Shown here: piece by piece, positions 1 to 64,000 of the stretch
Position numbering within the stretch: the stretch's first letter is position 1
Layout of the letters: each line of letters begins with the position of its first letter
Source: a virus
Virus record (IMG/VR): IMGVR_UViG_3300009151_000061
Span: 8,424 to 72,423 of that record
Length of the DNA: 64,000 bases
Strand: one strand, 5' to 3'
Notes under the pieces: generated by a model
What the model was told of the DNA's origin: nothing
What the model saw: only the letters and a program-made list of their open reading frames with translations
The model's database searches: none
Program-made: the position numbers and the translations under genes

Positions 1-477
1 TTAACTGAATTAATAATGAGGGGTATAGAGTATAATAAAGAAAAGGGGATGGTAATCTATGAAAAGGTGATTGCTAATCCACAAGAAGGATTGATGGGTA
101 TTAAGAAATACTTAGAAAGACTTATAGTTTTATATTTTATTGAAAGAGGTAAAGGATTGGATGATTTCCGAATGTTTACTTTAAAGATAAAAGAACTATC
201 AAAACTAGGTGAGGAAGCTGAGGAAACGATAGCTGAGTTACTCAGAGAGAATGGATTTGAGGTTGTTTACCAAGGTGGTAATGGAGACTTTATTGATATG
301 ATTTTTGGATGTGATATGATAGTAAAACATGAAAAGTGGGGTTATAAATCTGTTCAGGTTAAGAATAAGTTTCCTGGATGGAAGTCATTATCCCATTATA
401 AAGTAGACTGGCTGGGACTTGCTTATCCTAATATTGAGTTAATTGATTTTAAGACGCAACAACCGGTTCGTCTATAA
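1..477 (+). CDS. PD-(D/E)XK-like nuclease-fold protein, probably truncated at the window edge
   Basis: Frame is open from position 1. GEEAEETIAELL...DMIVK...SVQVK resembles restriction-endonuclease/YraN-like motifs. Confidence 0.45.
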   Translation, partial: LTELIMRGIEYNKEKGMVIYEKVIANPQEGLMGIKKYLERLIVLYFIERGKGLDDFRMFTLKIKELSKLGEEAEETIAELLRENGFEVVYQGGNGDFIDMIFGCDMIVKHEKWGYKSVQVKNKFPGWKSLSHYKVDWLGLAYPNIELIDFKTQQPVRL

Positions 478-494
478 ATTTTTTAACCATTTAA

Positions 495-737
495 ATGATC
501 AAAAATGACGAACTTTATCCTCTCTATATTGCTTATTTAGAGAGAAAAAATTTAAGTAAAGGAGCTCTGAGTTTATCAAAAATATCAGAGCAACTATTCT
601 CCGAGTTTAAGGAGAAGTATATAAACTCACCTGGTTTTAGGGACAAACAAGATAAACTTTATCTAAACGTATCAAGGGATATAAAACTTGACTCTATATT
701 AGAGGATGATTTTGATAAGTTTATGAATGATTTATGA
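495..737 (+). CDS. hypothetical protein with RDxK[IL]D motif (RDIKLDSIL)
   Basis: ORF track; motif near the C-terminus. Confidence 0.7.
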   Translation: MIKNDELYPLYIAYLERKNLSKGALSLSKISEQLFSEFKEKYINSPGFRDKQDKLYLNVSRDIKLDSILEDDFDKFMNDL

Positions 738-762
738 GTTTCATAATAAAATATATACCATT

Positions 763-1500
763 ATGAAACATATTCTTTCTATAAATGAGTTATACAAAAG
801 TACTTATATTAGTGCAGCTAATAAGATTAGCAAGAGTCAGGATTCAAGAAGATCCAGACTTAAAAGACATGCTGATTTAAAGGGTATTAACGAACCTATC
901 GATAGAGAGTTCCACTATAGATTTACCTTTGATAAGGTAAAATTCCCACCTGATTTATATTACATGGTAAATCCAAAAGGATTTAACCAAGAAGAATTAA
1001 AGAAAATGGGTCCTTTTGCACCCAATCCACCTTATTTTTTCATAACTGATTTTAAATATGACAGGGATCAAGAATTTGGTGGTCATTTTGATCCAAAAGG
1101 ATGGTCAGTTGTTCTAAAAGTAAATTTCAAGTCCAATTATGGTGATGTAATAGAAACAAGTTGCCGTCTTGATCTAGATAAAGATGGTAAGACATGTCAT
1201 CCTAGACTTTTTGTAAAATATGGGGATAATGATTCGAGAGGATTTTATTTTAGTAACAGAAAAGATGCTAATATGTTTAAGAAATTCCTAATTAAAGAAG
1301 TCTTACCAGAATTAGAAAGTCAAAAGATAATAGCTATAAAGAGTGAATACTTAATAAATAATTTTAGCGAAACTACTTATAAAGATAATGGAAAAGATAA
1401 ACCTGTTATTAAACTAGTAAACGGGGATCCAACAAGATGTTATATACCACTTCATTATATAAATAATATATCAATAAACGAAATATATGAAGAAGAATAA
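763..1500 (+). CDS. hypothetical protein with N-terminal MKHILSINE motif (putative head-internal protein)
   Basis: Start moved to ATG 763, 5 nt after AAATATATA. Confidence 0.7.
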   Translation: MKHILSINELYKSTYISAANKISKSQDSRRSRLKRHADLKGINEPIDREFHYRFTFDKVKFPPDLYYMVNPKGFNQEELKKMGPFAPNPPYFFITDFKYDRDQEFGGHFDPKGWSVVLKVNFKSNYGDVIETSCRLDLDKDGKTCHPRLFVKYGDNDSRGFYFSNRKDANMFKKFLIKEVLPELESQKIIAIKSEYLINNFSETTYKDNGKDKPVIKLVNGDPTRCYIPLHYINNISINEIYEEE

Positions 1501-1501
1501 T

Positions 1502-1978
1502 ATGATACATATTAAAACATTTGAAAGTTATAATAGCCGATTAGATGATATATTAGATAAGATTAATAAGTCTGGTAAATCGTCCCTAACTCAATCAGAG
1601 TTAGAGTATTTAAATGCTTATTCTACTGATGATTTTGGCAAGATGGATTATATTAACAAGATAGAAGGTCAAAGAAATTTTAACTCTTCTGATGGTTACT
1701 TTAGATTTAAGTATGAATATACAGAGGATTATGGTGATGAAGTTTTTTACTATGGTATTTTATATGTTCCTGATTTAGAGTGGCCAAATGGTAAAAGAAT
1801 AACTGGAGAGCTTGAGGGATATATAGCTGTGTATCCTAGTAAGCAAATAGCTCCGGTATTTGAAAAGGATGGATATGATGTATTAGAATTTTGTAATGGA
1901 CTAGAATATGAACTAGACTCATTTTTAGAATATGTAATAGATACTATAGAAGATGAAAAAATGGGTTCTGATATTTAA
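1502..1978 (+). CDS. hypothetical protein, MIHIKTFES N-terminus plus DUF6576-like segment
   Basis: LDDILDKINKSGKSSLTQSELEYL resembles the short domain at the C-terminus of Bacteroidota rhomboid proteases. Start moved to ATG 1502. Confidence 0.6.
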   Translation: MIHIKTFESYNSRLDDILDKINKSGKSSLTQSELEYLNAYSTDDFGKMDYINKIEGQRNFNSSDGYFRFKYEYTEDYGDEVFYYGILYVPDLEWPNGKRITGELEGYIAVYPSKQIAPVFEKDGYDVLEFCNGLEYELDSFLEYVIDTIEDEKMGSDI

Positions 1979-1984
1979 TATATA
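1976..1984 (+). promoter_or_regulatory. putative late promoter TAATATATA
   Basis: Recurrent motif upstream of structural and N-tagged genes. Confidence 0.6.
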
Positions 1985-2008
1985 GAAATATAAAAATAAT
2001 GATTTAAT

Positions 2009-2767
2009 ATGAAAATTAATCGTTTTGATCAATTTGTAAAGAATAGAATCAATGAAGATGTTGAAGCTATTGAGACTCCAGAAGAGTTTGAAAACGAAGA
2101 AGGTATTGAACGTACTGAAGAGATGGAAGAAGAGGATGACTCTAATCTTATCGATGAAGTAGATCAAGACTTAAATGACGATATAGAAGATAATGAGTTT
2201 GATGAAGAACCAGAAGATGATTTTGGTTCAGAAGAAACTATGGGACAAAGACCAAGAACTGTAAAGTCTTATAATGACTTTGAGGGAGATGACGAGTTCA
2301 ATGATGAAGAAGATGAATTCCCAGGTGGCGAATGGTCTGAAGATACCGAAAATAGAGAACCAGATGAGGACTATATGTTCCATGAAGGTGGTGAAGAAGA
2401 AGAAGAGGGAGAAGAAGAATCTGGCGAATATAAAGGTGAAGTTGAAATGAAAAGACTCGCTGATATTTTAGGTACAGAAGTTGTAAACAACCAAATCGAA
2501 TTCGAAGGAAAGAAAATCAACTACTATTCTGAAACTGAAAAGTTCCACGTTGGTAAGAAGAAATTTGAAACACCTGAAGAAGTTATCGATTACTTAGAAT
2601 CTGGTAGTGAAGGCACTCCTATGATGGGTGAAGAAACTCCAATGCCTCATGAAGAAGAGGAAGAAATGGGTAGTGGTCACGAAGAGGAAATGCGTCATGA
2701 AGAAGAGGAAATGCCAAATGATATGGCTATGGAATCTAGAAGATTTATAAGAAGAAGATTTAAATAA
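2009..2767 (+). CDS. highly acidic protein with N-terminal motif (putative head-internal or scaffold-like)
   Basis: MKINRFDQF...INED start, E/D-rich body, basic C-terminus after MES. Confidence 0.7.
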   Translation: MKINRFDQFVKNRINEDVEAIETPEEFENEEGIERTEEMEEEDDSNLIDEVDQDLNDDIEDNEFDEEPEDDFGSEETMGQRPRTVKSYNDFEGDDEFNDEEDEFPGGEWSEDTENREPDEDYMFHEGGEEEEEGEEESGEYKGEVEMKRLADILGTEVVNNQIEFEGKKINYYSETEKFHVGKKKFETPEEVIDYLESGSEGTPMMGEETPMPHEEEEEMGSGHEEEMRHEEEEMPNDMAMESRRFIRRRFK

Positions 2768-2773
2768 TTTTTG

Positions 2774-2781
2774 TATATTTG
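2774..2781 (+). promoter_or_regulatory. Bacteroidota-type -7 promoter element TATATTTG
   Basis: Matches TAnnTTTG; ATG at 2786 is 4 nt downstream. Confidence 0.5.
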
Positions 2782-2785
2782 TAAT

Positions 2786-3019
2786 ATGAACATTAAAAGA
2801 TTTAACGAAGATATAGATGATAACGGTGGTCGTAAGGAAATGACTATAAGAGTAAAAAACTTAATAGAATACCTTAGTCAAATTGATCCCGAAACCCCTG
2901 TTTATTTAGATAAAGATGGTTGGGATTATGATGTTACAAATGCTAAAAACGAAGTGGATGTGATAGATCAAATAGGACTATTTGGTAGATATAAAGACTA
3001 TTTATACATATTTAACTAA
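2786..3019 (+). CDS. hypothetical protein, MNIKRFNE N-terminus
   Basis: ORF track; start moved to ATG 2786. Confidence 0.65.
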   Translation: MNIKRFNEDIDDNGGRKEMTIRVKNLIEYLSQIDPETPVYLDKDGWDYDVTNAKNEVDVIDQIGLFGRYKDYLYIFN

Positions 3020-3020
3020 A

Positions 3021-3539
3021 ATGAGAAACTTAATTTCATTTAATGAATCAAAAGAAACCCTACAAGGTTTCTTTTTTGATAAGTTGGACTGGAACTTTTT
3101 AGAGGAGTTTCTATCCTATGCTACCGATTTAGAAGATTCTGGTAATAAAGTATCTATTAGATGCGTTGTTAGTGGGAGTATTGGTAAATCATTTAAACAT
3201 AGTAGGTATATTGTTATTTGGTCATATTCAACACAAGACCATCTCGTAAATGATATAAGACAAGAAGGAGAGTTCAATCCCCATATTGACGAAACAAGTC
3301 TATTAAACTGGACTAAAAAGTCTTATAATGATTTTGGATTATATTATTTAATATTCACAGAGCCAAAGGGTCGTAAGGAATATCATGAGGGTGAATCCGA
3401 TGAAGAATACTTATTAGCTAGAAATAAAGAAGAAAAATTAATACTTAATATTCTCAATAAGTTAAAGTCTAAATATAAAATACAACATTTACCCAAAATA
3501 ACTGATGAAGAACTTATAAAAGTAAAACCTCTCATTTGA
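3021..3539 (+). CDS. hypothetical protein, MRNLISFNES N-terminus
   Basis: Start moved to ATG 3021, just after the previous stop. Confidence 0.65.
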   Translation: MRNLISFNESKETLQGFFFDKLDWNFLEEFLSYATDLEDSGNKVSIRCVVSGSIGKSFKHSRYIVIWSYSTQDHLVNDIRQEGEFNPHIDETSLLNWTKKSYNDFGLYYLIFTEPKGRKEYHEGESDEEYLLARNKEEKLILNILNKLKSKYKIQHLPKITDEELIKVKPLI

Positions 3540-3549
3540 GAGGTTTTTT
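3524..3549. terminator. bidirectional intrinsic terminator
   Basis: aaaacctctc-attt-gagaggtttt hairpin between convergent genes. Confidence 0.75.
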
Positions 3550-3552
3550 ACT

Positions 3553-3903
3553 TTAGTCAAGTGGTGGTTCTTCATCAGTTGGTGGTTTACTAGGAGGATT
3601 TTGAGCTGGTGGATTTTGAGCTGCAGCTGCAACAATAGTTGGTGTAGAATCATCTGAGTTTTTAGATGACATAACCTTTTTTAACCCCATTAAAGAAGCA
3701 CCAATCAGAACAAATGTTATAGATTGTGTTATGATGTCAATGGATTTACTAATCCACATCTTATCAATACAACCTAAAAGAAAACATAATGTACCTACCA
3801 TACATATAATAATCCCAGTAAACGATGTACCTGACGTTTTTCCATTTTGGTCACTGAATAACTCAGCCCAAGAGAATTCTCCATGATTAGAAATCTTTTC
3901 CAT
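3553..3903 (-). CDS. small two-helix membrane protein, possible holin
   Basis: Two hydrophobic stretches and a Pro-rich tail. TAATATATA at 3924-3932 on the minus strand; ATG at 3903. Confidence 0.45.
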   Translation of the reverse strand: MEKISNHGEFSWAELFSDQNGKTSGTSFTGIIICMVGTLCFLLGCIDKMWISKSIDIITQSITFVLIGASLMGLKKVMSSKNSDDSTPTIVAAAAQNPPAQNPPSKPPTDEEPPLD

Positions 3904-3973
3904 AAACAAAACTTATTTTTATTTATATATTAAGTATGAAAATAGAAAAAGGGAAAGAAAAATATATACTTTA

Positions 3974-4447
3974 ATGAGAGATTTAAGAATACTAAAGTCC
4001 CTACAAAAATCTAGACACGAACATTTTTTATCAGTTGATTTCGAATTTTATAAAAGATGGAAATACATTATCAAATTAATCTTATTTTTTAATAAGAAAT
4101 ATATTCCTTGTGAGATTTTTCGTAGAAAATATAAATACCAAAGAAACTTTGTAGTCGTTGGACTAAAATACTCTGGTAAAAATGTAAAACGCAGAACGTC
4201 CGGTTTTGCAAAAGAGTTCGTACAAAATCACGACAACCCAAAGTGTATCTATTGTGAGTCAAAACTCAATATGGAGAACGCAACCTCAGACCACATCGTA
4301 CCTATATCCTCCGGTGGAAATAATTGCCAAGTAAATATAATTGTTTGTTGTAAAGCTTGTAATAATGAAAGAGGGAACATGGAGTTTAATGAGTATCTCA
4401 AAAGAAAGAATCCAAAATATAAAGACGTAAAATATCCATTTATATGA
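3974..4447 (+). CDS. HNH endonuclease
   Basis: CIYC...ATSDHIVPISSGG...NIIVCCKACNNERG. Confidence 0.85.
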   Translation: MRDLRILKSLQKSRHEHFLSVDFEFYKRWKYIIKLILFFNKKYIPCEIFRRKYKYQRNFVVVGLKYSGKNVKRRTSGFAKEFVQNHDNPKCIYCESKLNMENATSDHIVPISSGGNNCQVNIIVCCKACNNERGNMEFNEYLKRKNPKYKDVKYPFI

Positions 4448-4809
4448 TTTACTATGACCAAAAAATTGATAAGACATTTGATATCATTTCATATACATTT
4501 ACTAATCAGTCCCGGATTGAACTTACTGTTACCTTTCATGATTCTGACTCAAGATACTTAGATGAATGGTTTCGTGATATTTACAACAGCGATGGATCAT
4601 GGATTAAACCATCTGAATATAAAAGAGAACTGTATATAATTGATAAAATTGATATCCATCTAATAGGGTGTTTTATAACAAACATAAGTTATAAACCTAA
4701 TAGTACATGTGTTGTAAATATAAGTTCAGACTATTATAATAGTGGGATTGATTTATCCTCCGTTAGACATATACACAGAGACAAAAAAATAGACCAAATC
4801 TTAAACTGA
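4444..4809 (+). CDS. possible degenerate gp19 tail-tube-like protein with C-terminal RDKKIDQILN
   Basis: LTVTFHD...LDEWF...PSEYKR...LIGCFIT...SDYY recalls the T4 gp19 pattern (by eye). Confidence 0.4.
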   Translation: MIYYDQKIDKTFDIISYTFTNQSRIELTVTFHDSDSRYLDEWFRDIYNSDGSWIKPSEYKRELYIIDKIDIHLIGCFITNISYKPNSTCVVNISSDYYNSGIDLSSVRHIHRDKKIDQILN

Positions 4810-5970
4810 TTTGGTCTTCTCTTTCCATTTTCTTTTTTCCTTTTTAGGAATCCATCTTATATCCATTATATCCTTAGTAAAGAAATCTTGTAGTCCTAGC
4901 TTCTTATACGGATTACTTACCAACTCTGATAGTTTGTTTAAATCTTTAACTTTACTGATTCTATATAGTAACCTATGTGGATCATCTGATTTTTTCTTAT
5001 CAACTATGTCTTGAAATAGTTTCTTCCAAAGAAATACTGGATATCCTATTTTAAGTTTCTCCTCAGCCTTATCGAAACCAGCTTGGTCATTATCATAGAA
5101 ATATTGAAGCTCAAGATTATTAGATTCTAAGAACCTCATGTCTGTATTAACACCGACAACACCTATGCTGTTTGGATAGAATAAGGAATCTAAATACCCT
5201 TCAAATATAGTTATTGTACTTCCAAAATCAACATTTAGAATGTTAAAATAGTAACTTAGCTTATTATAAATAACTAACTGGTTTAAATCTATATCTGTTA
5301 TTTCCTCTACGTCATGAATCCATTTGTATAAGGTTTCATAGTTATAGATTTTGAATAAACGTCGCTTCCCATCCTTTAGGTTTCTGATTTGTATCCCTAA
5401 TACTTTAGAACCTCTACGGTTCAATAATATCATAATAGGTTCCCATCTATCAGCATTCATCCAGTATTTACCCTCATATATGTTTGTATGTAAATCAGAT
5501 GTTATACCACGACCAACTAGATATTGAAAAATAGTTCCACCTTTAGTAATAGGTTTAAAGTCAGTTATAATTTGTTCACTGTTATTGAATATCCTTTCTA
5601 AGTCATTAAAATCAATGAGTTTGTCAAACTCATGATCTAGGAAGTCATCCTCAGCATCTTTATATGATATAGTATAGTTAAGGTGGTCTATGAGTTCCAT
5701 TTTCTTTCCGGGATCCATTCTTACGTTGAAATCCTTTAGTAGTTTGTCTAGATTGGTCTTTTTACCACAGTTAAAACAAACAAAGATCATTTTATTCCAC
5801 CATATATTTCCACGTTTAGCATTTCTGGTTCGGGAGCTATCACCACAGTATGGACAAGCGAACTGGACACGGTCTGTATACTCATTGATCCTACGCTTTT
5901 CAGATTCCTTAAAATTTGAATCCAATACAGATTGGATTAATCCCTTTAAATAAACTTTGTCCATAGTCAT
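4801..5970 (-). CDS. DNA primase (T4 gp61-like)
   Basis: Zn finger CPYCGDS...CFNC; TOPRIM motifs FEGYLDS and YDNDQAG. Confidence 0.9.
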   Translation of the reverse strand: MTMDKVYLKGLIQSVLDSNFKESEKRRINEYTDRVQFACPYCGDSSRTRNAKRGNIWWNKMIFVCFNCGKKTNLDKLLKDFNVRMDPGKKMELIDHLNYTISYKDAEDDFLDHEFDKLIDFNDLERIFNNSEQIITDFKPITKGGTIFQYLVGRGITSDLHTNIYEGKYWMNADRWEPIMILLNRRGSKVLGIQIRNLKDGKRRLFKIYNYETLYKWIHDVEEITDIDLNQLVIYNKLSYYFNILNVDFGSTITIFEGYLDSLFYPNSIGVVGVNTDMRFLESNNLELQYFYDNDQAGFDKAEEKLKIGYPVFLWKKLFQDIVDKKKSDDPHRLLYRISKVKDLNKLSELVSNPYKKLGLQDFFTKDIMDIRWIPKKEKRKWKEKTKSV

Positions 5971-6000
5971 GATATATTTTTTGATGTTAAAGTTTTTTTT

Positions 6001-6008
6001 TATATTTG
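6001..6008 (+). promoter_or_regulatory. Bacteroidota-type promoter TATATTTG
   Basis: TAnnTTTG 4 nt before ATG 6013; TTTG at 5980-5983. Confidence 0.6.
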
Positions 6009-6012
6009 TGAT

Positions 6013-6318
6013 ATGGAAAAGATCAAAGCCAAGCTAATAAAAAGAAAAGATATACGAGACGATATTAAAAAATCCTTTTTACAAGCATACTCTGAAGAAG
6101 GTCATGTCAGTGTGGGATATTTCACGGAATGGCCGGAACTTGGATCGAGTTTTCGATTTCATGAGTATTCGGATGAACTAAATGAATATTTTTCACTTGT
6201 TACAACATTCGTAGTTGAAATGGTCGACCATCGAACATTTAAAACCAAAAATAGCATCTATGAACTTCTAACAATAGTAGATGAAAGGGATGATAAAATT
6301 GATAACTTATTAAAATAA
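6013..6318 (+). CDS. hypothetical protein with C-terminal RDDKIDNLLK
   Basis: ORF track; motif ends at the stop codon. Confidence 0.75.
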   Translation: MEKIKAKLIKRKDIRDDIKKSFLQAYSEEGHVSVGYFTEWPELGSSFRFHEYSDELNEYFSLVTTFVVEMVDHRTFKTKNSIYELLTIVDERDDKIDNLLK

Positions 6319-6321
6319 TAT

Positions 6322-6795
6322 ATGAATAAAAAATCTTTAGAACTATTGAACATGATTCTAACATCTATTAAATCAGATGAGAAGGTTAGACATAAGTGGA
6401 ATACTAGACAAACATATATAAATGAAAACAGAGATTATATATCCGACAAAGTGGATTATTATGATATTACCTTAAATAATAAGGAAATGATATATGTATA
6501 TGAGATACGTATATCACGAGTACCTAGGATTTTCTTTGATAGATATATCACCCAAATAAACTTAACAAGTGCTACTGATAGGTATGCTAGTGCAAACAAT
6601 ATGTTTTTTGACTCAAAAACAGCATTCTATACAAGAAGTATACAAAAACGTATATTCAAATTACTCTTGGATAGGGAAAAAGAATCCTTGCTTAAAAAAG
6701 AAGACGAAAAATTCGACATCTTAATCAAAGATGTCCAGAAATCAGTTAATAAGGTTAATCTAAGAGACGACAAAATAGATGAAGTTTTAAAATAA
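6322..6795 (+). CDS. hypothetical protein with C-terminal RDDKIDEVLK
   Basis: ORF track; motif ends at the stop codon. Confidence 0.75.
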   Translation: MNKKSLELLNMILTSIKSDEKVRHKWNTRQTYINENRDYISDKVDYYDITLNNKEMIYVYEIRISRVPRIFFDRYITQINLTSATDRYASANNMFFDSKTAFYTRSIQKRIFKLLLDREKESLLKKEDEKFDILIKDVQKSVNKVNLRDDKIDEVLK

Positions 6796-6823
6796 AAAAG
6801 AGAGTCGAAATGACTCTCTTTTT
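6795..6823. terminator. bidirectional intrinsic terminator
   Basis: aaaaagagagtc-gaaat-gactctcttttt between convergent genes. Confidence 0.8.
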
Positions 6824-6824
6824 A

Positions 6825-7214
6825 TTATTTGAAACCTCTAAGGGTTTTTGCTAAGTTTAATCTTTTATATTTCTTAGCATCAGAACCTCCAAGTTGTACA
6901 CCTGGCTTTTCTTTATCCTTATCTTTCTTTCTTAACTTAGAAAGTTCAGAGTTGATCTCAGTACTTGAGATTTTCTCACCCTTCTTTTTCTTCATGCTTC
7001 TGCGTAAAGAACCCGGACTCTTGATAGCATCCTGAATCCACTTAGATTCAGTAACACCTTCTTCATGTCCTTCAGCTTCCCAGCACATTTTTTGAAGTTC
7101 TTCTTCGTGTATATCTTCAAGTTCATGTCTTTCCCAACCACAGTTACAAAGCTTACCAATCATTTCTTCTCTATTTGAAGATTCATATGATTCAAATGTT
7201 TTTAAGTGTTTCAT
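6825..7214 (-). CDS. hypothetical protein, MKHLKTFES N-terminus, basic C-terminal half
   Basis: ORF track; acidic N-half, then VTES, then Lys-rich KWIQDAIKSPGSLR segment. Confidence 0.75.
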   Translation of the reverse strand: MKHLKTFESYESSNREEMIGKLCNCGWERHELEDIHEEELQKMCWEAEGHEEGVTESKWIQDAIKSPGSLRRSMKKKKGEKISSTEINSELSKLRKKDKDKEKPGVQLGGSDAKKYKRLNLAKTLRGFK

Positions 7215-7216
7215 AG

Positions 7217-8305
7217 TTATTTCTTTCTTTTGTATGCAAACTCTTTATACAAGTCTTCGTCTTGCTTAGTTTGGTTCTTCATTTGATTATGATAATCATC
7301 TTTAGGAGCATCCTTGGTATTTGGGTAATGCCACTGTGTATCATTATTCCACTTTGTGAAAGGCATTACTGAACCCTCCATACCCCATGGTTGAACAGAT
7401 GTCTCATTCATACCTGTACTGAATCTACTTCTTTCACCACCCGGCTTAGAACGGTCAGTTGTTTTGTAGATATTGAACTTTGTCTCGTGTTCGAAGCTAT
7501 TAGTAAGTGCGGATTTCTCTTTGAAAGACTTCTTAACATGATCAACATTCTTTGGATCGTCATCTGAGAATCCGATAGATACACTCTTAGCACCAATCTT
7601 TTCACCAAAATGGTTACACTTTTCAATGAACTTATCAAGAGCCATTTCCTTAGCAACTTCTGGATTTTCTGTAGATCCCTGACCAAATTCATTTTTGAAT
7701 GAGTCAGATGAAACTCCATAGAAATCACAGTTGTCTAAATAAACTTGAATAAGAGGTGAATCAGTTAGTTTATCTTTGGCTATTCTTGAAAATTGGTCTA
7801 CATCACCTGGAGAGAATAAGTAAGCATTTTTAAGACAATGACTATACAAACTGAATTTTTGATCCTCAGTTAGTATATTATTAATAATATACTCAACCGC
7901 ACTTCTTATTGTTTCTGGTTCGTGTCCTCTTGCAGTTACTATCGCAAAAATAGCACCCTCACTTAAACATTTAATAAACGCTTCCCAAGCTGGAGCAAAT
8001 CTTCCTTGATTTACAGCATCCATTGTATCTTCAAGGAATGCTTTTTTACCTCTTGGTCCAAAGTCTCTGAACTCACAAAAGGCTTCCCCCGGATCATTAT
8101 TCCTTAATCTATAATTTTGCTTATCATTTCTAACAGTAGCAAACTCAGCAGTTGATACGTCAATAGGCAACCATCCATCACCGACCTTTTGATCCATGTG
8201 AATAACTGTTGACATGTGTAGGATATTATCATCCCAGTCAAAAGCGTAATAATGTAGTTCAATGTTAGCTGACTCCTTGATGTAGTCACCAAATTTTCTA
8301 ATCAT
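7217..8305 (-). CDS. HAD-superfamily phosphatase with N-terminal motif
   Basis: AFDWDDNI (motif I), IVTARGH (motif II), GFSDDD (motif IV). Start moved to ATG 8305 (MIRKFGDYIKES). Confidence 0.75.
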   Translation of the reverse strand: MIRKFGDYIKESANIELHYYAFDWDDNILHMSTVIHMDQKVGDGWLPIDVSTAEFATVRNDKQNYRLRNNDPGEAFCEFRDFGPRGKKAFLEDTMDAVNQGRFAPAWEAFIKCLSEGAIFAIVTARGHEPETIRSAVEYIINNILTEDQKFSLYSHCLKNAYLFSPGDVDQFSRIAKDKLTDSPLIQVYLDNCDFYGVSSDSFKNEFGQGSTENPEVAKEMALDKFIEKCNHFGEKIGAKSVSIGFSDDDPKNVDHVKKSFKEKSALTNSFEHETKFNIYKTTDRSKPGGERSRFSTGMNETSVQPWGMEGSVMPFTKWNNDTQWHYPNTKDAPKDDYHNQMKNQTKQDEDLYKEFAYKRKK

Positions 8306-8306
8306 A

Positions 8307-8696
8307 TTATCTTCTTGAACGTTTTGGAGCAACTTTTCTAGATTCGTTAACTCTTTTTACTTTCTTATTCTTGTTAAAATAAGCAGAGAATGATTCTAAA
8401 GTACCTTCTTCAGCTGGAGCTTCTTCTTCCTCTTCCTCTTCTTCACCCATTTCTTCCTCTTCACCTGCTTCTTCTTCACCCATTTCTTCTTCGTCGCCTA
8501 AGTCGGTTTCTTCTTCACCAAAAGCTTCCATGTCTTCACCATCTTCTTCAGATTCGTGACCTGGGTGATCTTCACCACCTTCTAATTCAAACTCTTCTAC
8601 GACTTCGCCGTCTTTAGAAGCGCTTACTACTAGAAGACCTTCTTCTCTTTCTTCTATTGTTATCTCGTAACCGTGCATTTCAATAGTTGTTTTCAT
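8307..8696 (-). CDS. acidic hypothetical protein
   Basis: Glu-rich; TAATATATA at 8718-8726 (-). Confidence 0.7.
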   Translation of the reverse strand: MKTTIEMHGYEITIEEREEGLLVVSASKDGEVVEEFELEGGEDHPGHESEEDGEDMEAFGEEETDLGDEEEMGEEEAGEEEEMGEEEEEEEEAPAEEGTLESFSAYFNKNKKVKRVNESRKVAPKRSRR

Positions 8697-8791
8697 ATTT
8701 AAATACTTTTTTATTTTTATATATTAAAATCAGATTCTCATTTTTAGAACTTTTCAATGATTATTAACTAAAAAATAAAAAACTAAATTTT

Positions 8792-9448
8792 ATGCAAGAT
8801 TTTAGAAAATATGCCACCAAACATAGAGGCATTAGTAGTACTTATTTTGATTCATACCAAAAGAAAGCACTAACACAACACATATTAGAAGACGCTGGAG
8901 AAGGAATAATGGTTGATATCTTTTCTAAACTTATAGAAAGCAGAATCATATTCCTTTCAACAGAAATGGAATCTGACGTATGTAACATTATAAAAGCTCA
9001 ACTATTATATCTTGAACAGATGGATTCTGAAGAAGACATTAAGATATACATTGATAGTCCCGGTGGATCTGTTTATAGTGGATTAGGATTACTTGATACT
9101 ATGGATTATGTTAAACCAGACATTGCTACAATCAATACTGGACTAGCTGCTTCAATGGGTGCTGTAATCCTTTGTTCTGGTGCTAAAGGTAAGAGAAAGT
9201 CCCTTAAAAGGTCAAGAACAATGATTCACCAGCCACTATCGGCTAGTTATGGATACTCACAAGCATCCGATATGGAGATAGAAGCAAGAGAGGTAAACTC
9301 ACTTAAAAAAGAACTTTATGAAATTATATCAGAAAGGACTAACCAAAGTTATGATAGAGTAGAGAAGGACTCTGATAGAGACTATTGGATGACTGCTGAG
9401 GAAGCGAAGGCTTATGGTATGATTGACGAGATTATAAAGAAAAAATAA
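8792..9448 (+). CDS. clpP: ATP-dependent Clp protease proteolytic subunit
   Basis: IYIDSPGGSVYSG, GLAASMGAVIL (catalytic Ser), MIHQP (His), DSDRDYWMTAEEAKAYGMID. Confidence 0.95.
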   Translation: MQDFRKYATKHRGISSTYFDSYQKKALTQHILEDAGEGIMVDIFSKLIESRIIFLSTEMESDVCNIIKAQLLYLEQMDSEEDIKIYIDSPGGSVYSGLGLLDTMDYVKPDIATINTGLAASMGAVILCSGAKGKRKSLKRSRTMIHQPLSASYGYSQASDMEIEAREVNSLKKELYEIISERTNQSYDRVEKDSDRDYWMTAEEAKAYGMIDEIIKKK

Positions 9449-9471
9449 CCACTCTAAGAGTGGTTATTTTT
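9441..9471. terminator. bidirectional intrinsic terminator
   Basis: aaaaataaccactc-taa-gagtggttattttt. Confidence 0.8.
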
Positions 9472-9965
9472 TATTGTTGTGATTTGTTATTATTTGACTT
9501 ATTCTTTGGTTTCTTTCTGTTAGACTTTATATCCTTAACAGTTTCTTCAACCTTCTTAACTTCATTCTTAACTTCGTTAGTCTTAGCTTTAACCTTAGTC
9601 TCAACCTTCTTAACTTCATTCTTAACTTCGTTAGATTTGTTTTTAACCTTCTTAACTTCATTCTTAACCTTAGCTCTAACTTCCTCAACCTTAGTTTCAA
9701 CTTGTTTAACTTCAGCTTTAACTTCTTCAACCTTAGTTTCAACTTGTTTAACTTCTTCTTCAACCTTAGTTTCAACGATTTCTTCAACAGGTTTAACCTC
9801 TTCAATGATCTCTTCAACGCTATCTACGATAGAATCAATCTTATCCTCAACAACTTCAGCAAAGTCTTCAACTTTCTCTTCAATGTTTTGAGCAATTTCC
9901 TTAATTTTATTTTTTGGATTTATTTTTGATAACAACCAATTCCACATTTTTTTAAAATTTACCAT
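9471..9965 (-). CDS. low-complexity K/E/V repeat protein
   Basis: VETKVEE and NEVKNEVKK repeats; amphipathic N-terminus. Confidence 0.65.
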   Translation of the reverse strand: MVNFKKMWNWLLSKINPKNKIKEIAQNIEEKVEDFAEVVEDKIDSIVDSVEEIIEEVKPVEEIVETKVEEEVKQVETKVEEVKAEVKQVETKVEEVRAKVKNEVKKVKNKSNEVKNEVKKVETKVKAKTNEVKNEVKKVEETVKDIKSNRKKPKNKSNNNKSQQ

Positions 9966-10019
9966 AGTTTCAATTTTTTTATATATATATATATTCTAAC
10001 ACATGATGTCCCTTTATAA

Positions 10020-10046
10020 AAACTTGGACATAGTAAAATAATATAA
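10020..10046 (+). promoter_or_regulatory. putative phage middle-type promoter AAAC-N18-TATAA
   Basis: Same fixed spacing recurs upstream of several replication and metabolism genes. Confidence 0.5.
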
Positions 10047-10052
10047 TATGTA

Positions 10053-11693
10053 ATGAATCTACGCTATGATAAAGAACAAGAAAAATTTGTAGTCGCTGGA
10101 GCAACCAGAATAGAATATCACCAACTAAACCTTTGGTTAACAAGACATGTCAAGGGTTATAGATTCATGCCTGCCTTTAAGATGGGGGTTTGGAATGGAC
10201 AAACATCTTACTTTGATAACGGAAAAGTTAACTTAGGTCTTTGGAAGGAATGTTGGAAAGCTTGTAAGGAAATAGGGGTTACATTTAACATTGAAAATAA
10301 AGAGGACTTCCCTCTAAATAGAGAAGTTACATTAGAAGGACTAACTGAATTTTGTAAGGACTTCTACAAACAGTATAAGGTTAAAGACAGAAAAACCGGT
10401 GAGTGGATTCCATTCATGCCGTATGACTATCAGATTGAAACTGCTTTTAAAATACTTAGGAATAGATACTGTATGGCGGAAGTTGCCACTTCAGGTGGTA
10501 AATCCCTAGTTATATCTATTGTCATCTTTTACATATTAAAGAATATGAACCCAGATGCTAAATTTTTAATTATAGTTCCTTCTATTACACTAGTTACTCA
10601 GTTCTATGAAAATATTATGGAGTATAACTATGGTAATAATTATTTAGATAAATACAATAACACTGTAGAATTCAGAGACCATCTTATTGATGCTATCCTT
10701 AATGACGACCCAAACTATAAGCCGTGTCATATCAGAATGGAAGAAATCATGTCGGATAAACCACGTAAATATACCGGACCTTCTCAACCAAATATTTATA
10801 TCGGATGTTATCAGTCATTAGAGAAATGGCCAAAGGAATTCTTCCATCAATTTCATACTGTCGCCTGTGATGAAGCACACGGTGCAAAGGCAACCACTTT
10901 AACAACTATTCTTAAAAGAACTTTTGGACATGCTTATAACAGGTTTGGAGTTAGTGGTACATTCCCATCTGACGACACATTAGAGATACTAACTATTCAA
11001 TCTGTATTAGGGCCAAAAGTAACCCAGATTGAAGCATCTGCTTTAGTTAAGTCTGGTACGATTACTCCTATGGAAATAAGGGCAGTTATACTAAATCATG
11101 CAACCGGTGAAATGAATGATAGGTTATCTGCTATAAGAAAGATGGGTGCCGGTGCAGAGGCTTACAGATATGAGATGGATTATATACAACAATCAGAAAA
11201 AAGATTGGAGTTTATAAAAAAGATGGTCGATAAATGTACTAGCAATACCCTGTTATTATTTAACACTATTGAATATGGTAAGAAGATCGTCAATAAACTT
11301 AGAGAAGATCTAAAGGATAAGGAATTCTATTATATTGCCGGTGAGATTAAGAATAAGGAAAGAGAAGCTATTAAGAAAGCAATGGAACGAACCGATGGTA
11401 AGGTTATTGTGCTGGTTGCATCATATGGTACACTTTCAACAGGGGTTTCCATCAACGCTATCTTTAATGTCATATTTGCAGACTCGCCTGGTAAATCCGA
11501 GGGTAAGATTATTCAATCAATTGGTAGGGCTTTAAGAAAACATGATGACAAGAAAATAGCAACTATTTTCGATATAGTAGATGTATTCGATCCAAAAGAA
11601 CTAAATAATACATTATATAAGCATTTCCTAGAGCGAGAAAAATACTATAAGAATAGAAGCTATCCGTGTAAGGTTATTAAAATGAATCTTTAG
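10053..11693 (+). CDS. uvsW: UvsW-like SF2 DNA helicase
   Basis: GYRFMPAFKMGVWNG, ATSGGKS (Walker A), CDEAH, GVSGT, STGVSI, QSIGRALR. Confidence 0.9.
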   Translation: MNLRYDKEQEKFVVAGATRIEYHQLNLWLTRHVKGYRFMPAFKMGVWNGQTSYFDNGKVNLGLWKECWKACKEIGVTFNIENKEDFPLNREVTLEGLTEFCKDFYKQYKVKDRKTGEWIPFMPYDYQIETAFKILRNRYCMAEVATSGGKSLVISIVIFYILKNMNPDAKFLIIVPSITLVTQFYENIMEYNYGNNYLDKYNNTVEFRDHLIDAILNDDPNYKPCHIRMEEIMSDKPRKYTGPSQPNIYIGCYQSLEKWPKEFFHQFHTVACDEAHGAKATTLTTILKRTFGHAYNRFGVSGTFPSDDTLEILTIQSVLGPKVTQIEASALVKSGTITPMEIRAVILNHATGEMNDRLSAIRKMGAGAEAYRYEMDYIQQSEKRLEFIKKMVDKCTSNTLLLFNTIEYGKKIVNKLREDLKDKEFYYIAGEIKNKEREAIKKAMERTDGKVIVLVASYGTLSTGVSINAIFNVIFADSPGKSEGKIIQSIGRALRKHDDKKIATIFDIVDVFDPKELNNTLYKHFLEREKYYKNRSYPCKVIKMNL

Positions 11694-13168
11694 TTCTTAG
11701 TTTTTTTAACCTGATTAGGATCATATTTAATTCTAATAACAGTTGATATTAGACTAACCTTTCTACTCTTTTTATATACACCACCGCCTTCTCTAGACCC
11801 TTTCTCATCTGTATTACCCTCTATGGTATCAACTCTACCATCTTTAAGTGTACCTACTGATAAACCTATATGACTGAAATTAAATATTATTATATCACCT
11901 GGTAATATACTAGTAAATGGTGATTTATAAACTTCTACAAAGCTTGAGTTATTCGTCGCCCAGTTTCTAAAGTCATAAGCACCGGCTGTTTGTGGTAGCC
12001 TGAATGAGTGTGGTATTCCCTTTGACGCAACAGTTTTAAACAGATAACATATAAATGCCGCACACCAAGCAAAACCAGAACCTTTTAGGAAGGTTGATCT
12101 CTGATATAATGATTCGACTTGTGGTCCACTATTTTCGTTTGCACTATAGTGTTTTCCTTCATATGACCACTCCAGTTCCTTTACTCCAACCTGTGTATAA
12201 GCATGTTTAACCATTTCCTGAGCAAACTGGTTTGTTATTCCCGAAGAAGGTCCTACTGAAGGGTCATTATAAACTGGTGGAGTTGTTGGAACTTTAGAAT
12301 CATTAGTAGGGTCGTTAGTTATATTAGCTTTATTATTTTCGTCAACTTTAGGCTTAAAGTCTTCAGAATTTGCATCAACTGTAGATTCACTATCCGTATT
12401 AAAGTCTTTTGTAGATTTTTTGAATGTATCTCCATATTGTGGAGTATTTTGTCTATTCTGAGCATTATCACTAACTGTAGATACTTTAAAGTTATCGTTT
12501 ATATAAACATTGTTTGACAAGAACTTTGGATCTCTCAATGTTTTATATTGGTTTAAACAATCAATTAACTCTGGGTTTGCAACTACAGGTGAACCTAAAT
12601 TACCTAAATATGGACCATCATTTGCTCCCAATAAGTTATCAACTAATGTATCAAACCAGTTCATAAAATTAGTACCAAGTATTGCTTGTTGATCCGCATT
12701 AGCGTCCCCCAAAGACAATTTTCCTTGATTATCCTTTAGGTTTAAATCAATAGTTTCTGATTTTATGTTAATATTATTATACTTATAGTCGATCATCAAC
12801 CCATCTGTGTCATTTGAGAATATCTGTGTCTTGTGATCAAACATAAGAGATCTCATGGAAGTATATTCTGATGTTGATAAACTATCTAACTTATCCTGTA
12901 GGTTTCTATTATAATGTTGAGCGAATATATATTCCGGTTTATATGGATTACCATCATCAAATACAACTGATAAAACCTTACCAACTTCGGGTAGTATGAA
13001 CATATTACCATTAAGATCTTTCCAAGGGGTTGCCCATGGTAGGTCTTCCTTAGGTATATCTTCATACACGTTCATAACACGTACTTTAATTCTACCTATT
13101 TTCTGTGGATCTTCGTTGTCCTCAACAACTCCAACAAATATTTGATTTTTTAATTCTTCTCTTGTCAT
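11690..13168 (-). CDS. baseplate hub/spike protein (gp5-like OB domain) with C-terminal CHAP-like peptidoglycan hydrolase
   Basis: FVGVVEDNEDPQKIGRIKVRV...DLPWA N-terminus; AWCAAF...HIGL...TIEGNT C-terminus. Confidence 0.8.
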   Translation of the reverse strand: MTREELKNQIFVGVVEDNEDPQKIGRIKVRVMNVYEDIPKEDLPWATPWKDLNGNMFILPEVGKVLSVVFDDGNPYKPEYIFAQHYNRNLQDKLDSLSTSEYTSMRSLMFDHKTQIFSNDTDGLMIDYKYNNINIKSETIDLNLKDNQGKLSLGDANADQQAILGTNFMNWFDTLVDNLLGANDGPYLGNLGSPVVANPELIDCLNQYKTLRDPKFLSNNVYINDNFKVSTVSDNAQNRQNTPQYGDTFKKSTKDFNTDSESTVDANSEDFKPKVDENNKANITNDPTNDSKVPTTPPVYNDPSVGPSSGITNQFAQEMVKHAYTQVGVKELEWSYEGKHYSANENSGPQVESLYQRSTFLKGSGFAWCAAFICYLFKTVASKGIPHSFRLPQTAGAYDFRNWATNNSSFVEVYKSPFTSILPGDIIIFNFSHIGLSVGTLKDGRVDTIEGNTDEKGSREGGGVYKKSRKVSLISTVIRIKYDPNQVKKTKN

Positions 13169-15534
13169 TATAATCTATTGTTTAATCTAGGGTCACTTGG
13201 ATTTGTAAAGAATCCTCTAACTGAGTCTCCCACAAAATTTATGAAGTCTGAATAATTACCATCATTATAATATTCATCATAAACATTTGTTGGTGGGGAT
13301 ACTACCATACCAAGAGAATCACTTCCCAACGTAATTGAAATTTCACCCAATGCCTTATTTAGTAGAGCAGTAGTTGCTAGTATAGCAGCATTACCGATAC
13401 CAATCACTTCCTTTAACATCTCACGCTTTAGTTTATCCCATGGTGAACCAGATACAAAAAGAGAACCACCATTTTGATTTAATATACTATCCTCATCTGA
13501 CATTGTTGTAAATGAGTCCATCAATGCCATTTCAACATTAGATCCTTGGTTTGTTCCAGTATTTACACCAAATCCAGTATCATCTTGTCCTAAGAAAGTT
13601 CCATCTTCATAGAATGCGCTTCTATCATCAACTAAAGTTGTATATGAATCCTTTAATGCGATTTCAACATTAACTCCGGATCCTGGTTGGTTTGTTCCAG
13701 TATTTACACCAAATCCGGTATCGTCTTGTCCTAAGAAAGTTCCATCTTCATAGAATGCACTTCTATCATCAACTAAGGTTGTATATGAATCCTTTAATGC
13801 GATTTCAACATTAGCTCCCGATCCTGGTTGGTTTGCACCAGCATTTACTCCGAATCCACCACCTAGAAATGTACCATTTTCACCTTCCGATTCTGATTTT
13901 GACTTTTTATCCAAAATTCCTTGGATAGACGAAGACAACGCTATTTCAACATTAGCTCCCGATCCTGGTTGGTTTGCACCAGCATTTACACCAAACCCAC
14001 CACCTAGAAATGTACCATTTTCACCTTCCGATTCTGATTTTGACTTTTTATCCAAAATTCCTTGGATAGACGAAGACAACGCCTTTTTAATATCATCAGC
14101 ATAGTTTGATTGTTGCACTTTACTGACTTTCGATTCCTGAGTGGTTGTCTTTGTTTTATCAGCAGCTCTCAATGATTCTATAGTGTCACCCTGTGAACTG
14201 GTTCTAATAGGACCGGAAGACTGTATATTCCAAAGATCCAATGGTGTTATGTTATTACTATGCTGAATACCACCCGGTCCTATAGATGAGTTATTAGTAT
14301 TTATAGATGATATTTTTCTACCTAAAGAAGAGTTGTCAATATCTATTTCAGTGTAATATTTTTCTATATTATCTGGAGATAGATCAGAATCTCTTGTTAT
14401 TCTAGAAAGTGGACCCGGATCATAGAATTTAGTAAACTTCATTGTTGAGTTCTTATAGTTAAACTTTACATCATATGAATCAGCATATGCTGGTGCCGTC
14501 ATATCTAATGAATCACCATGTGGTAAACCAGTAAAAAAGAACTGACACTCATACAATCTATAAGTATATTTAGATATATTATCAGCATACTCGTTTAATA
14601 CATAACTATTATCTAATCCAGTATTTACATTTTTACCAATCTCTTTAATAACCCTATTATATTTCCTAACTTCGGTTACCGTTATCTCAACATCAAATCT
14701 TAATAGATTCTGTGGTATTATTGACTTACCATTTATTCTTGACCACCAAAGTTGCTTATATAATGAACTTAGATATCCTATGTTCTGTGATACGTCCTCC
14801 CAAAATGTTAGAGATATAAAGTCTTTACCATAATCAACAAATGATTTTATCTCTGAACCATCCGTAGACTCGGTTAGCTTATCCAAACCAGCTATCTTCT
14901 TCAAATAATAAACTTTAACTCCGGTATTTGAATTACCATCTTGAGCTCTCTTTGGTATAAATTCAGGCGGATTATAAGATGTTCCGTCTGAGTTTGTCTT
15001 CGAAGGATTATCATTCTTTAAAAATTTAAATAACTGGCTTCTAAAAGCGTCTAAAATGGATTGCCTTGAAGCAATCTCCGAATTCCAAGCACCAAGCGTA
15101 GATATAAATTCATCTATATCACCATTAAATAGTGGTGACTCATCAACTAGTATTTTTATATCAAATCCAAGCATTGTTGGATCTTCATTATCATCTAAAG
15201 TTCTAATGAATGAACCTAAATAAGCATTAGAATCATTATTTAACTCACCTATTTTTTTCTCTGCTTTTGTCCCGTTATATGAATCCTGAAAATCCAACAA
15301 GTGAGTAAATTGTTCCGTACCAAAGTCTTTAAACCGATCATATACTAATCTTCTGATTTCAAGAGATGTTTGAGTTGTTCCATTTGCATAACCGTGTGTA
15401 TTAATAGAATGACCAATCTCAACATATCCTTCTGGATTACTTATACCCACGTAAGTACTTTTTTTATTATTCGGATCTATTATATAGTCACTTGGTGGTG
15501 TAAAACCTAATGGGGATTTTTCTTTACTTGGCAT
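13168..15534 (-). CDS. putative virion structural protein with internal tandem repeats
   Basis: Lies in the baseplate block; TAATATATA at 15555-15563 (-). Confidence 0.6.
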   Translation of the reverse strand: MPSKEKSPLGFTPPSDYIIDPNNKKSTYVGISNPEGYVEIGHSINTHGYANGTTQTSLEIRRLVYDRFKDFGTEQFTHLLDFQDSYNGTKAEKKIGELNNDSNAYLGSFIRTLDDNEDPTMLGFDIKILVDESPLFNGDIDEFISTLGAWNSEIASRQSILDAFRSQLFKFLKNDNPSKTNSDGTSYNPPEFIPKRAQDGNSNTGVKVYYLKKIAGLDKLTESTDGSEIKSFVDYGKDFISLTFWEDVSQNIGYLSSLYKQLWWSRINGKSIIPQNLLRFDVEITVTEVRKYNRVIKEIGKNVNTGLDNSYVLNEYADNISKYTYRLYECQFFFTGLPHGDSLDMTAPAYADSYDVKFNYKNSTMKFTKFYDPGPLSRITRDSDLSPDNIEKYYTEIDIDNSSLGRKISSINTNNSSIGPGGIQHSNNITPLDLWNIQSSGPIRTSSQGDTIESLRAADKTKTTTQESKVSKVQQSNYADDIKKALSSSIQGILDKKSKSESEGENGTFLGGGFGVNAGANQPGSGANVEIALSSSIQGILDKKSKSESEGENGTFLGGGFGVNAGANQPGSGANVEIALKDSYTTLVDDRSAFYEDGTFLGQDDTGFGVNTGTNQPGSGVNVEIALKDSYTTLVDDRSAFYEDGTFLGQDDTGFGVNTGTNQGSNVEMALMDSFTTMSDEDSILNQNGGSLFVSGSPWDKLKREMLKEVIGIGNAAILATTALLNKALGEISITLGSDSLGMVVSPPTNVYDEYYNDGNYSDFINFVGDSVRGFFTNPSDPRLNNRL
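13525..14082 (-). repeat. in-frame ~141-bp tandem repeats in A-A-B-B' arrangement
   Basis: 13801-13941 and 13942-14082 are near-identical. 13660-13800 and ~13525-13659 are near-identical apart from a 6-bp deletion. Confidence 0.9.
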
Positions 15535-15560
15535 TTTATAAGAGAGATTTTATGTATATA

Positions 15561-18500
15561 TTATTTAAAGTATTCTCTTATTTGTAACCAGTTTTTACAT
15601 CTTGATTGGAATCCATTATATCCACCATTAATACCTAGACATATCATTGTGAAGTTAACAAAATTGGTGTCATTTGGACTAAAATAGGTAGCTATATCAT
15701 TAGGATTCTTCGTAGTAAAAATTCCATATTTTTTGACAGCTTTTTTACTTTGTTCTACATTTTCTGGTAGATCTTCTATAGTTGTGCCTCCAAAGTTAAA
15801 TGGTTTCTTTATATCCATTTTATCAGCATATTTATTTAGATCTCCCCTAACACTACCCTTTAACCAAAACCAAACAGATGCATTTATAGCATTCTGTATT
15901 TGATCAGGAGTATCTGCATAACGTTGATGAACCGGATTCTCTGCTGATAACAAAGAAGTATCATTTACAAAATCTTGATTGAAGTATTGACTAGCCTTAG
16001 AGTAGTTATTTCTACCAGTTATTTGTAACAAACCTCTACCCTTGTACTTTACCCCATCTCCGGTTTTAGTATTACCCAAATCTTTTCTTGCTTCATATTG
16101 AGAACCGGCTGATATTCCTCTCTCCGTAGTATAAAATATAAATCCACTCTCAATACTTACTTGAGATAGAAATGCTGCTATCCTTTCTTTAGATGTTATT
16201 CCATTCTTAATAAGGGCATTTTTAAGTGGTTCATACCATAACTCAACTATCTTAGGTCTAGCCTTATATAGTTCTCTAAATATATCCTTGGTTAATGGGA
16301 ATTGTGTATCATCTATTGGTGTACTTGATGTAGCACCAGGTGTAGTGCTTTGTGTTGCACTAACTACTGGGTTCTCATTAATCACACCATTATCATTTGA
16401 TGTTTTTTCACCACCCGTATTTTGGGCTGGTTGATTTTGTGTTGGTTCTTTTGCTAATTCTTCTGGTGACAATTCAAGCTCCCTTTTAAGAAGTTTAACT
16501 ACTTGTCTAAATGACTTACCATCATAATTATATGATATATCAACTATTAACCACTCACCAGTCAATCTATTGTTTATCTGTGGGGCAGAAGGAGTTGATA
16601 TTTGATTAGATAAGAATAGGAACACCTTTTGAAATCTATAAATATTAAAGTTTGGTGTCTTCATTACAATTTCCAGTCCTACCTTTTGAAGATCTACTAT
16701 ATTCCTAGTATTCTGCACGTAAGAGTAATGATAGTTTTGGTGAGTATTATCCGTATCAATTCTACCAGTATATAAATATTGAGTATTATCATTATAAAAG
16801 GATTCATCATTTGGAGCACCTTTTAATATGATACTCTTCTGATCTGTATCGGTAATAGAACCAACATCAAATATTAAAAATGACTTAGCCTTCTCGTCAT
16901 AGTATTTCATCTTTGTCTTATATCCCTCTTTAATTGAGGTTGCGGTTGAGTTATTTAAAACCTTATAACTCTCAAAGAAGATGTTTGACTCAGCCATTGA
17001 TAAGTCATTTGTTAAGAATAACTTTGATACTATTTCTGGATTAGAAGTTTTAAGAGCATCTTCAATACCAATATTTCCAATACCCAAGTCTTCCTTTATA
17101 TTTCTACTTAGTTCCTTTTCAATATCTATGTAGTTCAAGTTATAGTAATAATCGATATAGAAATAAAGAAAAGATTGATCTGACTTATATGAAGTTTCAA
17201 CAATAGACTCAATGAACTCAATCGATCTTTGACCTGTATTCAACCACTTCATTGAATCGTTAGTATCATCAAAGTTACTATTAAATCCAAGTCCAGACTC
17301 CTTACATATTGACTGTAAAGTATAAAAACTGGTTGAGTTGTATGACTTAAACGTCTTTAAGTATAAGTAGTTAACATCTAAAACTCCACTTATAGAGTAT
17401 TCAGATCCATTTATCGAAAATTTAGTAATCTTAAACTGTAGAAATATTGGTTTAACCTGTTCACTCCTTGCATTTATAAATACTTCTATTTTAGAATCAT
17501 CTAATGGAAAAGCTTTATCCTTCATAAGATTTAGTGAATCAAAGAAAATTATCTTAACAGTTGGTAGATGTTCTTGTATAGATAGATTAAAGAATCTAAT
17601 ATCATTATACTCAATTTGATAAGAGTTATACCATATAAACGGTATATTACCTAACCCTTGAACAATTTCATCTTGAGCATCCTCACCACTAGGTAAAGGC
17701 ATCACAATAGGATTTGGTTTTATAGTTGCTGGGAATATATTAACATTGGTTAGTATCTTACCATCTAGGTTTTTTGGTTTATTCTGATTACTATTGATGT
17801 CATTACCTGTTCTTGCTTCTCTACCTTCTTCTTGAGCTTGTTGTGGAGTTTGAGATGATGTAGCACCGGTTGGGGTAGAACTTGGTGGAATGGGTCCAGC
17901 CTCTGTACCTTCAATAAGGGTAAGTTGTTGCATCACTCTGGCATAGAATAGATCCGCATATTTTTTAGCTCCTTTACCAGATATAGCTAATGCTACCTTT
18001 CTTATTGCATCTTTTAAATTATTATCACTTTGACTAGGATCAATATAAAGATAATCAATACCCTTTTTAGCATATGCACCACCTGATTTGTTATGAACAT
18101 AGACAGCATAGTTAGCAACTATTGAGTTAGTCTTTTGAAATAAATCATCCCACTGTGTATTCGTTGACGCACTTGCAATTTTATCTAAATTACCACCGTA
18201 TTGACTCCAATTTTTCTTAACATTTAGAATTACAGAATCATTACCGGTATACGATAGAACATAACTTATTATTGGCTTATATGCTCCCCTACCAGTTGTT
18301 TGAACAAATCCTCTTCCCCTGAATTTAAAAAAGTCAGCTTCTGTTATAAATGTATTTGGTATACCAGATGGATCAACTGCTTTTGAACTTGGTGTTGGGG
18401 TAGCAAATCCAGTTGGGAATACTGTACCACTCCATGCGGTATTGGTTGTGTTTTTTAATATGCTACCAAAAGGTTTAGATCCGTGCGCTAATATATAAGT

Positions 18501-18932
18501 AGAGTCACTGAATAAATCTAAAGATTTTTTATTAGTATCTAAAGTATTGTATGATACCTTTGTACCTGGTATTGAATCAAACGCATATGCTATACCTGGG
18601 TGACCAGATGATCCAATATCATTAACCCCCTCTGTTACTGGGGAGAATAACCCACCATTTTCATTCATTACAATAGAGTCTAAACAAAGAAACTCTATTA
18701 GATTAATATTATCCCTACCATATATTATTTTATAATTAGACCAAAACTTATTCCAGTTAGATGGATTTTTTAGTTTGACTCCAGTCACCTTCCCGTTCGA
18801 TACGGTAAGCCAATTATCTTTTTCAGCAATCTTGGTATTAAACCAATCAGCAAATCCTTTAGATCCAATTTTTTGGAAGAAAGCATCAATATCGGATACA
18901 CTTGAGAATGTTGTTGTTCTATATTTAGGCAT
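15561..18932 (-). CDS. tail/baseplate-associated protein with two GH19 (chitinase/lysozyme-like) domains
   Basis: FRGRGFVQTTGRGAY near the N-terminus. IAAFLSQVSIES, YKGRGLLQITGRNNY and INGGYNG near the C-terminus. The central region may be baseplate-hub-like. Confidence 0.75.
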   Translation of the reverse strand: MPKYRTTTFSSVSDIDAFFQKIGSKGFADWFNTKIAEKDNWLTVSNGKVTGVKLKNPSNWNKFWSNYKIIYGRDNINLIEFLCLDSIVMNENGGLFSPVTEGVNDIGSSGHPGIAYAFDSIPGTKVSYNTLDTNKKSLDLFSDSTYILAHGSKPFGSILKNTTNTAWSGTVFPTGFATPTPSSKAVDPSGIPNTFITEADFFKFRGRGFVQTTGRGAYKPIISYVLSYTGNDSVILNVKKNWSQYGGNLDKIASASTNTQWDDLFQKTNSIVANYAVYVHNKSGGAYAKKGIDYLYIDPSQSDNNLKDAIRKVALAISGKGAKKYADLFYARVMQQLTLIEGTEAGPIPPSSTPTGATSSQTPQQAQEEGREARTGNDINSNQNKPKNLDGKILTNVNIFPATIKPNPIVMPLPSGEDAQDEIVQGLGNIPFIWYNSYQIEYNDIRFFNLSIQEHLPTVKIIFFDSLNLMKDKAFPLDDSKIEVFINARSEQVKPIFLQFKITKFSINGSEYSISGVLDVNYLYLKTFKSYNSTSFYTLQSICKESGLGFNSNFDDTNDSMKWLNTGQRSIEFIESIVETSYKSDQSFLYFYIDYYYNLNYIDIEKELSRNIKEDLGIGNIGIEDALKTSNPEIVSKLFLTNDLSMAESNIFFESYKVLNNSTATSIKEGYKTKMKYYDEKAKSFLIFDVGSITDTDQKSIILKGAPNDESFYNDNTQYLYTGRIDTDNTHQNYHYSYVQNTRNIVDLQKVGLEIVMKTPNFNIYRFQKVFLFLSNQISTPSAPQINNRLTGEWLIVDISYNYDGKSFRQVVKLLKRELELSPEELAKEPTQNQPAQNTGGEKTSNDNGVINENPVVSATQSTTPGATSSTPIDDTQFPLTKDIFRELYKARPKIVELWYEPLKNALIKNGITSKERIAAFLSQVSIESGFIFYTTERGISAGSQYEARKDLGNTKTGDGVKYKGRGLLQITGRNNYSKASQYFNQDFVNDTSLLSAENPVHQRYADTPDQIQNAINASVWFWLKGSVRGDLNKYADKMDIKKPFNFGGTTIEDLPENVEQSKKAVKKYGIFTTKNPNDIATYFSPNDTNFVNFTMICLGINGGYNGFQSRCKNWLQIREYFK

Positions 18933-19432
18933 TATTGTATAATCATTTGGTTTCTACTCCTATCTATTGTTATAGCTGGTTGCGGTACTTCATTAAATGT
19001 TGGTGGTAATGAGTAATTCTGGTCGACAAAATCCTGTCTATTAGGATCAATTTTATTAATCTTATTAGCATTTAATAAGGTATTTCTAGCATCAACATTC
19101 TGACTAGATTTGACTCTAAAATTATCTATATTTTGAGCATCGGTATATAATATTGTATCTCCAGCCATTATATTTAATGGGTTATCAATGTCATTAAAAC
19201 TCAGGATGAAATCTAAATATTCTGTTGTAGAATAAATACTATTTGATACCAAGTCAATTCGCATCTCGTTCTCAGGTGAAACTGTTGAGTCAATCACACT
19301 ATAATTTTTCATCATTTGAAAGGTTGGTTGGAAGAGATCATATAAAGGATCATTAGTTTTCACTCCCGAAGCATCCACACCAGCCAGTTGCTGATTACTA
19401 ATGGATAATTTATCTATATCATATATTTTCAT
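18932..19432 (-). CDS. baseplate wedge protein, gp53/LysM-like
   Basis: EMRIDLVSNSIY...ILSFNDIDNPLNIMAGDTI. Confidence 0.65.
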   Translation of the reverse strand: MKIYDIDKLSISNQQLAGVDASGVKTNDPLYDLFQPTFQMMKNYSVIDSTVSPENEMRIDLVSNSIYSTTEYLDFILSFNDIDNPLNIMAGDTILYTDAQNIDNFRVKSSQNVDARNTLLNANKINKIDPNRQDFVDQNYSLPPTFNEVPQPAITIDRSRNQMIIQ

Positions 19433-19443
19433 ATCTTAAAATT

Positions 19444-21069
19444 TTATTTAGTTGATGCAGATTGATTACTACTATACGTTCCATGTGTTTGGTAGAACTT
19501 CTCACCTGGTTGTGAATAGGTAAACCAATCTCTACCCTCAATAGGCCTCAATACATATTGACCATTTTTATCAATATCACCGTTTTGTAAGTATTGAACT
19601 CTTGCTTTCTCAGCTGGTGGTATGTCCATTGTTTTAAATTGATAAGATCCAGTTGCTGTAATAGAATAAGTAAATTTATCATTAGGCACCTCGACCGCAG
19701 ATAGTTGATATCTTTGGTAACTTCTTCCTCTACCTGTATTCATCCTACTATATAACTCTTGAGCACCGAGAGGTCTAGCATTTGTCAGAGTGAATGATAT
19801 TTTAATACTTGATGGTAAATCATTAAATGCTAATGTTTTACCCATGTTCATAGTAACCTCACTACAAATCATATCACCACTTGTAAACATAGGCTTCTTT
19901 GGATTACCGATTGTGATATGCCAAGGTCCTGATGGAGAACCAGTTAAAGCTTGTGTTATACCCAATAACCTAATTTTATATTTACTTATCACACTACCTA
20001 TTGTTGCAGCGAATATATTCTTTATACTACCAGCTATATTATCCACCACGTCCGAAAGACTTTCCGCCTTTTCAGTCAAGTTTTTAAGTATACTAGCTCC
20101 TAATTTACCAATAGCATTGATTAAGGCTCCCACGAAGCTCACTAACGCTCTTCCTATTGCGGCTGCATCACCACTTATTAAGTCTTTAATAATCGGTGCT
20201 GTTGTTTCTGCAAAAGCAGTATTAAAATGAAATACCGCATCTGAAGTACCGAATGTTAAGGCATTTTGTATTATATCCATATAAACAAGAGTAGGATCAA
20301 CTCCATTTATAAACTTCTGTTCATATTCAACTTCAAACTTAACAGATATAGTTGCTTTTAATCCACTACCTGCTTGATTTTTTTCAACAGTATTTCTTCT
20401 TTTAGCTTCTCTTATTAAGTTAGGATTTCCCAATGGTGAGTTTCCTATACCAAACTCAGTTAATCCAAGTTCTTGCATCACTGCATATTGTAAACCCTCC
20501 ATCATACCACCAAATGGTATTGAGTTAAACCCTTTAGCTACAGTATCTCCTAGGTTTCCCCAATTTGATTCCTGTGAACCTTTGGTATCCTCACCTATAT
20601 CATTTAGAACTTTTGTAAAAGAAGCATCTGATGAGACCCAATCCTCACCGTACTGTACAGAAAAATATTCAGAATCACCATCTTTTATCCAACCAACAAT
20701 TGTTGCCATTGGGCTAGCCATAATAGATGTTAAATCACTTGGTGCTCCACTTGCAAATCTCCTAGCCACCATTAATCTATTATTAGGATAAACACCAACG
20801 TCTTTAAGATATGCAAAATCAGCATATCTCAACTTCATAGCTGGGTAACCACTAGTATATGATATCAATGATGATATAGAAGTGTCATTAACATCGTTAT
20901 TGTGTATATCATTAGGACCACCAATTAACTGAGGAGTACCATTAGTCTCAAGTAATCTTGGATATGGGCTGAACTGAGCATTCTCAAACATTGATTGGAC
21001 ATTCTTACCATTAATAACTTTGTATTGTGGTATTCTACCGGCGCCTCTTGGATTTAATGGGTTTGACAT
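19444..21069 (-). CDS. putative baseplate/tail structural protein
   Basis: First gene of the late operon (TAATATATA at 21088-21096, -); position in the tail block. Confidence 0.55.
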   Translation of the reverse strand: MSNPLNPRGAGRIPQYKVINGKNVQSMFENAQFSPYPRLLETNGTPQLIGGPNDIHNNDVNDTSISSLISYTSGYPAMKLRYADFAYLKDVGVYPNNRLMVARRFASGAPSDLTSIMASPMATIVGWIKDGDSEYFSVQYGEDWVSSDASFTKVLNDIGEDTKGSQESNWGNLGDTVAKGFNSIPFGGMMEGLQYAVMQELGLTEFGIGNSPLGNPNLIREAKRRNTVEKNQAGSGLKATISVKFEVEYEQKFINGVDPTLVYMDIIQNALTFGTSDAVFHFNTAFAETTAPIIKDLISGDAAAIGRALVSFVGALINAIGKLGASILKNLTEKAESLSDVVDNIAGSIKNIFAATIGSVISKYKIRLLGITQALTGSPSGPWHITIGNPKKPMFTSGDMICSEVTMNMGKTLAFNDLPSSIKISFTLTNARPLGAQELYSRMNTGRGRSYQRYQLSAVEVPNDKFTYSITATGSYQFKTMDIPPAEKARVQYLQNGDIDKNGQYVLRPIEGRDWFTYSQPGEKFYQTHGTYSSNQSASTK

Positions 21070-21120
21070 GTAAAGATTAATTTTATTTATATATTAAATA
21101 GTTAATAATCTATATTAAAA

Positions 21121-21804
21121 TTAATATTTATACATTTTTATATGTCTATTAGTATAGCTACATAATGGTTGGAGATTTGTATAATGATTTAATTTAATTA
21201 TATCATCTTCTGCTTCTGCACTATCTAAAGGTATAATATGATCAACATCCCAACCATAATTTAATTCACCGCTTTTAAACTTACCATGATTTTCCCAATT
21301 CATCCATGATTCAAACTTAGATTCTAAATATAATTTGAAATCTTCAAAAGATATACCCAATATATCTTCCGTTTTAGAATTTTTAGTGTATCCATTTAAT
21401 CTAAGCGAATTACCTATCATTCCACGACAAATTTGTTTTGTTTTAAATAATGGGTCTGACTTTTTCTTATTATATTGAGTTTTAGCATATTCACGATTTT
21501 TAATTGTTAATAACTCTCGGTTATTTTCTCTATATTCCTTTTGAATCAGTCTAACCTCTTCTTTATTCTCCAAATAATATTTTGATTGATTCTCTCGTAT
21601 TCTCTCTTTATTTTTAGAGTAATATTTCTTATCCGACTCAGATACAAATTCTATATTATCTATCCTATATTGTTTTTTATATTTATGAATTCTTTCCTTA
21701 TTGTCAATAATATATTGTTTAGTACAAACTTTACATCTAGTTTGATTTTTATAAAAATCTTCTATTTCTTTAATTGAATCACATATATAACATTTCTTTT
21801 CCAT
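21121..21804 (-). mobile_element. free-standing HNH-type homing endonuclease
   Basis: N-terminal CxxC pairs, helical linker, WDVDHIIPL...NHYTNLQPL. Own TAATATATA at 21809-21817. Confidence 0.8.
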
Positions 21805-21839
21805 AATGTATATATTAAAAATTTAATAATCCCTGATTA

Positions 21840-22232
21840 TCAATAGTCTCTTATTATTTGGCTGTTGCTAAATTTGGATAAACTGCCCAGTACATCATCT
21901 AATAAATCTGGGTCTTTGCGGAATTCGTTGTAAAAAATTAAAACATTGAAGTTATTATCTTCTCCTAATATCTTTCTAATATTTATTAGTTTCTCTATGG
22001 AGAACTCATTATCAAAATCGGGGACATAGTATATATCCTTATTCTTCTCAATTGCTTGTTGTATTTTTTGGAATATGATTATTTTGAGATACGTTTTTTC
22101 CTTATCAAACGATATTTCTTCTTCCTCCATTATTTTTTTAATATCAATAATATATTTGTTCCTTATTCTATTTACCTTGACATACTTGTCTAGTTTTTTG
22201 CGTGTTTTAACATATACACAGAAGAAATCCAT
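21840..22232 (-). CDS. hypothetical protein
   Basis: ORF track. Confidence 0.6.
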   Translation of the reverse strand: MDFFCVYVKTRKKLDKYVKVNRIRNKYIIDIKKIMEEEEISFDKEKTYLKIIIFQKIQQAIEKNKDIYYVPDFDNEFSIEKLINIRKILGEDNNFNVLIFYNEFRKDPDLLDDVLGSLSKFSNSQIIRDY

Positions 22233-22320
22233 AGCTCTTTTTCATTTTTTACAGAAGCCTAATGGCCTTTCCTGTATCACAACTATATTTATCAAAAAAC
22301 ACAACCTTCCTCCTAATTTA

Positions 22321-22358
22321 AAATAGAATAAGACACTGAAAAGTGTCTTATTCTATTT
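22321..22358. terminator. intrinsic terminator (17-bp stem)
   Basis: aaatagaataagacact-gaaa-agtgtcttattctattt, directly after the stop of the DHH gene. Confidence 0.8.
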
Positions 22359-24181
22359 TATTCAAAGTTTCCAATAATCTTATTATTGTCTATATTCATT
22401 GAGAACCCTTTACCACCCTCACTTTTCTTAGGTTCAAACTTTGAATCAAACCCAGCTTTTATAAACTGATCTTTTGATACTGGTTTAACGTCACCAGTTT
22501 TATCTTTTAAGAAATATTCAAAGTTTTCATTAGCAACATCAGCACTTAACTTAACATCACCGGTTTGATACTCAACTTCTTGACCATTTCTGATCGCGTC
22601 GATCTTAGCTTTCAATATGGTTAAGAACTCATCAGCAAATAATTTCATTACATCTGTATATTTATCGGTACCAAAGTATCCTTTAAGTAAGTCATATCTA
22701 CTTGACAAATAGTTAAGTCCTTGAATATTAGTTATTGAAGGGTGACCACCACTGTTAACTGTTATAATATCAAATACTGGAATCTTCAATAATCCCATCA
22801 TTGTTCTATCTCTATCAGTCCATTCAGAAAAAGGTTTGTCCATACAATCACGAACAATCTTAACAACCTGTCCACCTTGTGGGTCTTCTTCGTTGTTTAG
22901 ATCTGGTATAGCAGTTGTTTTCATATCACCAGACTTTCTATTAGGTAACCACATTATTGATTTTGGATAGAAAGATTTTAAGTCACCAAATGTAAATCCA
23001 ATTGGTTGATAAGCTTCACCGTATTTAGTTTTCATTTTAGCAACATCATCTTCACTAATTCTTTTAATATCAGAAATAGGAACATAAAATCTTTTTAGTT
23101 TATCTTGATACTTAGCCAACATTTCTTGTGTGATAGCACCTAAATCTACCTTAGCTAGTTTCTTCTCCTTGAATGGGTTACATGAGACTTGAATAAGACC
23201 CATTGGGAAAATGGTACAAACGAATTCGGACTCAGGATTATTCTTAAATACGATATATCTATCATACGAACCTGGATTCATTGCATAACCAATACCATAT
23301 TGTTTAACAATCTTATAATCTTCATCATATTCAAGTTCTTTAGCATTTACTCTACTACCAATATACTTATCTAAGTTAGCTTTAAGATCTTCGACCGATG
23401 AAAGTTTTTTAGGAACATTATGCTTTCTTGCTGATTTATCATATTCTAAAGAAATCGCATTCTCCATATAATGTTTAATATTCAAGAACATAGAAACTAA
23501 TGACGGAGTTGAATCCATAACCAAACATTCCAAGAAGTTTTTATTATTATGTTCCCTTTTACCATCTAAACTAACAACACTTATTCTCTTGTTTTTAAAC
23601 ACTAGAAGTAGTCTGTTTACAACAAACCCCATCATATATCTGTTTTTCTCACCAGATAGGTTTTTATTAACAGAGTATATCATATTTTGAATATCTTCCG
23701 GTTTGATATCATACTTCAAGAAGTCAGCTGAGTCAACTGTTTTAACCAAGTCAATATCACTCTTCATGAATATATCCGAAGGAGATATTTCATCCGAAAT
23801 AGTTTCCACGTTTGAACGACTTGGTTTAGCATATGATGAACCTGATGGTTCACCTGTTTGACCAGTGTGGTGATCGGTTGCTATGGTAAACATAGTCTTA
23901 AAGTGAGCAAAGTCCACAAGAACTGCCATTGAGTCTGGTCTTTTTTGCTTAATAGCATATTCCATACCACCATATTGTGTGATATGAGAATCAACCATCT
24001 TTAGTTTATATCTTTCAAGATAGCTTTTCATACCCAACGCTGAGCAAACTCCATCAAGATCCTGATGGAACCAGATTTCAAAATTGTTACTACCTGATTC
24101 AGCTTTGTGATCGGCGATTAGTTTTGTGATATTTCTTATACCAACCTCTTCATTTAGGAATTGATTATATTTCTTTAACAT
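22358..24181 (-). CDS. DHH-family phosphoesterase with N-terminal motif
   Basis: HQDLDGVCS, VDFAH, TDHH and C-terminal SGGH (DHHA1-like); starts MLKKYNQFLNEE. Confidence 0.8.
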   Translation of the reverse strand: MLKKYNQFLNEEVGIRNITKLIADHKAESGSNNFEIWFHQDLDGVCSALGMKSYLERYKLKMVDSHITQYGGMEYAIKQKRPDSMAVLVDFAHFKTMFTIATDHHTGQTGEPSGSSYAKPSRSNVETISDEISPSDIFMKSDIDLVKTVDSADFLKYDIKPEDIQNMIYSVNKNLSGEKNRYMMGFVVNRLLLVFKNKRISVVSLDGKREHNNKNFLECLVMDSTPSLVSMFLNIKHYMENAISLEYDKSARKHNVPKKLSSVEDLKANLDKYIGSRVNAKELEYDEDYKIVKQYGIGYAMNPGSYDRYIVFKNNPESEFVCTIFPMGLIQVSCNPFKEKKLAKVDLGAITQEMLAKYQDKLKRFYVPISDIKRISEDDVAKMKTKYGEAYQPIGFTFGDLKSFYPKSIMWLPNRKSGDMKTTAIPDLNNEEDPQGGQVVKIVRDCMDKPFSEWTDRDRTMMGLLKIPVFDIITVNSGGHPSITNIQGLNYLSSRYDLLKGYFGTDKYTDVMKLFADEFLTILKAKIDAIRNGQEVEYQTGDVKLSADVANENFEYFLKDKTGDVKPVSKDQFIKAGFDSKFEPKKSEGGKGFSMNIDNNKIIGNFE

Positions 24182-24207
24182 AGTTATTTATTTATATTTT
24201 ACCAATT

Positions 24208-24756
24208 TTATTCTTCGTCTTCTTCGTCAAATCCTTCTTCATCAAGGTCTTCTTCGTCTTCATTATAGTCAGAATGAATGTCACCTTCTTCGTCAGTAAA
24301 CATACCTTCACCTTCTTCATCTTCACTATCAACATTAATAGTTTCTTCGGTTACATTTTCATCAACCCATTTTTGAAGCATCTCACCCATATCAATACCC
24401 AACTCTTCTAAGTCAGCTAACATTTCATCAATATTAGCAAAATCTGCGTTTGATAAGTATGATTTTAAGTTAGGCATTTCTTCCTGAATGAACTCAATAA
24501 ACATTTGATAGTTTACCGCAATCTTATGCTCTTCACCATATTCGTCTTCAACCCAAACATCAAAGAAATCCATTTTATCATCGACATCTAAATCGACATC
24601 TTGATCCATGTCTTGATCCATGTCATCTTCATGATCATAATCATCTGTTTCTTCATTATTAGTACCGTGTTCCCACTTAACCACTTTATATTGAGCACCA
24701 GAACCCATATCATCGTTTTCATCTTGGTACTCATTAAACTCTAAAATGTGTCTCAT
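24208..24756 (-). CDS. acidic protein, MRHILEFNE N-terminus
   Basis: ORF track; D/E-rich. Confidence 0.7.
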   Translation of the reverse strand: MRHILEFNEYQDENDDMGSGAQYKVVKWEHGTNNEETDDYDHEDDMDQDMDQDVDLDVDDKMDFFDVWVEDEYGEEHKIAVNYQMFIEFIQEEMPNLKSYLSNADFANIDEMLADLEELGIDMGEMLQKWVDENVTEETINVDSEDEEGEGMFTDEEGDIHSDYNEDEEDLDEEGFDEEDEE

Positions 24757-24764
24757 ATATTTAT

Positions 24765-26153
24765 TTATTTTTTAAACCCTTTTATAACACCCATATCCTT
24801 TTTTCTGTTATAAGTATCATCATCAAATGATGTATCAAAGAAGTTATCTGTATCAGTTACTATCTTTGTATCAGAACTTATATTCCCAAAAGGACCTAGT
24901 TTACCACTACGAAATACTCCACCATACATATCAGCATTCAAATAACCATTCATAAAGAAACAATCATTTAACTCAGAAGCCTCAACACTAGTATTAAGTA
25001 CTTTTGAGTTATTAATATTTGAACCATGTACTTTTGATTTAATAAGCTGTGAATCGTCTATCTCTGAATTTACAAAGTGACAGTTCTCAAATATACCATC
25101 ACTAATACGACAGTTTATAAAATCATACCCTTTAATATTTTGTGTAGCTTTAATATTACCGTCTATAACCTCAATGGTTTGTGTCGTAGTTACATAGTTT
25201 ATTATACAATCCTTTAAAGAATCAGTTGAATCAACCAGATTATATAGTTTTGGATATATTTTATCATAATAAGCGTTAACTACATCATAGTTATAGAACT
25301 GATCGATCTGTAATGATACAGTAGGGAAGTCAACAATAAAGTTGTCATACTTAGAGAAGTTCTTAAAATTACTGATGTTTAAGTCTAAATACTCTTCAAG
25401 CTTTTCTATATCTTGATTATTAAATGAAGCATCTATTGAATCATGTACATCAATAATAAATCTATCTAAGAAGTAAAGTATTTGACCTATATTCTTTTCG
25501 TAGTCTTTACCACCTATATAACGAAACTCTAATCTTTGAGTTTCTTTTGGATTGTTTATATGTAGAAAGTTTATACCATAATACTTATCCTCTGGTAATC
25601 TTATGTTATTTTTGACAGAATCAATCGGGATATTATTGAAGTCATATTCCTTAAATGGTATAACCTTTTTAACTGTTTTTGCGTAAACATTATCCTTTCT
25701 TGAAGGAAAAACACGATAGATTTCATCTTCATCAACATTGAGTATAAGTTTTAACATATTCAAATCATTTAGATCCTTATCAAATTCCGGTAAGAATGAT
25801 AGGTTAAAGTGAATAGAAGATTTCCCTGTTGTGTAACCATACATCTGAATAAATTTCAAGATCTTTATTAAATAAAACTTACCTTCAAAATAAGACATAG
25901 GACCGGTTACCAACTCAACCATGTTAGCACCACCAGATAAGTCTGGTTCAATCTTAAAGTTTTCTGAATCGGGTGTAAAGTCAGAGTGATACTTCTTAAA
26001 CCCCCATACCTTAACAGGTGCTAGGTACTGATTAAGGAGTTCCATAGTTTTATAATAAGACAAGTCCTTCATAAAAAACTCAAACTCAAAACCACACCGG
26101 CTTTTCTTGAGAACGTCAGTATTATTAATGAAGGTTTCTGAATATTTTTTCAT
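24765..26153 (-). CDS. putative amidoligase (COOH-NH2 ligase type) with C-terminal beta-helix-like repeats
   Basis: GFEFEF, EPDLS...ELVT, SIHFNLS, KYYGIN, LEFRYIGG. TAATATATA at 26160-26168 (-). Confidence 0.7.
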   Translation of the reverse strand: MKKYSETFINNTDVLKKSRCGFEFEFFMKDLSYYKTMELLNQYLAPVKVWGFKKYHSDFTPDSENFKIEPDLSGGANMVELVTGPMSYFEGKFYLIKILKFIQMYGYTTGKSSIHFNLSFLPEFDKDLNDLNMLKLILNVDEDEIYRVFPSRKDNVYAKTVKKVIPFKEYDFNNIPIDSVKNNIRLPEDKYYGINFLHINNPKETQRLEFRYIGGKDYEKNIGQILYFLDRFIIDVHDSIDASFNNQDIEKLEEYLDLNISNFKNFSKYDNFIVDFPTVSLQIDQFYNYDVVNAYYDKIYPKLYNLVDSTDSLKDCIINYVTTTQTIEVIDGNIKATQNIKGYDFINCRISDGIFENCHFVNSEIDDSQLIKSKVHGSNINNSKVLNTSVEASELNDCFFMNGYLNADMYGGVFRSGKLGPFGNISSDTKIVTDTDNFFDTSFDDDTYNRKKDMGVIKGFKK

Positions 26154-26193
26154 ATTTACTATATATTAAAAAAATTCTATTGATTTTATTTCA

Positions 26194-26201
26194 TATATTT
26201 G
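26194..26201 (+). promoter_or_regulatory. Bacteroidota-type promoter TATATTTG
   Basis: 4 nt before ATG 26206. Confidence 0.55.
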
Positions 26202-26205
26202 TAAT

Positions 26206-26562
26206 ATGAGATCATATAGTAAAATAAAAAGTTTTTTATGTCCTGTATTTAATATAGACGATGACTCTAAAAAGGAACAAGTAAAATCTGCTATTATTAA
26301 TATAATATCTGCGTCCAAACATCCAGTTAAGCTTAGTGATATATCATTTATTTTTCTTCAACAGAATATTCTATACCGGATTTATGATACTCATTTAAAT
26401 GATCAAATTCATTTTGTATATGAAGGGGTTAAATCTCTTGTAAAAGAAAAAATAATTGTAGAAGACACATCTAAACAAAAATTCTTTGATGATGGTAACG
26501 TATTATATTCTTTACCAAAAGATATCAAAAGAGAAATTCTTTTAGATCAGTTACTATCTTAA
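26206..26562 (+). CDS. hypothetical protein with C-terminal REILLDQLLS
   Basis: ORF track; variant of the C-terminal motif. Confidence 0.7.
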   Translation: MRSYSKIKSFLCPVFNIDDDSKKEQVKSAIINIISASKHPVKLSDISFIFLQQNILYRIYDTHLNDQIHFVYEGVKSLVKEKIIVEDTSKQKFFDDGNVLYSLPKDIKREILLDQLLS

Positions 26563-26963
26563 TATAAGTTATTAGATCTAATCTTTATTTCAACCAAACT
26601 AACGTTATCTGTATTATTAAGTATATTATCGATTTTTTCATCCCTTCTACTTTGAAGTGATGGACTCAAAAGTATTTTATCTCTATCTAGTGTGAAATTT
26701 ACAAATACTTGCATTGACATCAAATACCCAACTGGTATATTACTTTCTATATCCTCTGGTATTGATATACCACCCATTATTCTATTAAAAGACGGACTAT
26801 CTACTAATAGATTCCAAAAGGAGGGGGATATAACCATTTCCTCCAGTTTTATATTTTTCATCGAATACTCATTTTTGATATAAATTATATCAGTAATGAA
26901 TACCCTTAATATGTCCTGATAGCTATAGGACATTGAAGTTGATTCTAAATCGATTTCAATCAT
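26559..26963 (-). CDS. possible gp23 major-capsid-like fragment with RDEKIDNIL motif
   Basis: MVISPSFWNLL...PVGYLMSMQVFVN...ILL resembles the C-terminal part of T4-like MCPs (by eye). Confidence 0.4.
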   Translation of the reverse strand: MIEIDLESTSMSYSYQDILRVFITDIIYIKNEYSMKNIKLEEMVISPSFWNLLVDSPSFNRIMGGISIPEDIESNIPVGYLMSMQVFVNFTLDRDKILLSPSLQSRRDEKIDNILNNTDNVSLVEIKIRSNNLY

Positions 26964-26994
26964 TTGATTATTTGCTTGTTTTTTCGTATCTTTG
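26963..26994 (+). promoter_or_regulatory. Bacteroidota-type promoter TTTG-N20-TATCTTTG
   Basis: TTTG at 26963-26966 and TATCTTTG at 26987-26994. Confidence 0.6.
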
Positions 26995-27011
26995 TTAATA
27001 TATATCTAAAG

Positions 27012-27920
27012 ATGAAACTAACCTCCGAAATTATATCTACAAATCTCTTACTGTTGGAAAAAGCTAAAAAAGATTTTCCATTATTAGTTAGTTATGAAAA
27101 CTGTATCGACTACAGTGAGAAAGCTAAACTAAGACAGGAAATACTTGAATTTGGACTTGGACTATACCTTGAATTTATAGACTTTGTTAAAGAAATGACT
27201 AATAAGGAACAGGAGATATTCTATCGTAGAAAGATTAAAAATCCTGAGTTCCAAGAAATCCTTTCAAAACAAGCCAACGATGATGATGCTAAAAAGTCTT
27301 TTAAGAGCAAGGCTGCAAAATCATTTGAGAGCTTAATGAACTCTGATAAGTGGGAAGACTTTTCTGGGTATAGATCAAACTATCGTAGGAAAAGACGTAG
27401 GTGGGCAAATAACTTTTCTGGTTCAGACGCCATTGCTTCTAATTACATTATCCAAAATGAGTTGGAAATAAAAGACGAGTATTTACATAGAGTTTGTAAA
27501 TGGTATCGGATGAAACTACCTCAAGTAGACCTTACAGTTCAAAATGAGATCAACAAAACCAAAGATCTAATATCTTTTATGATCTCAAAAATGAGCGACT
27601 CTGGTATTGACTTTAGAAGATTAAACTTTACTCACCTAACATCACAGTTAAGTGATGAGATAAAGAAGAAGATACTAACTATTGATACTGATGAGAAAAT
27701 AAAACTCATTGCTAATGATTTTATCCCCTCAGGATTCACACCCGGTATTTTCTATAATGTCATTGGTAAACAGTTAGCTACCGAAGAAGCTGGTGGAGGA
27801 AACATACTTATGGTAAATGTTAGAAATGATATGGATAAAAGTGTTTGGGTAAAGTATAGATATTTCGAAACAGTCTCTAATCTAAGAGATTCAGCATTAG
27901 ATTTTTTATTAAATAGTTAA
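27012..27920 (+). CDS. hypothetical protein ending RDSALDFLLNS
   Basis: Start moved to ATG 27012. Confidence 0.7.
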   Translation: MKLTSEIISTNLLLLEKAKKDFPLLVSYENCIDYSEKAKLRQEILEFGLGLYLEFIDFVKEMTNKEQEIFYRRKIKNPEFQEILSKQANDDDAKKSFKSKAAKSFESLMNSDKWEDFSGYRSNYRRKRRRWANNFSGSDAIASNYIIQNELEIKDEYLHRVCKWYRMKLPQVDLTVQNEINKTKDLISFMISKMSDSGIDFRRLNFTHLTSQLSDEIKKKILTIDTDEKIKLIANDFIPSGFTPGIFYNVIGKQLATEEAGGGNILMVNVRNDMDKSVWVKYRYFETVSNLRDSALDFLLNS

Positions 27921-27923
27921 TAT

Positions 27924-28409
27924 ATGACAAAGAACGAACAAATACAAAAAATAGTTGACCGTCTAGTTGAAGGAACAAAAGACGGTTCTGTTATATGGAA
28001 AAAAACAAATTCCATTTTTAACTCAGAAACCAAACACCAATACTCTACAACAACTGAGGATGGTAAAACAACGTTTAGATTTGATATTCATCTAAATAAA
28101 ACCCTTCAAATCCAATCCGGATATAACTACATATATATGGATAATCAAGATTTAGTAGACGGAACACTCCAGATATCAGGTATCACATATACTGGTTTAG
28201 ATAACTTACAAGTACTTATATACAATAATTGGATTAAAGCAACCTTACCTACTAAGAATGATGAATCAATAATATTGGATGGTATTCTTACCAATATTGG
28301 TGATAAACAATTAAGGAGAGATAGAGTCTTGGGTGAGATATTTGACGAAAAAACAGAACCAAAAGAAGAACCAAAAAAGAAATCGATCTGGCAGAGATTA
28401 GGATTATGA
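27924..28409 (+). CDS. hypothetical protein (RDRVLGEIF variant motif)
   Basis: ORF track. Confidence 0.7.
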   Translation: MTKNEQIQKIVDRLVEGTKDGSVIWKKTNSIFNSETKHQYSTTTEDGKTTFRFDIHLNKTLQIQSGYNYIYMDNQDLVDGTLQISGITYTGLDNLQVLIYNNWIKATLPTKNDESIILDGILTNIGDKQLRRDRVLGEIFDEKTEPKEEPKKKSIWQRLGL

Positions 28410-29011
28410 TAACTAAGAACGAAATAATAAAAGCATCTGGACTGCATCCAACTAGAGTAATAAATATTTACATTTTTGGATCCAGAGTATATGGTACTTC
28501 CGGTAGAGATTCTGATTGGGATATACTTATTGTTGCAAAAACTCCGAACCCCGAAGTTGAGCTAAAAACTGATAAGTTCAATATCCACATATTGAGTCCT
28601 GACCGTTTTCAGTCTAGTTTAGACTCTCATAATATTCGGAGTATAGAATGTATCATGGCACCTGAATGGGCTAAAATTCAAGAGTTAAAACAGTTTAACT
28701 TTGAATTAAAGTTACCAAGTTTAAGACATTCTATTTCACATATAAGTAATAACAGTTGGGTAAAGTGTAAGAAGAAGTTACAACAGGATGATTACTATAT
28801 TGGTATTAAATCAATATGGCATTCACTTAGAATACCTATGTTTGGTTCTCAAATAGCTCGTTGGGGAGAAATAAGGGACTGGGATTGTGCAAATGATTTA
28901 TGGGAAGAACTTAAATCCAAAAAATGGACTTGGCAAGAACTTGATGAAAGGTTCCGAAAGTCACACAATGAGATCTTATCTGGGTTTAGAATTTTTGCGT
29001 CAAAACACTAA
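28406..29011 (+). CDS. Pol-beta-superfamily nucleotidyltransferase
   Basis: IYIFGSRVYG...DSDWDILIV. Confidence 0.85.
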   Translation: MITKNEIIKASGLHPTRVINIYIFGSRVYGTSGRDSDWDILIVAKTPNPEVELKTDKFNIHILSPDRFQSSLDSHNIRSIECIMAPEWAKIQELKQFNFELKLPSLRHSISHISNNSWVKCKKKLQQDDYYIGIKSIWHSLRIPMFGSQIARWGEIRDWDCANDLWEELKSKKWTWQELDERFRKSHNEILSGFRIFASKH

Positions 29012-29778
29012 CTAATGGTTAACATTTTAGTTAATCCGTTTTCAATGAATAAGTACTCAACGGAAACAGTTTTACCTTCACTATAAATTTTACTAACAGT
29101 TGGTTTACTGTCTATCTTAATATTGTTGTTTATGACTACTGTTATCGAATCATAGTTAGCAAAGTAAATGATAGAATCATTCTCATCCTCGTTTAGATAA
29201 ACATTTATCTCACCTAACTTACCTTCTTTTCTAATCAAAGACTTTGAATTGTTTTCAAATTCAGTAAACCATTCAGATTCTTTGATTATATCAAATATAA
29301 ATGCCGGAACTATCATCCAACTACAATCATGTCCAAAATCTAAAATAGATTTAACTAGATTATCATCTGTATTTTTGTTGAAAATCTTTTTTAGTAAATT
29401 TTGTCTAAAAAATTTAAATGTACTCTTGACTATCTTTTTTGAAGACTTTAGTTCGGATATAAATGTTCTATTCACTGCTATGGAAGCACATTCACATATA
29501 CATTTATTAGTAAATATTGTATTATTCTTAGGAACATCAGATATAACTAAATGATTATTAGAGCTCTTCTGAGTCTTAACGATAAGTCTATGTGGTTTTA
29601 ACTTATAATCTATTCTTTCAGTTATTTCCCTAACAATATGACCTTCTTTCACAGTATTGGTTGTTTCTATACTACCTACTGATTCTTCAACATATATTGT
29701 TTCTACTAACTGATTAACAACAGTTATTTTAGAAATCTTATTGATTATATTTTCTTCTTGATCTGTCTTAGTCAGCAT
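29008..29778 (-). CDS. possible degenerate gp23/gp24 capsid-protein paralog
   Basis: SIAVNRTFISEL, SWMIVPAFIFDII and EGKLGEINVYLN echo T4-like MCP segments (by eye). Confidence 0.4.
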   Translation of the reverse strand: MLTKTDQEENIINKISKITVVNQLVETIYVEESVGSIETTNTVKEGHIVREITERIDYKLKPHRLIVKTQKSSNNHLVISDVPKNNTIFTNKCICECASIAVNRTFISELKSSKKIVKSTFKFFRQNLLKKIFNKNTDDNLVKSILDFGHDCSWMIVPAFIFDIIKESEWFTEFENNSKSLIRKEGKLGEINVYLNEDENDSIIYFANYDSITVVINNNIKIDSKPTVSKIYSEGKTVSVEYLFIENGLTKMLTIS

Positions 29779-30370
29779 TATTGAAACCTAAGTCTTTAGC
29801 TCTTTGTAAAAACTTCTCTGATATTTGAGAAAGTTTATTCGAGTAGTTTAAATATCTGCCGTCATTTTGCATTTGATTCGCAACTAATCCTCTTAGATTA
29901 GCTTCATTTGGATCTTTAACTCTTAAAGTATATGTTTCTAATAAATCAATAAACCTTTCATCTTCACTATATGTCTCAAGAAAAGACTTAATCTTTTTAA
30001 CCTGTGGTAAATGTTCTTGTAAAAGTTTTGGCCTTTTAGACTTCTCAACAATCTCATCTATTCTTTTATCAATGCTTCTCCAATCATTACTTTCAGATTT
30101 TAGAGATTCTAATGTTTGGATTTGTTCATCTGATTTCTTACCATCCATTAAATCAAGAAGAGCCTCAACAAACATTTCCTTACCAGCAATACCAATTGAG
30201 CTATTCAATAACTCAGCTCTTGCCGAACCATATGATCTAATAGATAATAGATTATCCATAAGTTTTAATATACCAACCTTTAATTCATTAATCTCTTGTT
30301 GTTGCTTAGAGATTTCAATCTTTGGCTCTTCATTAACCTTTTGTCCTGTTATACTACTAAATTTTTTCAT
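29768..30370 (-). CDS. hypothetical protein, MKKFS...VNEE N-terminus
   Basis: TAATATATA at 30394-30402 (-). Confidence 0.7.
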   Translation of the reverse strand: MKKFSSITGQKVNEEPKIEISKQQQEINELKVGILKLMDNLLSIRSYGSARAELLNSSIGIAGKEMFVEALLDLMDGKKSDEQIQTLESLKSESNDWRSIDKRIDEIVEKSKRPKLLQEHLPQVKKIKSFLETYSEDERFIDLLETYTLRVKDPNEANLRGLVANQMQNDGRYLNYSNKLSQISEKFLQRAKDLGFNNAD

Positions 30371-30408
30371 TTATTTATAGTTGTTATTTGTACTATATAT
30401 TAAAAAAG

Positions 30409-30434
30409 AAACTCCATATTTTCATATGGAGTTT
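30409..30434 (-). terminator. intrinsic terminator
   Basis: aaactccatat-tttc-atatggagttt, downstream of the Hc1-like gene. Confidence 0.7.
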
Positions 30435-30441
30435 TATTTAC

Positions 30442-30672
30442 CTAAAGGTTTGCTTTATAATCTTGAACATCATCTCTGACTTCCTCAGCGGTTCTTCTAA
30501 GAAGTTGCATAAACTTTCTAACTCTTACACCAGCTGTTTTATTACCCTTAATGAAAAACTTTTCGAAATCATCTTTTAACCTCACTTTCTTACCATCAAT
30601 ATCGATCTCTTCGGTTAATATCTTCAATAACTCGTCATATTTATCGAGATATTCATACATTTCATTATTCAT
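30442..30672 (-). CDS. histone H1-like Hc1-family nucleoid protein
   Basis: DFEKFFIKGNKTAGVRVRKFMQLLRRTAEEVRDDVQ matches the Hc1 family core. Confidence 0.75.
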   Translation of the reverse strand: MNNEMYEYLDKYDELLKILTEEIDIDGKKVRLKDDFEKFFIKGNKTAGVRVRKFMQLLRRTAEEVRDDVQDYKANL

Positions 30673-30769
30673 ATACTATTTTATTTTTTAGTATATATAG
30701 AATTTTTAAATTTTCCTCGCTTTAAATTTTAATCAACTTACCTTTTTAATTATCTCTTCATAAACCAGA

Positions 30770-31384
30770 TTAGTCATCCATGAATCGATTCCGAAAATCT
30801 TCTGGTCTATTACAAAGATGTACAAATATTGCATCCTCGATTGGATAGATCTTATCTATACAATTAAGAACATATGGATCATGTATCCTCACATAATTAT
30901 TATATATTGGAACAATATACTCCGCCATAACTTTCTGTTCATATGGGAACATTTTCCACTTTACATCATCACACATATTCCATATACCATCCTCAATTTT
31001 AACACCTTCTTTACTAACAAACTTAACCCCAGTATTAACCTTATAATCCCATGGCTTTTCATGGAAAAGATGATATAGTATATTTGGATCTGATAAATCA
31101 ATTACCAACTCTATTCTAATATCAAATCTATTTACCCAAACATCAGTATCAATCCAGACAAACCATTTAGCATCTGGATATTCTATCTCTGCTCTTTTTA
31201 GTATAACACATCTGTTATAATGTAGATGATGTATTTCCTTTTTTACTGGAGGTGTTTCATCATAGTATAACTTATAACCATTCAAATCACAATAATCTTC
31301 AAGTGATTTTTTAGTATGTTTAGCAAATTTCTTATCTAATGGATAGTGACCACTTACTAATATAATATCCGATCCGTTTATCAT
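30770..31384 (-). CDS. glycosyltransferase (GT34/GMA12-MNN10-like)
   Basis: YCDLNGY, WFVWIDTD (DxD), VNTGV, YEQ. Confidence 0.7.
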   Translation of the reverse strand: MINGSDIILVSGHYPLDKKFAKHTKKSLEDYCDLNGYKLYYDETPPVKKEIHHLHYNRCVILKRAEIEYPDAKWFVWIDTDVWVNRFDIRIELVIDLSDPNILYHLFHEKPWDYKVNTGVKFVSKEGVKIEDGIWNMCDDVKWKMFPYEQKVMAEYIVPIYNNYVRIHDPYVLNCIDKIYPIEDAIFVHLCNRPEDFRNRFMDD

Positions 31385-32472
31385 TCGACATTAAAGTGTT
31401 TTCTTAACGTTTCTAATGTATTTTCCTTTGACTTATTAAAATATTTAGTTGAAGTCCCCCTTAATATACCAAGAGATGAAAATAACCTAAATAAATCCTG
31501 TACGTCCCTTGGTAATAAAATTACCCCATTCATTTTACATAAATCTATTATTGACTTAATAGATGGTAATCTATCATTTATTTTAGTCTCCTCAGTGAAA
31601 ATAACATTAACAACAGAGTTACAATAGAACCACTTTTGATAAGCTGGGTTAGAGTCAATCTTTTCTTTTATTTCAATATAAGAACGATACTTATAATACT
31701 CATTGAAATAAACCCCAAAAAGTATAGTTAGTTCAACTAGAGTTGATATTATAACAAAGAAGAATGAGTTATTCTTATTCTCATCTTTCTTATCTTCTCC
31801 TTCTTTTTTCAACCCTTCTTCATAAGTCTTAATACTAGATACCAACTCTTCTTTATATAACTTGATCTTTGAATCATCCTCTTTGGATTGATCATCTAAA
31901 TCTTTCATCAACTTCTCCTGTTGCTTAGTTACTTTAGACTCAACTATAGAAGATTGTAATTTTGTTTGCATCTCAATGAGTCCATTCTTATGAGTTTCTA
32001 CTAAAGCAATCTTTTTATTTGTTTCCGATGTAAGTGAGTCCTCATATCTTTTTGTATCTGTTTTAATCTCGGTGTCTATTTGTTTAGATTTAGAAGAGAA
32101 CTCTTGAGCACCTTTGATTGATGAATAAAAAGAAATAGAAACTATGATAAGACTGGTTATCATCAAAGGCATTACATCTTTATGATTAAAACTTTTATGT
32201 TTGATTTGTTGAAGTGAGAACTTATCAAATATTTCCCTTTTTAATAACTCCAATCCACCTAATAGTATTACCGAAGCAATACTAACTAGTATAGGATTGT
32301 TTGTAATAGCTCCAGATAATATCTTAGATATTAAAAAATATGCTAAAAATATAGAAGCAATATGTCCGAATATAGACAAGAAGAACATAACAGTATTAAT
32401 GTTCTTAAAGCTTTTGCTAAAGTCTTGCTCTTGTACTGATTCCTGTAATTTTTGAAAATCACTTAGTTTCAT
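31381..32472 (-). CDS. multi-pass membrane protein with coiled coil
   Basis: Three N-terminal hydrophobic helices, a coiled coil, then a fourth helix. Confidence 0.7.
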   Translation of the reverse strand: MKLSDFQKLQESVQEQDFSKSFKNINTVMFFLSIFGHIASIFLAYFLISKILSGAITNNPILVSIASVILLGGLELLKREIFDKFSLQQIKHKSFNHKDVMPLMITSLIIVSISFYSSIKGAQEFSSKSKQIDTEIKTDTKRYEDSLTSETNKKIALVETHKNGLIEMQTKLQSSIVESKVTKQQEKLMKDLDDQSKEDDSKIKLYKEELVSSIKTYEEGLKKEGEDKKDENKNNSFFFVIISTLVELTILFGVYFNEYYKYRSYIEIKEKIDSNPAYQKWFYCNSVVNVIFTEETKINDRLPSIKSIIDLCKMNGVILLPRDVQDLFRLFSSLGILRGTSTKYFNKSKENTLETLRKHFNVE

Positions 32473-32791
32473 CTTGTGTAATTATTTTTCCAGTCCATCT
32501 TTCCTTCCAAGAAAGTTTTCTGTTTTTCAACTGACCAATCTGATTTTCCAAATCAGCTTTTTTCGATAAGATATTATCAACTTCTTTTCTTTTTAATTCC
32601 TCGATTTCCTTTATCCTTTCAGACTTGGAAAGAATATCAGATTTAAGAAGTTCATTCCTACCGGATATCGTGCGGCAATAGTTTCTAAATTGAAACAATA
32701 GGAACCTATATTCATCCGGATTTAGACCTTCGTTAAAATCAGAGGTCATTAAATAATTAAGTATTTCTTCAGTTGATAGATTATTCATCAT
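32459..32791 (-). CDS. hypothetical coiled-coil protein
   Basis: ORF track. Confidence 0.65.
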   Translation of the reverse strand: MMNNLSTEEILNYLMTSDFNEGLNPDEYRFLLFQFRNYCRTISGRNELLKSDILSKSERIKEIEELKRKEVDNILSKKADLENQIGQLKNRKLSWKERWTGKIITQDETK

Positions 32792-32807
32792 TAGGGTATA
32801 TATATTT

Positions 32808-33893
32808 TTATTTAAATCCTATATCAGATATTGGAATTAACCTGCTTCTTTTCTTAATAACATCAACAACTTTAGTCGGTGTCTTGATCTTATTCTTACT
32901 TCCCAATGTCTTAGCAAGTTCAGAAGCCTTGGATTTATCAAGAGCATCAACCTCTATTATATCAATAAGATTATTACACTCAAATAGATTATGATCTACT
33001 AGGCTAACATTGTCCACGTTTAATATGGTTATTATGTTTAGATCAAAACTATCAGACTGAACACCATCTACCAACTGTAATAAGTTATTAGTGAATATAT
33101 TAGACTTGGTATACAACTCACTAAAGTAGATTTCAGAATCATCAATAACTATAACCGAGTTCTTATATCTCTTAATAAAACTTCTGAACTCTGGGTTATT
33201 AACTGTTACTTCTATCATAGAAGATGGTATAAAAATAACTACCTTATCCAACATAGAAGCAATCCAGTTTACAAGTACGGTTTTGCCGGTTCCTCTTTCA
33301 CCCCATATAATACTCAAACCTTTCGGAGTTTTCTTTATTGACTTAACTAACTTCTCGGCTTGTTTCATAACATCATCATTGAAATAGTTTTCAATGTTAT
33401 CATAGTCTGCCTTTAGTAGATCTATTGAATCTATCTCCAATCCTGTTTGTGATATAGTTACTGTATTAATCCTAGTAAGATTTTCTTGACTTAGTTCTAT
33501 TTCAACCTCCTCAAGTTCCCCAACTAACTCTTCTACACCCTCAACACCAGAATTTGAATAGTAAATAGCGACCTCACCGATTATTGCTTCCTCGGTTAGT
33601 TTATCGTATTGAATCCATGATACATAAATATCTTCAGTATATTTAACCAACACTTTTTCATTGACCATGTAGTCCGTACCAGTAGGAACTACTTCGGTAA
33701 ATATACCAGTGTAGTCTTCTAACTTAGGTGAGAATAACTCTAGAAATTTAGATGTCTCATAGTTATTAAACAAAGACATTTTATTTGGACGTGAACCGAA
33801 TATTTTCCAAACATAAAGGTAATCATTAACATTATTATCATCACGACTTATGTTAATATTGGGTTGTTCGACTTTTGTATTTTTTTGAGACAT
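32808..33893 (-). CDS. AAA+ ATPase
   Basis: GERGTGKT (Walker A), VIVIDDSE (Walker B), LLQLVDG. AAAC-N18-TATAA at 33914-33940 (-). Confidence 0.8.
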   Translation of the reverse strand: MSQKNTKVEQPNINISRDDNNVNDYLYVWKIFGSRPNKMSLFNNYETSKFLELFSPKLEDYTGIFTEVVPTGTDYMVNEKVLVKYTEDIYVSWIQYDKLTEEAIIGEVAIYYSNSGVEGVEELVGELEEVEIELSQENLTRINTVTISQTGLEIDSIDLLKADYDNIENYFNDDVMKQAEKLVKSIKKTPKGLSIIWGERGTGKTVLVNWIASMLDKVVIFIPSSMIEVTVNNPEFRSFIKRYKNSVIVIDDSEIYFSELYTKSNIFTNNLLQLVDGVQSDSFDLNIITILNVDNVSLVDHNLFECNNLIDIIEVDALDKSKASELAKTLGSKNKIKTPTKVVDVIKKRSRLIPISDIGFK

Positions 33894-33945
33894 TATAAAT
33901 TTATTTTTAATTTTTATATATATGTTAAATATAAATGTTTGAGAT

Positions 33946-34125
33946 ATGAATAAAGATGTAGAAACTATATTATGTTATAATATTTATATAGCTTCCGCTA
34001 ATTGTGATAAACATAGGAGTTTAGCAAGAAATCTGTTTACATGGAGAATTAAAAAAGCGTTGAATAAGAAAAAGTCTCATCCAACGCGTTTTAAATTTTG
34101 GAAGCTTATATTTGGGGGCCGTTAA
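33946..34125 (+). CDS. small unlisted ORF (59 aa, MNKDVETILC...FWKLIFGGR)
   Basis: Read by hand. AATGTTTG, one mismatch from TAnnTTTG, lies 4 nt upstream. Confidence 0.35.
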   Translation: MNKDVETILCYNIYIASANCDKHRSLARNLFTWRIKKALNKKKSHPTRFKFWKLIFGGR

Positions 34126-34330
34126 CAACAGGCATACCCAAAGTCGGACCACCAAATCCCGGTAATGGTAGTGGAGTAACCGGTGAGTTAAATAACCCTT
34201 TTTGTTTTTCTTGTTCAATCAACTTCATCAAAAATTCTTCCTGAATCTTTTGAGCTTTCTTTTTTTGAATATTAGATTGTTCGTTTCTTTTAGCAATCTT
34301 CTTACGATGTTCTTTGGCTTTCTTACCCAT
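34106..34330 (-). CDS. small basic hypothetical protein
   Basis: ORF track. Confidence 0.65.
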   Translation of the reverse strand: MGKKAKEHRKKIAKRNEQSNIQKKKAQKIQEEFLMKLIEQEKQKGLFNSPVTPLPLPGFGGPTLGMPVVNGPQI

Positions 34331-34364
34331 ATTAGTTAGATTTTTTTATTATATATCATTTTTA

Positions 34365-37300
34365 TTAAAAGTCGAATATAAACTGGAAATTCTTATTCTC
34401 TTCCATCCATTTTTGTAACTCATCCCGATTTAAATCTCTTATATCTCTACCATCACTTGTCTTTATCTCATAGATAAAATTACTTGGTTGTATATTTGGA
34501 TTAAAACTTTGAGTACCAGACGAAAAATAGTTACCATTTAACAAGTTCATAATATCCAATGGACTCAAATCATCATTTGTTTCCTTAGTTAGTTTAATAT
34601 GAGGTGGTGGATTAATAATACCACCTATTCCAAAAAGAGCCCACATAAAGTCAACTATACCATTAAATATTCCCTCAAATATACCAAGTATACCATTTAA
34701 CTGTAATAAAGGAATCATCTTTGGAATAGAAGAGTTTGGAAAAATCATACTTTTTATTTGATCTAAGTTGTAAGTAGGTAAATTTGTCCAAGGAAGTTTT
34801 GATATTTGATTCATATCAAAGCTACTTTTTGAATTTGCTTTAGCTCCCGGTATCCACTCTAATAAATACTTCTGTATATCAAAATTAATACCAGACAACC
34901 CAAACAAACTGGTTGGAACCGTTGGGTTGAAAAAGTCAGACATCCACTTAAACGAAACAAAGTCAACTATCTTAGATGGTAACTCAAAAGGATTTGTCAA
35001 TCCTTTGAAAAAATCCATAATATATTGGACTATACCTAAAACTAACTTCAATGGTAAAGTAACCATACTCAAAACAAAATTCAGTATAGGTTGTATTCCA
35101 GCTAATGCTAATCCTTCTAAAGATTTTGCTAATAACTTTTTTAGTTCTGATATTTTATCCTTAATAAACTGGTTATTGGGATCAGACTTCTGAGCATCAT
35201 TTAACGCATCAATCGCACTTGGGTAATCCCCTTGATCTTCATATTCACCAGCCTTAACCAATAATCCCCTCACATAATCAGTAACATAAATATAAGTGTA
35301 GTCGACTCCAGGTATGTAAACACCAGTTGAATATTGTATAGATATATCTTCTGAATAAACATTAGACCCAGCTTGGGTAGTGAACGTATTACTTGATAAG
35401 TTTGAACTATAAGATGTACTATTTGCTAACACACTTAGTTTCATTTGTTGGTTAATAATGTCATGACTTATTCCTAAAATTTCAGCCAATGTCTTATCCG
35501 TACTAGGCACCGAACCACCAAGTATAGGTAGAAATGGTATTTGTGGGGTATTAGTCAGTAAACTACTTAACTGAACCTTTAGTCCGAATTTTAACCCAGG
35601 CAATTTTATTAAATCACCAAATAACTTAACACTTGATACCCCATCCAATATAAACTTAGCAACTCCAGCGTCTGTTATATAAACATAATTTTTTAGACTA
35701 GAATTTTTTACATAAGATTTCATCTCCTTAACATCACTTGGAGTGGGATTTGTCTTAGACTTCGACCCAACCTTTTTTAAGTCATTAATGAAGTCTTTAG
35801 AAAAGAATCCAAAGTGAGATAATCCAACACCAGTCCCAAACTTATCGGTTATTATATCTAGAATAAATGTTGAAGGGTTCTTTATTAAATCTAATAATAA
35901 ATCGATAGCTGGGAATAATTTAGTAAAAATCTGAATCATCAATGATATAAACGGTTTAATAGCTTTGATTGCATCTTTTATATGGTAGTTACCACCACCA
36001 CCTATAGATCCCTCTGCTTGGTCTATTATACTAGATATTGGATTTTTATTCTTAGATGATAATACCCCCTCAACTATATAATATGTCTCAGTATCATCTT
36101 CACTAGTCATATATCGGTATATTTGTTCAATATCCTGATTAGCGTCAACGGTTTGGTTATTAGAATCAACCCCTTGCATCGGAGTACCGTAATAACCCTT
36201 AGAATAAAGTGTGTCAATCTGTAGTTGTTTGTTGGTTATTTGATTACGATCAATAATTTTACCAAACGGATTGGTTGAGTCCTTAACTCTTATTTCAGTT
36301 GGTGGTATAACTACTCTATTCTGCGATATACTCAAATCAGTTAATTTAATACTTACTATATTTTGTTGAATATCACTTGGAAGTAAAGAAACTAAATCAT
36401 TAGCATAAACCTGGACATAGTCAAATTTTAGATTGTTAAAGAACAAAACTTTCCCATTTGGGAACGTTAAGAAATTTGGATTGTAATAAATGTCAACACT
36501 AAACACCCCATTTGAATAAACCCCTCTTTGTAAAGTATATACACCATTATTATTTGTTAAGACATAAGTATAATAGTTATCTACAAATGAATAACCAGAT
36601 TTAAATTCGTCCGGTATTTTATAATATCTCATCTCCAGTAAGTAAGACTGTTTTAGATCAATATTATCCCAAGATATTTCCTTTACAGTTCCAGTTGTTG
36701 GTATATTTAAATTATTACCACTTAATGAATAATAAAAGTAATCATTATTAGATAGTGATATAGTCAAATTATTCTTAATAAATCTTACTATTGTAGTTGA
36801 TACTTCATGGCCGGATATATCTGTATACTTAATATCAGTTGAAGAATCACATTTAATAAACTTCATATCATACTCAGAATCAGGATCAATCCAAATAGAA
36901 CCGGAAGGCCCACTTATTTGTTTAGCCTCATAGGCATAGTTTATATTATAATACTGAGACGGAACATAACCCAACCCATTTGTATTACTATTGTTTGATA
37001 TAGGCAGGAAACCATATTTTATTATATTATCAATATGACTTTGTAACATAGTAATTCCTTTCATTGAAGGCACACCAGAATTCGGTGTCTCAGATTGAGT
37101 ACCAACTGTAGTCAACATAGTTGATAGCTGTGTAAGAGCAGAATCCTTTTGAGACTGTGTAAGACCTTGTTTATCCATTTTTTTACTAGCATCATCTAAA
37201 AAGTATTGTAAGTAGTAATTACGAGCAACCTCATTATTTGTTGTTATCTGATTATAGTTACCATACCACTTTCCACTATTGTATAACCAAGGAAGCTTTG

Positions 37301-38180
37301 ACTTAATCTGATCCTCAGTTAATGGGGTAAATTGACTAGATGAAGTACCAACTGTATAAACCGCAAATACAACATTATCTGGTTTACCGTCATCATCTGT
37401 TGGTATGGATTGTGTAGCATTAGAATCAGGTAGAGTTATTGAATCATCTTTAATATATCTATACTCATATTTATAATCAACCCCCTCTTCATACTGACCT
37501 GTTGAGTAAACTATAGACTGTGTTATAGATGTATATCCTTGTGGTAAGTAATCATATGTAGTAACATCTGATTGACTTGATTGGGACAGACCTGTATTAG
37601 AGTTAGAAGTTGTAGTAGTATCTGATTTTCTTATATTGGATAGACTATTTAATTTACCTAAAGAATTACTGAAACTATTAGTACCTCCATATCCAAGAGC
37701 GGCTGGATTTCCAATCGGCTTAGCAGATGAACCACCAAATGCTAAAACCCTTGCGATTATATCTTCAATAAGGACGAAATTGTTTAAAACTATTTTAGCT
37801 ACCTCTATGTAAGGTTTCTGTGTCTCAAATATAGAAGTAATAAGAGCTTTCTCCAAGGATTTAAGACCACCTAGATTACCACTACTAACCCCCATTGATA
37901 TATCACCTGGGGGTACTTGTATTCTACCGTCTTTAAGGTATTGTTCATGTGGTCTATTAAGAGTGGTTCCAGTGGCTTTTGTAAATGTTTTTAACTGGTT
38001 AACATTATTCATTTTACCGATGTTTTTCATTAACATCTTTTTCTGAATACCATCAGCAATACCAATATCACCTTGGGCGAATTTAATTAAATACTGGATA
38101 TCTGTAACAAGTAGAACTGGTTTAGGAGAAGGTTCTCGTGAATCACGAGGGTAATTTACAAGGGTAAAATTTATAGCCAT
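34365..38180 (-). CDS. large putative virion structural protein (1271 aa)
   Basis: TAATATATA at 38185-38193, 4 nt from the ATG. Internal duplicated segments SxxYSTGxYxxGVDYxYxY. Confidence 0.6.
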   Translation of the reverse strand: MAINFTLVNYPRDSREPSPKPVLLVTDIQYLIKFAQGDIGIADGIQKKMLMKNIGKMNNVNQLKTFTKATGTTLNRPHEQYLKDGRIQVPPGDISMGVSSGNLGGLKSLEKALITSIFETQKPYIEVAKIVLNNFVLIEDIIARVLAFGGSSAKPIGNPAALGYGGTNSFSNSLGKLNSLSNIRKSDTTTTSNSNTGLSQSSQSDVTTYDYLPQGYTSITQSIVYSTGQYEEGVDYKYEYRYIKDDSITLPDSNATQSIPTDDDGKPDNVVFAVYTVGTSSSQFTPLTEDQIKSKLPWLYNSGKWYGNYNQITTNNEVARNYYLQYFLDDASKKMDKQGLTQSQKDSALTQLSTMLTTVGTQSETPNSGVPSMKGITMLQSHIDNIIKYGFLPISNNSNTNGLGYVPSQYYNINYAYEAKQISGPSGSIWIDPDSEYDMKFIKCDSSTDIKYTDISGHEVSTTIVRFIKNNLTISLSNNDYFYYSLSGNNLNIPTTGTVKEISWDNIDLKQSYLLEMRYYKIPDEFKSGYSFVDNYYTYVLTNNNGVYTLQRGVYSNGVFSVDIYYNPNFLTFPNGKVLFFNNLKFDYVQVYANDLVSLLPSDIQQNIVSIKLTDLSISQNRVVIPPTEIRVKDSTNPFGKIIDRNQITNKQLQIDTLYSKGYYGTPMQGVDSNNQTVDANQDIEQIYRYMTSEDDTETYYIVEGVLSSKNKNPISSIIDQAEGSIGGGGNYHIKDAIKAIKPFISLMIQIFTKLFPAIDLLLDLIKNPSTFILDIITDKFGTGVGLSHFGFFSKDFINDLKKVGSKSKTNPTPSDVKEMKSYVKNSSLKNYVYITDAGVAKFILDGVSSVKLFGDLIKLPGLKFGLKVQLSSLLTNTPQIPFLPILGGSVPSTDKTLAEILGISHDIINQQMKLSVLANSTSYSSNLSSNTFTTQAGSNVYSEDISIQYSTGVYIPGVDYTYIYVTDYVRGLLVKAGEYEDQGDYPSAIDALNDAQKSDPNNQFIKDKISELKKLLAKSLEGLALAGIQPILNFVLSMVTLPLKLVLGIVQYIMDFFKGLTNPFELPSKIVDFVSFKWMSDFFNPTVPTSLFGLSGINFDIQKYLLEWIPGAKANSKSSFDMNQISKLPWTNLPTYNLDQIKSMIFPNSSIPKMIPLLQLNGILGIFEGIFNGIVDFMWALFGIGGIINPPPHIKLTKETNDDLSPLDIMNLLNGNYFSSGTQSFNPNIQPSNFIYEIKTSDGRDIRDLNRDELQKWMEENKNFQFIFDF

Positions 38181-38204
38181 ACGTTATATATTATGGTATA
38201 ATAA

Positions 38205-38516
38205 CTACGTCCTTTGGTTGTATATAGATACTGGTTTATTAACATTTATACCATGCTGCCAAGTACCTAATTTTAATGAGTTTTTATTATTGAATCTACC
38301 TCTAAGTTGTCCGGTTTGTAAATCAGTTAAATAAACATGGAATTGGTCTGCGTATTCATCATCACTATTAGGATTTGTGAAATATTGTTCATCTGCCTCA
38401 AAGTCATCAACCGAAGATATAATACCAAATCCCCATCCACGACCTTTAAGATCTTTGATAATACGTTCATAGTCGTATTTATCTTCCATCATTTCATTAA
38501 ACCTCATTATTCTCAT
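38205..38516 (-). CDS. hypothetical protein, MRIMRFNE N-terminus
   Basis: ORF track. Confidence 0.7.
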   Translation of the reverse strand: MRIMRFNEMMEDKYDYERIIKDLKGRGWGFGIISSVDDFEADEQYFTNPNSDDEYADQFHVYLTDLQTGQLRGRFNNKNSLKLGTWQHGINVNKPVSIYNQRT

Positions 38517-38518
38517 AT

Positions 38519-38854
38519 TTATTCTACTTTGTAGCCATGACCCCCATTTATATAATAAAGTCTTGTAGCATTATAAGCTTTTCTGTTTTCAAGTATTTCT
38601 CTCATAAATTCAAGAGCATTTAAAAAGTCTGGATTTTCATCAGCTGTATGAAAGTTTCTAATACCAGATTCATCAATCATCGGTTCAAAGTTCTTATTAA
38701 ACTCCCTATTTATCTCATTTATATAGAAGTTAGCTGCTTTCTCTTTAGTTGAGAAAACTCTAGTAGATTCTATATCACCATCATAATAGACTATATTAAC
38801 AATCCAAACCTCATTAAGATTAGAAGCTTCCTCAAATAGTTTAATCCTCTTCAT
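38519..38854 (-). CDS. hypothetical protein, MKRIKLFEE N-terminus
   Basis: ORF track. Confidence 0.7.
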   Translation of the reverse strand: MKRIKLFEEASNLNEVWIVNIVYYDGDIESTRVFSTKEKAANFYINEINREFNKNFEPMIDESGIRNFHTADENPDFLNALEFMREILENRKAYNATRLYYINGGHGYKVE

Positions 38855-40274
38855 TAGGCATTGTAGTCATTTTATCTGAAACTATTTGGCTGAAGTTATC
38901 AACTGGTTCAAAATGATACTTAGCTGATAACTTACCAGACATTTCACCACCACTAAACCTAACTGATACAAAACAGTTAATCAATGGTTTTTTATCTAGA
39001 TCAAGTCTTATTTTAATAGTAAAGTCATTGTTTTCTTCTTCCTCTTCATCAACCACCATCTTAACATGGTAATCAAATAAAGTATCTATATCTTCAAAGT
39101 GATCTCTAAAGAACTTCCTTGGAGGTATTTGGTTAAACGAGTTACCTTTATCTCCTAAATAGAATACAGGTCTTTCTAAACAACCCATCTTTTCAACAAT
39201 GGTTTTTATAAGTTTCATCTTAACATTACCAGTACCCATTTTAAATCCGTCATCTAATTTCTGGATGTCGTCAATCGAGTTAGCTGATAATGATTCAGTT
39301 AATAAATGTTCTAATATCTTAGAGTTTAAGATAAAGATTTTCTTTTCCATCCATTCATTATAAACTCTATCAGTATCTAAGAAACAAGAATCTTTATGTT
39401 TCCATATCTCCGACATTAAATCAGAAAACTTTAAAATGTTTTTATCAAACTCTTTAATATGTTCTCCTAATGTTTTATATCTTGGATCTCTATGTTTTAG
39501 TTCATAATACTCAAAATAACCAAGAGAATCCATTCTATTTGGTTCAATGAACTTTTCAATGTGTAGTTTAATGTTTCTATTAGCATTCTCATATATTATT
39601 TTAACCCAGTCTTGAGTTAGTTTATCCCACTTCTTAATGTAATCCTCATTATACATCTTTTCAGTATCATTACCGATTAAATCATCAGCAAATTTATTGA
39701 AAGAAGCTGATTTAGAACTACTTAATCCTTTATTTAAAAATAAACTAAACTGTCTACCATCTTTTAATTCTATTACTATATCTTCATTATGATCTTTATC
39801 ACGATTAGGACCAATCCAATAAATACTTCTGATTAGATCCTCTGTTAGTTTTTGATCCGGTAATATTTTATCAATAATATTACGAGCAGTTATTCTAGCA
39901 TTAATAAGTGTATTCCAATCATCTTCTATATTAAACTTAACATCATTGAATACAGCATTGATCTTAGCTGACTCGTCATCTGATATACACTTATCATCTT
40001 GGAAGATTCCTAAGTGTAATCTGTTTTTAGCCATTAATAGATTTTTAAGATCTGTTGTAAATACTTGAGAGTTCTCTGAATATCTAGCCTTTAGTCCTCT
40101 ATCAAGAACATTGTCTAAAAACTCATTATTGATTAGTACCATACATGTACAGATTTCTGATACAAGATTTTTAGGCTTATATGTAGATTTAGATTCTGGC
40201 TCAGGTTGGGCTTGAACTTGCATTATATTATTTTGAGCTTCTAAAAATAAGTGGTATTTTCTGATGACTTTCAT
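38841..40274 (-). CDS. hypothetical protein, MKVIRKYHLFLE N-terminus; possible degenerate PD-(D/E)XK fold
   Basis: EDIVIELKDGRQFSLFLNK. Confidence 0.6.
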   Translation of the reverse strand: MKVIRKYHLFLEAQNNIMQVQAQPEPESKSTYKPKNLVSEICTCMVLINNEFLDNVLDRGLKARYSENSQVFTTDLKNLLMAKNRLHLGIFQDDKCISDDESAKINAVFNDVKFNIEDDWNTLINARITARNIIDKILPDQKLTEDLIRSIYWIGPNRDKDHNEDIVIELKDGRQFSLFLNKGLSSSKSASFNKFADDLIGNDTEKMYNEDYIKKWDKLTQDWVKIIYENANRNIKLHIEKFIEPNRMDSLGYFEYYELKHRDPRYKTLGEHIKEFDKNILKFSDLMSEIWKHKDSCFLDTDRVYNEWMEKKIFILNSKILEHLLTESLSANSIDDIQKLDDGFKMGTGNVKMKLIKTIVEKMGCLERPVFYLGDKGNSFNQIPPRKFFRDHFEDIDTLFDYHVKMVVDEEEEENNDFTIKIRLDLDKKPLINCFVSVRFSGGEMSGKLSAKYHFEPVDNFSQIVSDKMTTMPNEED

Positions 40275-40288
40275 TATTGTTTAAAACA

Positions 40289-40310
40289 ATTTTAATATAT
40301 ATATTAAAAT
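40289..40310. promoter_or_regulatory. 22-bp palindrome with TAATATATA on both strands (putative bidirectional late promoter)
   Basis: attttaatatatatattaaaat between divergent N-tagged genes. Confidence 0.6.
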
Positions 40311-40322
40311 CAAATCATCATT

Positions 40323-40766
40323 TTGTTGAAACATTTAAAAACATTCGAATCCGCTCCAAGAAAACGAGAACTAACTACTGGACTAACTGAAAACGAATAC
40401 TATCAGAAGATTTCCGAATTTGCTTATGAAAAAGTAAAACATGAAGTTTGGAAACCCTTGATAAAATCCAGTATTCTAAGTCCCAAATCAGATGATGAAG
40501 TAGATGAATCTATTTCAAATCCTTTTACCCAACACGAACTAGAATATCTTGATAAAATAGGTAAGATAGAAATAACACCCCATAGAACTATTATTGTAAG
40601 GATGATATATGATTGGGGATTTATTTATATGATGAAACAACCAGATGATTGGTTCTATATCAAAATAAACTATAAAGATAACTATAGCTTCTTAGTTGAT
40701 AAATTTTGGAAGTGTGACCAGTTTGATGGACTTAAACATCTATTAAAAAACATAAGTATTAAATAA
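40323..40766 (+). CDS. hypothetical protein, LKHLKTFES N-terminus (TTG start)
   Basis: ORF track. Confidence 0.7.
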   Translation: MLKHLKTFESAPRKRELTTGLTENEYYQKISEFAYEKVKHEVWKPLIKSSILSPKSDDEVDESISNPFTQHELEYLDKIGKIEITPHRTIIVRMIYDWGFIYMMKQPDDWFYIKINYKDNYSFLVDKFWKCDQFDGLKHLLKNISIK

Positions 40767-40776
40767 TATATACATA

Positions 40777-41409
40777 ATGAAACATCTTAAATCATATCTT
40801 AAATACTTAGAATCTATTAAATTTGATCTAGCAATCGTTAATGTTGATATCAATGAATCATTAGGCATATACTATGAGAATATACTTAAATCTATTGGTG
40901 CTGAAGAAATAGATATGTTCGATACATTTAAACTACCTAAAGATGATTTCGAAAAGAAACTAAACCTAGATATACTTACCGCTAATCCAGAGTTTATTAA
41001 CTCACTAGCAAGTATTGGTCTAAAGAAGTCTAACCTAATGAATACGGAGGATTTCGAGACATTTGTTAATAAACCATCAAGATTTATGTTAATCTATCGT
41101 GTTGAAGCAAATGAACTAGAAAACCCTAACTATATTCTATTCCAATCATTTAATCAAACATTAAATAAGTGGGAAGATTGTAAGTTATTTAAGGTAAATG
41201 GAGATATTAAATCTTTTTATGATAAGTTATCTTCAAGAGTTATTGAGGTAGAAGATGGTGATAATAAGTATATTTATAATACATCTAATGGTAATGAGTG
41301 GACACTTCAAAATCCGGATAAAGCAAATGATATCTTCAAGAAGTATTTTAGAAAAGATGAATTTGAAAAGCTTATTAATGATAATAAAGTAAAGATTAAT
41401 ATTATATAA
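40777..41409 (+). CDS. hypothetical protein, MKHLKSYLKYLES N-terminus
   Basis: TAATATATA at 40764-40772. Confidence 0.75.
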   Translation: MKHLKSYLKYLESIKFDLAIVNVDINESLGIYYENILKSIGAEEIDMFDTFKLPKDDFEKKLNLDILTANPEFINSLASIGLKKSNLMNTEDFETFVNKPSRFMLIYRVEANELENPNYILFQSFNQTLNKWEDCKLFKVNGDIKSFYDKLSSRVIEVEDGDNKYIYNTSNGNEWTLQNPDKANDIFKKYFRKDEFEKLINDNKVKINII

Positions 41410-41957
41410 TGAAACACATAAGGAGGTTTAATGAATCAAAATCATTTTCATTAGAGGATGACTTGTATGTATTCTTTGATATCGATCCAGATGTTAAAGA
41501 GGAGACCAATGATTTACATTTTTTAATATTTGATAACCGTGAAGTAGAAAGAGTTAAAGATGATAAATTTAATCCTGAGGATCTTAATAAATATTTAAGT
41601 TCCTCTCGATTTAAAAACTTTGAATTTTTGTTTGATCTAACAGATGACGGTAGAATAGTAATTCTATTGGTTACCAAAATATTTGTATCTCAACATCAAA
41701 ACTTATTACTTAGAAACCTTAAAGAAGAAGATCATCCATTAAAAATTCAATTTGATGAATATCGCTCTGTATCTGGTATGTCTGAAATTTATAACGACGC
41801 TAAAATCTATAAAGGATTACCGAGTCATTGTTCTCTAGTCAAAGGATTAAACTATGATAAATCTTATGAGTTTTGGAATCATGAAACAATGGATGATCCT
41901 ATGTATATAGATACTAAAACCGAGTTACAATATGTGATATTTAAATCATCTATTTAA
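41409..41957 (+). CDS. hypothetical protein, MKHIRRFNES N-terminus
   Basis: ORF track. Confidence 0.7.
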   Translation: MKHIRRFNESKSFSLEDDLYVFFDIDPDVKEETNDLHFLIFDNREVERVKDDKFNPEDLNKYLSSSRFKNFEFLFDLTDDGRIVILLVTKIFVSQHQNLLLRNLKEEDHPLKIQFDEYRSVSGMSEIYNDAKIYKGLPSHCSLVKGLNYDKSYEFWNHETMDDPMYIDTKTELQYVIFKSSI

Positions 41958-42127
41958 GTATCTGTTTCTTTACTATTTACATAATCAAATAGTAACTTTT
42001 CTATAAGTTTTGATCTTTTATACCCTTTTTTAGTAGATATATCATCTACTTTTTTTAGTAAATTTTCATTTATGTTAATAGTCAATGAAGGCTTTTTCTC
42101 TTCTATAGATTTTCTATTTCTACCCAT
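41954..42127 (-). CDS. unlisted ribbon-helix-helix (CopG-like) protein, 57 aa
   Basis: Translated by hand: MGRNRKSIEEKKPSLTININENLLKKVDDISTKKGYKRSKLIEKLLFDYVNSKETDT. TAATATATA at 42134-42142 (-). Confidence 0.7.
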   Translation of the reverse strand: MGRNRKSIEEKKPSLTININENLLKKVDDISTKKGYKRSKLIEKLLFDYVNSKETDT

Positions 42128-42158
42128 ATCTATTATATATTAATTCATTATAAAAGTT

Positions 42159-42188
42159 ATAAAACTATGTCGAGGGACATAGTTTTAT
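42159..42188. promoter_or_regulatory. 13-bp inverted repeat, candidate RHH operator
   Basis: ataaaactatgtc-gagg-gacatagttttat between two divergent RHH genes. Confidence 0.5.
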
Positions 42189-42202
42189 TTTATATATATA
42201 CT

Positions 42203-42355
42203 ATGAAAAAGAAAAAGAAAATATCTGTTTCAATAAACAGATTTCTATTAGAAAAAATAGAAAAACTAACTACGAATAAAAGTAGACTAATAGAACAAAT
42301 CCTATTAGACTATCTAAATAAATCGGGAATAAAAACAGATGATATTATACTATGA
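42203..42355 (+). CDS. ribbon-helix-helix protein
   Basis: KKISVSINRFLLEKIE...NKSRLIEQILLDYL; start moved to ATG 42203. Confidence 0.7.
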   Translation: MKKKKKISVSINRFLLEKIEKLTTNKSRLIEQILLDYLNKSGIKTDDIIL

Positions 42356-43023
42356 TATACAAAACTTGTAAAGTATGTAAAATAAACAAAGATATAAATG
42401 ACTTTACCAAATGTAAAGAGTGTAGAGATGGATATACAAATCAATGTAAGAAATGTATATATGATAAACTAAGATCTCGAATAGAAAGTGATAGAGAAAA
42501 ATTTAACAAAAAAGCTAGAAATTGGAGGCAAAATCCAGCAGCTAAGGGTAAAATATCCAAATATAACAAATCATATGGTGAAAAAAATAAGGATTTGAAT
42601 AAAATTAGAAGAAAAAAATATACAGAAGAAAATAGAGATAAAATTAGAGAATACAATAATCAATATACAAAGGAACGTATGTTGAATGACCCTATTTTTA
42701 AATTAAAAAAGACCATAAGATCTAGAATTAAAGAAGTGTTTGATAGTAAACAATATACAAAAAAATCAAAAACACATGAAATACTCGGATGTTCATATGA
42801 TGAACTAATGGTCTATTTAGAATCCAAATTTGAACCATGGATGACTTGGGAAAATAAAGGGTTGTATAATGGAGAACTAAATTATGGATGGGATATAGAT
42901 CATATAATACCTTTATCTTCAGCTAAAACTGAAGAAGATATTATCAAATTAAATCATTATACTAATCTACAACCACTATGTAGTAAAATTAATAGAGATA
43001 TTAAAAAAGATAGAATTACCTGA
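42352..43023 (+). mobile_element. free-standing HNH-type homing endonuclease (paralog of 21121-21804)
   Basis: Shares YLESKFExWMxWEN...GELNYGWDxDHIIPL...DIIKLNHYTNLQPLCS. Confidence 0.8.
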
Positions 43024-43648
43024 GTATCTGTCTCTTTATATAATGTAAAATGATAATCTCCTTTTCATTGATATTATTACATTTAGCCCAGTTAAAAACA
43101 TATGTATTCTCAAGGAATTGAGACTTGGTTTTTATAGTAGAGATTTCATCCTTTATTAGATTAGTTTCCTCTTCACTTATATCATATGGTATTCCTAACT
43201 TATCACATATCGTTAGTATTGGTAATAGACTATCATTATCATATGCCTTAGTTGCTTCCATATAAAGTTCTTTCAAATAGAAGTCATTTACCTTATCAGG
43301 ATGAGTTGATTTAACTATATTTCTATATAAACTTTTAAGTTTTGGATCTTTAGGAACCGTCACTATTTCATAGTCTTCCATATTTGGTTTATATGAAATA
43401 GGTTCAGCTGTCTCGACCAATGTCTCGACTATTGGATCGTTATTAGTTGGGATACTAACTTCAGACACTTTTGTCTTCTCATCAAAAAGGTTTTTTAACT
43501 CTGGATGTCCTTCTAAGAATATATTAACGTCTCTTATAAACTCGGCGTCGGCTCCGACAAGAAGCTCTGACTTATAATCATAATCAGATTTAACAAAATC
43601 TAACTCTTTAATTAAACGGTGTATTTCTAGTTTGCGAATATGTTCCAC
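43016..43648 (-). CDS. J-domain (DnaJ-like) protein
   Basis: LKSLYRNIVKSTHPDK...ATKAY. Confidence 0.75.
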   Translation of the reverse strand: MEHIRKLEIHRLIKELDFVKSDYDYKSELLVGADAEFIRDVNIFLEGHPELKNLFDEKTKVSEVSIPTNNDPIVETLVETAEPISYKPNMEDYEIVTVPKDPKLKSLYRNIVKSTHPDKVNDFYLKELYMEATKAYDNDSLLPILTICDKLGIPYDISEEETNLIKDEISTIKTKSQFLENTYVFNWAKCNNINEKEIIILHYIKRQILR

Positions 43649-43703
43649 TTACATATATATCATAAAGTATCCTTTTTGATTAAAAAAATTTAATATATAC
43701 TTT

Positions 43704-44264
43704 ATGAAAAATTTTACAATAGAAGAATTAGTAGAGTTAAGAACTAAGATGATCCTTGAGAAAAAGGATACTACAAGTATCAACTTACTTATTGAATCTA
43801 AAGAAATGGAGTATTCTCAATATATTAAAGAAGACGGTGCTACTGGTGGTCCTTCTGGATCTGTTAATGCTGCATCAGTTGGATATGGTGGTGGTGGAGT
43901 TGCTTATGCTAATGCTGCTACTGGTGGTATGGGTGCTATAACAGCTGCTCAACCAGCTAACACGGCTGGTGTTACTACAGAACCGGGTTATACATCAGGT
44001 GGTGGGAAAACTGGCTCTGGTGATATAGGAGTTCCTTATAATGCTGGCGGAACTAAAGTATTTCAAAAAGTACCAGCTGATAATAGAACCGGTGCTTCTA
44101 CTAATAGGAGAAGAAAGAATAAAATATTAGCTGGACTTAAAAGTGTATTTGCTAAAAGACAAGACTTCACTGCTAGTCAGGGCAAAAGAACTTCACCAAA
44201 AGTTATGAACTTTGGAGACTTTCAAAAAGATAAAATAAATACCGTAACAAAAGTAGATCAATAA
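43704..44264 (+). CDS. Gly/Ala-rich late protein
   Basis: TAATATATA at 43691-43699; IKEDG followed by a Gly-rich tract. Confidence 0.7.
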   Translation: MKNFTIEELVELRTKMILEKKDTTSINLLIESKEMEYSQYIKEDGATGGPSGSVNAASVGYGGGGVAYANAATGGMGAITAAQPANTAGVTTEPGYTSGGGKTGSGDIGVPYNAGGTKVFQKVPADNRTGASTNRRRKNKILAGLKSVFAKRQDFTASQGKRTSPKVMNFGDFQKDKINTVTKVDQ

Positions 44265-44265
44265 T

Positions 44266-44715
44266 ATGAAACACATTAAGAGATTTAACACATTAAATGA
44301 GGCGTCTTCAACACCCCCACCAATAGATCCAAGAATCAGAAGGGAAAAGCAAGACACCGAAGTTAGAAATAAACAAATGGTTACTAGAGAGTGGCTTGAG
44401 AATCATCCCTTTGATGGTGTTGAAAGCATAAGTGCTAACTCACACTTTGTGACTATTAATTTTGATAGAGGTTATATTAGCATATCTAATCTAAAAGAAA
44501 ACTTCTATAACCCAAGTGGTGCCAAATCATATAAGATGAAGGAAAAAGAATCTGTATCTTCTAATCTAACATCGGATAAATGGAGAGAATTGATTAGTAA
44601 AAAAGATGAGTTCCTCTCATGGGTAGATAAGTTACTTATCTTCTGTGATATGGATAGACAAGCAATGAGACAACTATTAGTATTAATGTCTGAAAAAGAA
44701 AGAAATAATTGGTAA
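44266..44715 (+). CDS. hypothetical protein, MKHIKRFNTLNEA N-terminus
   Basis: ORF track. Confidence 0.7.
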   Translation: MKHIKRFNTLNEASSTPPPIDPRIRREKQDTEVRNKQMVTREWLENHPFDGVESISANSHFVTINFDRGYISISNLKENFYNPSGAKSYKMKEKESVSSNLTSDKWRELISKKDEFLSWVDKLLIFCDMDRQAMRQLLVLMSEKERNNW

Positions 44716-44716
44716 G

Positions 44717-45133
44717 TTATTCAAATAACTTACCAATTTTTTTGTCCCTATCCGTTTGAGTTATTATACCTTTAATAATTGGAGTCTTTTCCAATTCAAT
44801 AATAGTATGATATATTCTAAAATATCCTGGTTGGTGTTCCAACACATATGGGATTTTTAATAAGTCAAAATCAGGATGTTCTAATATACAATATTCTTTT
44901 ATAGCTTCCATTCTAGCATCTTCCCAACTCATATCGTTATCAAGATTCCCAATTAACTTACCGATTATTGGAGTAAGGTGTTCCATATTAATTATATTTA
45001 TAGTATTCCCCTTGAGATTCCAACTGGTAAATACCATTTTTATTTCTTTAAGCGGGTAAGTGTTGTTAGGATCTTTAATCGACCATTCACCGGGTCCGAT
45101 AGTTCCCGCATTTGCTTTGTATATTGGTTCCAT
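44717..45133 (-). CDS. hypothetical protein with C-terminal RDKKIGKLFE
   Basis: ORF track. Confidence 0.7.
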   Translation of the reverse strand: MEPIYKANAGTIGPGEWSIKDPNNTYPLKEIKMVFTSWNLKGNTINIINMEHLTPIIGKLIGNLDNDMSWEDARMEAIKEYCILEHPDFDLLKIPYVLEHQPGYFRIYHTIIELEKTPIIKGIITQTDRDKKIGKLFE

Positions 45134-45138
45134 ATCAT

Positions 45139-45169
45139 TTATAAACTTATAATAATATTTTGTTTATAA
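45139..45169. promoter_or_regulatory. interleaved divergent AAAC-N18-TATAA promoters
   Basis: Plus-strand copy 45143-45169, minus-strand copy 45139-45165. Confidence 0.55.
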
Positions 45170-45187
45170 TAATAAAAATATTTTAAT

Positions 45188-45721
45188 ATGCCAAATACCA
45201 AAAAGGAGAAGATGATTATCCTAGGTGCTAGTGGTAGTGGTAAGGATTTTCTACTTCGTGAGTTAGTTAAAAAAAGTCTTAGATACTCACCAAAATTCAC
45301 CACACGACCTAGAAGATCTCTAGAAAGAGAAGGCATTGATTATAATTATATTAACAACGATAAGTTCCTAACGATGAAAGATAAGGGAGAAGTTAAAGTT
45401 TATCAAAGCTTTCCAATCGGAAATGAGATATGGTACTATGGTATAACTAAAGAGAACTTCAATGATAATCAAGTATTCATAATGACTCCACATGAGTTAT
45501 CACAATTGTCTGAAATTGATAGAGCTGGTATATTCATAGTTTATTTAGATATACCAGAAGATGTCAGAAGAAAAAGAATATCTAACCGTAGTGATAATAA
45601 CGACTCGGTTGAACGCCGAATAAGAGCAGATGAATTAGACTTCGAGGGATTTAATACTTATGACTTAAAGATAACTGATCCGGAATTTGATGCAGATTCT
45701 CTTTATGAGTTAATGGATTAA
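45188..45721 (+). CDS. gmk: guanylate kinase
   Basis: GASGSGKD, TTRPRR...EGIDYNYI, WYYG. Confidence 0.9.
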   Translation: MPNTKKEKMIILGASGSGKDFLLRELVKKSLRYSPKFTTRPRRSLEREGIDYNYINNDKFLTMKDKGEVKVYQSFPIGNEIWYYGITKENFNDNQVFIMTPHELSQLSEIDRAGIFIVYLDIPEDVRRKRISNRSDNNDSVERRIRADELDFEGFNTYDLKITDPEFDADSLYELMD

Positions 45722-45722
45722 T

Positions 45723-46784
45723 CTATAATGATTTTTTATACTCACTTTCCCATATAGAAACTATATTATATCCTTTATTGATAAGGTTTTTTTCCTTATT
45801 AAGAGTTTTCTTATATAGATACCCAAATGTTGAATTGGTGAGGGGATTTATATTATTTGGATTGTAAATATTTGGATTACCATGCCAAAAATCACCATTG
45901 AACTCATAAATTGTATTTGTTAATGGATCATATCCATCAACAATATATTTACCTATTTTATATTGTCTATGCTCATTTTTGATACTTAATGAGTCTAACC
46001 ATTCTGTCTCTAATTTAGAAATCGATATTTCAGATCCACAAGATTTACATCCGAATCCACGTATATGATCATTTGCTATTTGTTTAAATATACCATGTTT
46101 GGGACAAATTATTTCAAGTTTTAATTTAGATGATTCATATTTTGTTATTGAGTAGTCATATTTATTATTATGTACCATATTAGAATAATCAATAAATTCA
46201 ATTGTTGATCGCTTTCTATTTTTTAATGAACATTTAAAACATCCAAACCCTCTCAAATGTTGACTAGCGGTTTGTTCAAACAATCCATGTTCTTTGCATA
46301 TTATTTTAATCTTTGAATGAGATCCTTTATATATTGATTGAGAGTAATCATACTTATTTTTATGTTTATTTTTGCAAATTTCGATGAAGTTATCTGTTGT
46401 TATTTTTTTACACAAAGGGCAACCTTGTCCTCTTAAATGGTTTTTTGGTGATTTCTCAAACACTCCATGTTTTTCACATATAATTTTAACCTTATTGTGT
46501 GTAGTGGAATAACATACCATTGAGTAATCATATTTATTATTGTGTATTGTATTAGATGATTCAACAAATTTTAAAACAGATGTTCTTCTATTATCATTTT
46601 TGCATTTTTTGCAAGAGTTTCCAATTAAATGTGAACCAACTCTCTGTTTAAAAATTCCATGAGTTGGACATATTATACACACAATTGAATCATTATTTGT
46701 AAAATATACAAGAGAATAATCATACTTATTATTATGGATATCATTTGACCTTTCGATAAATTCTGATAATACTATTTTTTTCAT
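45723..46784 (-). mobile_element. putative homing endonuclease: repeated Zn-ribbon (DUF723-like) units plus Vsr/DUF559-like nuclease domain
   Basis: Four H.NKYDYS...IIC..HG.F.....H..G..C..C units; VDGYD...YEFNGDFWHG. Start moved to ATG 46784, 4 nt from TAATATATA. Confidence 0.75.
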
Positions 46785-46830
46785 ATTGTATATATTAAAA
46801 TCCAACCCATTACTTTGTCCATTATAATTT

Positions 46831-47562
46831 TTATGGTTCTGTAAAAATTTTATTACCATCTGTGAACTTTAATCCCTTTAACTGTCCATTAATGGAGTTA
46901 CAAATATGCTCACTGTTACTAATAGTATTTTCTAATATTGAAAGCATTATATTCAATATAGAATATATTTTTAATAAATTCTTTTCAGAAGTATAAAACT
47001 GACTATCACAAACACCACTTATTAAATCTATTGTAAGTGATATTATATCATTATTCTTTATCTTCATCTTCTCAATAACTATCTTAGGTATTCCACTATT
47101 TTCCATTTCCCTTTCATAGTCGTAGATAGTATCATTAATAAGAGTTAATAATGAGTTCCAAAGAGTAGGATCATCCATAGTCTCAAACTTTTTATCATCA
47201 ACATATTTCTTAATATTTTCTTTGTGCTTTTTTAGATAAATAGATAAGTATTTTCTAAACACAACAGTTCTATACTCAGTTGAAAACTGAATAGTTGGGA
47301 CTCTTGAATACATCCAAAAGTCAATATACTTAAAGATTTCATGGTTTAATATATCGGATTCTGTTATAGTTCTAATATTAACAGTCTCCGTTTTTTTCTT
47401 CATTACTTTATCAAGAAAACGATCACTTATTTTAGTCATAAAACTATTGAACCATGTGGACTTAGTTAACATAAGGACAAGAGTATAAACTACACCAGCT
47501 AGTATAGTAACCATCACACTTTGACCCAAATGTTTTTCAAAATATTGAAATATATCTTTCAT
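46831..47562 (-). CDS. membrane-anchored late protein
   Basis: N-terminal hydrophobic helix; TAATATATA at 47568-47576 (-). Confidence 0.65.
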   Translation of the reverse strand: MKDIFQYFEKHLGQSVMVTILAGVVYTLVLMLTKSTWFNSFMTKISDRFLDKVMKKKTETVNIRTITESDILNHEIFKYIDFWMYSRVPTIQFSTEYRTVVFRKYLSIYLKKHKENIKKYVDDKKFETMDDPTLWNSLLTLINDTIYDYEREMENSGIPKIVIEKMKIKNNDIISLTIDLISGVCDSQFYTSEKNLLKIYSILNIMLSILENTISNSEHICNSINGQLKGLKFTDGNKIFTEP

Positions 47563-47644
47563 ATTAATATATATTAAAATTGTAGACCAATTTTAATTAA
47601 GAGCTTAGAATTTTAATATATATTCAAGAAACATAATATATCAC

Positions 47645-49366
47645 ATGAATTTAACCGAGTTAAGTTTTAGTAAAGTAAAAACACAAATAGAATCATTTCT
47701 ACAACAGGAGTATTCCAAGTCGGGAATACTGTATTCTAATGCTAGTCCATATGGACAGATACTATCTGTCGTTGAAAACTTATATCAATTATCTTTTCTT
47801 TATCTAAAGAATAGTATTAAGCAATATGACTTGTCTAACTACAACTCACTTAACTCCAGAATAATCAGAAACGCTGCCATATTCGCTGGACATATTCCGG
47901 GTAGGAATATAAGCGCAACCGGAACGTTAAAGTTTACGCTAAAAACATCAGCTGATCCTTCAACTGATATACCCGGCTCAAGACTAACATTAATAAATCA
48001 TCAAACTCTAAAAAATAAAACCAATGGTTTATTCTATTCAATAAATTTAGGAACAGATAAACAATCTTATAAGATATCAACCAATTCAGTATTCTATGTG
48101 AATATTATTCAAGGTCAGTGGGAGATAACAACATTTACAGGCACGGGACAAGAAAATCAGACATATCAAATATCATTAAGAGGTAATCAAAAAGATGTAG
48201 AACAATTTAACTATTTAGTTCTTGTAAATGGTCAATATTGGACTGTTAAAAAGGGTATATATGATATGTTACCTGACGAACAAGCTTGTGTTATTAGAAC
48301 AGGATTTGACGGTGGCATTGATGTTATATTTGGTAACTCTGGTTTTGGAGCTATCCCACCAATTGGATCGGTTATTAAAGTAAACTATTTGGTAAGCGAT
48401 GGTTCTGTTGGATCTATATTTAGAAGGACATTAAATGACTGGACTTTTGTAGACCCAGCAACTGATGGATTTGGTAATACCATAGATTTATCTAAATACT
48501 TTGATGTATCCATCTATACTGATATTAACTTTGGTGCTGATAAGGAAACAACCACTTTTACCAAGAATGTTTTACCAATAGTAAGTACCAATTTTGTACT
48601 AGGACTTCCTCAACAATATGCTTATGCGATTAAAAGACTAGGAGTATTCTCTTATGTAAATGCTTATGAATCATATGGTACTGTTTATATAGTTGCTGCA
48701 CCAAATGTATTGCTATTCAAGAATGCTAACTCTGATTACTTCACAATAGATATTAGAGCTTTTGAACTTGATTCATATGAAATATCTAAAATAGACTTGT
48801 ATTTAAGAACTGGTGGTAATATTTTATTATCACAGAGATATCAAATAAGCTCACCTACCTTATCTTATTATGTAATGAATGTATTTGTTATAACTTACTC
48901 CGATGCTCAAATGGACTCGGTTAATGCTCAAATACAAGAAGTCGTGTCTAACTACTTTTTGAATTTTACTAGATTGGATAGAGTACCTAAAAGTGACCTA
49001 GTACAGTTAATATCACAGATAAATGAGATATACTCAGTTGATGTATCTTTTATCAGTAAGAAGAATGAAGACTACCACATTAGGAATATAACAGCTGATA
49101 CAAATAGATATAACCAATATACTTCAAAAGCTGCTTTGAAACTGGTAAGACCTAACCCAACATATAACAAGAGTGAATCATTGGGATTAGATCCAATACT
49201 AGGAGATATTATTTTTAAACCAAGTGAGATACCTGTTATTAGAGGTGGTTGGTCAGATAGAAATGGTATATACTATTCAGATCATATAGATGATTCTGGA
49301 CTAAAGTCACTTAATATAATAAATAAGGGAACTATTGACGCTAATAATAGACCACAAATACAATAA
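47645..49366 (+). CDS. baseplate wedge subunit (T4 gp6-like)
   Basis: Gp6-like layout: GHIPGRNISA, IIQG, VIFGNSGFGAIPPIGSVIKVNYLVSDG, FGADKE. TAATATATA at 47614-47622. Confidence 0.75.
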   Translation: MNLTELSFSKVKTQIESFLQQEYSKSGILYSNASPYGQILSVVENLYQLSFLYLKNSIKQYDLSNYNSLNSRIIRNAAIFAGHIPGRNISATGTLKFTLKTSADPSTDIPGSRLTLINHQTLKNKTNGLFYSINLGTDKQSYKISTNSVFYVNIIQGQWEITTFTGTGQENQTYQISLRGNQKDVEQFNYLVLVNGQYWTVKKGIYDMLPDEQACVIRTGFDGGIDVIFGNSGFGAIPPIGSVIKVNYLVSDGSVGSIFRRTLNDWTFVDPATDGFGNTIDLSKYFDVSIYTDINFGADKETTTFTKNVLPIVSTNFVLGLPQQYAYAIKRLGVFSYVNAYESYGTVYIVAAPNVLLFKNANSDYFTIDIRAFELDSYEISKIDLYLRTGGNILLSQRYQISSPTLSYYVMNVFVITYSDAQMDSVNAQIQEVVSNYFLNFTRLDRVPKSDLVQLISQINEIYSVDVSFISKKNEDYHIRNITADTNRYNQYTSKAALKLVRPNPTYNKSESLGLDPILGDIIFKPSEIPVIRGGWSDRNGIYYSDHIDDSGLKSLNIINKGTIDANNRPQIQ

Positions 49367-49372
49367 TAAAAT

Positions 49373-49627
49373 ATGTACTACGAAGAACAATCACTACCAG
49401 AGTTACACACTCTGAAACATAGATGGGATGATGATAAGAACTATGTTGATTATGAAAATAAAATACTTAATAATACTTTATCTCCGTTTATTTTCTCAAG
49501 TGATCTAATGAATAGTTTTTTACAGAAGTTACAGAGACCGGTATCTATACTTTTTGATAACTTTAACATCATTAAGAACTTTAAAAACTATAATGTAGAT
49601 AAATACTATTATAAACATAAGCATTAA
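49373..49627 (+). CDS. hypothetical protein, possibly baseplate-associated
   Basis: Directly follows the gp6-like gene. Confidence 0.6.
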   Translation: MYYEEQSLPELHTLKHRWDDDKNYVDYENKILNNTLSPFIFSSDLMNSFLQKLQRPVSILFDNFNIIKNFKNYNVDKYYYKHKH

Positions 49628-49698
49628 TTTAAAAAAAGATAAAAAACCAGATTGATTCTTTAATATATAAGTATATTAAGATAAAAGATAAAAAACCT

Positions 49699-50319
49699 AT
49701 GATTAAAAAGTTTTCAGAAATGAGTGGACCTAACCCAGGTAAAGAGTCAACTAAGAAGCCAGCTTCTAGTCCAGTTCAACCTGATGTAGACTCAGATAGA
49801 CCTATGAACCCCAACCTTCCTTATAACAAGGAAAAGGTTGAGAAGCCTATGTCTACAAAGTATATGATGCCGAATGCTGATACTGATCCACAAGAACCGT
49901 TTAGTGATATTAAGGTTGCTAAAAAAGATGATACTAATGAAAATGTAAAATTCTATGGTAAAGTTGCTAAACTTCCTAAGGGAACAAAAGCTTCTAAAGG
50001 ATATAATTTCTTAGAGAATGTAAAGGTATCTAAATCTTCTATCTGGTATTTAATGGTTGAGAAACAAGACAACGAACTTCAAATGGTTAAGTATAATCAT
50101 AAGAAAGGTGTTAACCTTAGTGAGTTTGTAACTGATTTGAAAACATATTATATATCTAAGTATAAGAGCAATCCAAAGGTTTGTAAAATGATCGAAGCAA
50201 TCGAGGTTGATGGTAACGATAAATACTCTTGGATTAAAAATATTCCACTGGTTGAAGTTGAAGGAAAGAAAATGATTTCTAAAATCACCGAAGACTTAAT
50301 AAAACTTTTAAGTAAATAA
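49699..50319 (+). CDS. hypothetical protein, MIKKFSE N-terminus
   Basis: TAATATATA at 49661-49669. Confidence 0.7.
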   Translation: MIKKFSEMSGPNPGKESTKKPASSPVQPDVDSDRPMNPNLPYNKEKVEKPMSTKYMMPNADTDPQEPFSDIKVAKKDDTNENVKFYGKVAKLPKGTKASKGYNFLENVKVSKSSIWYLMVEKQDNELQMVKYNHKKGVNLSEFVTDLKTYYISKYKSNPKVCKMIEAIEVDGNDKYSWIKNIPLVEVEGKKMISKITEDLIKLLSK

Positions 50320-50561
50320 TGAAACATTTAAGAAAGATAAATGAAAATAGAGAAGATATAGTAAATTCATCTTTTCACTTCCTAATCCACTCTGGTGGAC
50401 ACAAATTGTGGCAAGATAAATTCAACAAAGGAATCGAATTTTTAAAATCTCTTAATCTTACAGATGAACAATATAAGGAGTTGGGAAAATTATGGGAAAC
50501 CTACGAAGATTTTGTAATAGAAAGGGAAGACACTAAGGACGCATACAATGAAGAATATTAA
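50319..50561 (+). CDS. hypothetical protein, MKHLRKINEN N-terminus
   Basis: ORF track. Confidence 0.7.
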   Translation: MKHLRKINENREDIVNSSFHFLIHSGGHKLWQDKFNKGIEFLKSLNLTDEQYKELGKLWETYEDFVIEREDTKDAYNEEY

Positions 50562-50589
50562 AAAGACTCAGATTACTCTGAGTCTTTTT
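50560..50589. terminator. bidirectional intrinsic terminator
   Basis: aaaaagactcaga-ttac-tctgagtcttttt. Confidence 0.8.
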
Positions 50590-50905
50590 CATTTAATAAA
50601 TCATTTAACTTTTCTTCTCTTTCCCTTGATGTAGAATAATACTCTATACGAATCTGTGTTATCCTACCCATTCTTTTATTATCTGGAATCGGTATAGTAC
50701 TTGGGAATGTTATTTTTAAGACTTGTGTTGGTACATTATAATGAAATCCACACATATACTCCCAATCATCCTCAATAATAGCATATACTGATGATATACT
50801 ATTTGCATCTATATTAATGACGCTCTTGACTCCATGTGAGTATATCCCAGAGTATGGACTCCAAGTAAGATAATCATAATCAATATAGTCTTTATATAGT
50901 TTCAT
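50573..50905 (-). CDS. hypothetical protein with REEKLNDLL motif
   Basis: ORF track. Confidence 0.7.
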   Translation of the reverse strand: MKLYKDYIDYDYLTWSPYSGIYSHGVKSVINIDANSISSVYAIIEDDWEYMCGFHYNVPTQVLKITFPSTIPIPDNKRMGRITQIRIEYYSTSREREEKLNDLLNEKDSE

Positions 50906-51164
50906 TTAATATATCATCTATTTTCTCATCTCGTAAGTCGTTTAGATTAATAAAGTGTTCATTAAAAGTATCTAAACTGTAAGGTCCTAGATAAACTGGG
51001 TTAGTAAGCGAATACTTATTAAATATCCTATCTTCAATAAAATACCCTTCCTCCTCATTTCGTATATCACTTACTGCGCTCAGCAAATGATAATGATAAT
51101 CATCACCTAAATTAAAAACTCTAAGACCTCCTGCAGTTAAATCCTTCTTACATCTTACTTTCAT
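50892..51164 (-). CDS. hypothetical protein with C-terminal RDEKIDDILNETI
   Basis: ORF track. Confidence 0.7.
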   Translation of the reverse strand: MKVRCKKDLTAGGLRVFNLGDDYHYHLLSAVSDIRNEEEGYFIEDRIFNKYSLTNPVYLGPYSLDTFNEHFINLNDLRDEKIDDILNETI

Positions 51165-51718
51165 CCAATAACTTTTAATATATGATCTACCCGATCTTCG
51201 AGTTTTATTAGACTCATATCGTTATGGGTTATATTCTCCAGTTCTAAATAAGATTTAATCCATCTATCAATTTTAACAATTTCTTCTTTGTTTTGATATC
51301 TAATACCATCTTCAGTGTCAGTATCGATTGACGGAACATAAAAAATGTAGTCGATAAAGTTAATATGCTTTAGAATTTCTTTTTGTATATGATTAATTGA
51401 GGCTATATCTTTATTTGAGAGTTTACTAGGGTATAGAGATCTATAGTAGAAATAATTCAAAATAGAGCTAGAGTCACATATAATATAATCTTTATTTTCC
51501 AAAAACATCTTCTCTCTATTTAATTGTTTATAAAATATAACTAATTGATCAATTGGCTCATTTGGTATTCCATACTCTGCGATATAGTCAGTAGATACCT
51601 CGGAAATAAACATAGAATTTTTGCCCATTTTTTTCAGCCTAGTATGAACTTCAGCAGCAAGAGTTGATTTACCAGACGCCGGCGGTCCAAATATTTGAAT
51701 TAATTTTCCTTTCTTCAT
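51161..51718 (-). CDS. P-loop kinase (AAA_28/NadR-kinase-like)
   Basis: GPPASGKSTLA, YIICDSS, EDGIR. AAAC-N18-TATAA at 51724-51750 (-). Confidence 0.75.
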   Translation of the reverse strand: MKKGKLIQIFGPPASGKSTLAAEVHTRLKKMGKNSMFISEVSTDYIAEYGIPNEPIDQLVIFYKQLNREKMFLENKDYIICDSSSILNYFYYRSLYPSKLSNKDIASINHIQKEILKHINFIDYIFYVPSIDTDTEDGIRYQNKEEIVKIDRWIKSYLELENITHNDMSLIKLEDRVDHILKVIG

Positions 51719-51761
51719 TTATTTTATAAAATAAAATATGGGTAAAGTTTATATATAGATA

Positions 51762-52679
51762 ATGGGAATATCTAATAAATATAATAAAGACGAATTTGTA
51801 AGGAGAGCTAATTTAGTTCATAATAATAAATACGACTATTCTTTATCTGATTATAAAAATAGCCGAGATAAAATTGATATTTTATGTCCTAAACACGGTA
51901 TATTTAGACAAATGCCATATAATCATTTACAAGGAAAGGGATGTAACTACTGTTCTATGAATCAAAAAAATACTATTAATGATTTTATAGATAAGTCGAA
52001 TAAAAAACATAATAGTAAGTATAACTACCCCGATAAAAATTACATAAATAGCGTAACCCAAATATCCATAGAATGTCCTAATCATGGAGTTTTTAGACAA
52101 ACTCCCGGAAATCATTTAAGAGGAGTGGGATGCCCAAAATGCAGTGGGAACAGAAAATTAACAACCGATGAATTTATAGATAAAGCTAATAAAAAACATA
52201 ACTTCTTATATAAGTACCCCAACTTAAACTATAAAAACTATGATAGTGAAATAGATATAGAGTGTCCCAAACATGGAATATTTAAACAGATAGTCAGAAA
52301 TCACTTGACTGGAAGAGGATGTCAAAAATGTAGAAATTCTAAAGGTGAGTTAAAAATATCAGAAATTTTAAGCAAAAATAATATAAAATACAAAAAAGAA
52401 TATACATTCAATGATTTAAGACACAAAGATTTATTAAAATTTGACTTTGCTATTTTAGATGATAAAGAACTAATAAAATATCTAATAGAATTTAACGGAC
52501 AACAACATTATGACTTTAAGAAAAAGTTCCATAAGGATTATGATAATTTTATTATAAATAAACATAGAGACAACCTAAAGATAGACTACTGTAGAAGGAA
52601 TGGATATAAGTTATATATAATAAGATATGATGATAATATCGAAGATATTATGAATAATATATTGAATGACAATATGTAA
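51762..52679 (+). mobile_element. putative homing endonuclease with DUF723-like repeats and PD-(D/E)XK/DUF559-like domain
   Basis: Three CP.HG.F.Q...NHL.G.GC repeats; SKGE...FDFAI...IEFNGQQHY. Confidence 0.75.
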
Positions 52680-52680
52680 A

Positions 52681-52702
52681 AAAGAGGGTTAAAACCCTCT
52701 TT
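52681..52702. terminator. bidirectional intrinsic terminator
   Basis: aaagagggt-taaa-accctcttt between convergent genes. Confidence 0.7.
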
Positions 52703-52704
52703 GA

Positions 52705-53859
52705 TTACATAAAGAACTGTGAGTTTGAATTTATCTTCATAAGATCTTCCGGTGTGAAATACTGTGGAGACTTCTTCATTACTTCTTGAAGCTCCTTATA
52801 GTTTGCACCTGCTTCTTCTTTCCTACCAGTGTAGAAACAAGCTGCTGCATGTACCTCAAGGAATCTCCATACATAAAGTGATTCATCAACGAATAACAAA
52901 CGACCAGGATAAGGGTTCTTACCATGGAATAACCCTTTAGCTGACTTAGTATAAAGGTAAGCCATATGCCATTCACCTACACTTAGATAGTAATCTATGA
53001 TTGCTTTAATAGGTTCCGCTCTAAGTGGATCCATTGCATAAGCTTTAAGTAGTTCTTGGTGAGTTTCATTCCAAGGAAATTCAAGAGCTCTCATAATAGT
53101 ACCTATACGGAACTGAGAATAGAATCTCTCCTCTTCATAACCATCCATACGATTAACCCTTTCACGGTAGTACTTCATACTTCTACGAAGTCTTTCCTCA
53201 TTCTCAGATCTGTTATCTGGAATAGAAGCTGAGTCATGATAAGACTGTGCTGTATAGAATACCCAACGAGCATTTCGATCTTTGTTATCGATATAATCTT
53301 CAAGAATAGCCGAGTGCTTCTTATACTTATCCGCAATATTCCCTTTCCAAGAACCACCATCCATTTGTACTTTAACAGATATACCTTCCATCAAACCAGA
53401 AGTAATATTCTGTTGATCACATACAATGAACTCATGGACGCACCCATACCACCTGTATGGTAGTTCAGTTCTCCAACATTCGTTACGAGTGTATTTCATA
53501 TTACCAATAAAGGTATTGAACATGTAAAGATCTTTATCAAGTTTATTCTTATTAAACGAAGGTTCAACTTGTAACATTTCATCAGCATCTAACCAAAAAG
53601 CATACTCTGATTTATCTTTAATCATTTCCATCGCATAGTTTCTACTATTTTCAAAATTATCAAATGGTCGCTCATATACAAATGTTGGAATATTGTTATC
53701 AACCCCCCATTTTCTTATAATGTCCTGTGTACCATCTGTTGATCCAGTATCAACTATAACTACACAATCAACAATTTGCTTTATAGTATTAAGCATTCTT
53801 TCTATTACATGAGCTTCATCTTTAACTATTTGTGATAATCCTAATTTATATTTTTTCAT
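52705..53859 (-). CDS. GT2 glycosyltransferase with TPR-like C-terminus
   Basis: IVKDEAHVIERML, DTGSTDGT, WLDADE, VHE. AAAC-N18-TATAA at 53880-53906 (-). Confidence 0.85.
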   Translation of the reverse strand: MKKYKLGLSQIVKDEAHVIERMLNTIKQIVDCVVIVDTGSTDGTQDIIRKWGVDNNIPTFVYERPFDNFENSRNYAMEMIKDKSEYAFWLDADEMLQVEPSFNKNKLDKDLYMFNTFIGNMKYTRNECWRTELPYRWYGCVHEFIVCDQQNITSGLMEGISVKVQMDGGSWKGNIADKYKKHSAILEDYIDNKDRNARWVFYTAQSYHDSASIPDNRSENEERLRRSMKYYRERVNRMDGYEEERFYSQFRIGTIMRALEFPWNETHQELLKAYAMDPLRAEPIKAIIDYYLSVGEWHMAYLYTKSAKGLFHGKNPYPGRLLFVDESLYVWRFLEVHAAACFYTGRKEEAGANYKELQEVMKKSPQYFTPEDLMKINSNSQFFM

Positions 53860-53939
53860 TATACTATTTTATTTTAGATTTATAGATAAAAATGAGTTTT
53901 TTGTTTTAATATATAATGTAATAAAAAGTAATAAAATGT

Positions 53940-54704
53940 ATGGTAATATATAAAGCCACTTTTCCTAATAATAAAGTGTACATCGGTAAAACTAAAAACT
54001 TCAAGAGCAGAAAATATCAACATATATGGAACAGTAAGAGAAATGTTAATAAACATTTGATTATGTATAAAGCCATAAGAAAATATGGCGAAGAAAATAT
54101 AAAATGGGAAATATTATGTGAGTGTGATAATTTTGAGGATATGAAAGAAAAAGAAATTTTCTTTATTAAATTATACAATTCGACATCACATAAATTTGGA
54201 TATAATATGGTTTGTGGAGATAAAGAGGATTATAATAAAAGAGAAAATTTTAATAAAGAATACCAATTAGATATAATTAAAAGAAAGCTAATATCTAACG
54301 GACATGATCCATCGAAATACATAGAAATAACAGATGAACTATCACTTGAGATATTAAATGATTATGGTAAAATTGGAATAAGAGGATTGGCAAATAAATA
54401 TAAAATATCAAGACAAAGACTAACTAGATTTATTAAATCAAAAGACATTGAAATAATTAAAGATATGGCTACAATTACAAATTCAATTAAGATAGATGAT
54501 AGTTTTATTAAAACTGTAATTCAAAAGTGGCAAAATGGTAAAACAATTAAAGATATATCAAGTGAAGAAGGACAAACAATACAAACAATAAGTCGAATAT
54601 TACACGATTCTAACATAAGAAAATCAAAAAGATTTAAAAATGGAAAAAGATATGACGGGAGACAACCGAAAAAAAGCAAACCTAACAATACGATTGGACA
54701 CTAA
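53940..54704 (+). mobile_element. GIY-YIG homing endonuclease with C-terminal HTH-like repeats
   Basis: VIYK...VYIGKT...R...H...AIRKYG...E...GYN. TAATATATA at 53907-53915. Confidence 0.85.
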
Positions 54705-54822
54705 TCTATTAGAAAGATATAAGTCTCTATGTGAGAAAAATGGATTCGATATGTCCAAAAGGTTAAGAAAATTTATAGAAATGGAAATTAAATCCGAGAC
54801 TGGTCAAGGCTTTAAGTTTTAA
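54640..54822 (+). CDS. ribbon-helix-helix protein
   Basis: NLTIRLDTNLLERYKSLCEKNGFDMSKRLRKFIE. Confidence 0.7.
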   Translation: MEKDMTGDNRKKANLTIRLDTNLLERYKSLCEKNGFDMSKRLRKFIEMEIKSETGQGFKF

Positions 54823-54827
54823 GTTTA

Positions 54828-55202
54828 TCAGATACTAAAGAAATCTCCATTACTATCATATTTTGATATTTTCTTTTGATATTTACCATAACTCTCCATA
54901 ATTTTTTTAATCCGGTCAAGTTCATCAGTCGATGTATTTTTCATTCTAGAGGAATTTGATAATGTTATTATTGTTGTGTAGAAAACTACGTCGCCCTCGG
55001 TTACAAAACTGATTTTTTTTGATTTTACTTCATAATCTTTACCATCAACTCCAATAATAGTTCCATTGGACGGAGCTTGGATAGGACTTTCAGTATCTAT
55101 ATCTTCCATAGAAGATAGAATAGAGTTCAACTTACTATCCCTCATTTCACTCTTATTAGTTTCATCAAACCTAAACTGCAATCTGTATATTACTTTTTTC
55201 AT
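54828..55202 (-). CDS. hypothetical protein with internal RDSKLNSIL
   Basis: ORF track. Confidence 0.65.
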   Translation of the reverse strand: MKKVIYRLQFRFDETNKSEMRDSKLNSILSSMEDIDTESPIQAPSNGTIIGVDGKDYEVKSKKISFVTEGDVVFYTTIITLSNSSRMKNTSTDELDRIKKIMESYGKYQKKISKYDSNGDFFSI

Positions 55203-55204
55203 AG

Positions 55205-55807
55205 TTATCTTTTATGAGAATGTAACTTTGATATAATCAAGTTACAATCTTTTATATGTTTTGTATCTGGTGAAAGTTCTATCAAGTCTAACTTACCTTG
55301 AATAATACTTTCAAGTGTTGCTACTTTATACTTACCAACTTCTATATACGGAGTTTTATCACCGTCCTGAGCGACAATATCTATTTCATGTTTAAACATA
55401 AATCTATCAGGACCACCATATCCATCAGACCCCATATTAACTCCAGTCTTTATATCAACCATTATTCTACTTGTAGAATATTTGAAGTTAGATATGTTAT
55501 TTTTACCACAAAATTTTAAGAAGGTTTCTCTATCTAAAATATAATCCCAATCTTTTGGAGTTCTACCAAGCAGAGGTTCTCCATTAAATCGATAAAATGA
55601 TAAAGCAGTAGAACCGGTTAAAATACCACCCATCTCATTCAAGTCATCTATCAACCCCCAACCTTTATATAGGAAGGAAAAGGACCCCTTCCTAGGGGTC
55701 TTTAAAGTTATCTTATTCAATGAGTCTCCAACCATTTCTGATAGTTTGAAGTCTCGGAATTCTGATTTTGTTTCCGATAAAAATTCCTTTATTTCTAAAT
55801 CGCTCAT
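55205..55807 (-). CDS. nucleotidyltransferase-fold protein
   Basis: GILTGSTAL...RTPKDWDYIL; RDFKLSEMV near the N-terminus. Confidence 0.6.
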   Translation of the reverse strand: MSDLEIKEFLSETKSEFRDFKLSEMVGDSLNKITLKTPRKGSFSFLYKGWGLIDDLNEMGGILTGSTALSFYRFNGEPLLGRTPKDWDYILDRETFLKFCGKNNISNFKYSTSRIMVDIKTGVNMGSDGYGGPDRFMFKHEIDIVAQDGDKTPYIEVGKYKVATLESIIQGKLDLIELSPDTKHIKDCNLIISKLHSHKR

Positions 55808-55808
55808 A

Positions 55809-56279
55809 TTATTTTGTTAAGTCCTCTAACTTTTTATCCCTTTCTAACTGAACAGATGTATATCCGTTCCAGTCATCCCAAACATCTTTCTTTACTTTAT
55901 CTATAGATTTTCTATACCCATGTATCTGTGATACCTTGATGTTTATACGATTCTTCATAGTCTCAATATCAGAATATTGAAAATAATCGACCCTCTTAAC
56001 AAATAAACCTTTTACATCGTAAAGATAAACATAATGTTGACTATTCTTATAAACCAACTTTATAAAAAAACAACCCCATTCAGTGTGTATTTTTTTTACA
56101 GGTAAAAGGGAGAACCCAAAAATAGTATCGTCCATATTATCTGAATCGGTGTTGTTATAAATCTCAAGGAAATAAATAAGAAGTAGAGCCAAGTTTCCTA
56201 TAAGGAACCACATTGATAAAAGGGATGTTAGTCCCAAAAACAGGGCAAATAACCCATAGAAATACCAAATCGATTTCAT
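55809..56279 (-). CDS. membrane protein with C-terminal RDKKLEDLTK
   Basis: Hydrophobic N-terminus. Confidence 0.7.
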   Translation of the reverse strand: MKSIWYFYGLFALFLGLTSLLSMWFLIGNLALLLIYFLEIYNNTDSDNMDDTIFGFSLLPVKKIHTEWGCFFIKLVYKNSQHYVYLYDVKGLFVKRVDYFQYSDIETMKNRINIKVSQIHGYRKSIDKVKKDVWDDWNGYTSVQLERDKKLEDLTK

Positions 56280-57242
56280 TTATACTAAGTTTAGTTCGTG
56301 AATACTCTTCCTTTGATATAGTGCAGCTATTGACTTAGCAATCAAACTAGCACAACTGATAACATTAAGCTTGTGACTTGGTGATACCTTTGTAGACTTA
56401 TTATATGTTGACTCGATTGTATCCGATACAATCAGTTCCGATATTTTAGATGTACTCAGATTATCCAAAGCAGCACCACTCAATATACCATGTGTAGCTA
56501 CACACCTAACAGATGCAGCACCACTAGAAATAAGAAGTTCGGTAGCTTTCTTCATAGTTCCCATTGTATCAGCCATATCATCTACCACGATAACATTCTT
56601 ACCTGTAACATCTCCAACCAGTTCCATTGAGTGAACTTCATTTGGTTTAATACGTTTTTTATTAATCATAGCGAATGTAGCATCAGGGAAAGCTTTACAG
56701 AAGTCAGACGCTCTTTTAACCGCACCTTGGTCTGGAGCAACAATACAAAGGTTTTCTAGGTTAAGAGACCTAAAGTATTCAATGAATATCTTATTACCGT
56801 TCAAGTGGATAACTGGAATATTATAGAAACCTTGAATAGCTGAAGCATGTAGGTCAATAGTCATAACACGTGTTACACCAGCCTTTTCTAAGATATCAGC
56901 TAACATTTTAGAACCAATAGATGAACGTAGGTGGTCAGTTTTATCCTGACGAGAATAAGATTGGTAAGGAGCAACAAGAGTAAAAGATTTACATCCAGCT
57001 CTTTTAGCTGCGTCGATTACAAGAAGGGTCTCAACGATTGAGTCAGAAGAGTCGGTGCTATTGACGAAGAACACATCTTCGTCACGAACTGACTCACGAA
57101 AACATGGGAGTATTTCACCGTCAGAGAACTTTTCTATTTTAAGTGCCTTGAAACTTGATTCTGGAATATCAAATATTAAAGATAATTCCTTATGGATTTC
57201 AGAGGCTAATTTTGGATTGGAAGTACCAGAGTAGATTTTCAT
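56280..57242 (-). CDS. prs: ribose-phosphate pyrophosphokinase
   Basis: FSDGE, YSRQDK, DLHA, APDQGAVKRA, VDDMADTMGT, ATHG. Confidence 0.92.
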   Translation of the reverse strand: MKIYSGTSNPKLASEIHKELSLIFDIPESSFKALKIEKFSDGEILPCFRESVRDEDVFFVNSTDSSDSIVETLLVIDAAKRAGCKSFTLVAPYQSYSRQDKTDHLRSSIGSKMLADILEKAGVTRVMTIDLHASAIQGFYNIPVIHLNGNKIFIEYFRSLNLENLCIVAPDQGAVKRASDFCKAFPDATFAMINKKRIKPNEVHSMELVGDVTGKNVIVVDDMADTMGTMKKATELLISSGAASVRCVATHGILSGAALDNLSTSKISELIVSDTIESTYNKSTKVSPSHKLNVISCASLIAKSIAALYQRKSIHELNLV

Positions 57243-57252
57243 ATAAATATTT

Positions 57253-57519
57253 TTAATCGATCAAATGATCTATTACTGCGTTTCTTTTATTTTGTAGGTT
57301 AGGTACATAACTCATACGTCTTGTCCTAAGGAAATGTTTGAACTTATTATTCGGTAACATCTTGTGATAGCTTCTCCAAGAGAAGACAAAACTGTATCGA
57401 GCTTTTATGGTTAAAGAATTCCACCATATTAAATCCGACCCATGAAGTTTATTCTCCACAGACTTATACATATTTAGAATCTTTCTACGGTGTCGTTCTC
57501 TTACGTTGAGAGTTTTCAT
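57253..57519 (-). CDS. hypothetical protein with C-terminal RNAVIDHLID
   Basis: TAAATTTG at 57524-57531 (-), 4 nt from the ATG. Confidence 0.65.
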   Translation of the reverse strand: MKTLNVRERHRRKILNMYKSVENKLHGSDLIWWNSLTIKARYSFVFSWRSYHKMLPNNKFKHFLRTRRMSYVPNLQNKRNAVIDHLID

Positions 57520-57538
57520 ATCACAAATTTACGAAATA

Positions 57539-58006
57539 TTATTGAACTAAAAAATTAATTTTAAGGTCACGAGCCATTATAGTTGATAATATAAACACCC
57601 TATAGTTATTTGATATACCATCTTTAGTTACAACCACATCAATAATGGGAATACTTACTATTTCACCATTATTTTGGTATTGTTCTTGAGTCAAATGATA
57701 CCCACTTATATCACCATTTTGTTTATATCTATCCAGTATTGGATAGAAGAATGAGAAATATCCTGGTGTTATAACCCCACCAATATTTTTAACCCTTTCA
57801 TATTCTTTTTCACACTCAGTTCTAAGCTGTTTGAGTGTATCTGATAACATTCGTTCCCTCATTTGAATGTTATCAAATAACCTTTTTATTTCTGTATTCA
57901 TTTTGTAAAAAAATTTTAATTCTTCTATATCATAGAAGAGTCTATACCCCAGTTGATCCGAATCCACCTTCCATTCTTTCACTAGTGGATAGTTCTTCAA
58001 CCTCAA
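57539..58006 (-). CDS. hypothetical protein with C-terminal RDLKINFLVQ (start uncertain, maybe 57901)
   Basis: ORF track; the listed start overlaps dut. Confidence 0.6.
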   Translation of the reverse strand: MRLKNYPLVKEWKVDSDQLGYRLFYDIEELKFFYKMNTEIKRLFDNIQMRERMLSDTLKQLRTECEKEYERVKNIGGVITPGYFSFFYPILDRYKQNGDISGYHLTQEQYQNNGEIVSIPIIDVVVTKDGISNNYRVFILSTIMARDLKINFLVQ

Positions 58007-58379
58007 CTAATTCTATCTGTGGATATGGGATTATAACCAATTGTCCTATTTTATCACCAACATTGTACTGTGGAAATATCTCTGGATTTTTAAAAGACAA
58101 AACTGGATTTTTAAATCTCAATTTAATCTCACCTCTATAACCTGAATCAATAACACCAACATGATTTGCTAATATGTGTACTGTTTTAGATATAGACGAT
58201 CTTGCAAAAAGTAATCCAACATAACCCTCTGGTATCTCTACTGAAATACCAGTTCCAAACTCTATAAATAGTTTATCATCCACTTTAGATGTAGCGGTCA
58301 AATCCATACCAGCATCCCCTGGTTTGGAGTAACATGGCGTAACCGCCGATGGACTTAGTTTTTTAAATTTTACCTTCAT
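57942..58379 (-). CDS. dut: trimeric dUTPase
   Basis: AGMDL, ARSS, GVIDSGYRGEI, GQLVI, RMEGGFGSTG. AAAC-N18-TATAA at 58398-58424 (-). Confidence 0.95.
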   Translation of the reverse strand: MKVKFKKLSPSAVTPCYSKPGDAGMDLTATSKVDDKLFIEFGTGISVEIPEGYVGLLFARSSISKTVHILANHVGVIDSGYRGEIKLRFKNPVLSFKNPEIFPQYNVGDKIGQLVIIPYPQIELVEVEELSTSERMEGGFGSTGV

Positions 58380-58453
58380 AAATAAATATTTTTATTCTTA
58401 TATTTAAGATTTAATATATAGTTTTTAGAATAATAACAAAAATAAAACTAACT

Positions 58454-59530
58454 ATGGAAGTTAAAAAATTTTCCGACTTCAGAGAGGAATCAGTAAATGA
58501 GGAATTCCTAATGCCTGCTATTAAAGGAGCACTTGGTAAATTAGCTAATCTATTCGCTGGTCCCTTCAAGAACCTTATAGGGGATATTAAAAATATGTTT
58601 AATCCAGATGACCCAACATCCATTAAGAATATTATAATGACTGAATTTAATAAGGCAGTAGATGCTGCTCAAAAATCTATACCAACTTTAGCTGGTGAAA
58701 ATGATGTTGATACTGTTATGGATACCATGGTTAATGACTTAGTAGCTTTTGGGATTGGATTAAATAAAGATGTTGAAGGAGCACTTGGTAAACAAAAAGC
58801 CCCTAAGTTTGATAAAGTTGCTCAGGCTGTATTATTAGGTAATAAAGAAGCTGACTGGTCAGGTATCATTGGATTGCTCGATCCAAATAAAGCAGCAGAG
58901 GGATTGAAAAAAATTGGTCAGCCAGCAGGTAGAAGGGTCGATAAGTGGAAATATTCTAATGTAATGTATAAGGAAGCTCTTAATAACGCCGCTAAAAATA
59001 ATACAGCAGATCCTAAAAAAGCTAAAAAAGACGCAGCTATTAAGTTTATAGATGCAATGCAGAAAGAGGTTAAAACGATGTTAGATAAGGAACTCAGTAA
59101 TGAGGAGATAGAAAAGATCTATAATCAAGGTGGACCTCAATATAAAGTAGGTGATATGGTAACATATCTTTTACAAGATAAGAAACCGGAGTGGGATAAG
59201 TTAGATGATAATGCCAAGAAAAACCTAACAGCGGAACCAGCAAAATCTTTAGTTGGAACTGGTAAGATAGAAAAGATAGAAGGTAATGAATATAGTATTG
59301 TATACGGTAATAATCTGAGAACAAAAAAAGCAGCTAATGAAATAGTAGGAAAGTCTGGTGGTGGAGAAGAATCTCAAAGTGCTACTAAGTTACATACTCT
59401 TTTAGCAGATATGAAAGGAGACGAGGAAAAAATGTCAGCTGTTCTTAAATTTTCAGAGTTTGTTAAAGACCCTAATAATAAAGCAAAGGCTGAAGAGTTA
59501 ATCAAACAAATACCAGGAGGAGGAGCGTAA
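58454..59530 (+). CDS. hypothetical protein, MEVKKFSDF...VNEE N-terminus
   Basis: TAATATATA at 58412-58420. Confidence 0.7.
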   Translation: MEVKKFSDFREESVNEEFLMPAIKGALGKLANLFAGPFKNLIGDIKNMFNPDDPTSIKNIIMTEFNKAVDAAQKSIPTLAGENDVDTVMDTMVNDLVAFGIGLNKDVEGALGKQKAPKFDKVAQAVLLGNKEADWSGIIGLLDPNKAAEGLKKIGQPAGRRVDKWKYSNVMYKEALNNAAKNNTADPKKAKKDAAIKFIDAMQKEVKTMLDKELSNEEIEKIYNQGGPQYKVGDMVTYLLQDKKPEWDKLDDNAKKNLTAEPAKSLVGTGKIEKIEGNEYSIVYGNNLRTKKAANEIVGKSGGGEESQSATKLHTLLADMKGDEEKMSAVLKFSEFVKDPNNKAKAEELIKQIPGGGA

Positions 59531-59533
59531 CAC

Positions 59534-60268
59534 ATGTCATATAAAAAAGACTTATTAAAAATTTATAACAAGATTGATACAATAGTCAAAAGGGGACATA
59601 CGTCCATTTATGATTACTATAGCTATATCGATGAGCTAATAGATAATGGTAAATATCAGATGTTTCAGGATGTACTACTTCAGTATTATAAAATTGACGT
59701 GCGTACATATAGACATGTTTCTGATTATAGAAAAATTAGTTTTGAACAAATCAGTGAACTCACTAACTCTTCTTTTCAAAAACAATTTAAAAAGGTATGT
59801 GACTCAACTGGAGTTTATCCTAACGGATTCCACTATTATGACTACTATACTAATGTATATTTAGGTGACATTAAAGAAGTAGAAATACCACATAGTACTA
59901 TTATGTATAAAGACCCAGAGTTAACAAAGGTTCAGAAAGCAGTTGACAATGGTGAGATAAAAATAATAACTCTTGAGGTTACCGTTGGTTCAGCTAACGC
60001 CCTAGCTGAAGCCATACCACAATTTGAAACTAGAGAATCACAAGTAATAACCTATCCACAAGGATGTACCATACTTTATGGTACAGATTTATATAGATGT
60101 TTACAAACATATACTTGGGAAAAGGGTAACTTCATAACACCAACAAACCCATCATATTGGACTCAAGTAAGTTCACCAACTTATAGTTTTACTGTTATTA
60201 ATGATGATACTATTCCACTTTTGGATAAATACAAGTTAGCAATAAATATAATAAAGACGAGTCAATAA
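59534..60268 (+). CDS. hypothetical protein with CBM5/12-like segment
   Basis: YPQG...YGTDLYRCLQ...PSYWTQV. Confidence 0.5.
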   Translation: MSYKKDLLKIYNKIDTIVKRGHTSIYDYYSYIDELIDNGKYQMFQDVLLQYYKIDVRTYRHVSDYRKISFEQISELTNSSFQKQFKKVCDSTGVYPNGFHYYDYYTNVYLGDIKEVEIPHSTIMYKDPELTKVQKAVDNGEIKIITLEVTVGSANALAEAIPQFETRESQVITYPQGCTILYGTDLYRCLQTYTWEKGNFITPTNPSYWTQVSSPTYSFTVINDDTIPLLDKYKLAINIIKTSQ

Positions 60269-61006
60269 TTAATTCTGACCAGAAGTCAATTCTAAATAGT
60301 TATATAAAGCATCTTTGAAGTCAAAACACTTATGTATTTTGGCTTCTTCATTTGGACCTATATAAACTAAATAACCAACGTGTACATCTATACCTATTTC
60401 TTTAAGTATCAAAGCGTACATAGATATTTGAATAGAGTATTCAGTTAAATGACATTTATCATAATCTTGAAATGGTTCAAGTAACTTTTCACCATAACCA
60501 TTATGAGTCTCAAATTTTTTATTTGTCTTCCAGTCTAAAATAACTATTTTATCCTTGTAAAGGAATATAGAGTCAATCATACCTGCAATATTCCACTTGG
60601 TAGAAAATACCCTTTGTTCAAACTTAACCGGAGTTAGTTTAAATAAATGGGTCGCATAAATATTATTGAACTTATTTATTCTGTCTATTATATCAACATC
60701 ATTTGGTAATGGTTGATATATTTGGTTGTAGTAGTTTTCAATCCAGTTGTGTGTGGAAGTACCAATATGATTAGCCCTATCGTTAAGAACTTGCCATTGG
60801 CGAAGTATTTCAGTTTGTTCCACACCAGCTTCCTCAGCTTTCTTTTTAGACCAAAAGTCACTATCAAACTTTTCGTGGAATCTTGAGATGAATTGAGTGA
60901 CCGATATAAAGTGTTGACCCTCATAAGTGTACTTATGTTTGACAGGATCAAACTGAAACTTAGGGTCATCGTATTTATTTAAAAGGTCAAGAACAGTATC
61001 TCGCAT
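60269..61006 (-). CDS. PD-(D/E)XK exonuclease
   Basis: SVT, GTSTH, AGMID, ILDWKT, YSIQISMY. Confidence 0.85.
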   Translation of the reverse strand: MRDTVLDLLNKYDDPKFQFDPVKHKYTYEGQHFISVTQFISRFHEKFDSDFWSKKKAEEAGVEQTEILRQWQVLNDRANHIGTSTHNWIENYYNQIYQPLPNDVDIIDRINKFNNIYATHLFKLTPVKFEQRVFSTKWNIAGMIDSIFLYKDKIVILDWKTNKKFETHNGYGEKLLEPFQDYDKCHLTEYSIQISMYALILKEIGIDVHVGYLVYIGPNEEAKIHKCFDFKDALYNYLELTSGQN

Positions 61007-61042
61007 AACATATATATGCTAAATACTGTTCTTTGTTTATTT

Positions 61043-62413
61043 CTACCTTCTAGACCTTGATCTTAACCATGTTAAGAAACTATCGGAATTTAAATCTGAA
61101 CTTGCGTATTCTCTTATCATATCAGACACACTATTCCTTCCAAACGACCAACCACCTTGAAGGTCTGCTAGTCTCTCTTCATTTATATTTGTATCACGAG
61201 ACCTTTGTTCTCTTTCGGATAGAAGTCTTTTTGTCCTCTCAGCTTGCTCAGCAAGAATCCTTTCGTGTTCCTCAATCTGCTTATTAATCAGATCCATATC
61301 ATTAAGAGATTCGTCCTTATATATCCAGTCTCTTAAAAGAGGATGTCTATAAGCGTCGTCTTCAAGAATATAAACATCAAGTATATTAGAATACTTTGCT
61401 CGACCTTCGAATACATGAAACCCACGACTAGGTATTTCGACCATTTCATGTGTATAGTGAAACAGATTAGTAGTTCCATCTTCTGTTAGATGTCGGTGGT
61501 TTTCATAGTAACCTTCCGAACCAGAAATAGTGATTATATCCTCAGAACCATTTTTATAGTTAAAAATAGTATTAGTATCACGACAAAGAAACTTAAACGT
61601 ATCTAAGTAAGGATACCTATCATAGTCAGATATATTCAACTTAGCAGACAACCTCATTATTTCAAGGTCTTGGTTATTAGATACAAACTTCAAAGTGTTA
61701 TTCCACTTTTGTTCCTTCTTATAGATGAACCCATTTGCATCAGCCCACTTTTTAAAATGGAAGACATAGTCTTCATCAGCAATCGTATATATACGATCCA
61801 TCAGTTGGAATACCTTACCATTTGGGTCAGTAGTATTCATCCAAAGCAAAGCTCTACCTAATATATGGTCTGTGTTGTCAACCATAATAAGCATTTTTAT
61901 TTGTTCTGGGTTATCAACATAAAGTTGAAACCAAGGTTGACATGACTTATGTTTCATACAAGAATTACCTAATGTAGAATCTTGTGTAACATATCTCTCA
62001 TAATGATAATACTTACGAATGTCTTCACCTTCGACTATTTTGAAAGTAAAAGATGGTGATGACTGGACATTACGATAAAGAGTAGAGAACAACTCTACTT
62101 CCTTATCGGAGACATCCTTGAATATCTTCTTGATAAAAGAACCGGGTTTAGCAAATATACGTTTACTTGAATGCCATACATCCTCACCAGATTCAATCAT
62201 TTGAGATGACCGTTCTGGGGTTAGATATGATATCTTAGTCTTATCCGAAGAGGACACGGATAAGTAGTTGACGTGATTATCAATAAGTACATCCAATGAT
62301 AAACGAGACTTCAAAAGCATTCGAGCTATCTCTGAAGCTGGTTCCATTTGTAACAGAACATCATTAAGTTCCGGTGAAATATGTATATCAGAAGTTTTCC
62401 TTGTATATGGCAT
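61043..62413 (-). CDS. hypothetical phage protein (SCM...GRALLW...MDRIY type)
   Basis: Host-type promoter on the minus strand: TATATTTG at 62430-62437 with TTG 20 nt upstream. Confidence 0.7.
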   Translation of the reverse strand: MPYTRKTSDIHISPELNDVLLQMEPASEIARMLLKSRLSLDVLIDNHVNYLSVSSSDKTKISYLTPERSSQMIESGEDVWHSSKRIFAKPGSFIKKIFKDVSDKEVELFSTLYRNVQSSPSFTFKIVEGEDIRKYYHYERYVTQDSTLGNSCMKHKSCQPWFQLYVDNPEQIKMLIMVDNTDHILGRALLWMNTTDPNGKVFQLMDRIYTIADEDYVFHFKKWADANGFIYKKEQKWNNTLKFVSNNQDLEIMRLSAKLNISDYDRYPYLDTFKFLCRDTNTIFNYKNGSEDIITISGSEGYYENHRHLTEDGTTNLFHYTHEMVEIPSRGFHVFEGRAKYSNILDVYILEDDAYRHPLLRDWIYKDESLNDMDLINKQIEEHERILAEQAERTKRLLSEREQRSRDTNINEERLADLQGGWSFGRNSVSDMIREYASSDLNSDSFLTWLRSRSRR

Positions 62414-62463
62414 TCCTTGAAAGTTTTTACAAATATACGATAAATATTTTAATAAAACAACCT

Positions 62464-62793
62464 TTATAGATCTTTTTTGTAAACATAATCAAGTAACTCA
62501 AGTACCCTATTATTTGTTATCTCCTTGAATTTCGCCTTCTTAATCTGTGAGACTAGATCATTTCTAGATATAGTTTTCCTAGCAGTAGAAAGCTTCTTGA
62601 TCCAATCCAATTCTGATTTACTAAACGGTATTGGTGGTCCATCATACTTAGGTATTTTTGTAGCCACCGGTGGTGGTGGTGGATTACCTGATTTCTTTTC
62701 CTTTGGAATAGACTTCTTGTTTATACTCACTTCGGGTATTTCAAACTCCGCTGATAGGTCTTTCATACCTAGAATCCTTCTTATTAAACTCAT
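62464..62793 (-). CDS. hypothetical protein
   Basis: ORF track. Confidence 0.6.
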   Translation of the reverse strand: MSLIRRILGMKDLSAEFEIPEVSINKKSIPKEKKSGNPPPPPVATKIPKYDGPPIPFSKSELDWIKKLSTARKTISRNDLVSQIKKAKFKEITNNRVLELLDYVYKKDL

Positions 62794-62803
62794 ATTTTTA
62801 TTT

Positions 62804-63007
62804 TTATTTTATTCTAAATGTATCTTGAATTGTTGTTGTTACAATACTATCCTTACCGTCATCAGAATGATATGAAAGCACTTTAACTACACCATGTCGG
62901 TGTAGTTTAGCTTTCTCCTCATCAACCTCATTACGATGCAACCTATATAATATAGCCCCGATAGTTAAAGCTATAAAAATAACTGAAAGAAAAAATCTTA
63001 TCCTCAT
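62804..63007 (-). CDS. small protein with N-terminal membrane anchor
   Basis: Hydrophobic N-terminus. Confidence 0.55.
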   Translation of the reverse strand: MRIRFFLSVIFIALTIGAILYRLHRNEVDEEKAKLHRHGVVKVLSYHSDDGKDSIVTTTIQDTFRIK

Positions 63008-63876
63008 ATAAGTTCAAGTAGTTGGTTTAGTTTTTCGTCACGAATAAAACACTGTGTAATCTTCAAAATCTTTTCAGTTTCCTTCTTAACTACATAAGAG
63101 TCCTGACGAGAAAATATCTGAATATAACAGTTAAATACCTTAAACGCTTCAATCGAAAAATCATTATGTTGATTCAGTTCCAACTTATCCGAAGGTGTCA
63201 TTAAGACAGCAAGTTCCGACTTACTCAACCCACTAAGACGATCAGTTGCTGAGAAACGTATAGAGTTCTTAAACGCATCAAACTTCTGGTGATTTACTTT
63301 CAAATCCTTATCAACGATAATCTTCCTTATCTCCGATAACATTACACGTTCTCCAATCAAAGACTTAATAGAAGCAATCTGTTCATCAAATGTTTCAACA
63401 TCTATTGTCTGTGATATTTCTTCAGCCATTTTAGTAACACCCTTCAAATGTTTCTTAGACAAGGACATATTACGAATAGAAGAAACTAAATAAGAGTTGT
63501 TATCCTCACGGAATAAACCCATATTCATATTAAGTCTACGAGACTTATCAGTAGAGTTAAGAATAAAGAAAGCTTTATGGAATTTTGTAACACCAATCTC
63601 AACACTATCAGAAAGAAGTGTTAGTTCCTGAGTACCACGTTTCATAACAAAACGGTAGTTGGTAATATTGAAGTTAGATTCAAGTTGTGTAATCTTAGAT
63701 TTCAAGAAAGCCCGAATATCGAATATTTCATATAAACGAGATACGGTTGATGTGTTTATCACCGTATTAAAATATTTAGTAACGACTTGATCACCTACTT
63801 GAGAAATCTCAATAGCGTCAATCTTGTTAAAGAGTTCTGACTTGTTGTATTCGATAAAACCGTAACGTTTAATCAT
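63004..63876 (-). CDS. DUF932-like protein with C-terminal RDEKLNQLLELI
   Basis: FFILNSTDKSRRLNMNMGLFR resembles the DUF932 NSxD...G.FR motif. Confidence 0.5.
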   Translation of the reverse strand: MIKRYGFIEYNKSELFNKIDAIEISQVGDQVVTKYFNTVINTSTVSRLYEIFDIRAFLKSKITQLESNFNITNYRFVMKRGTQELTLLSDSVEIGVTKFHKAFFILNSTDKSRRLNMNMGLFREDNNSYLVSSIRNMSLSKKHLKGVTKMAEEISQTIDVETFDEQIASIKSLIGERVMLSEIRKIIVDKDLKVNHQKFDAFKNSIRFSATDRLSGLSKSELAVLMTPSDKLELNQHNDFSIEAFKVFNCYIQIFSRQDSYVVKKETEKILKITQCFIRDEKLNQLLELI

Positions 63877-63891
63877 AGTTGATTATTTGTA

Positions 63892-63922
63892 CAAATATAC
63901 GACATTTTTCCTGATTTACAAA
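63892..63922 (-). promoter_or_regulatory. Bacteroidota-type promoter TTTG-N19-TATATTTG
   Basis: caaatata at 63892-63899 and caaa at 63919-63922 on the plus strand. Confidence 0.65.
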
Positions 63923-63938
63923 CTGAATATATACTTAT

Positions 63939-64000
63939 ATGATTAAAACATTTATTCAGTTTAATGAAAGTAAGATAAATGAATTTGTATCATTTGATAA
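63939..64000 (+). CDS. partial ORF, MIKTFIQFNESKINE N-terminus
   Basis: Read by hand; GAATATATA 5 nt upstream; runs off the window end. Confidence 0.6.
   Translation, partial: MIKTFIQFNESKINEFVSFD

Follow-up and report, generated by a model that had tools for sequence, protein, structure and literature searches.

A recurrent peptide in the window

The window analysed here, a stretch of 64,000 nt, is part of a 72.4-kb viral contig on which 95 genes were called and which is a member of a T4-related jumbo/mega-phage lineage. A short peptide, or tag, recurs on otherwise dissimilar proteins encoded there. The initial annotation had listed 17 copies, all of which were found again in the sequence using a six-frame scan and a gene-by-gene list. 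Its positions lead to real carrier ORFs; each number, however, is the lower coordinate of that ORF and not the start of the motif. The mostly C-terminal location that it described was also found: 15 of the 17 copies lie 1–21 residues from the stop, and the other two are near the N-terminus.

On the plus strand, RDIKLDSIL (675–701) stands 11 aa before the stop of ORF 495–737 (80 aa, with a weak Pox_D5-like match) and is kept in the orthologs of the related phages LR756502 and LR745206. RDKKIDQIL (4777–4803; ORF 4444–4809, 121 aa) is followed by a single N and the stop codon, while RDDKIDNLL (6286–6312; ORF 6013–6318, 101 aa) and RDDKIDEVL (6763–6789; ORF 6322–6795, 157 aa) are each followed by a single K. 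REILLDQLL (26530–26556; ORF 26206–26562, 118 aa) leaves one S before the stop, and RDSALDFLL (27885–27911) leaves NS; the ORF of the latter starts at 26964 or 27012 and ends at 27920 (302–318 aa), and the end of its LR756502 ortholog is HRGSLLDSLLGD. A degenerate copy, RDRVLGEIF (28317–28343), is placed 21 aa before the stop of ORF 27924–28409 (161 aa). The "NTase-fold" and "DUF932-like" labels previously given to carriers could not be reproduced, the NTase-domain protein (28406–29011) being an untagged neighbour.

The minus strand carries RDEKIDNIL (26619–26645), 19 aa before the stop of ORF 26559–26963 (134 aa), RDKKIGKLF (44723–44749; ORF 44717–45133, 138 aa), with a final E, REEKLNDLL (50594–50620), 6 aa before the stop of ORF 50573–50905 (110 aa), and RDEKIDDIL (50907–50933; ORF 50892–51164, 90 aa), which is trailed by NETI. 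The two N-terminal copies are on the same strand. RDSKLNSIL (55116–55142) begins at residue 21 of ORF 54828–55202 (124 aa), whose LR745206 ortholog has MRDAKLSIL in the same place; the degenerate RDFKLSEMV (55730–55756) begins at residue 18 of ORF 55205–55807 (200 aa, DUF7277 just below the cut-off), and the corresponding LR745206 protein has IRDLNLSLI near its N-terminus. RDKKLEDLT (55815–55841), followed by K, closes ORF 55809–56279 (156 aa, two hydrophobic N-terminal segments), and this tag region is kept in 6 homologs. RNAVIDHLI (57259–57285), followed by D, ends ORF 57253–57519 (88 aa), whose LR745206 ortholog ends in REAAIDLLLKNK. Finally, RDLKINFLV (57545–57571) with a terminal Q is found in an ORF extending from 57539 to 57901 or 58006, and RDEKLNQLL (63016–63042), trailed by ELI, in ORF 63004–63876 (290 aa), on a C-terminal extension missing from the LR756500 ortholog.

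An eighteenth copy, RDHLIDAIL (10674–10700, plus strand), is internal; it lies at residue 208 of a UvsW-like helicase (ORF 10053–11693), within an insertion. The window also contains a gene for a canonical ClpP (8792–9448, plus strand; Pfam CLP_protease, 232 bits), which belongs to the candidate partner machinery considered below.

Enrichment and occurrence in related phages

The frequency of the tag was compared with that in shuffled proteins, a check that the initial annotation had itself named. Among the 95 genes of the contig, the strict pattern R[DE]xK[IL][DN]x[ILV][LF] has 9 matches, 7 of them within the last 25 aa (shuffle means 0.01 and 0.001), and a loose pattern has 19 matches, 13 within the last 25 aa (shuffle means 0.93 and 0.09). 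With either pattern, none of 2000 shuffles attained the observed count. A PSSM trained solely on two other genomes gave a C-terminal match in 12 of 87 proteins of the contig, as compared to 0 of 87 in a mid-protein control. In the codons of the tag, positions 1 and 2 are kept and position 3 is variable (AGA/AGG/CGA/CGT, GAT/GAC, TTA/CTT/CTA). Conservation therefore sits at the peptide level, as had been proposed from the synonymous variation, and a DNA-level repeat or a gene-boundary signal is ruled out.

The tag was also recovered in related phages, whose scanning had likewise been suggested. C-terminal tags are present on 107 of 979 called genes in LR756502, on 90 of 945 in LR745206 and on 15 of 95 in the window contig. 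Thus, the roughly 17 copies reported in one window are real, but the true scale is that of whole proteomes across the phage lineage, the tag being carried by about 11–15% of the proteins (about one in eight) in this phage and its close relatives. The sister genome LR756504 has a co-varying variant, RKxKI[DE]xLL-COOH, while no tag was found in LR756501, LR756500 or a T4-like cyanophage.

The consensus is h-R-[DEN]-x-K-[IL]-[DN]-x-[ILV]-[LIF], then 0–3 residues, with an invariant Arg and a near-invariant Lys. In the logo of 107 tags, position 2 is D in 59, E in 25 and N in 23, with no Q; positions 8 and 9 are I/L/V and L/I/F, with F in 5 of the 107. Of 161 tag matches in LR756502, 129 are C-terminal and 17 internal. 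The tags of this genome end at the last hydrophobic residue in 10 of 107 cases and have one extra, usually polar, residue in 37, and some have up to 24 extra residues; across tags, 0–25 variable residues trail the motif. In LR756504, 19 of 33 variant tags stop exactly at LL, LI or similar. If the tag is helical, I5, I8 and L9 would share a single face, flanked along one rim by R1/K4 and along the opposite one by D2/D6.

The carrier proteins

The carriers are small (median 118 aa), with lengths that cluster around 90–160 aa and range from 50 to 622 aa; they include soluble and membrane proteins and turn over fast. The earlier statement that they are dissimilar, and not homologs of a single family, is borne out by the homology searches. 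The best BLASTP hit between carriers (E = 0.009) spans the tag region. The bodies of 107 LR756502 carriers fall into 105 BLAST clusters and 348 carriers from four genomes into 290 BLAST families, while none of the 589 family pairs compared with hhalign (from a total of 1275) gave a probability ≥70. Pfam matches were obtained for 3 and PHROG matches for 7 of 106 carriers, every one to a different family, and 0 of the 17 window carriers attain the Pfam gathering score. The residues just ahead of the tag have an ordinary folded-protein composition, often beta-strand-like, and by composition no disordered linker was seen there. AlphaFold2 modelling of carrier 6322–6795 from a 6-sequence alignment gave a mean pLDDT of 41.6, and an ESM Atlas search with the same carrier returned unnamed clusters only (scores ≤0.86). 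For a 1271-aa protein, no relative was found in viral contigs.

An upstream motif, AATATATA, stands before tail and baseplate genes and is a putative late promoter. In LR756502 it is found upstream of 205 of 872 non-carriers vs 2 of 107 carriers (p = 2e-9), and in LR745206 upstream of 183 of 855 vs 3 of 90. This distribution suggests that the carriers are non-late genes which avoid the putative late promoter.

Selection on the tag and its portability

In ORF 6322–6795, the last 18 residues are invariant across 6 homologs of 58–93% overall identity. In addition, the tag is retained in orthologs, both N-terminal copies included. Selection therefore acts on the tag itself. The window contig, LR756502 and LR745206 all have the UvsW insertion that bears the tag, and this insertion is absent from LR756504, LR756501, LR756500, C48C1 and T4 UvsW (2OCA); the tag is also inserted in an XPD-like (XPD/DinG-like) helicase. 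Elsewhere it was acquired as a C-terminal extension of conserved proteins, for instance in ORF 63004–63876 as compared to its LR756500 ortholog. Judging from these sequence comparisons, the tag appears to be a portable module, gained either by C-terminal extension or by loop insertion. Its earlier description as a peptide-level signal on unrelated proteins holds.

Alternative explanations

That the carriers form one hyper-diverged paralog family, whose last conserved helix is the tag, would agree with the clustering of their lengths and with the ordinary, often beta-strand-like residues before the tag. This is nonetheless extremely improbable, given that the bodies have no BLAST similarity and, in the 589 family pairs compared, no profile–profile similarity, that the carriers differ widely in length and comprise soluble and membrane proteins, and that the same peptide occurs at N-termini and as an insertion in two helicases, UvsW and the XPD-like one, which is missing from their untagged orthologs. 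There is little likelihood, too, of a tag-to-tag association helix with self-complementary charges, serving oligomerisation or co-assembly. An amphipathic helix with alternating charges (R1, D2, K4, D6) could pair antiparallel, and there is no linker between tag and body; however, uncontrolled mixing of more than 100 proteins looks costly, the RKxK variant of LR756504 is less self-complementary, and the insertion in loops of monomeric helicases is hard to account for. A terminal tag on some 10% of the proteome is what one would expect of a sorting signal, known examples of which are the T4 capsid targeting sequence, encapsulin cargo-loading peptides, the peroxisomal PTS1 and the NLS. With these, the tag shares the use of one short terminal code, read by one receptor, on a sizeable share of unrelated proteins. 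If the tag directed its carriers to a compartment made by the phage, or into the virion so that they are injected, it would be the C-terminal counterpart of an encapsulin cargo peptide or of the T4 signal; small ORFan carriers are as expected for host-takeover or anti-defence proteins, and two DNA helicases are tagged. Yet the depletion of carriers in the upstream motif of tail and baseplate genes argues against co-expression with the capsid, and with polymerase, primase and replicative helicase untagged, the tag does not serve as an import signal for DNA enzymes in general. Moreover, the T4 capsid targeting sequence is N-terminal, cleaved and borne by late proteins, whereas the tag is mainly C-terminal and its carriers appear not to be late. 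We thus hold a sorting role to be very unlikely.

A better candidate, although still an unlikely one, is a PIP-box-like motif that fits a hydrophobic pocket on a ring-shaped DNA clamp and lets the proteins ride the phage DNA; the role that gp45 has as a hub in T4 would thereby be extended. The window copy RDSALDFLLNS resembles what we take to be the T4 clamp-binding motif. Like clamp motifs, the tag occurs on proteins unrelated to one another, as a rule at the very C-terminus and in some cases N-terminally or in loops. It is inserted in two DNA helicases and also stands on a small protein near polymerase/primase genes, and the tagged phages are related to T4, where the clamp is already a hub. 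Its spacing, [DEN]-x-x-[IL]-x-x-[IL]-[LIF], with one polar and three hydrophobic positions, equals that of the PIP-box consensus Qxx[I/L]xxFF as given in PMC9690074, and the C-terminal clamp-binding motifs of T4 gp43, gp33 and gp55 are described as interchangeable in PMC2988020. On the other hand, spacing is all that matches: the tag has neither the Q nor the aromatic pair, does not conform to the residues of Qxx[I/L]xxFF or of the bacterial QL(S/D)LF, and has instead an invariant Arg and a near-invariant Lys. The DNA polymerase, furthermore, has a different, T4-like tail, ...RLSVVMDIFGGSGF, nearer to the ...ATLEDFFG of cyanophage C48C1; the C-terminal polymerase halves end in ...RLSVVMDIFGGSGF, or in GGFK or GSGF, never in the tag. 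The canonical clamp motif of these phages is thus something other than the tag, which bears on the clamp-binding option raised at the outset. Primase, gp41-like helicase and clamp loader are untagged as well, and more than 100 carriers per genome, membrane proteins included, go far beyond the known clamp clientele of a handful of DNA enzymes. No clamp gene was identified with Pfam DNA_PPF, PCNA_N and DNA_pol3_beta_3, nor by hhalign of 77 conserved families against C48C1 gp45 (at most 1.4% probability). The 363-aa protein 31381–32472 has no PDB or Pfam relative, and a gp55 homolog was not detectable with phmmer.

A probable docking motif and its candidate receptor

In T4-related jumbo/mega phages, the tag is likely to serve as a short linear docking motif that is portable and recognised by a single receptor. 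The docking of many proteins onto one hub, as originally put forward, is the best reading. The phage lineage would append the tag to 11–15% of its proteins, or insert it in loops, and thereby let the carriers, mainly small, fast-evolving and non-late, all bind one conserved receptor. We tentatively propose that this receptor is the phages' own protease-competent ClpC-type unfoldase, acting with phage or host ClpP, and that the tag is the delivery handle. It might mark early accessory proteins for timed removal, or it might tether carriers as adaptors bringing bound targets to the protease; a localisation or a degron role is possible.

The three tagged complete genomes each encode two canonical ClpP and a ClpC-like ATPase of about 650–710 aa which lacks the N-domain (Clp_N) but contains the M/UVR motif together with a VGF loop of the ClpP-docking [VI]GF type; in LR756502 its gene lies at 440544–442667. 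In contrast, the ATPase of the untagged LR756501 has an N-domain but no M-domain and no VGF loop, and this genome has no ClpP; in the untagged LR756500, neither type of ATPase was found. Wherever a tagged IMG/VR contig holds the ATPase, it is of the N-domain-less type with a [VI]GF loop (6 of 6, 62–85% identity); the ATPase is present in 6 and ClpP in 2 of 14 tagged contigs, all but two of which are incomplete. The co-occurrence contrasts a single clade with two outgroups, and at least 43 further genes are distributed in the same way over the six full genomes. The tagged genome G007 (385 kb, CheckV 95%; 8 strict tags vs 0 in the control) has the ATPase and lacks ClpP, so host ClpP would have to serve there. 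Phage ClpP as a strictly required hub, among the partners initially suggested, is thereby ruled out. As for the LR756504 ATPase, it lacks an acidic N-terminal extension that the other ATPases have; with a more basic variant tag in the same genome, this indicates that there is no simple charge matching. PrkA and SpoVR, very conserved and confined to tagged megaphages, were also considered and rejected as hub, PrkA being absent from G007 and present in 2 of 16 records.

Among Clp/AAA+ systems, the ssrA tag, the C-terminal ClpX-binding tail of SspB and MecA-ClpC are well known. Similarly to these, a C-terminal peptide would deliver many different proteins to one AAA+ machine; the ClpC-like/ClpP set co-occurs with the tag, and in LR756504 the variant tag has a free, non-polar terminus, LL-COOH. 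The Clp degrons that are known, however, act at a free terminus and show less of a pattern, while the tag tolerates 0–25 trailing residues and is also found in internal loops of folded helicases. The absence of a disordered linker ahead of the tag is a further point against a Clp receptor. To our knowledge, its sequence is unlike any known degron. Unlike ssrA, which is added by tmRNA, the tag is genome-encoded, and tmRNA was discarded as its source or model because none was found in the tagged genomes.

With about the same tentative probability as the Clp reading, the tag might dock onto another receptor, either a host hub (RNA polymerase, ClpX, beta clamp) or an unannotated phage protein. All the docking evidence fits this, no candidate has passed a direct test, and the absence of ClpP and PrkA from the 95%-complete tagged genome, as well as the phyletic pattern shared by so many other genes, speak in its favour. 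As for a host receptor, the tag variant differs between sister clades, which fits a phage receptor that co-evolves with the tag more readily than a host machine that is highly conserved, although the hosts may differ too.

Implications for huge phages

The initial annotation knew of no described system of this kind, and our literature search likewise found no published description of the tag at the level of abstracts, while the supplements of huge-phage papers could contain motif analyses. With the phage ClpC/ClpP as receptor, these phages would have a degron or adaptor code of their own for timing or redirecting proteolysis; with a clamp as receptor, the notion from T4 that the clamp is a general hub would be greatly extended. 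More broadly, the phages may run their own protein-addressing code, in which one encoded peptide, attachable to any new gene or placed in a loop of an older one, routes more than 100 early accessory proteins and two helicases to one phage-controlled machine. In the boldest form of this proposal, the small hypervariable carriers would be interchangeable "warheads" that bind host targets, and the tag would hand them and their cargo to the N-domain-less ClpC/ClpP. We consider the proposal as a whole a long shot; its boldest form, if true, would constitute a viral targeted-degradation system in bacteria, whose receptor and tag co-evolve between clades (RD.. vs RK..). The RDxK... and RKxK... clade variants make receptor–tag co-evolution directly testable. 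Most of what is known of huge phages comes from metagenomes, and the majority of their genes are ORFans without annotation. The tag makes more than 100 such proteins per genome accessible to study, groups them functionally and predicts one receptor, which a synthetic tag peptide could fish, and it could be used as a portable recruitment handle in such phages.

Detection of the peptide tag

Genes on the contig were called as the longest ATG ORFs of at least 40 aa, with overlaps removed greedily, which gave 95 genes. A six-frame scan and this gene call recovered all 17 peptides of the initial annotation, although the positions attached to them turned out to be ORF boundaries and not motif sites. 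The claim that the tag is mostly C-terminal holds for 15 of the 17 copies, located 1-21 residues before the stop codon; the other two lie near the N-terminus, one at residue 18 and one at residue 21, and an eighteenth copy is internal to a UvsW-like helicase. Chance occurrence was estimated by 2000 within-protein shuffles of the 95 called genes. The strict pattern R[DE]xK[IL][DN]x[ILV][LF] matched 9 times, 7 of them in the last 25 aa (shuffle means 0.01 and 0.001, respectively), and its relaxed, loose version 19 times, 13 of them in the last 25 aa (0.93 and 0.09). None of the 2000 shuffles reached the observed values, which bears out the C-terminal enrichment. Since codon positions 1 and 2 of the tag are conserved, whereas position 3 and the synonymous codon families vary, the signal lies at the peptide rather than the DNA level, as initially proposed. 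The tag is real, highly non-random and far larger in extent than first reported.

Tag-bearing proteins

The proteins bearing the tag (carriers) had been described as otherwise dissimilar. Indeed, BLASTP among the window carriers detected no match between their bodies, and the best E-value (0.009) spanned the tag itself, so that they do not form a single family. The 107 carrier bodies of LR756502, a close tagged relative, fall into 105 BLAST clusters, and 348 carriers from four genomes into 290 families, 239 of them with a single member. Where a family had several members, its profile was compared with those of the others; across 589 of the 1275 pairs, none came to 70% probability (0/589). No window carrier (0/17) reached the Pfam gathering score; the annotated carriers (3/106 in Pfam, 7/106 in PHROG) each match a different family. 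That the carriers are cryptic paralogs is most improbable.

Carriers are short (median 118 aa vs. 154 aa for the remaining genes) and clustered along the genome (24 adjacent pairs observed, 11.6 expected). Their turnover is fast: for 9 of the 17 carriers in the window, no homolog was detected in the three tagged relatives. In carriers that do have homologs, no other part is conserved as well as the tag: six proteins of 58-93% overall identity share the final 18 residues of 6322-6795 without change, and the tail of 55809-56279 is conserved likewise. The tag also stays at the same end in orthologs, both N-terminal copies included.

Distribution of the tag

The window takes in bases 8424-72423 of the 72.4-kb viral contig, which has a GC content of ~31% and a CheckV completeness estimate of 26%. 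Identity ranking of its UvsW-like helicase (10053-11693) groups it among uncultured huge phages, namely LR745206 (635 kb, 67%), LR756502 (642 kb, 67%), LR756504 (636 kb, 49%), LR756501 (735 kb, 43%) and LR756500 (462 kb, 34%), with T4-like phages at about 30%. These five whole genomes and the T4-like cyanophage C48C1 formed the comparison set, with genes called as for the contig. With the loose pattern, C-terminal tags occur in 107/979 genes of LR756502, 90/945 of LR745206 and 15/95 of the contig; a degenerate DNA pattern gave 40 matches in each of the two relatives, and its reversal 0. A PSSM trained on these two relatives only, then run on the other genomes, found C-terminal matches in 12/87 contig proteins (mid-protein control, 0) and 46/817 proteins of LR756504, and none in LR756501 (0/878), LR756500 (0/586) or C48C1 (0/168). 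LR756502 has 161 matches scoring at least 10: the distance to the protein end is at most 10 residues in 129 and 11-25 residues in 11, while 4 matches are N-terminal and 17 internal. The tag of the sister megaphage LR756504 is a variant, R-K-x-K-I-[DE]-x-L-L (e.g., at 606076-609209), present in 33 genes and usually forming the exact protein end; seven small genes in a row all end in RKxKI[DE]xLL.

A pattern scan of IMG/VR returned 33 stretches. In 23 of them an ORF of 50 aa or more bears the tag C-terminally, as demanded by the pattern itself; 11 contain two to five tags, which the pattern does not demand. The strict pattern occurs 2-12 times (control, 0-1) in 13 of 14 larger records (85-385 kb); in the fourteenth, which is 676 kb long and classed as provirus, there are 2 matches vs. 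1 in the control. Titles and abstracts of the literature yielded no prior description of such a tag.

The contig also encodes three HNH-type endonucleases that are paralogs of 34-44% identity (21121-21804(-), 42352-43023(+) and one upstream of the window). Two paralogous DUF4379 zinc-ribbon repeat proteins (45723-46859, 51762-52679), scattered in the contig, look like mobile or selfish elements. A PRPP synthetase gene (56280-57242(-)) and a nicotinamide phosphoribosyltransferase gene (contig 603-2027; 76% identity to a LR756502 gene with NAPRTase/NAMPT_N Pfam matches) represent phage-carried NAD-salvage genes.

Upstream motifs

The 8-mer AATATATA shows 15-fold enrichment at 12-32 nt before start codons and stands ahead of the window's tail and baseplate genes. 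In the form (T)TAATATATA, enriched about 15-20-fold, it lies 12-41 nt before 26/95 start codons of the contig (examples: 13168-15534(-), 19444-21069(-), 34365-38180(-), 38841-40274(-), 47645-49366(+)) and also precedes 207/979 genes of LR756502; it is likely a phage-specific, perhaps late, promoter. Carriers are depleted in it: 2/107 vs. 205/872 non-carriers in LR756502 (p 2e-9), 3/90 vs. 183/855 in LR745206 (p 5e-6) and 1/15 vs. 25/80 in the contig (p 0.06). Carriers therefore look early or middle, which argues against a capsid-packaging signal; a sorting function of the tag is very unlikely.

A TAnnTTTG box, corresponding to the -7 element of Bacteroidota sigma-A promoters, precedes 10/95 contig genes, 5 of the 15 carriers among them (e.g., 6001-6012, 26194-26205, 57520-57531). 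This is a hint that the host may belong to the Bacteroidota and that its polymerase may transcribe some carriers early.

Possible receptors

The UvsW proteins of the contig, LR756502 and LR745206 share a tag-bearing insertion of 16-22 residues, missing from the aligned LR756504, LR756501, LR756500 and C48C1 proteins; when aligned with the T4 UvsW structure, the sequence is interrupted exactly at this site. Likewise, an XPD/DinG-like helicase (Pfam) of LR756502 and LR745206 holds the tag inside an insertion that its orthologs do not have, and in 63004-63876 (290 aa) and an LR756502 protein of 132 aa it sits on a C-terminal extension missing from orthologs of untagged genomes. Since both protein termini and loops of folded enzymes can accept it, the tag resembles a docking motif and not a piece of a common fold, and it is probably a portable docking motif for one receptor. 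A self-association element is a very doubtful alternative.

A DNA clamp might be this receptor, as the tagged phages are T4-related and the tag has the spacing of the PIP-box (consensus from PMC9690074). However, the polymerase of tagged phages bears another tail (...RLSVVMDIFGGSGF), resembling the cyanophage tail ...ATLEDFFG; the tag is absent from primase, gp41-like helicase and clamp loader, and a clamp gene was not found in these phages, so that clamp binding seems unlikely. The family-B polymerase is split into two distant genes (contig 7030-8010, upstream of the window; LR756502 120483-121907 and 253958-255391), and its C-terminal half has a T4-like tail (...MDIFGGSGF).

A phage ClpC-like/ClpP machine is a tentative candidate. 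In the tagged LR756502, LR745206 and LR756504, there is a ClpC-like ATPase without N-domain and with a UVR/M motif and VGF loop, and each of the three has two canonical ClpPs; the window has one ClpP. The untagged LR756501 has an ATPase with N-domain, without M-domain or VGF loop, and no ClpP, and the untagged LR756500 only divergent ClpP-like genes. In all six tagged IMG/VR contigs holding the ATPase (62-85% identity), it is N-domain-less, with a [VI]GF loop and an acidic N-terminal stretch. The Clp reading is weakened by a 95%-complete tagged genome that has the ATPase and neither ClpP nor PrkA, by the comparison being one clade vs. two outgroups, by a phyletic pattern common to at least 43 other genes, and by internal tags, unlike terminus-dependent degrons. 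Another host or phage protein is an equally tentative candidate.

In the unfoldase (LR756502 440544-442667 and homologs L207-L212), which is without Clp_N, an N-terminal acidic run (DDDEDE-like) followed by KSKTPVLD is conserved. Two divergent neighbours of the window ClpP, 8307-8696(-) and 7217-8305(-), have no Pfam or PHROG match and keep their position in LR756502 and LR745206. PrkA (AAA+ kinase/protease-like) and SpoVR, 79-84% identical between LR756502 (273831-275756, 519947-521446) and LR745206 (480112-484920), are limited to tagged megaphages among six full genomes; PrkA also occurs in two IMG/VR contigs.

From relatives and IMG/VR contigs together, it follows that the tag characterises a whole lineage of jumbo and mega phages, whose GC content is 23-33%.
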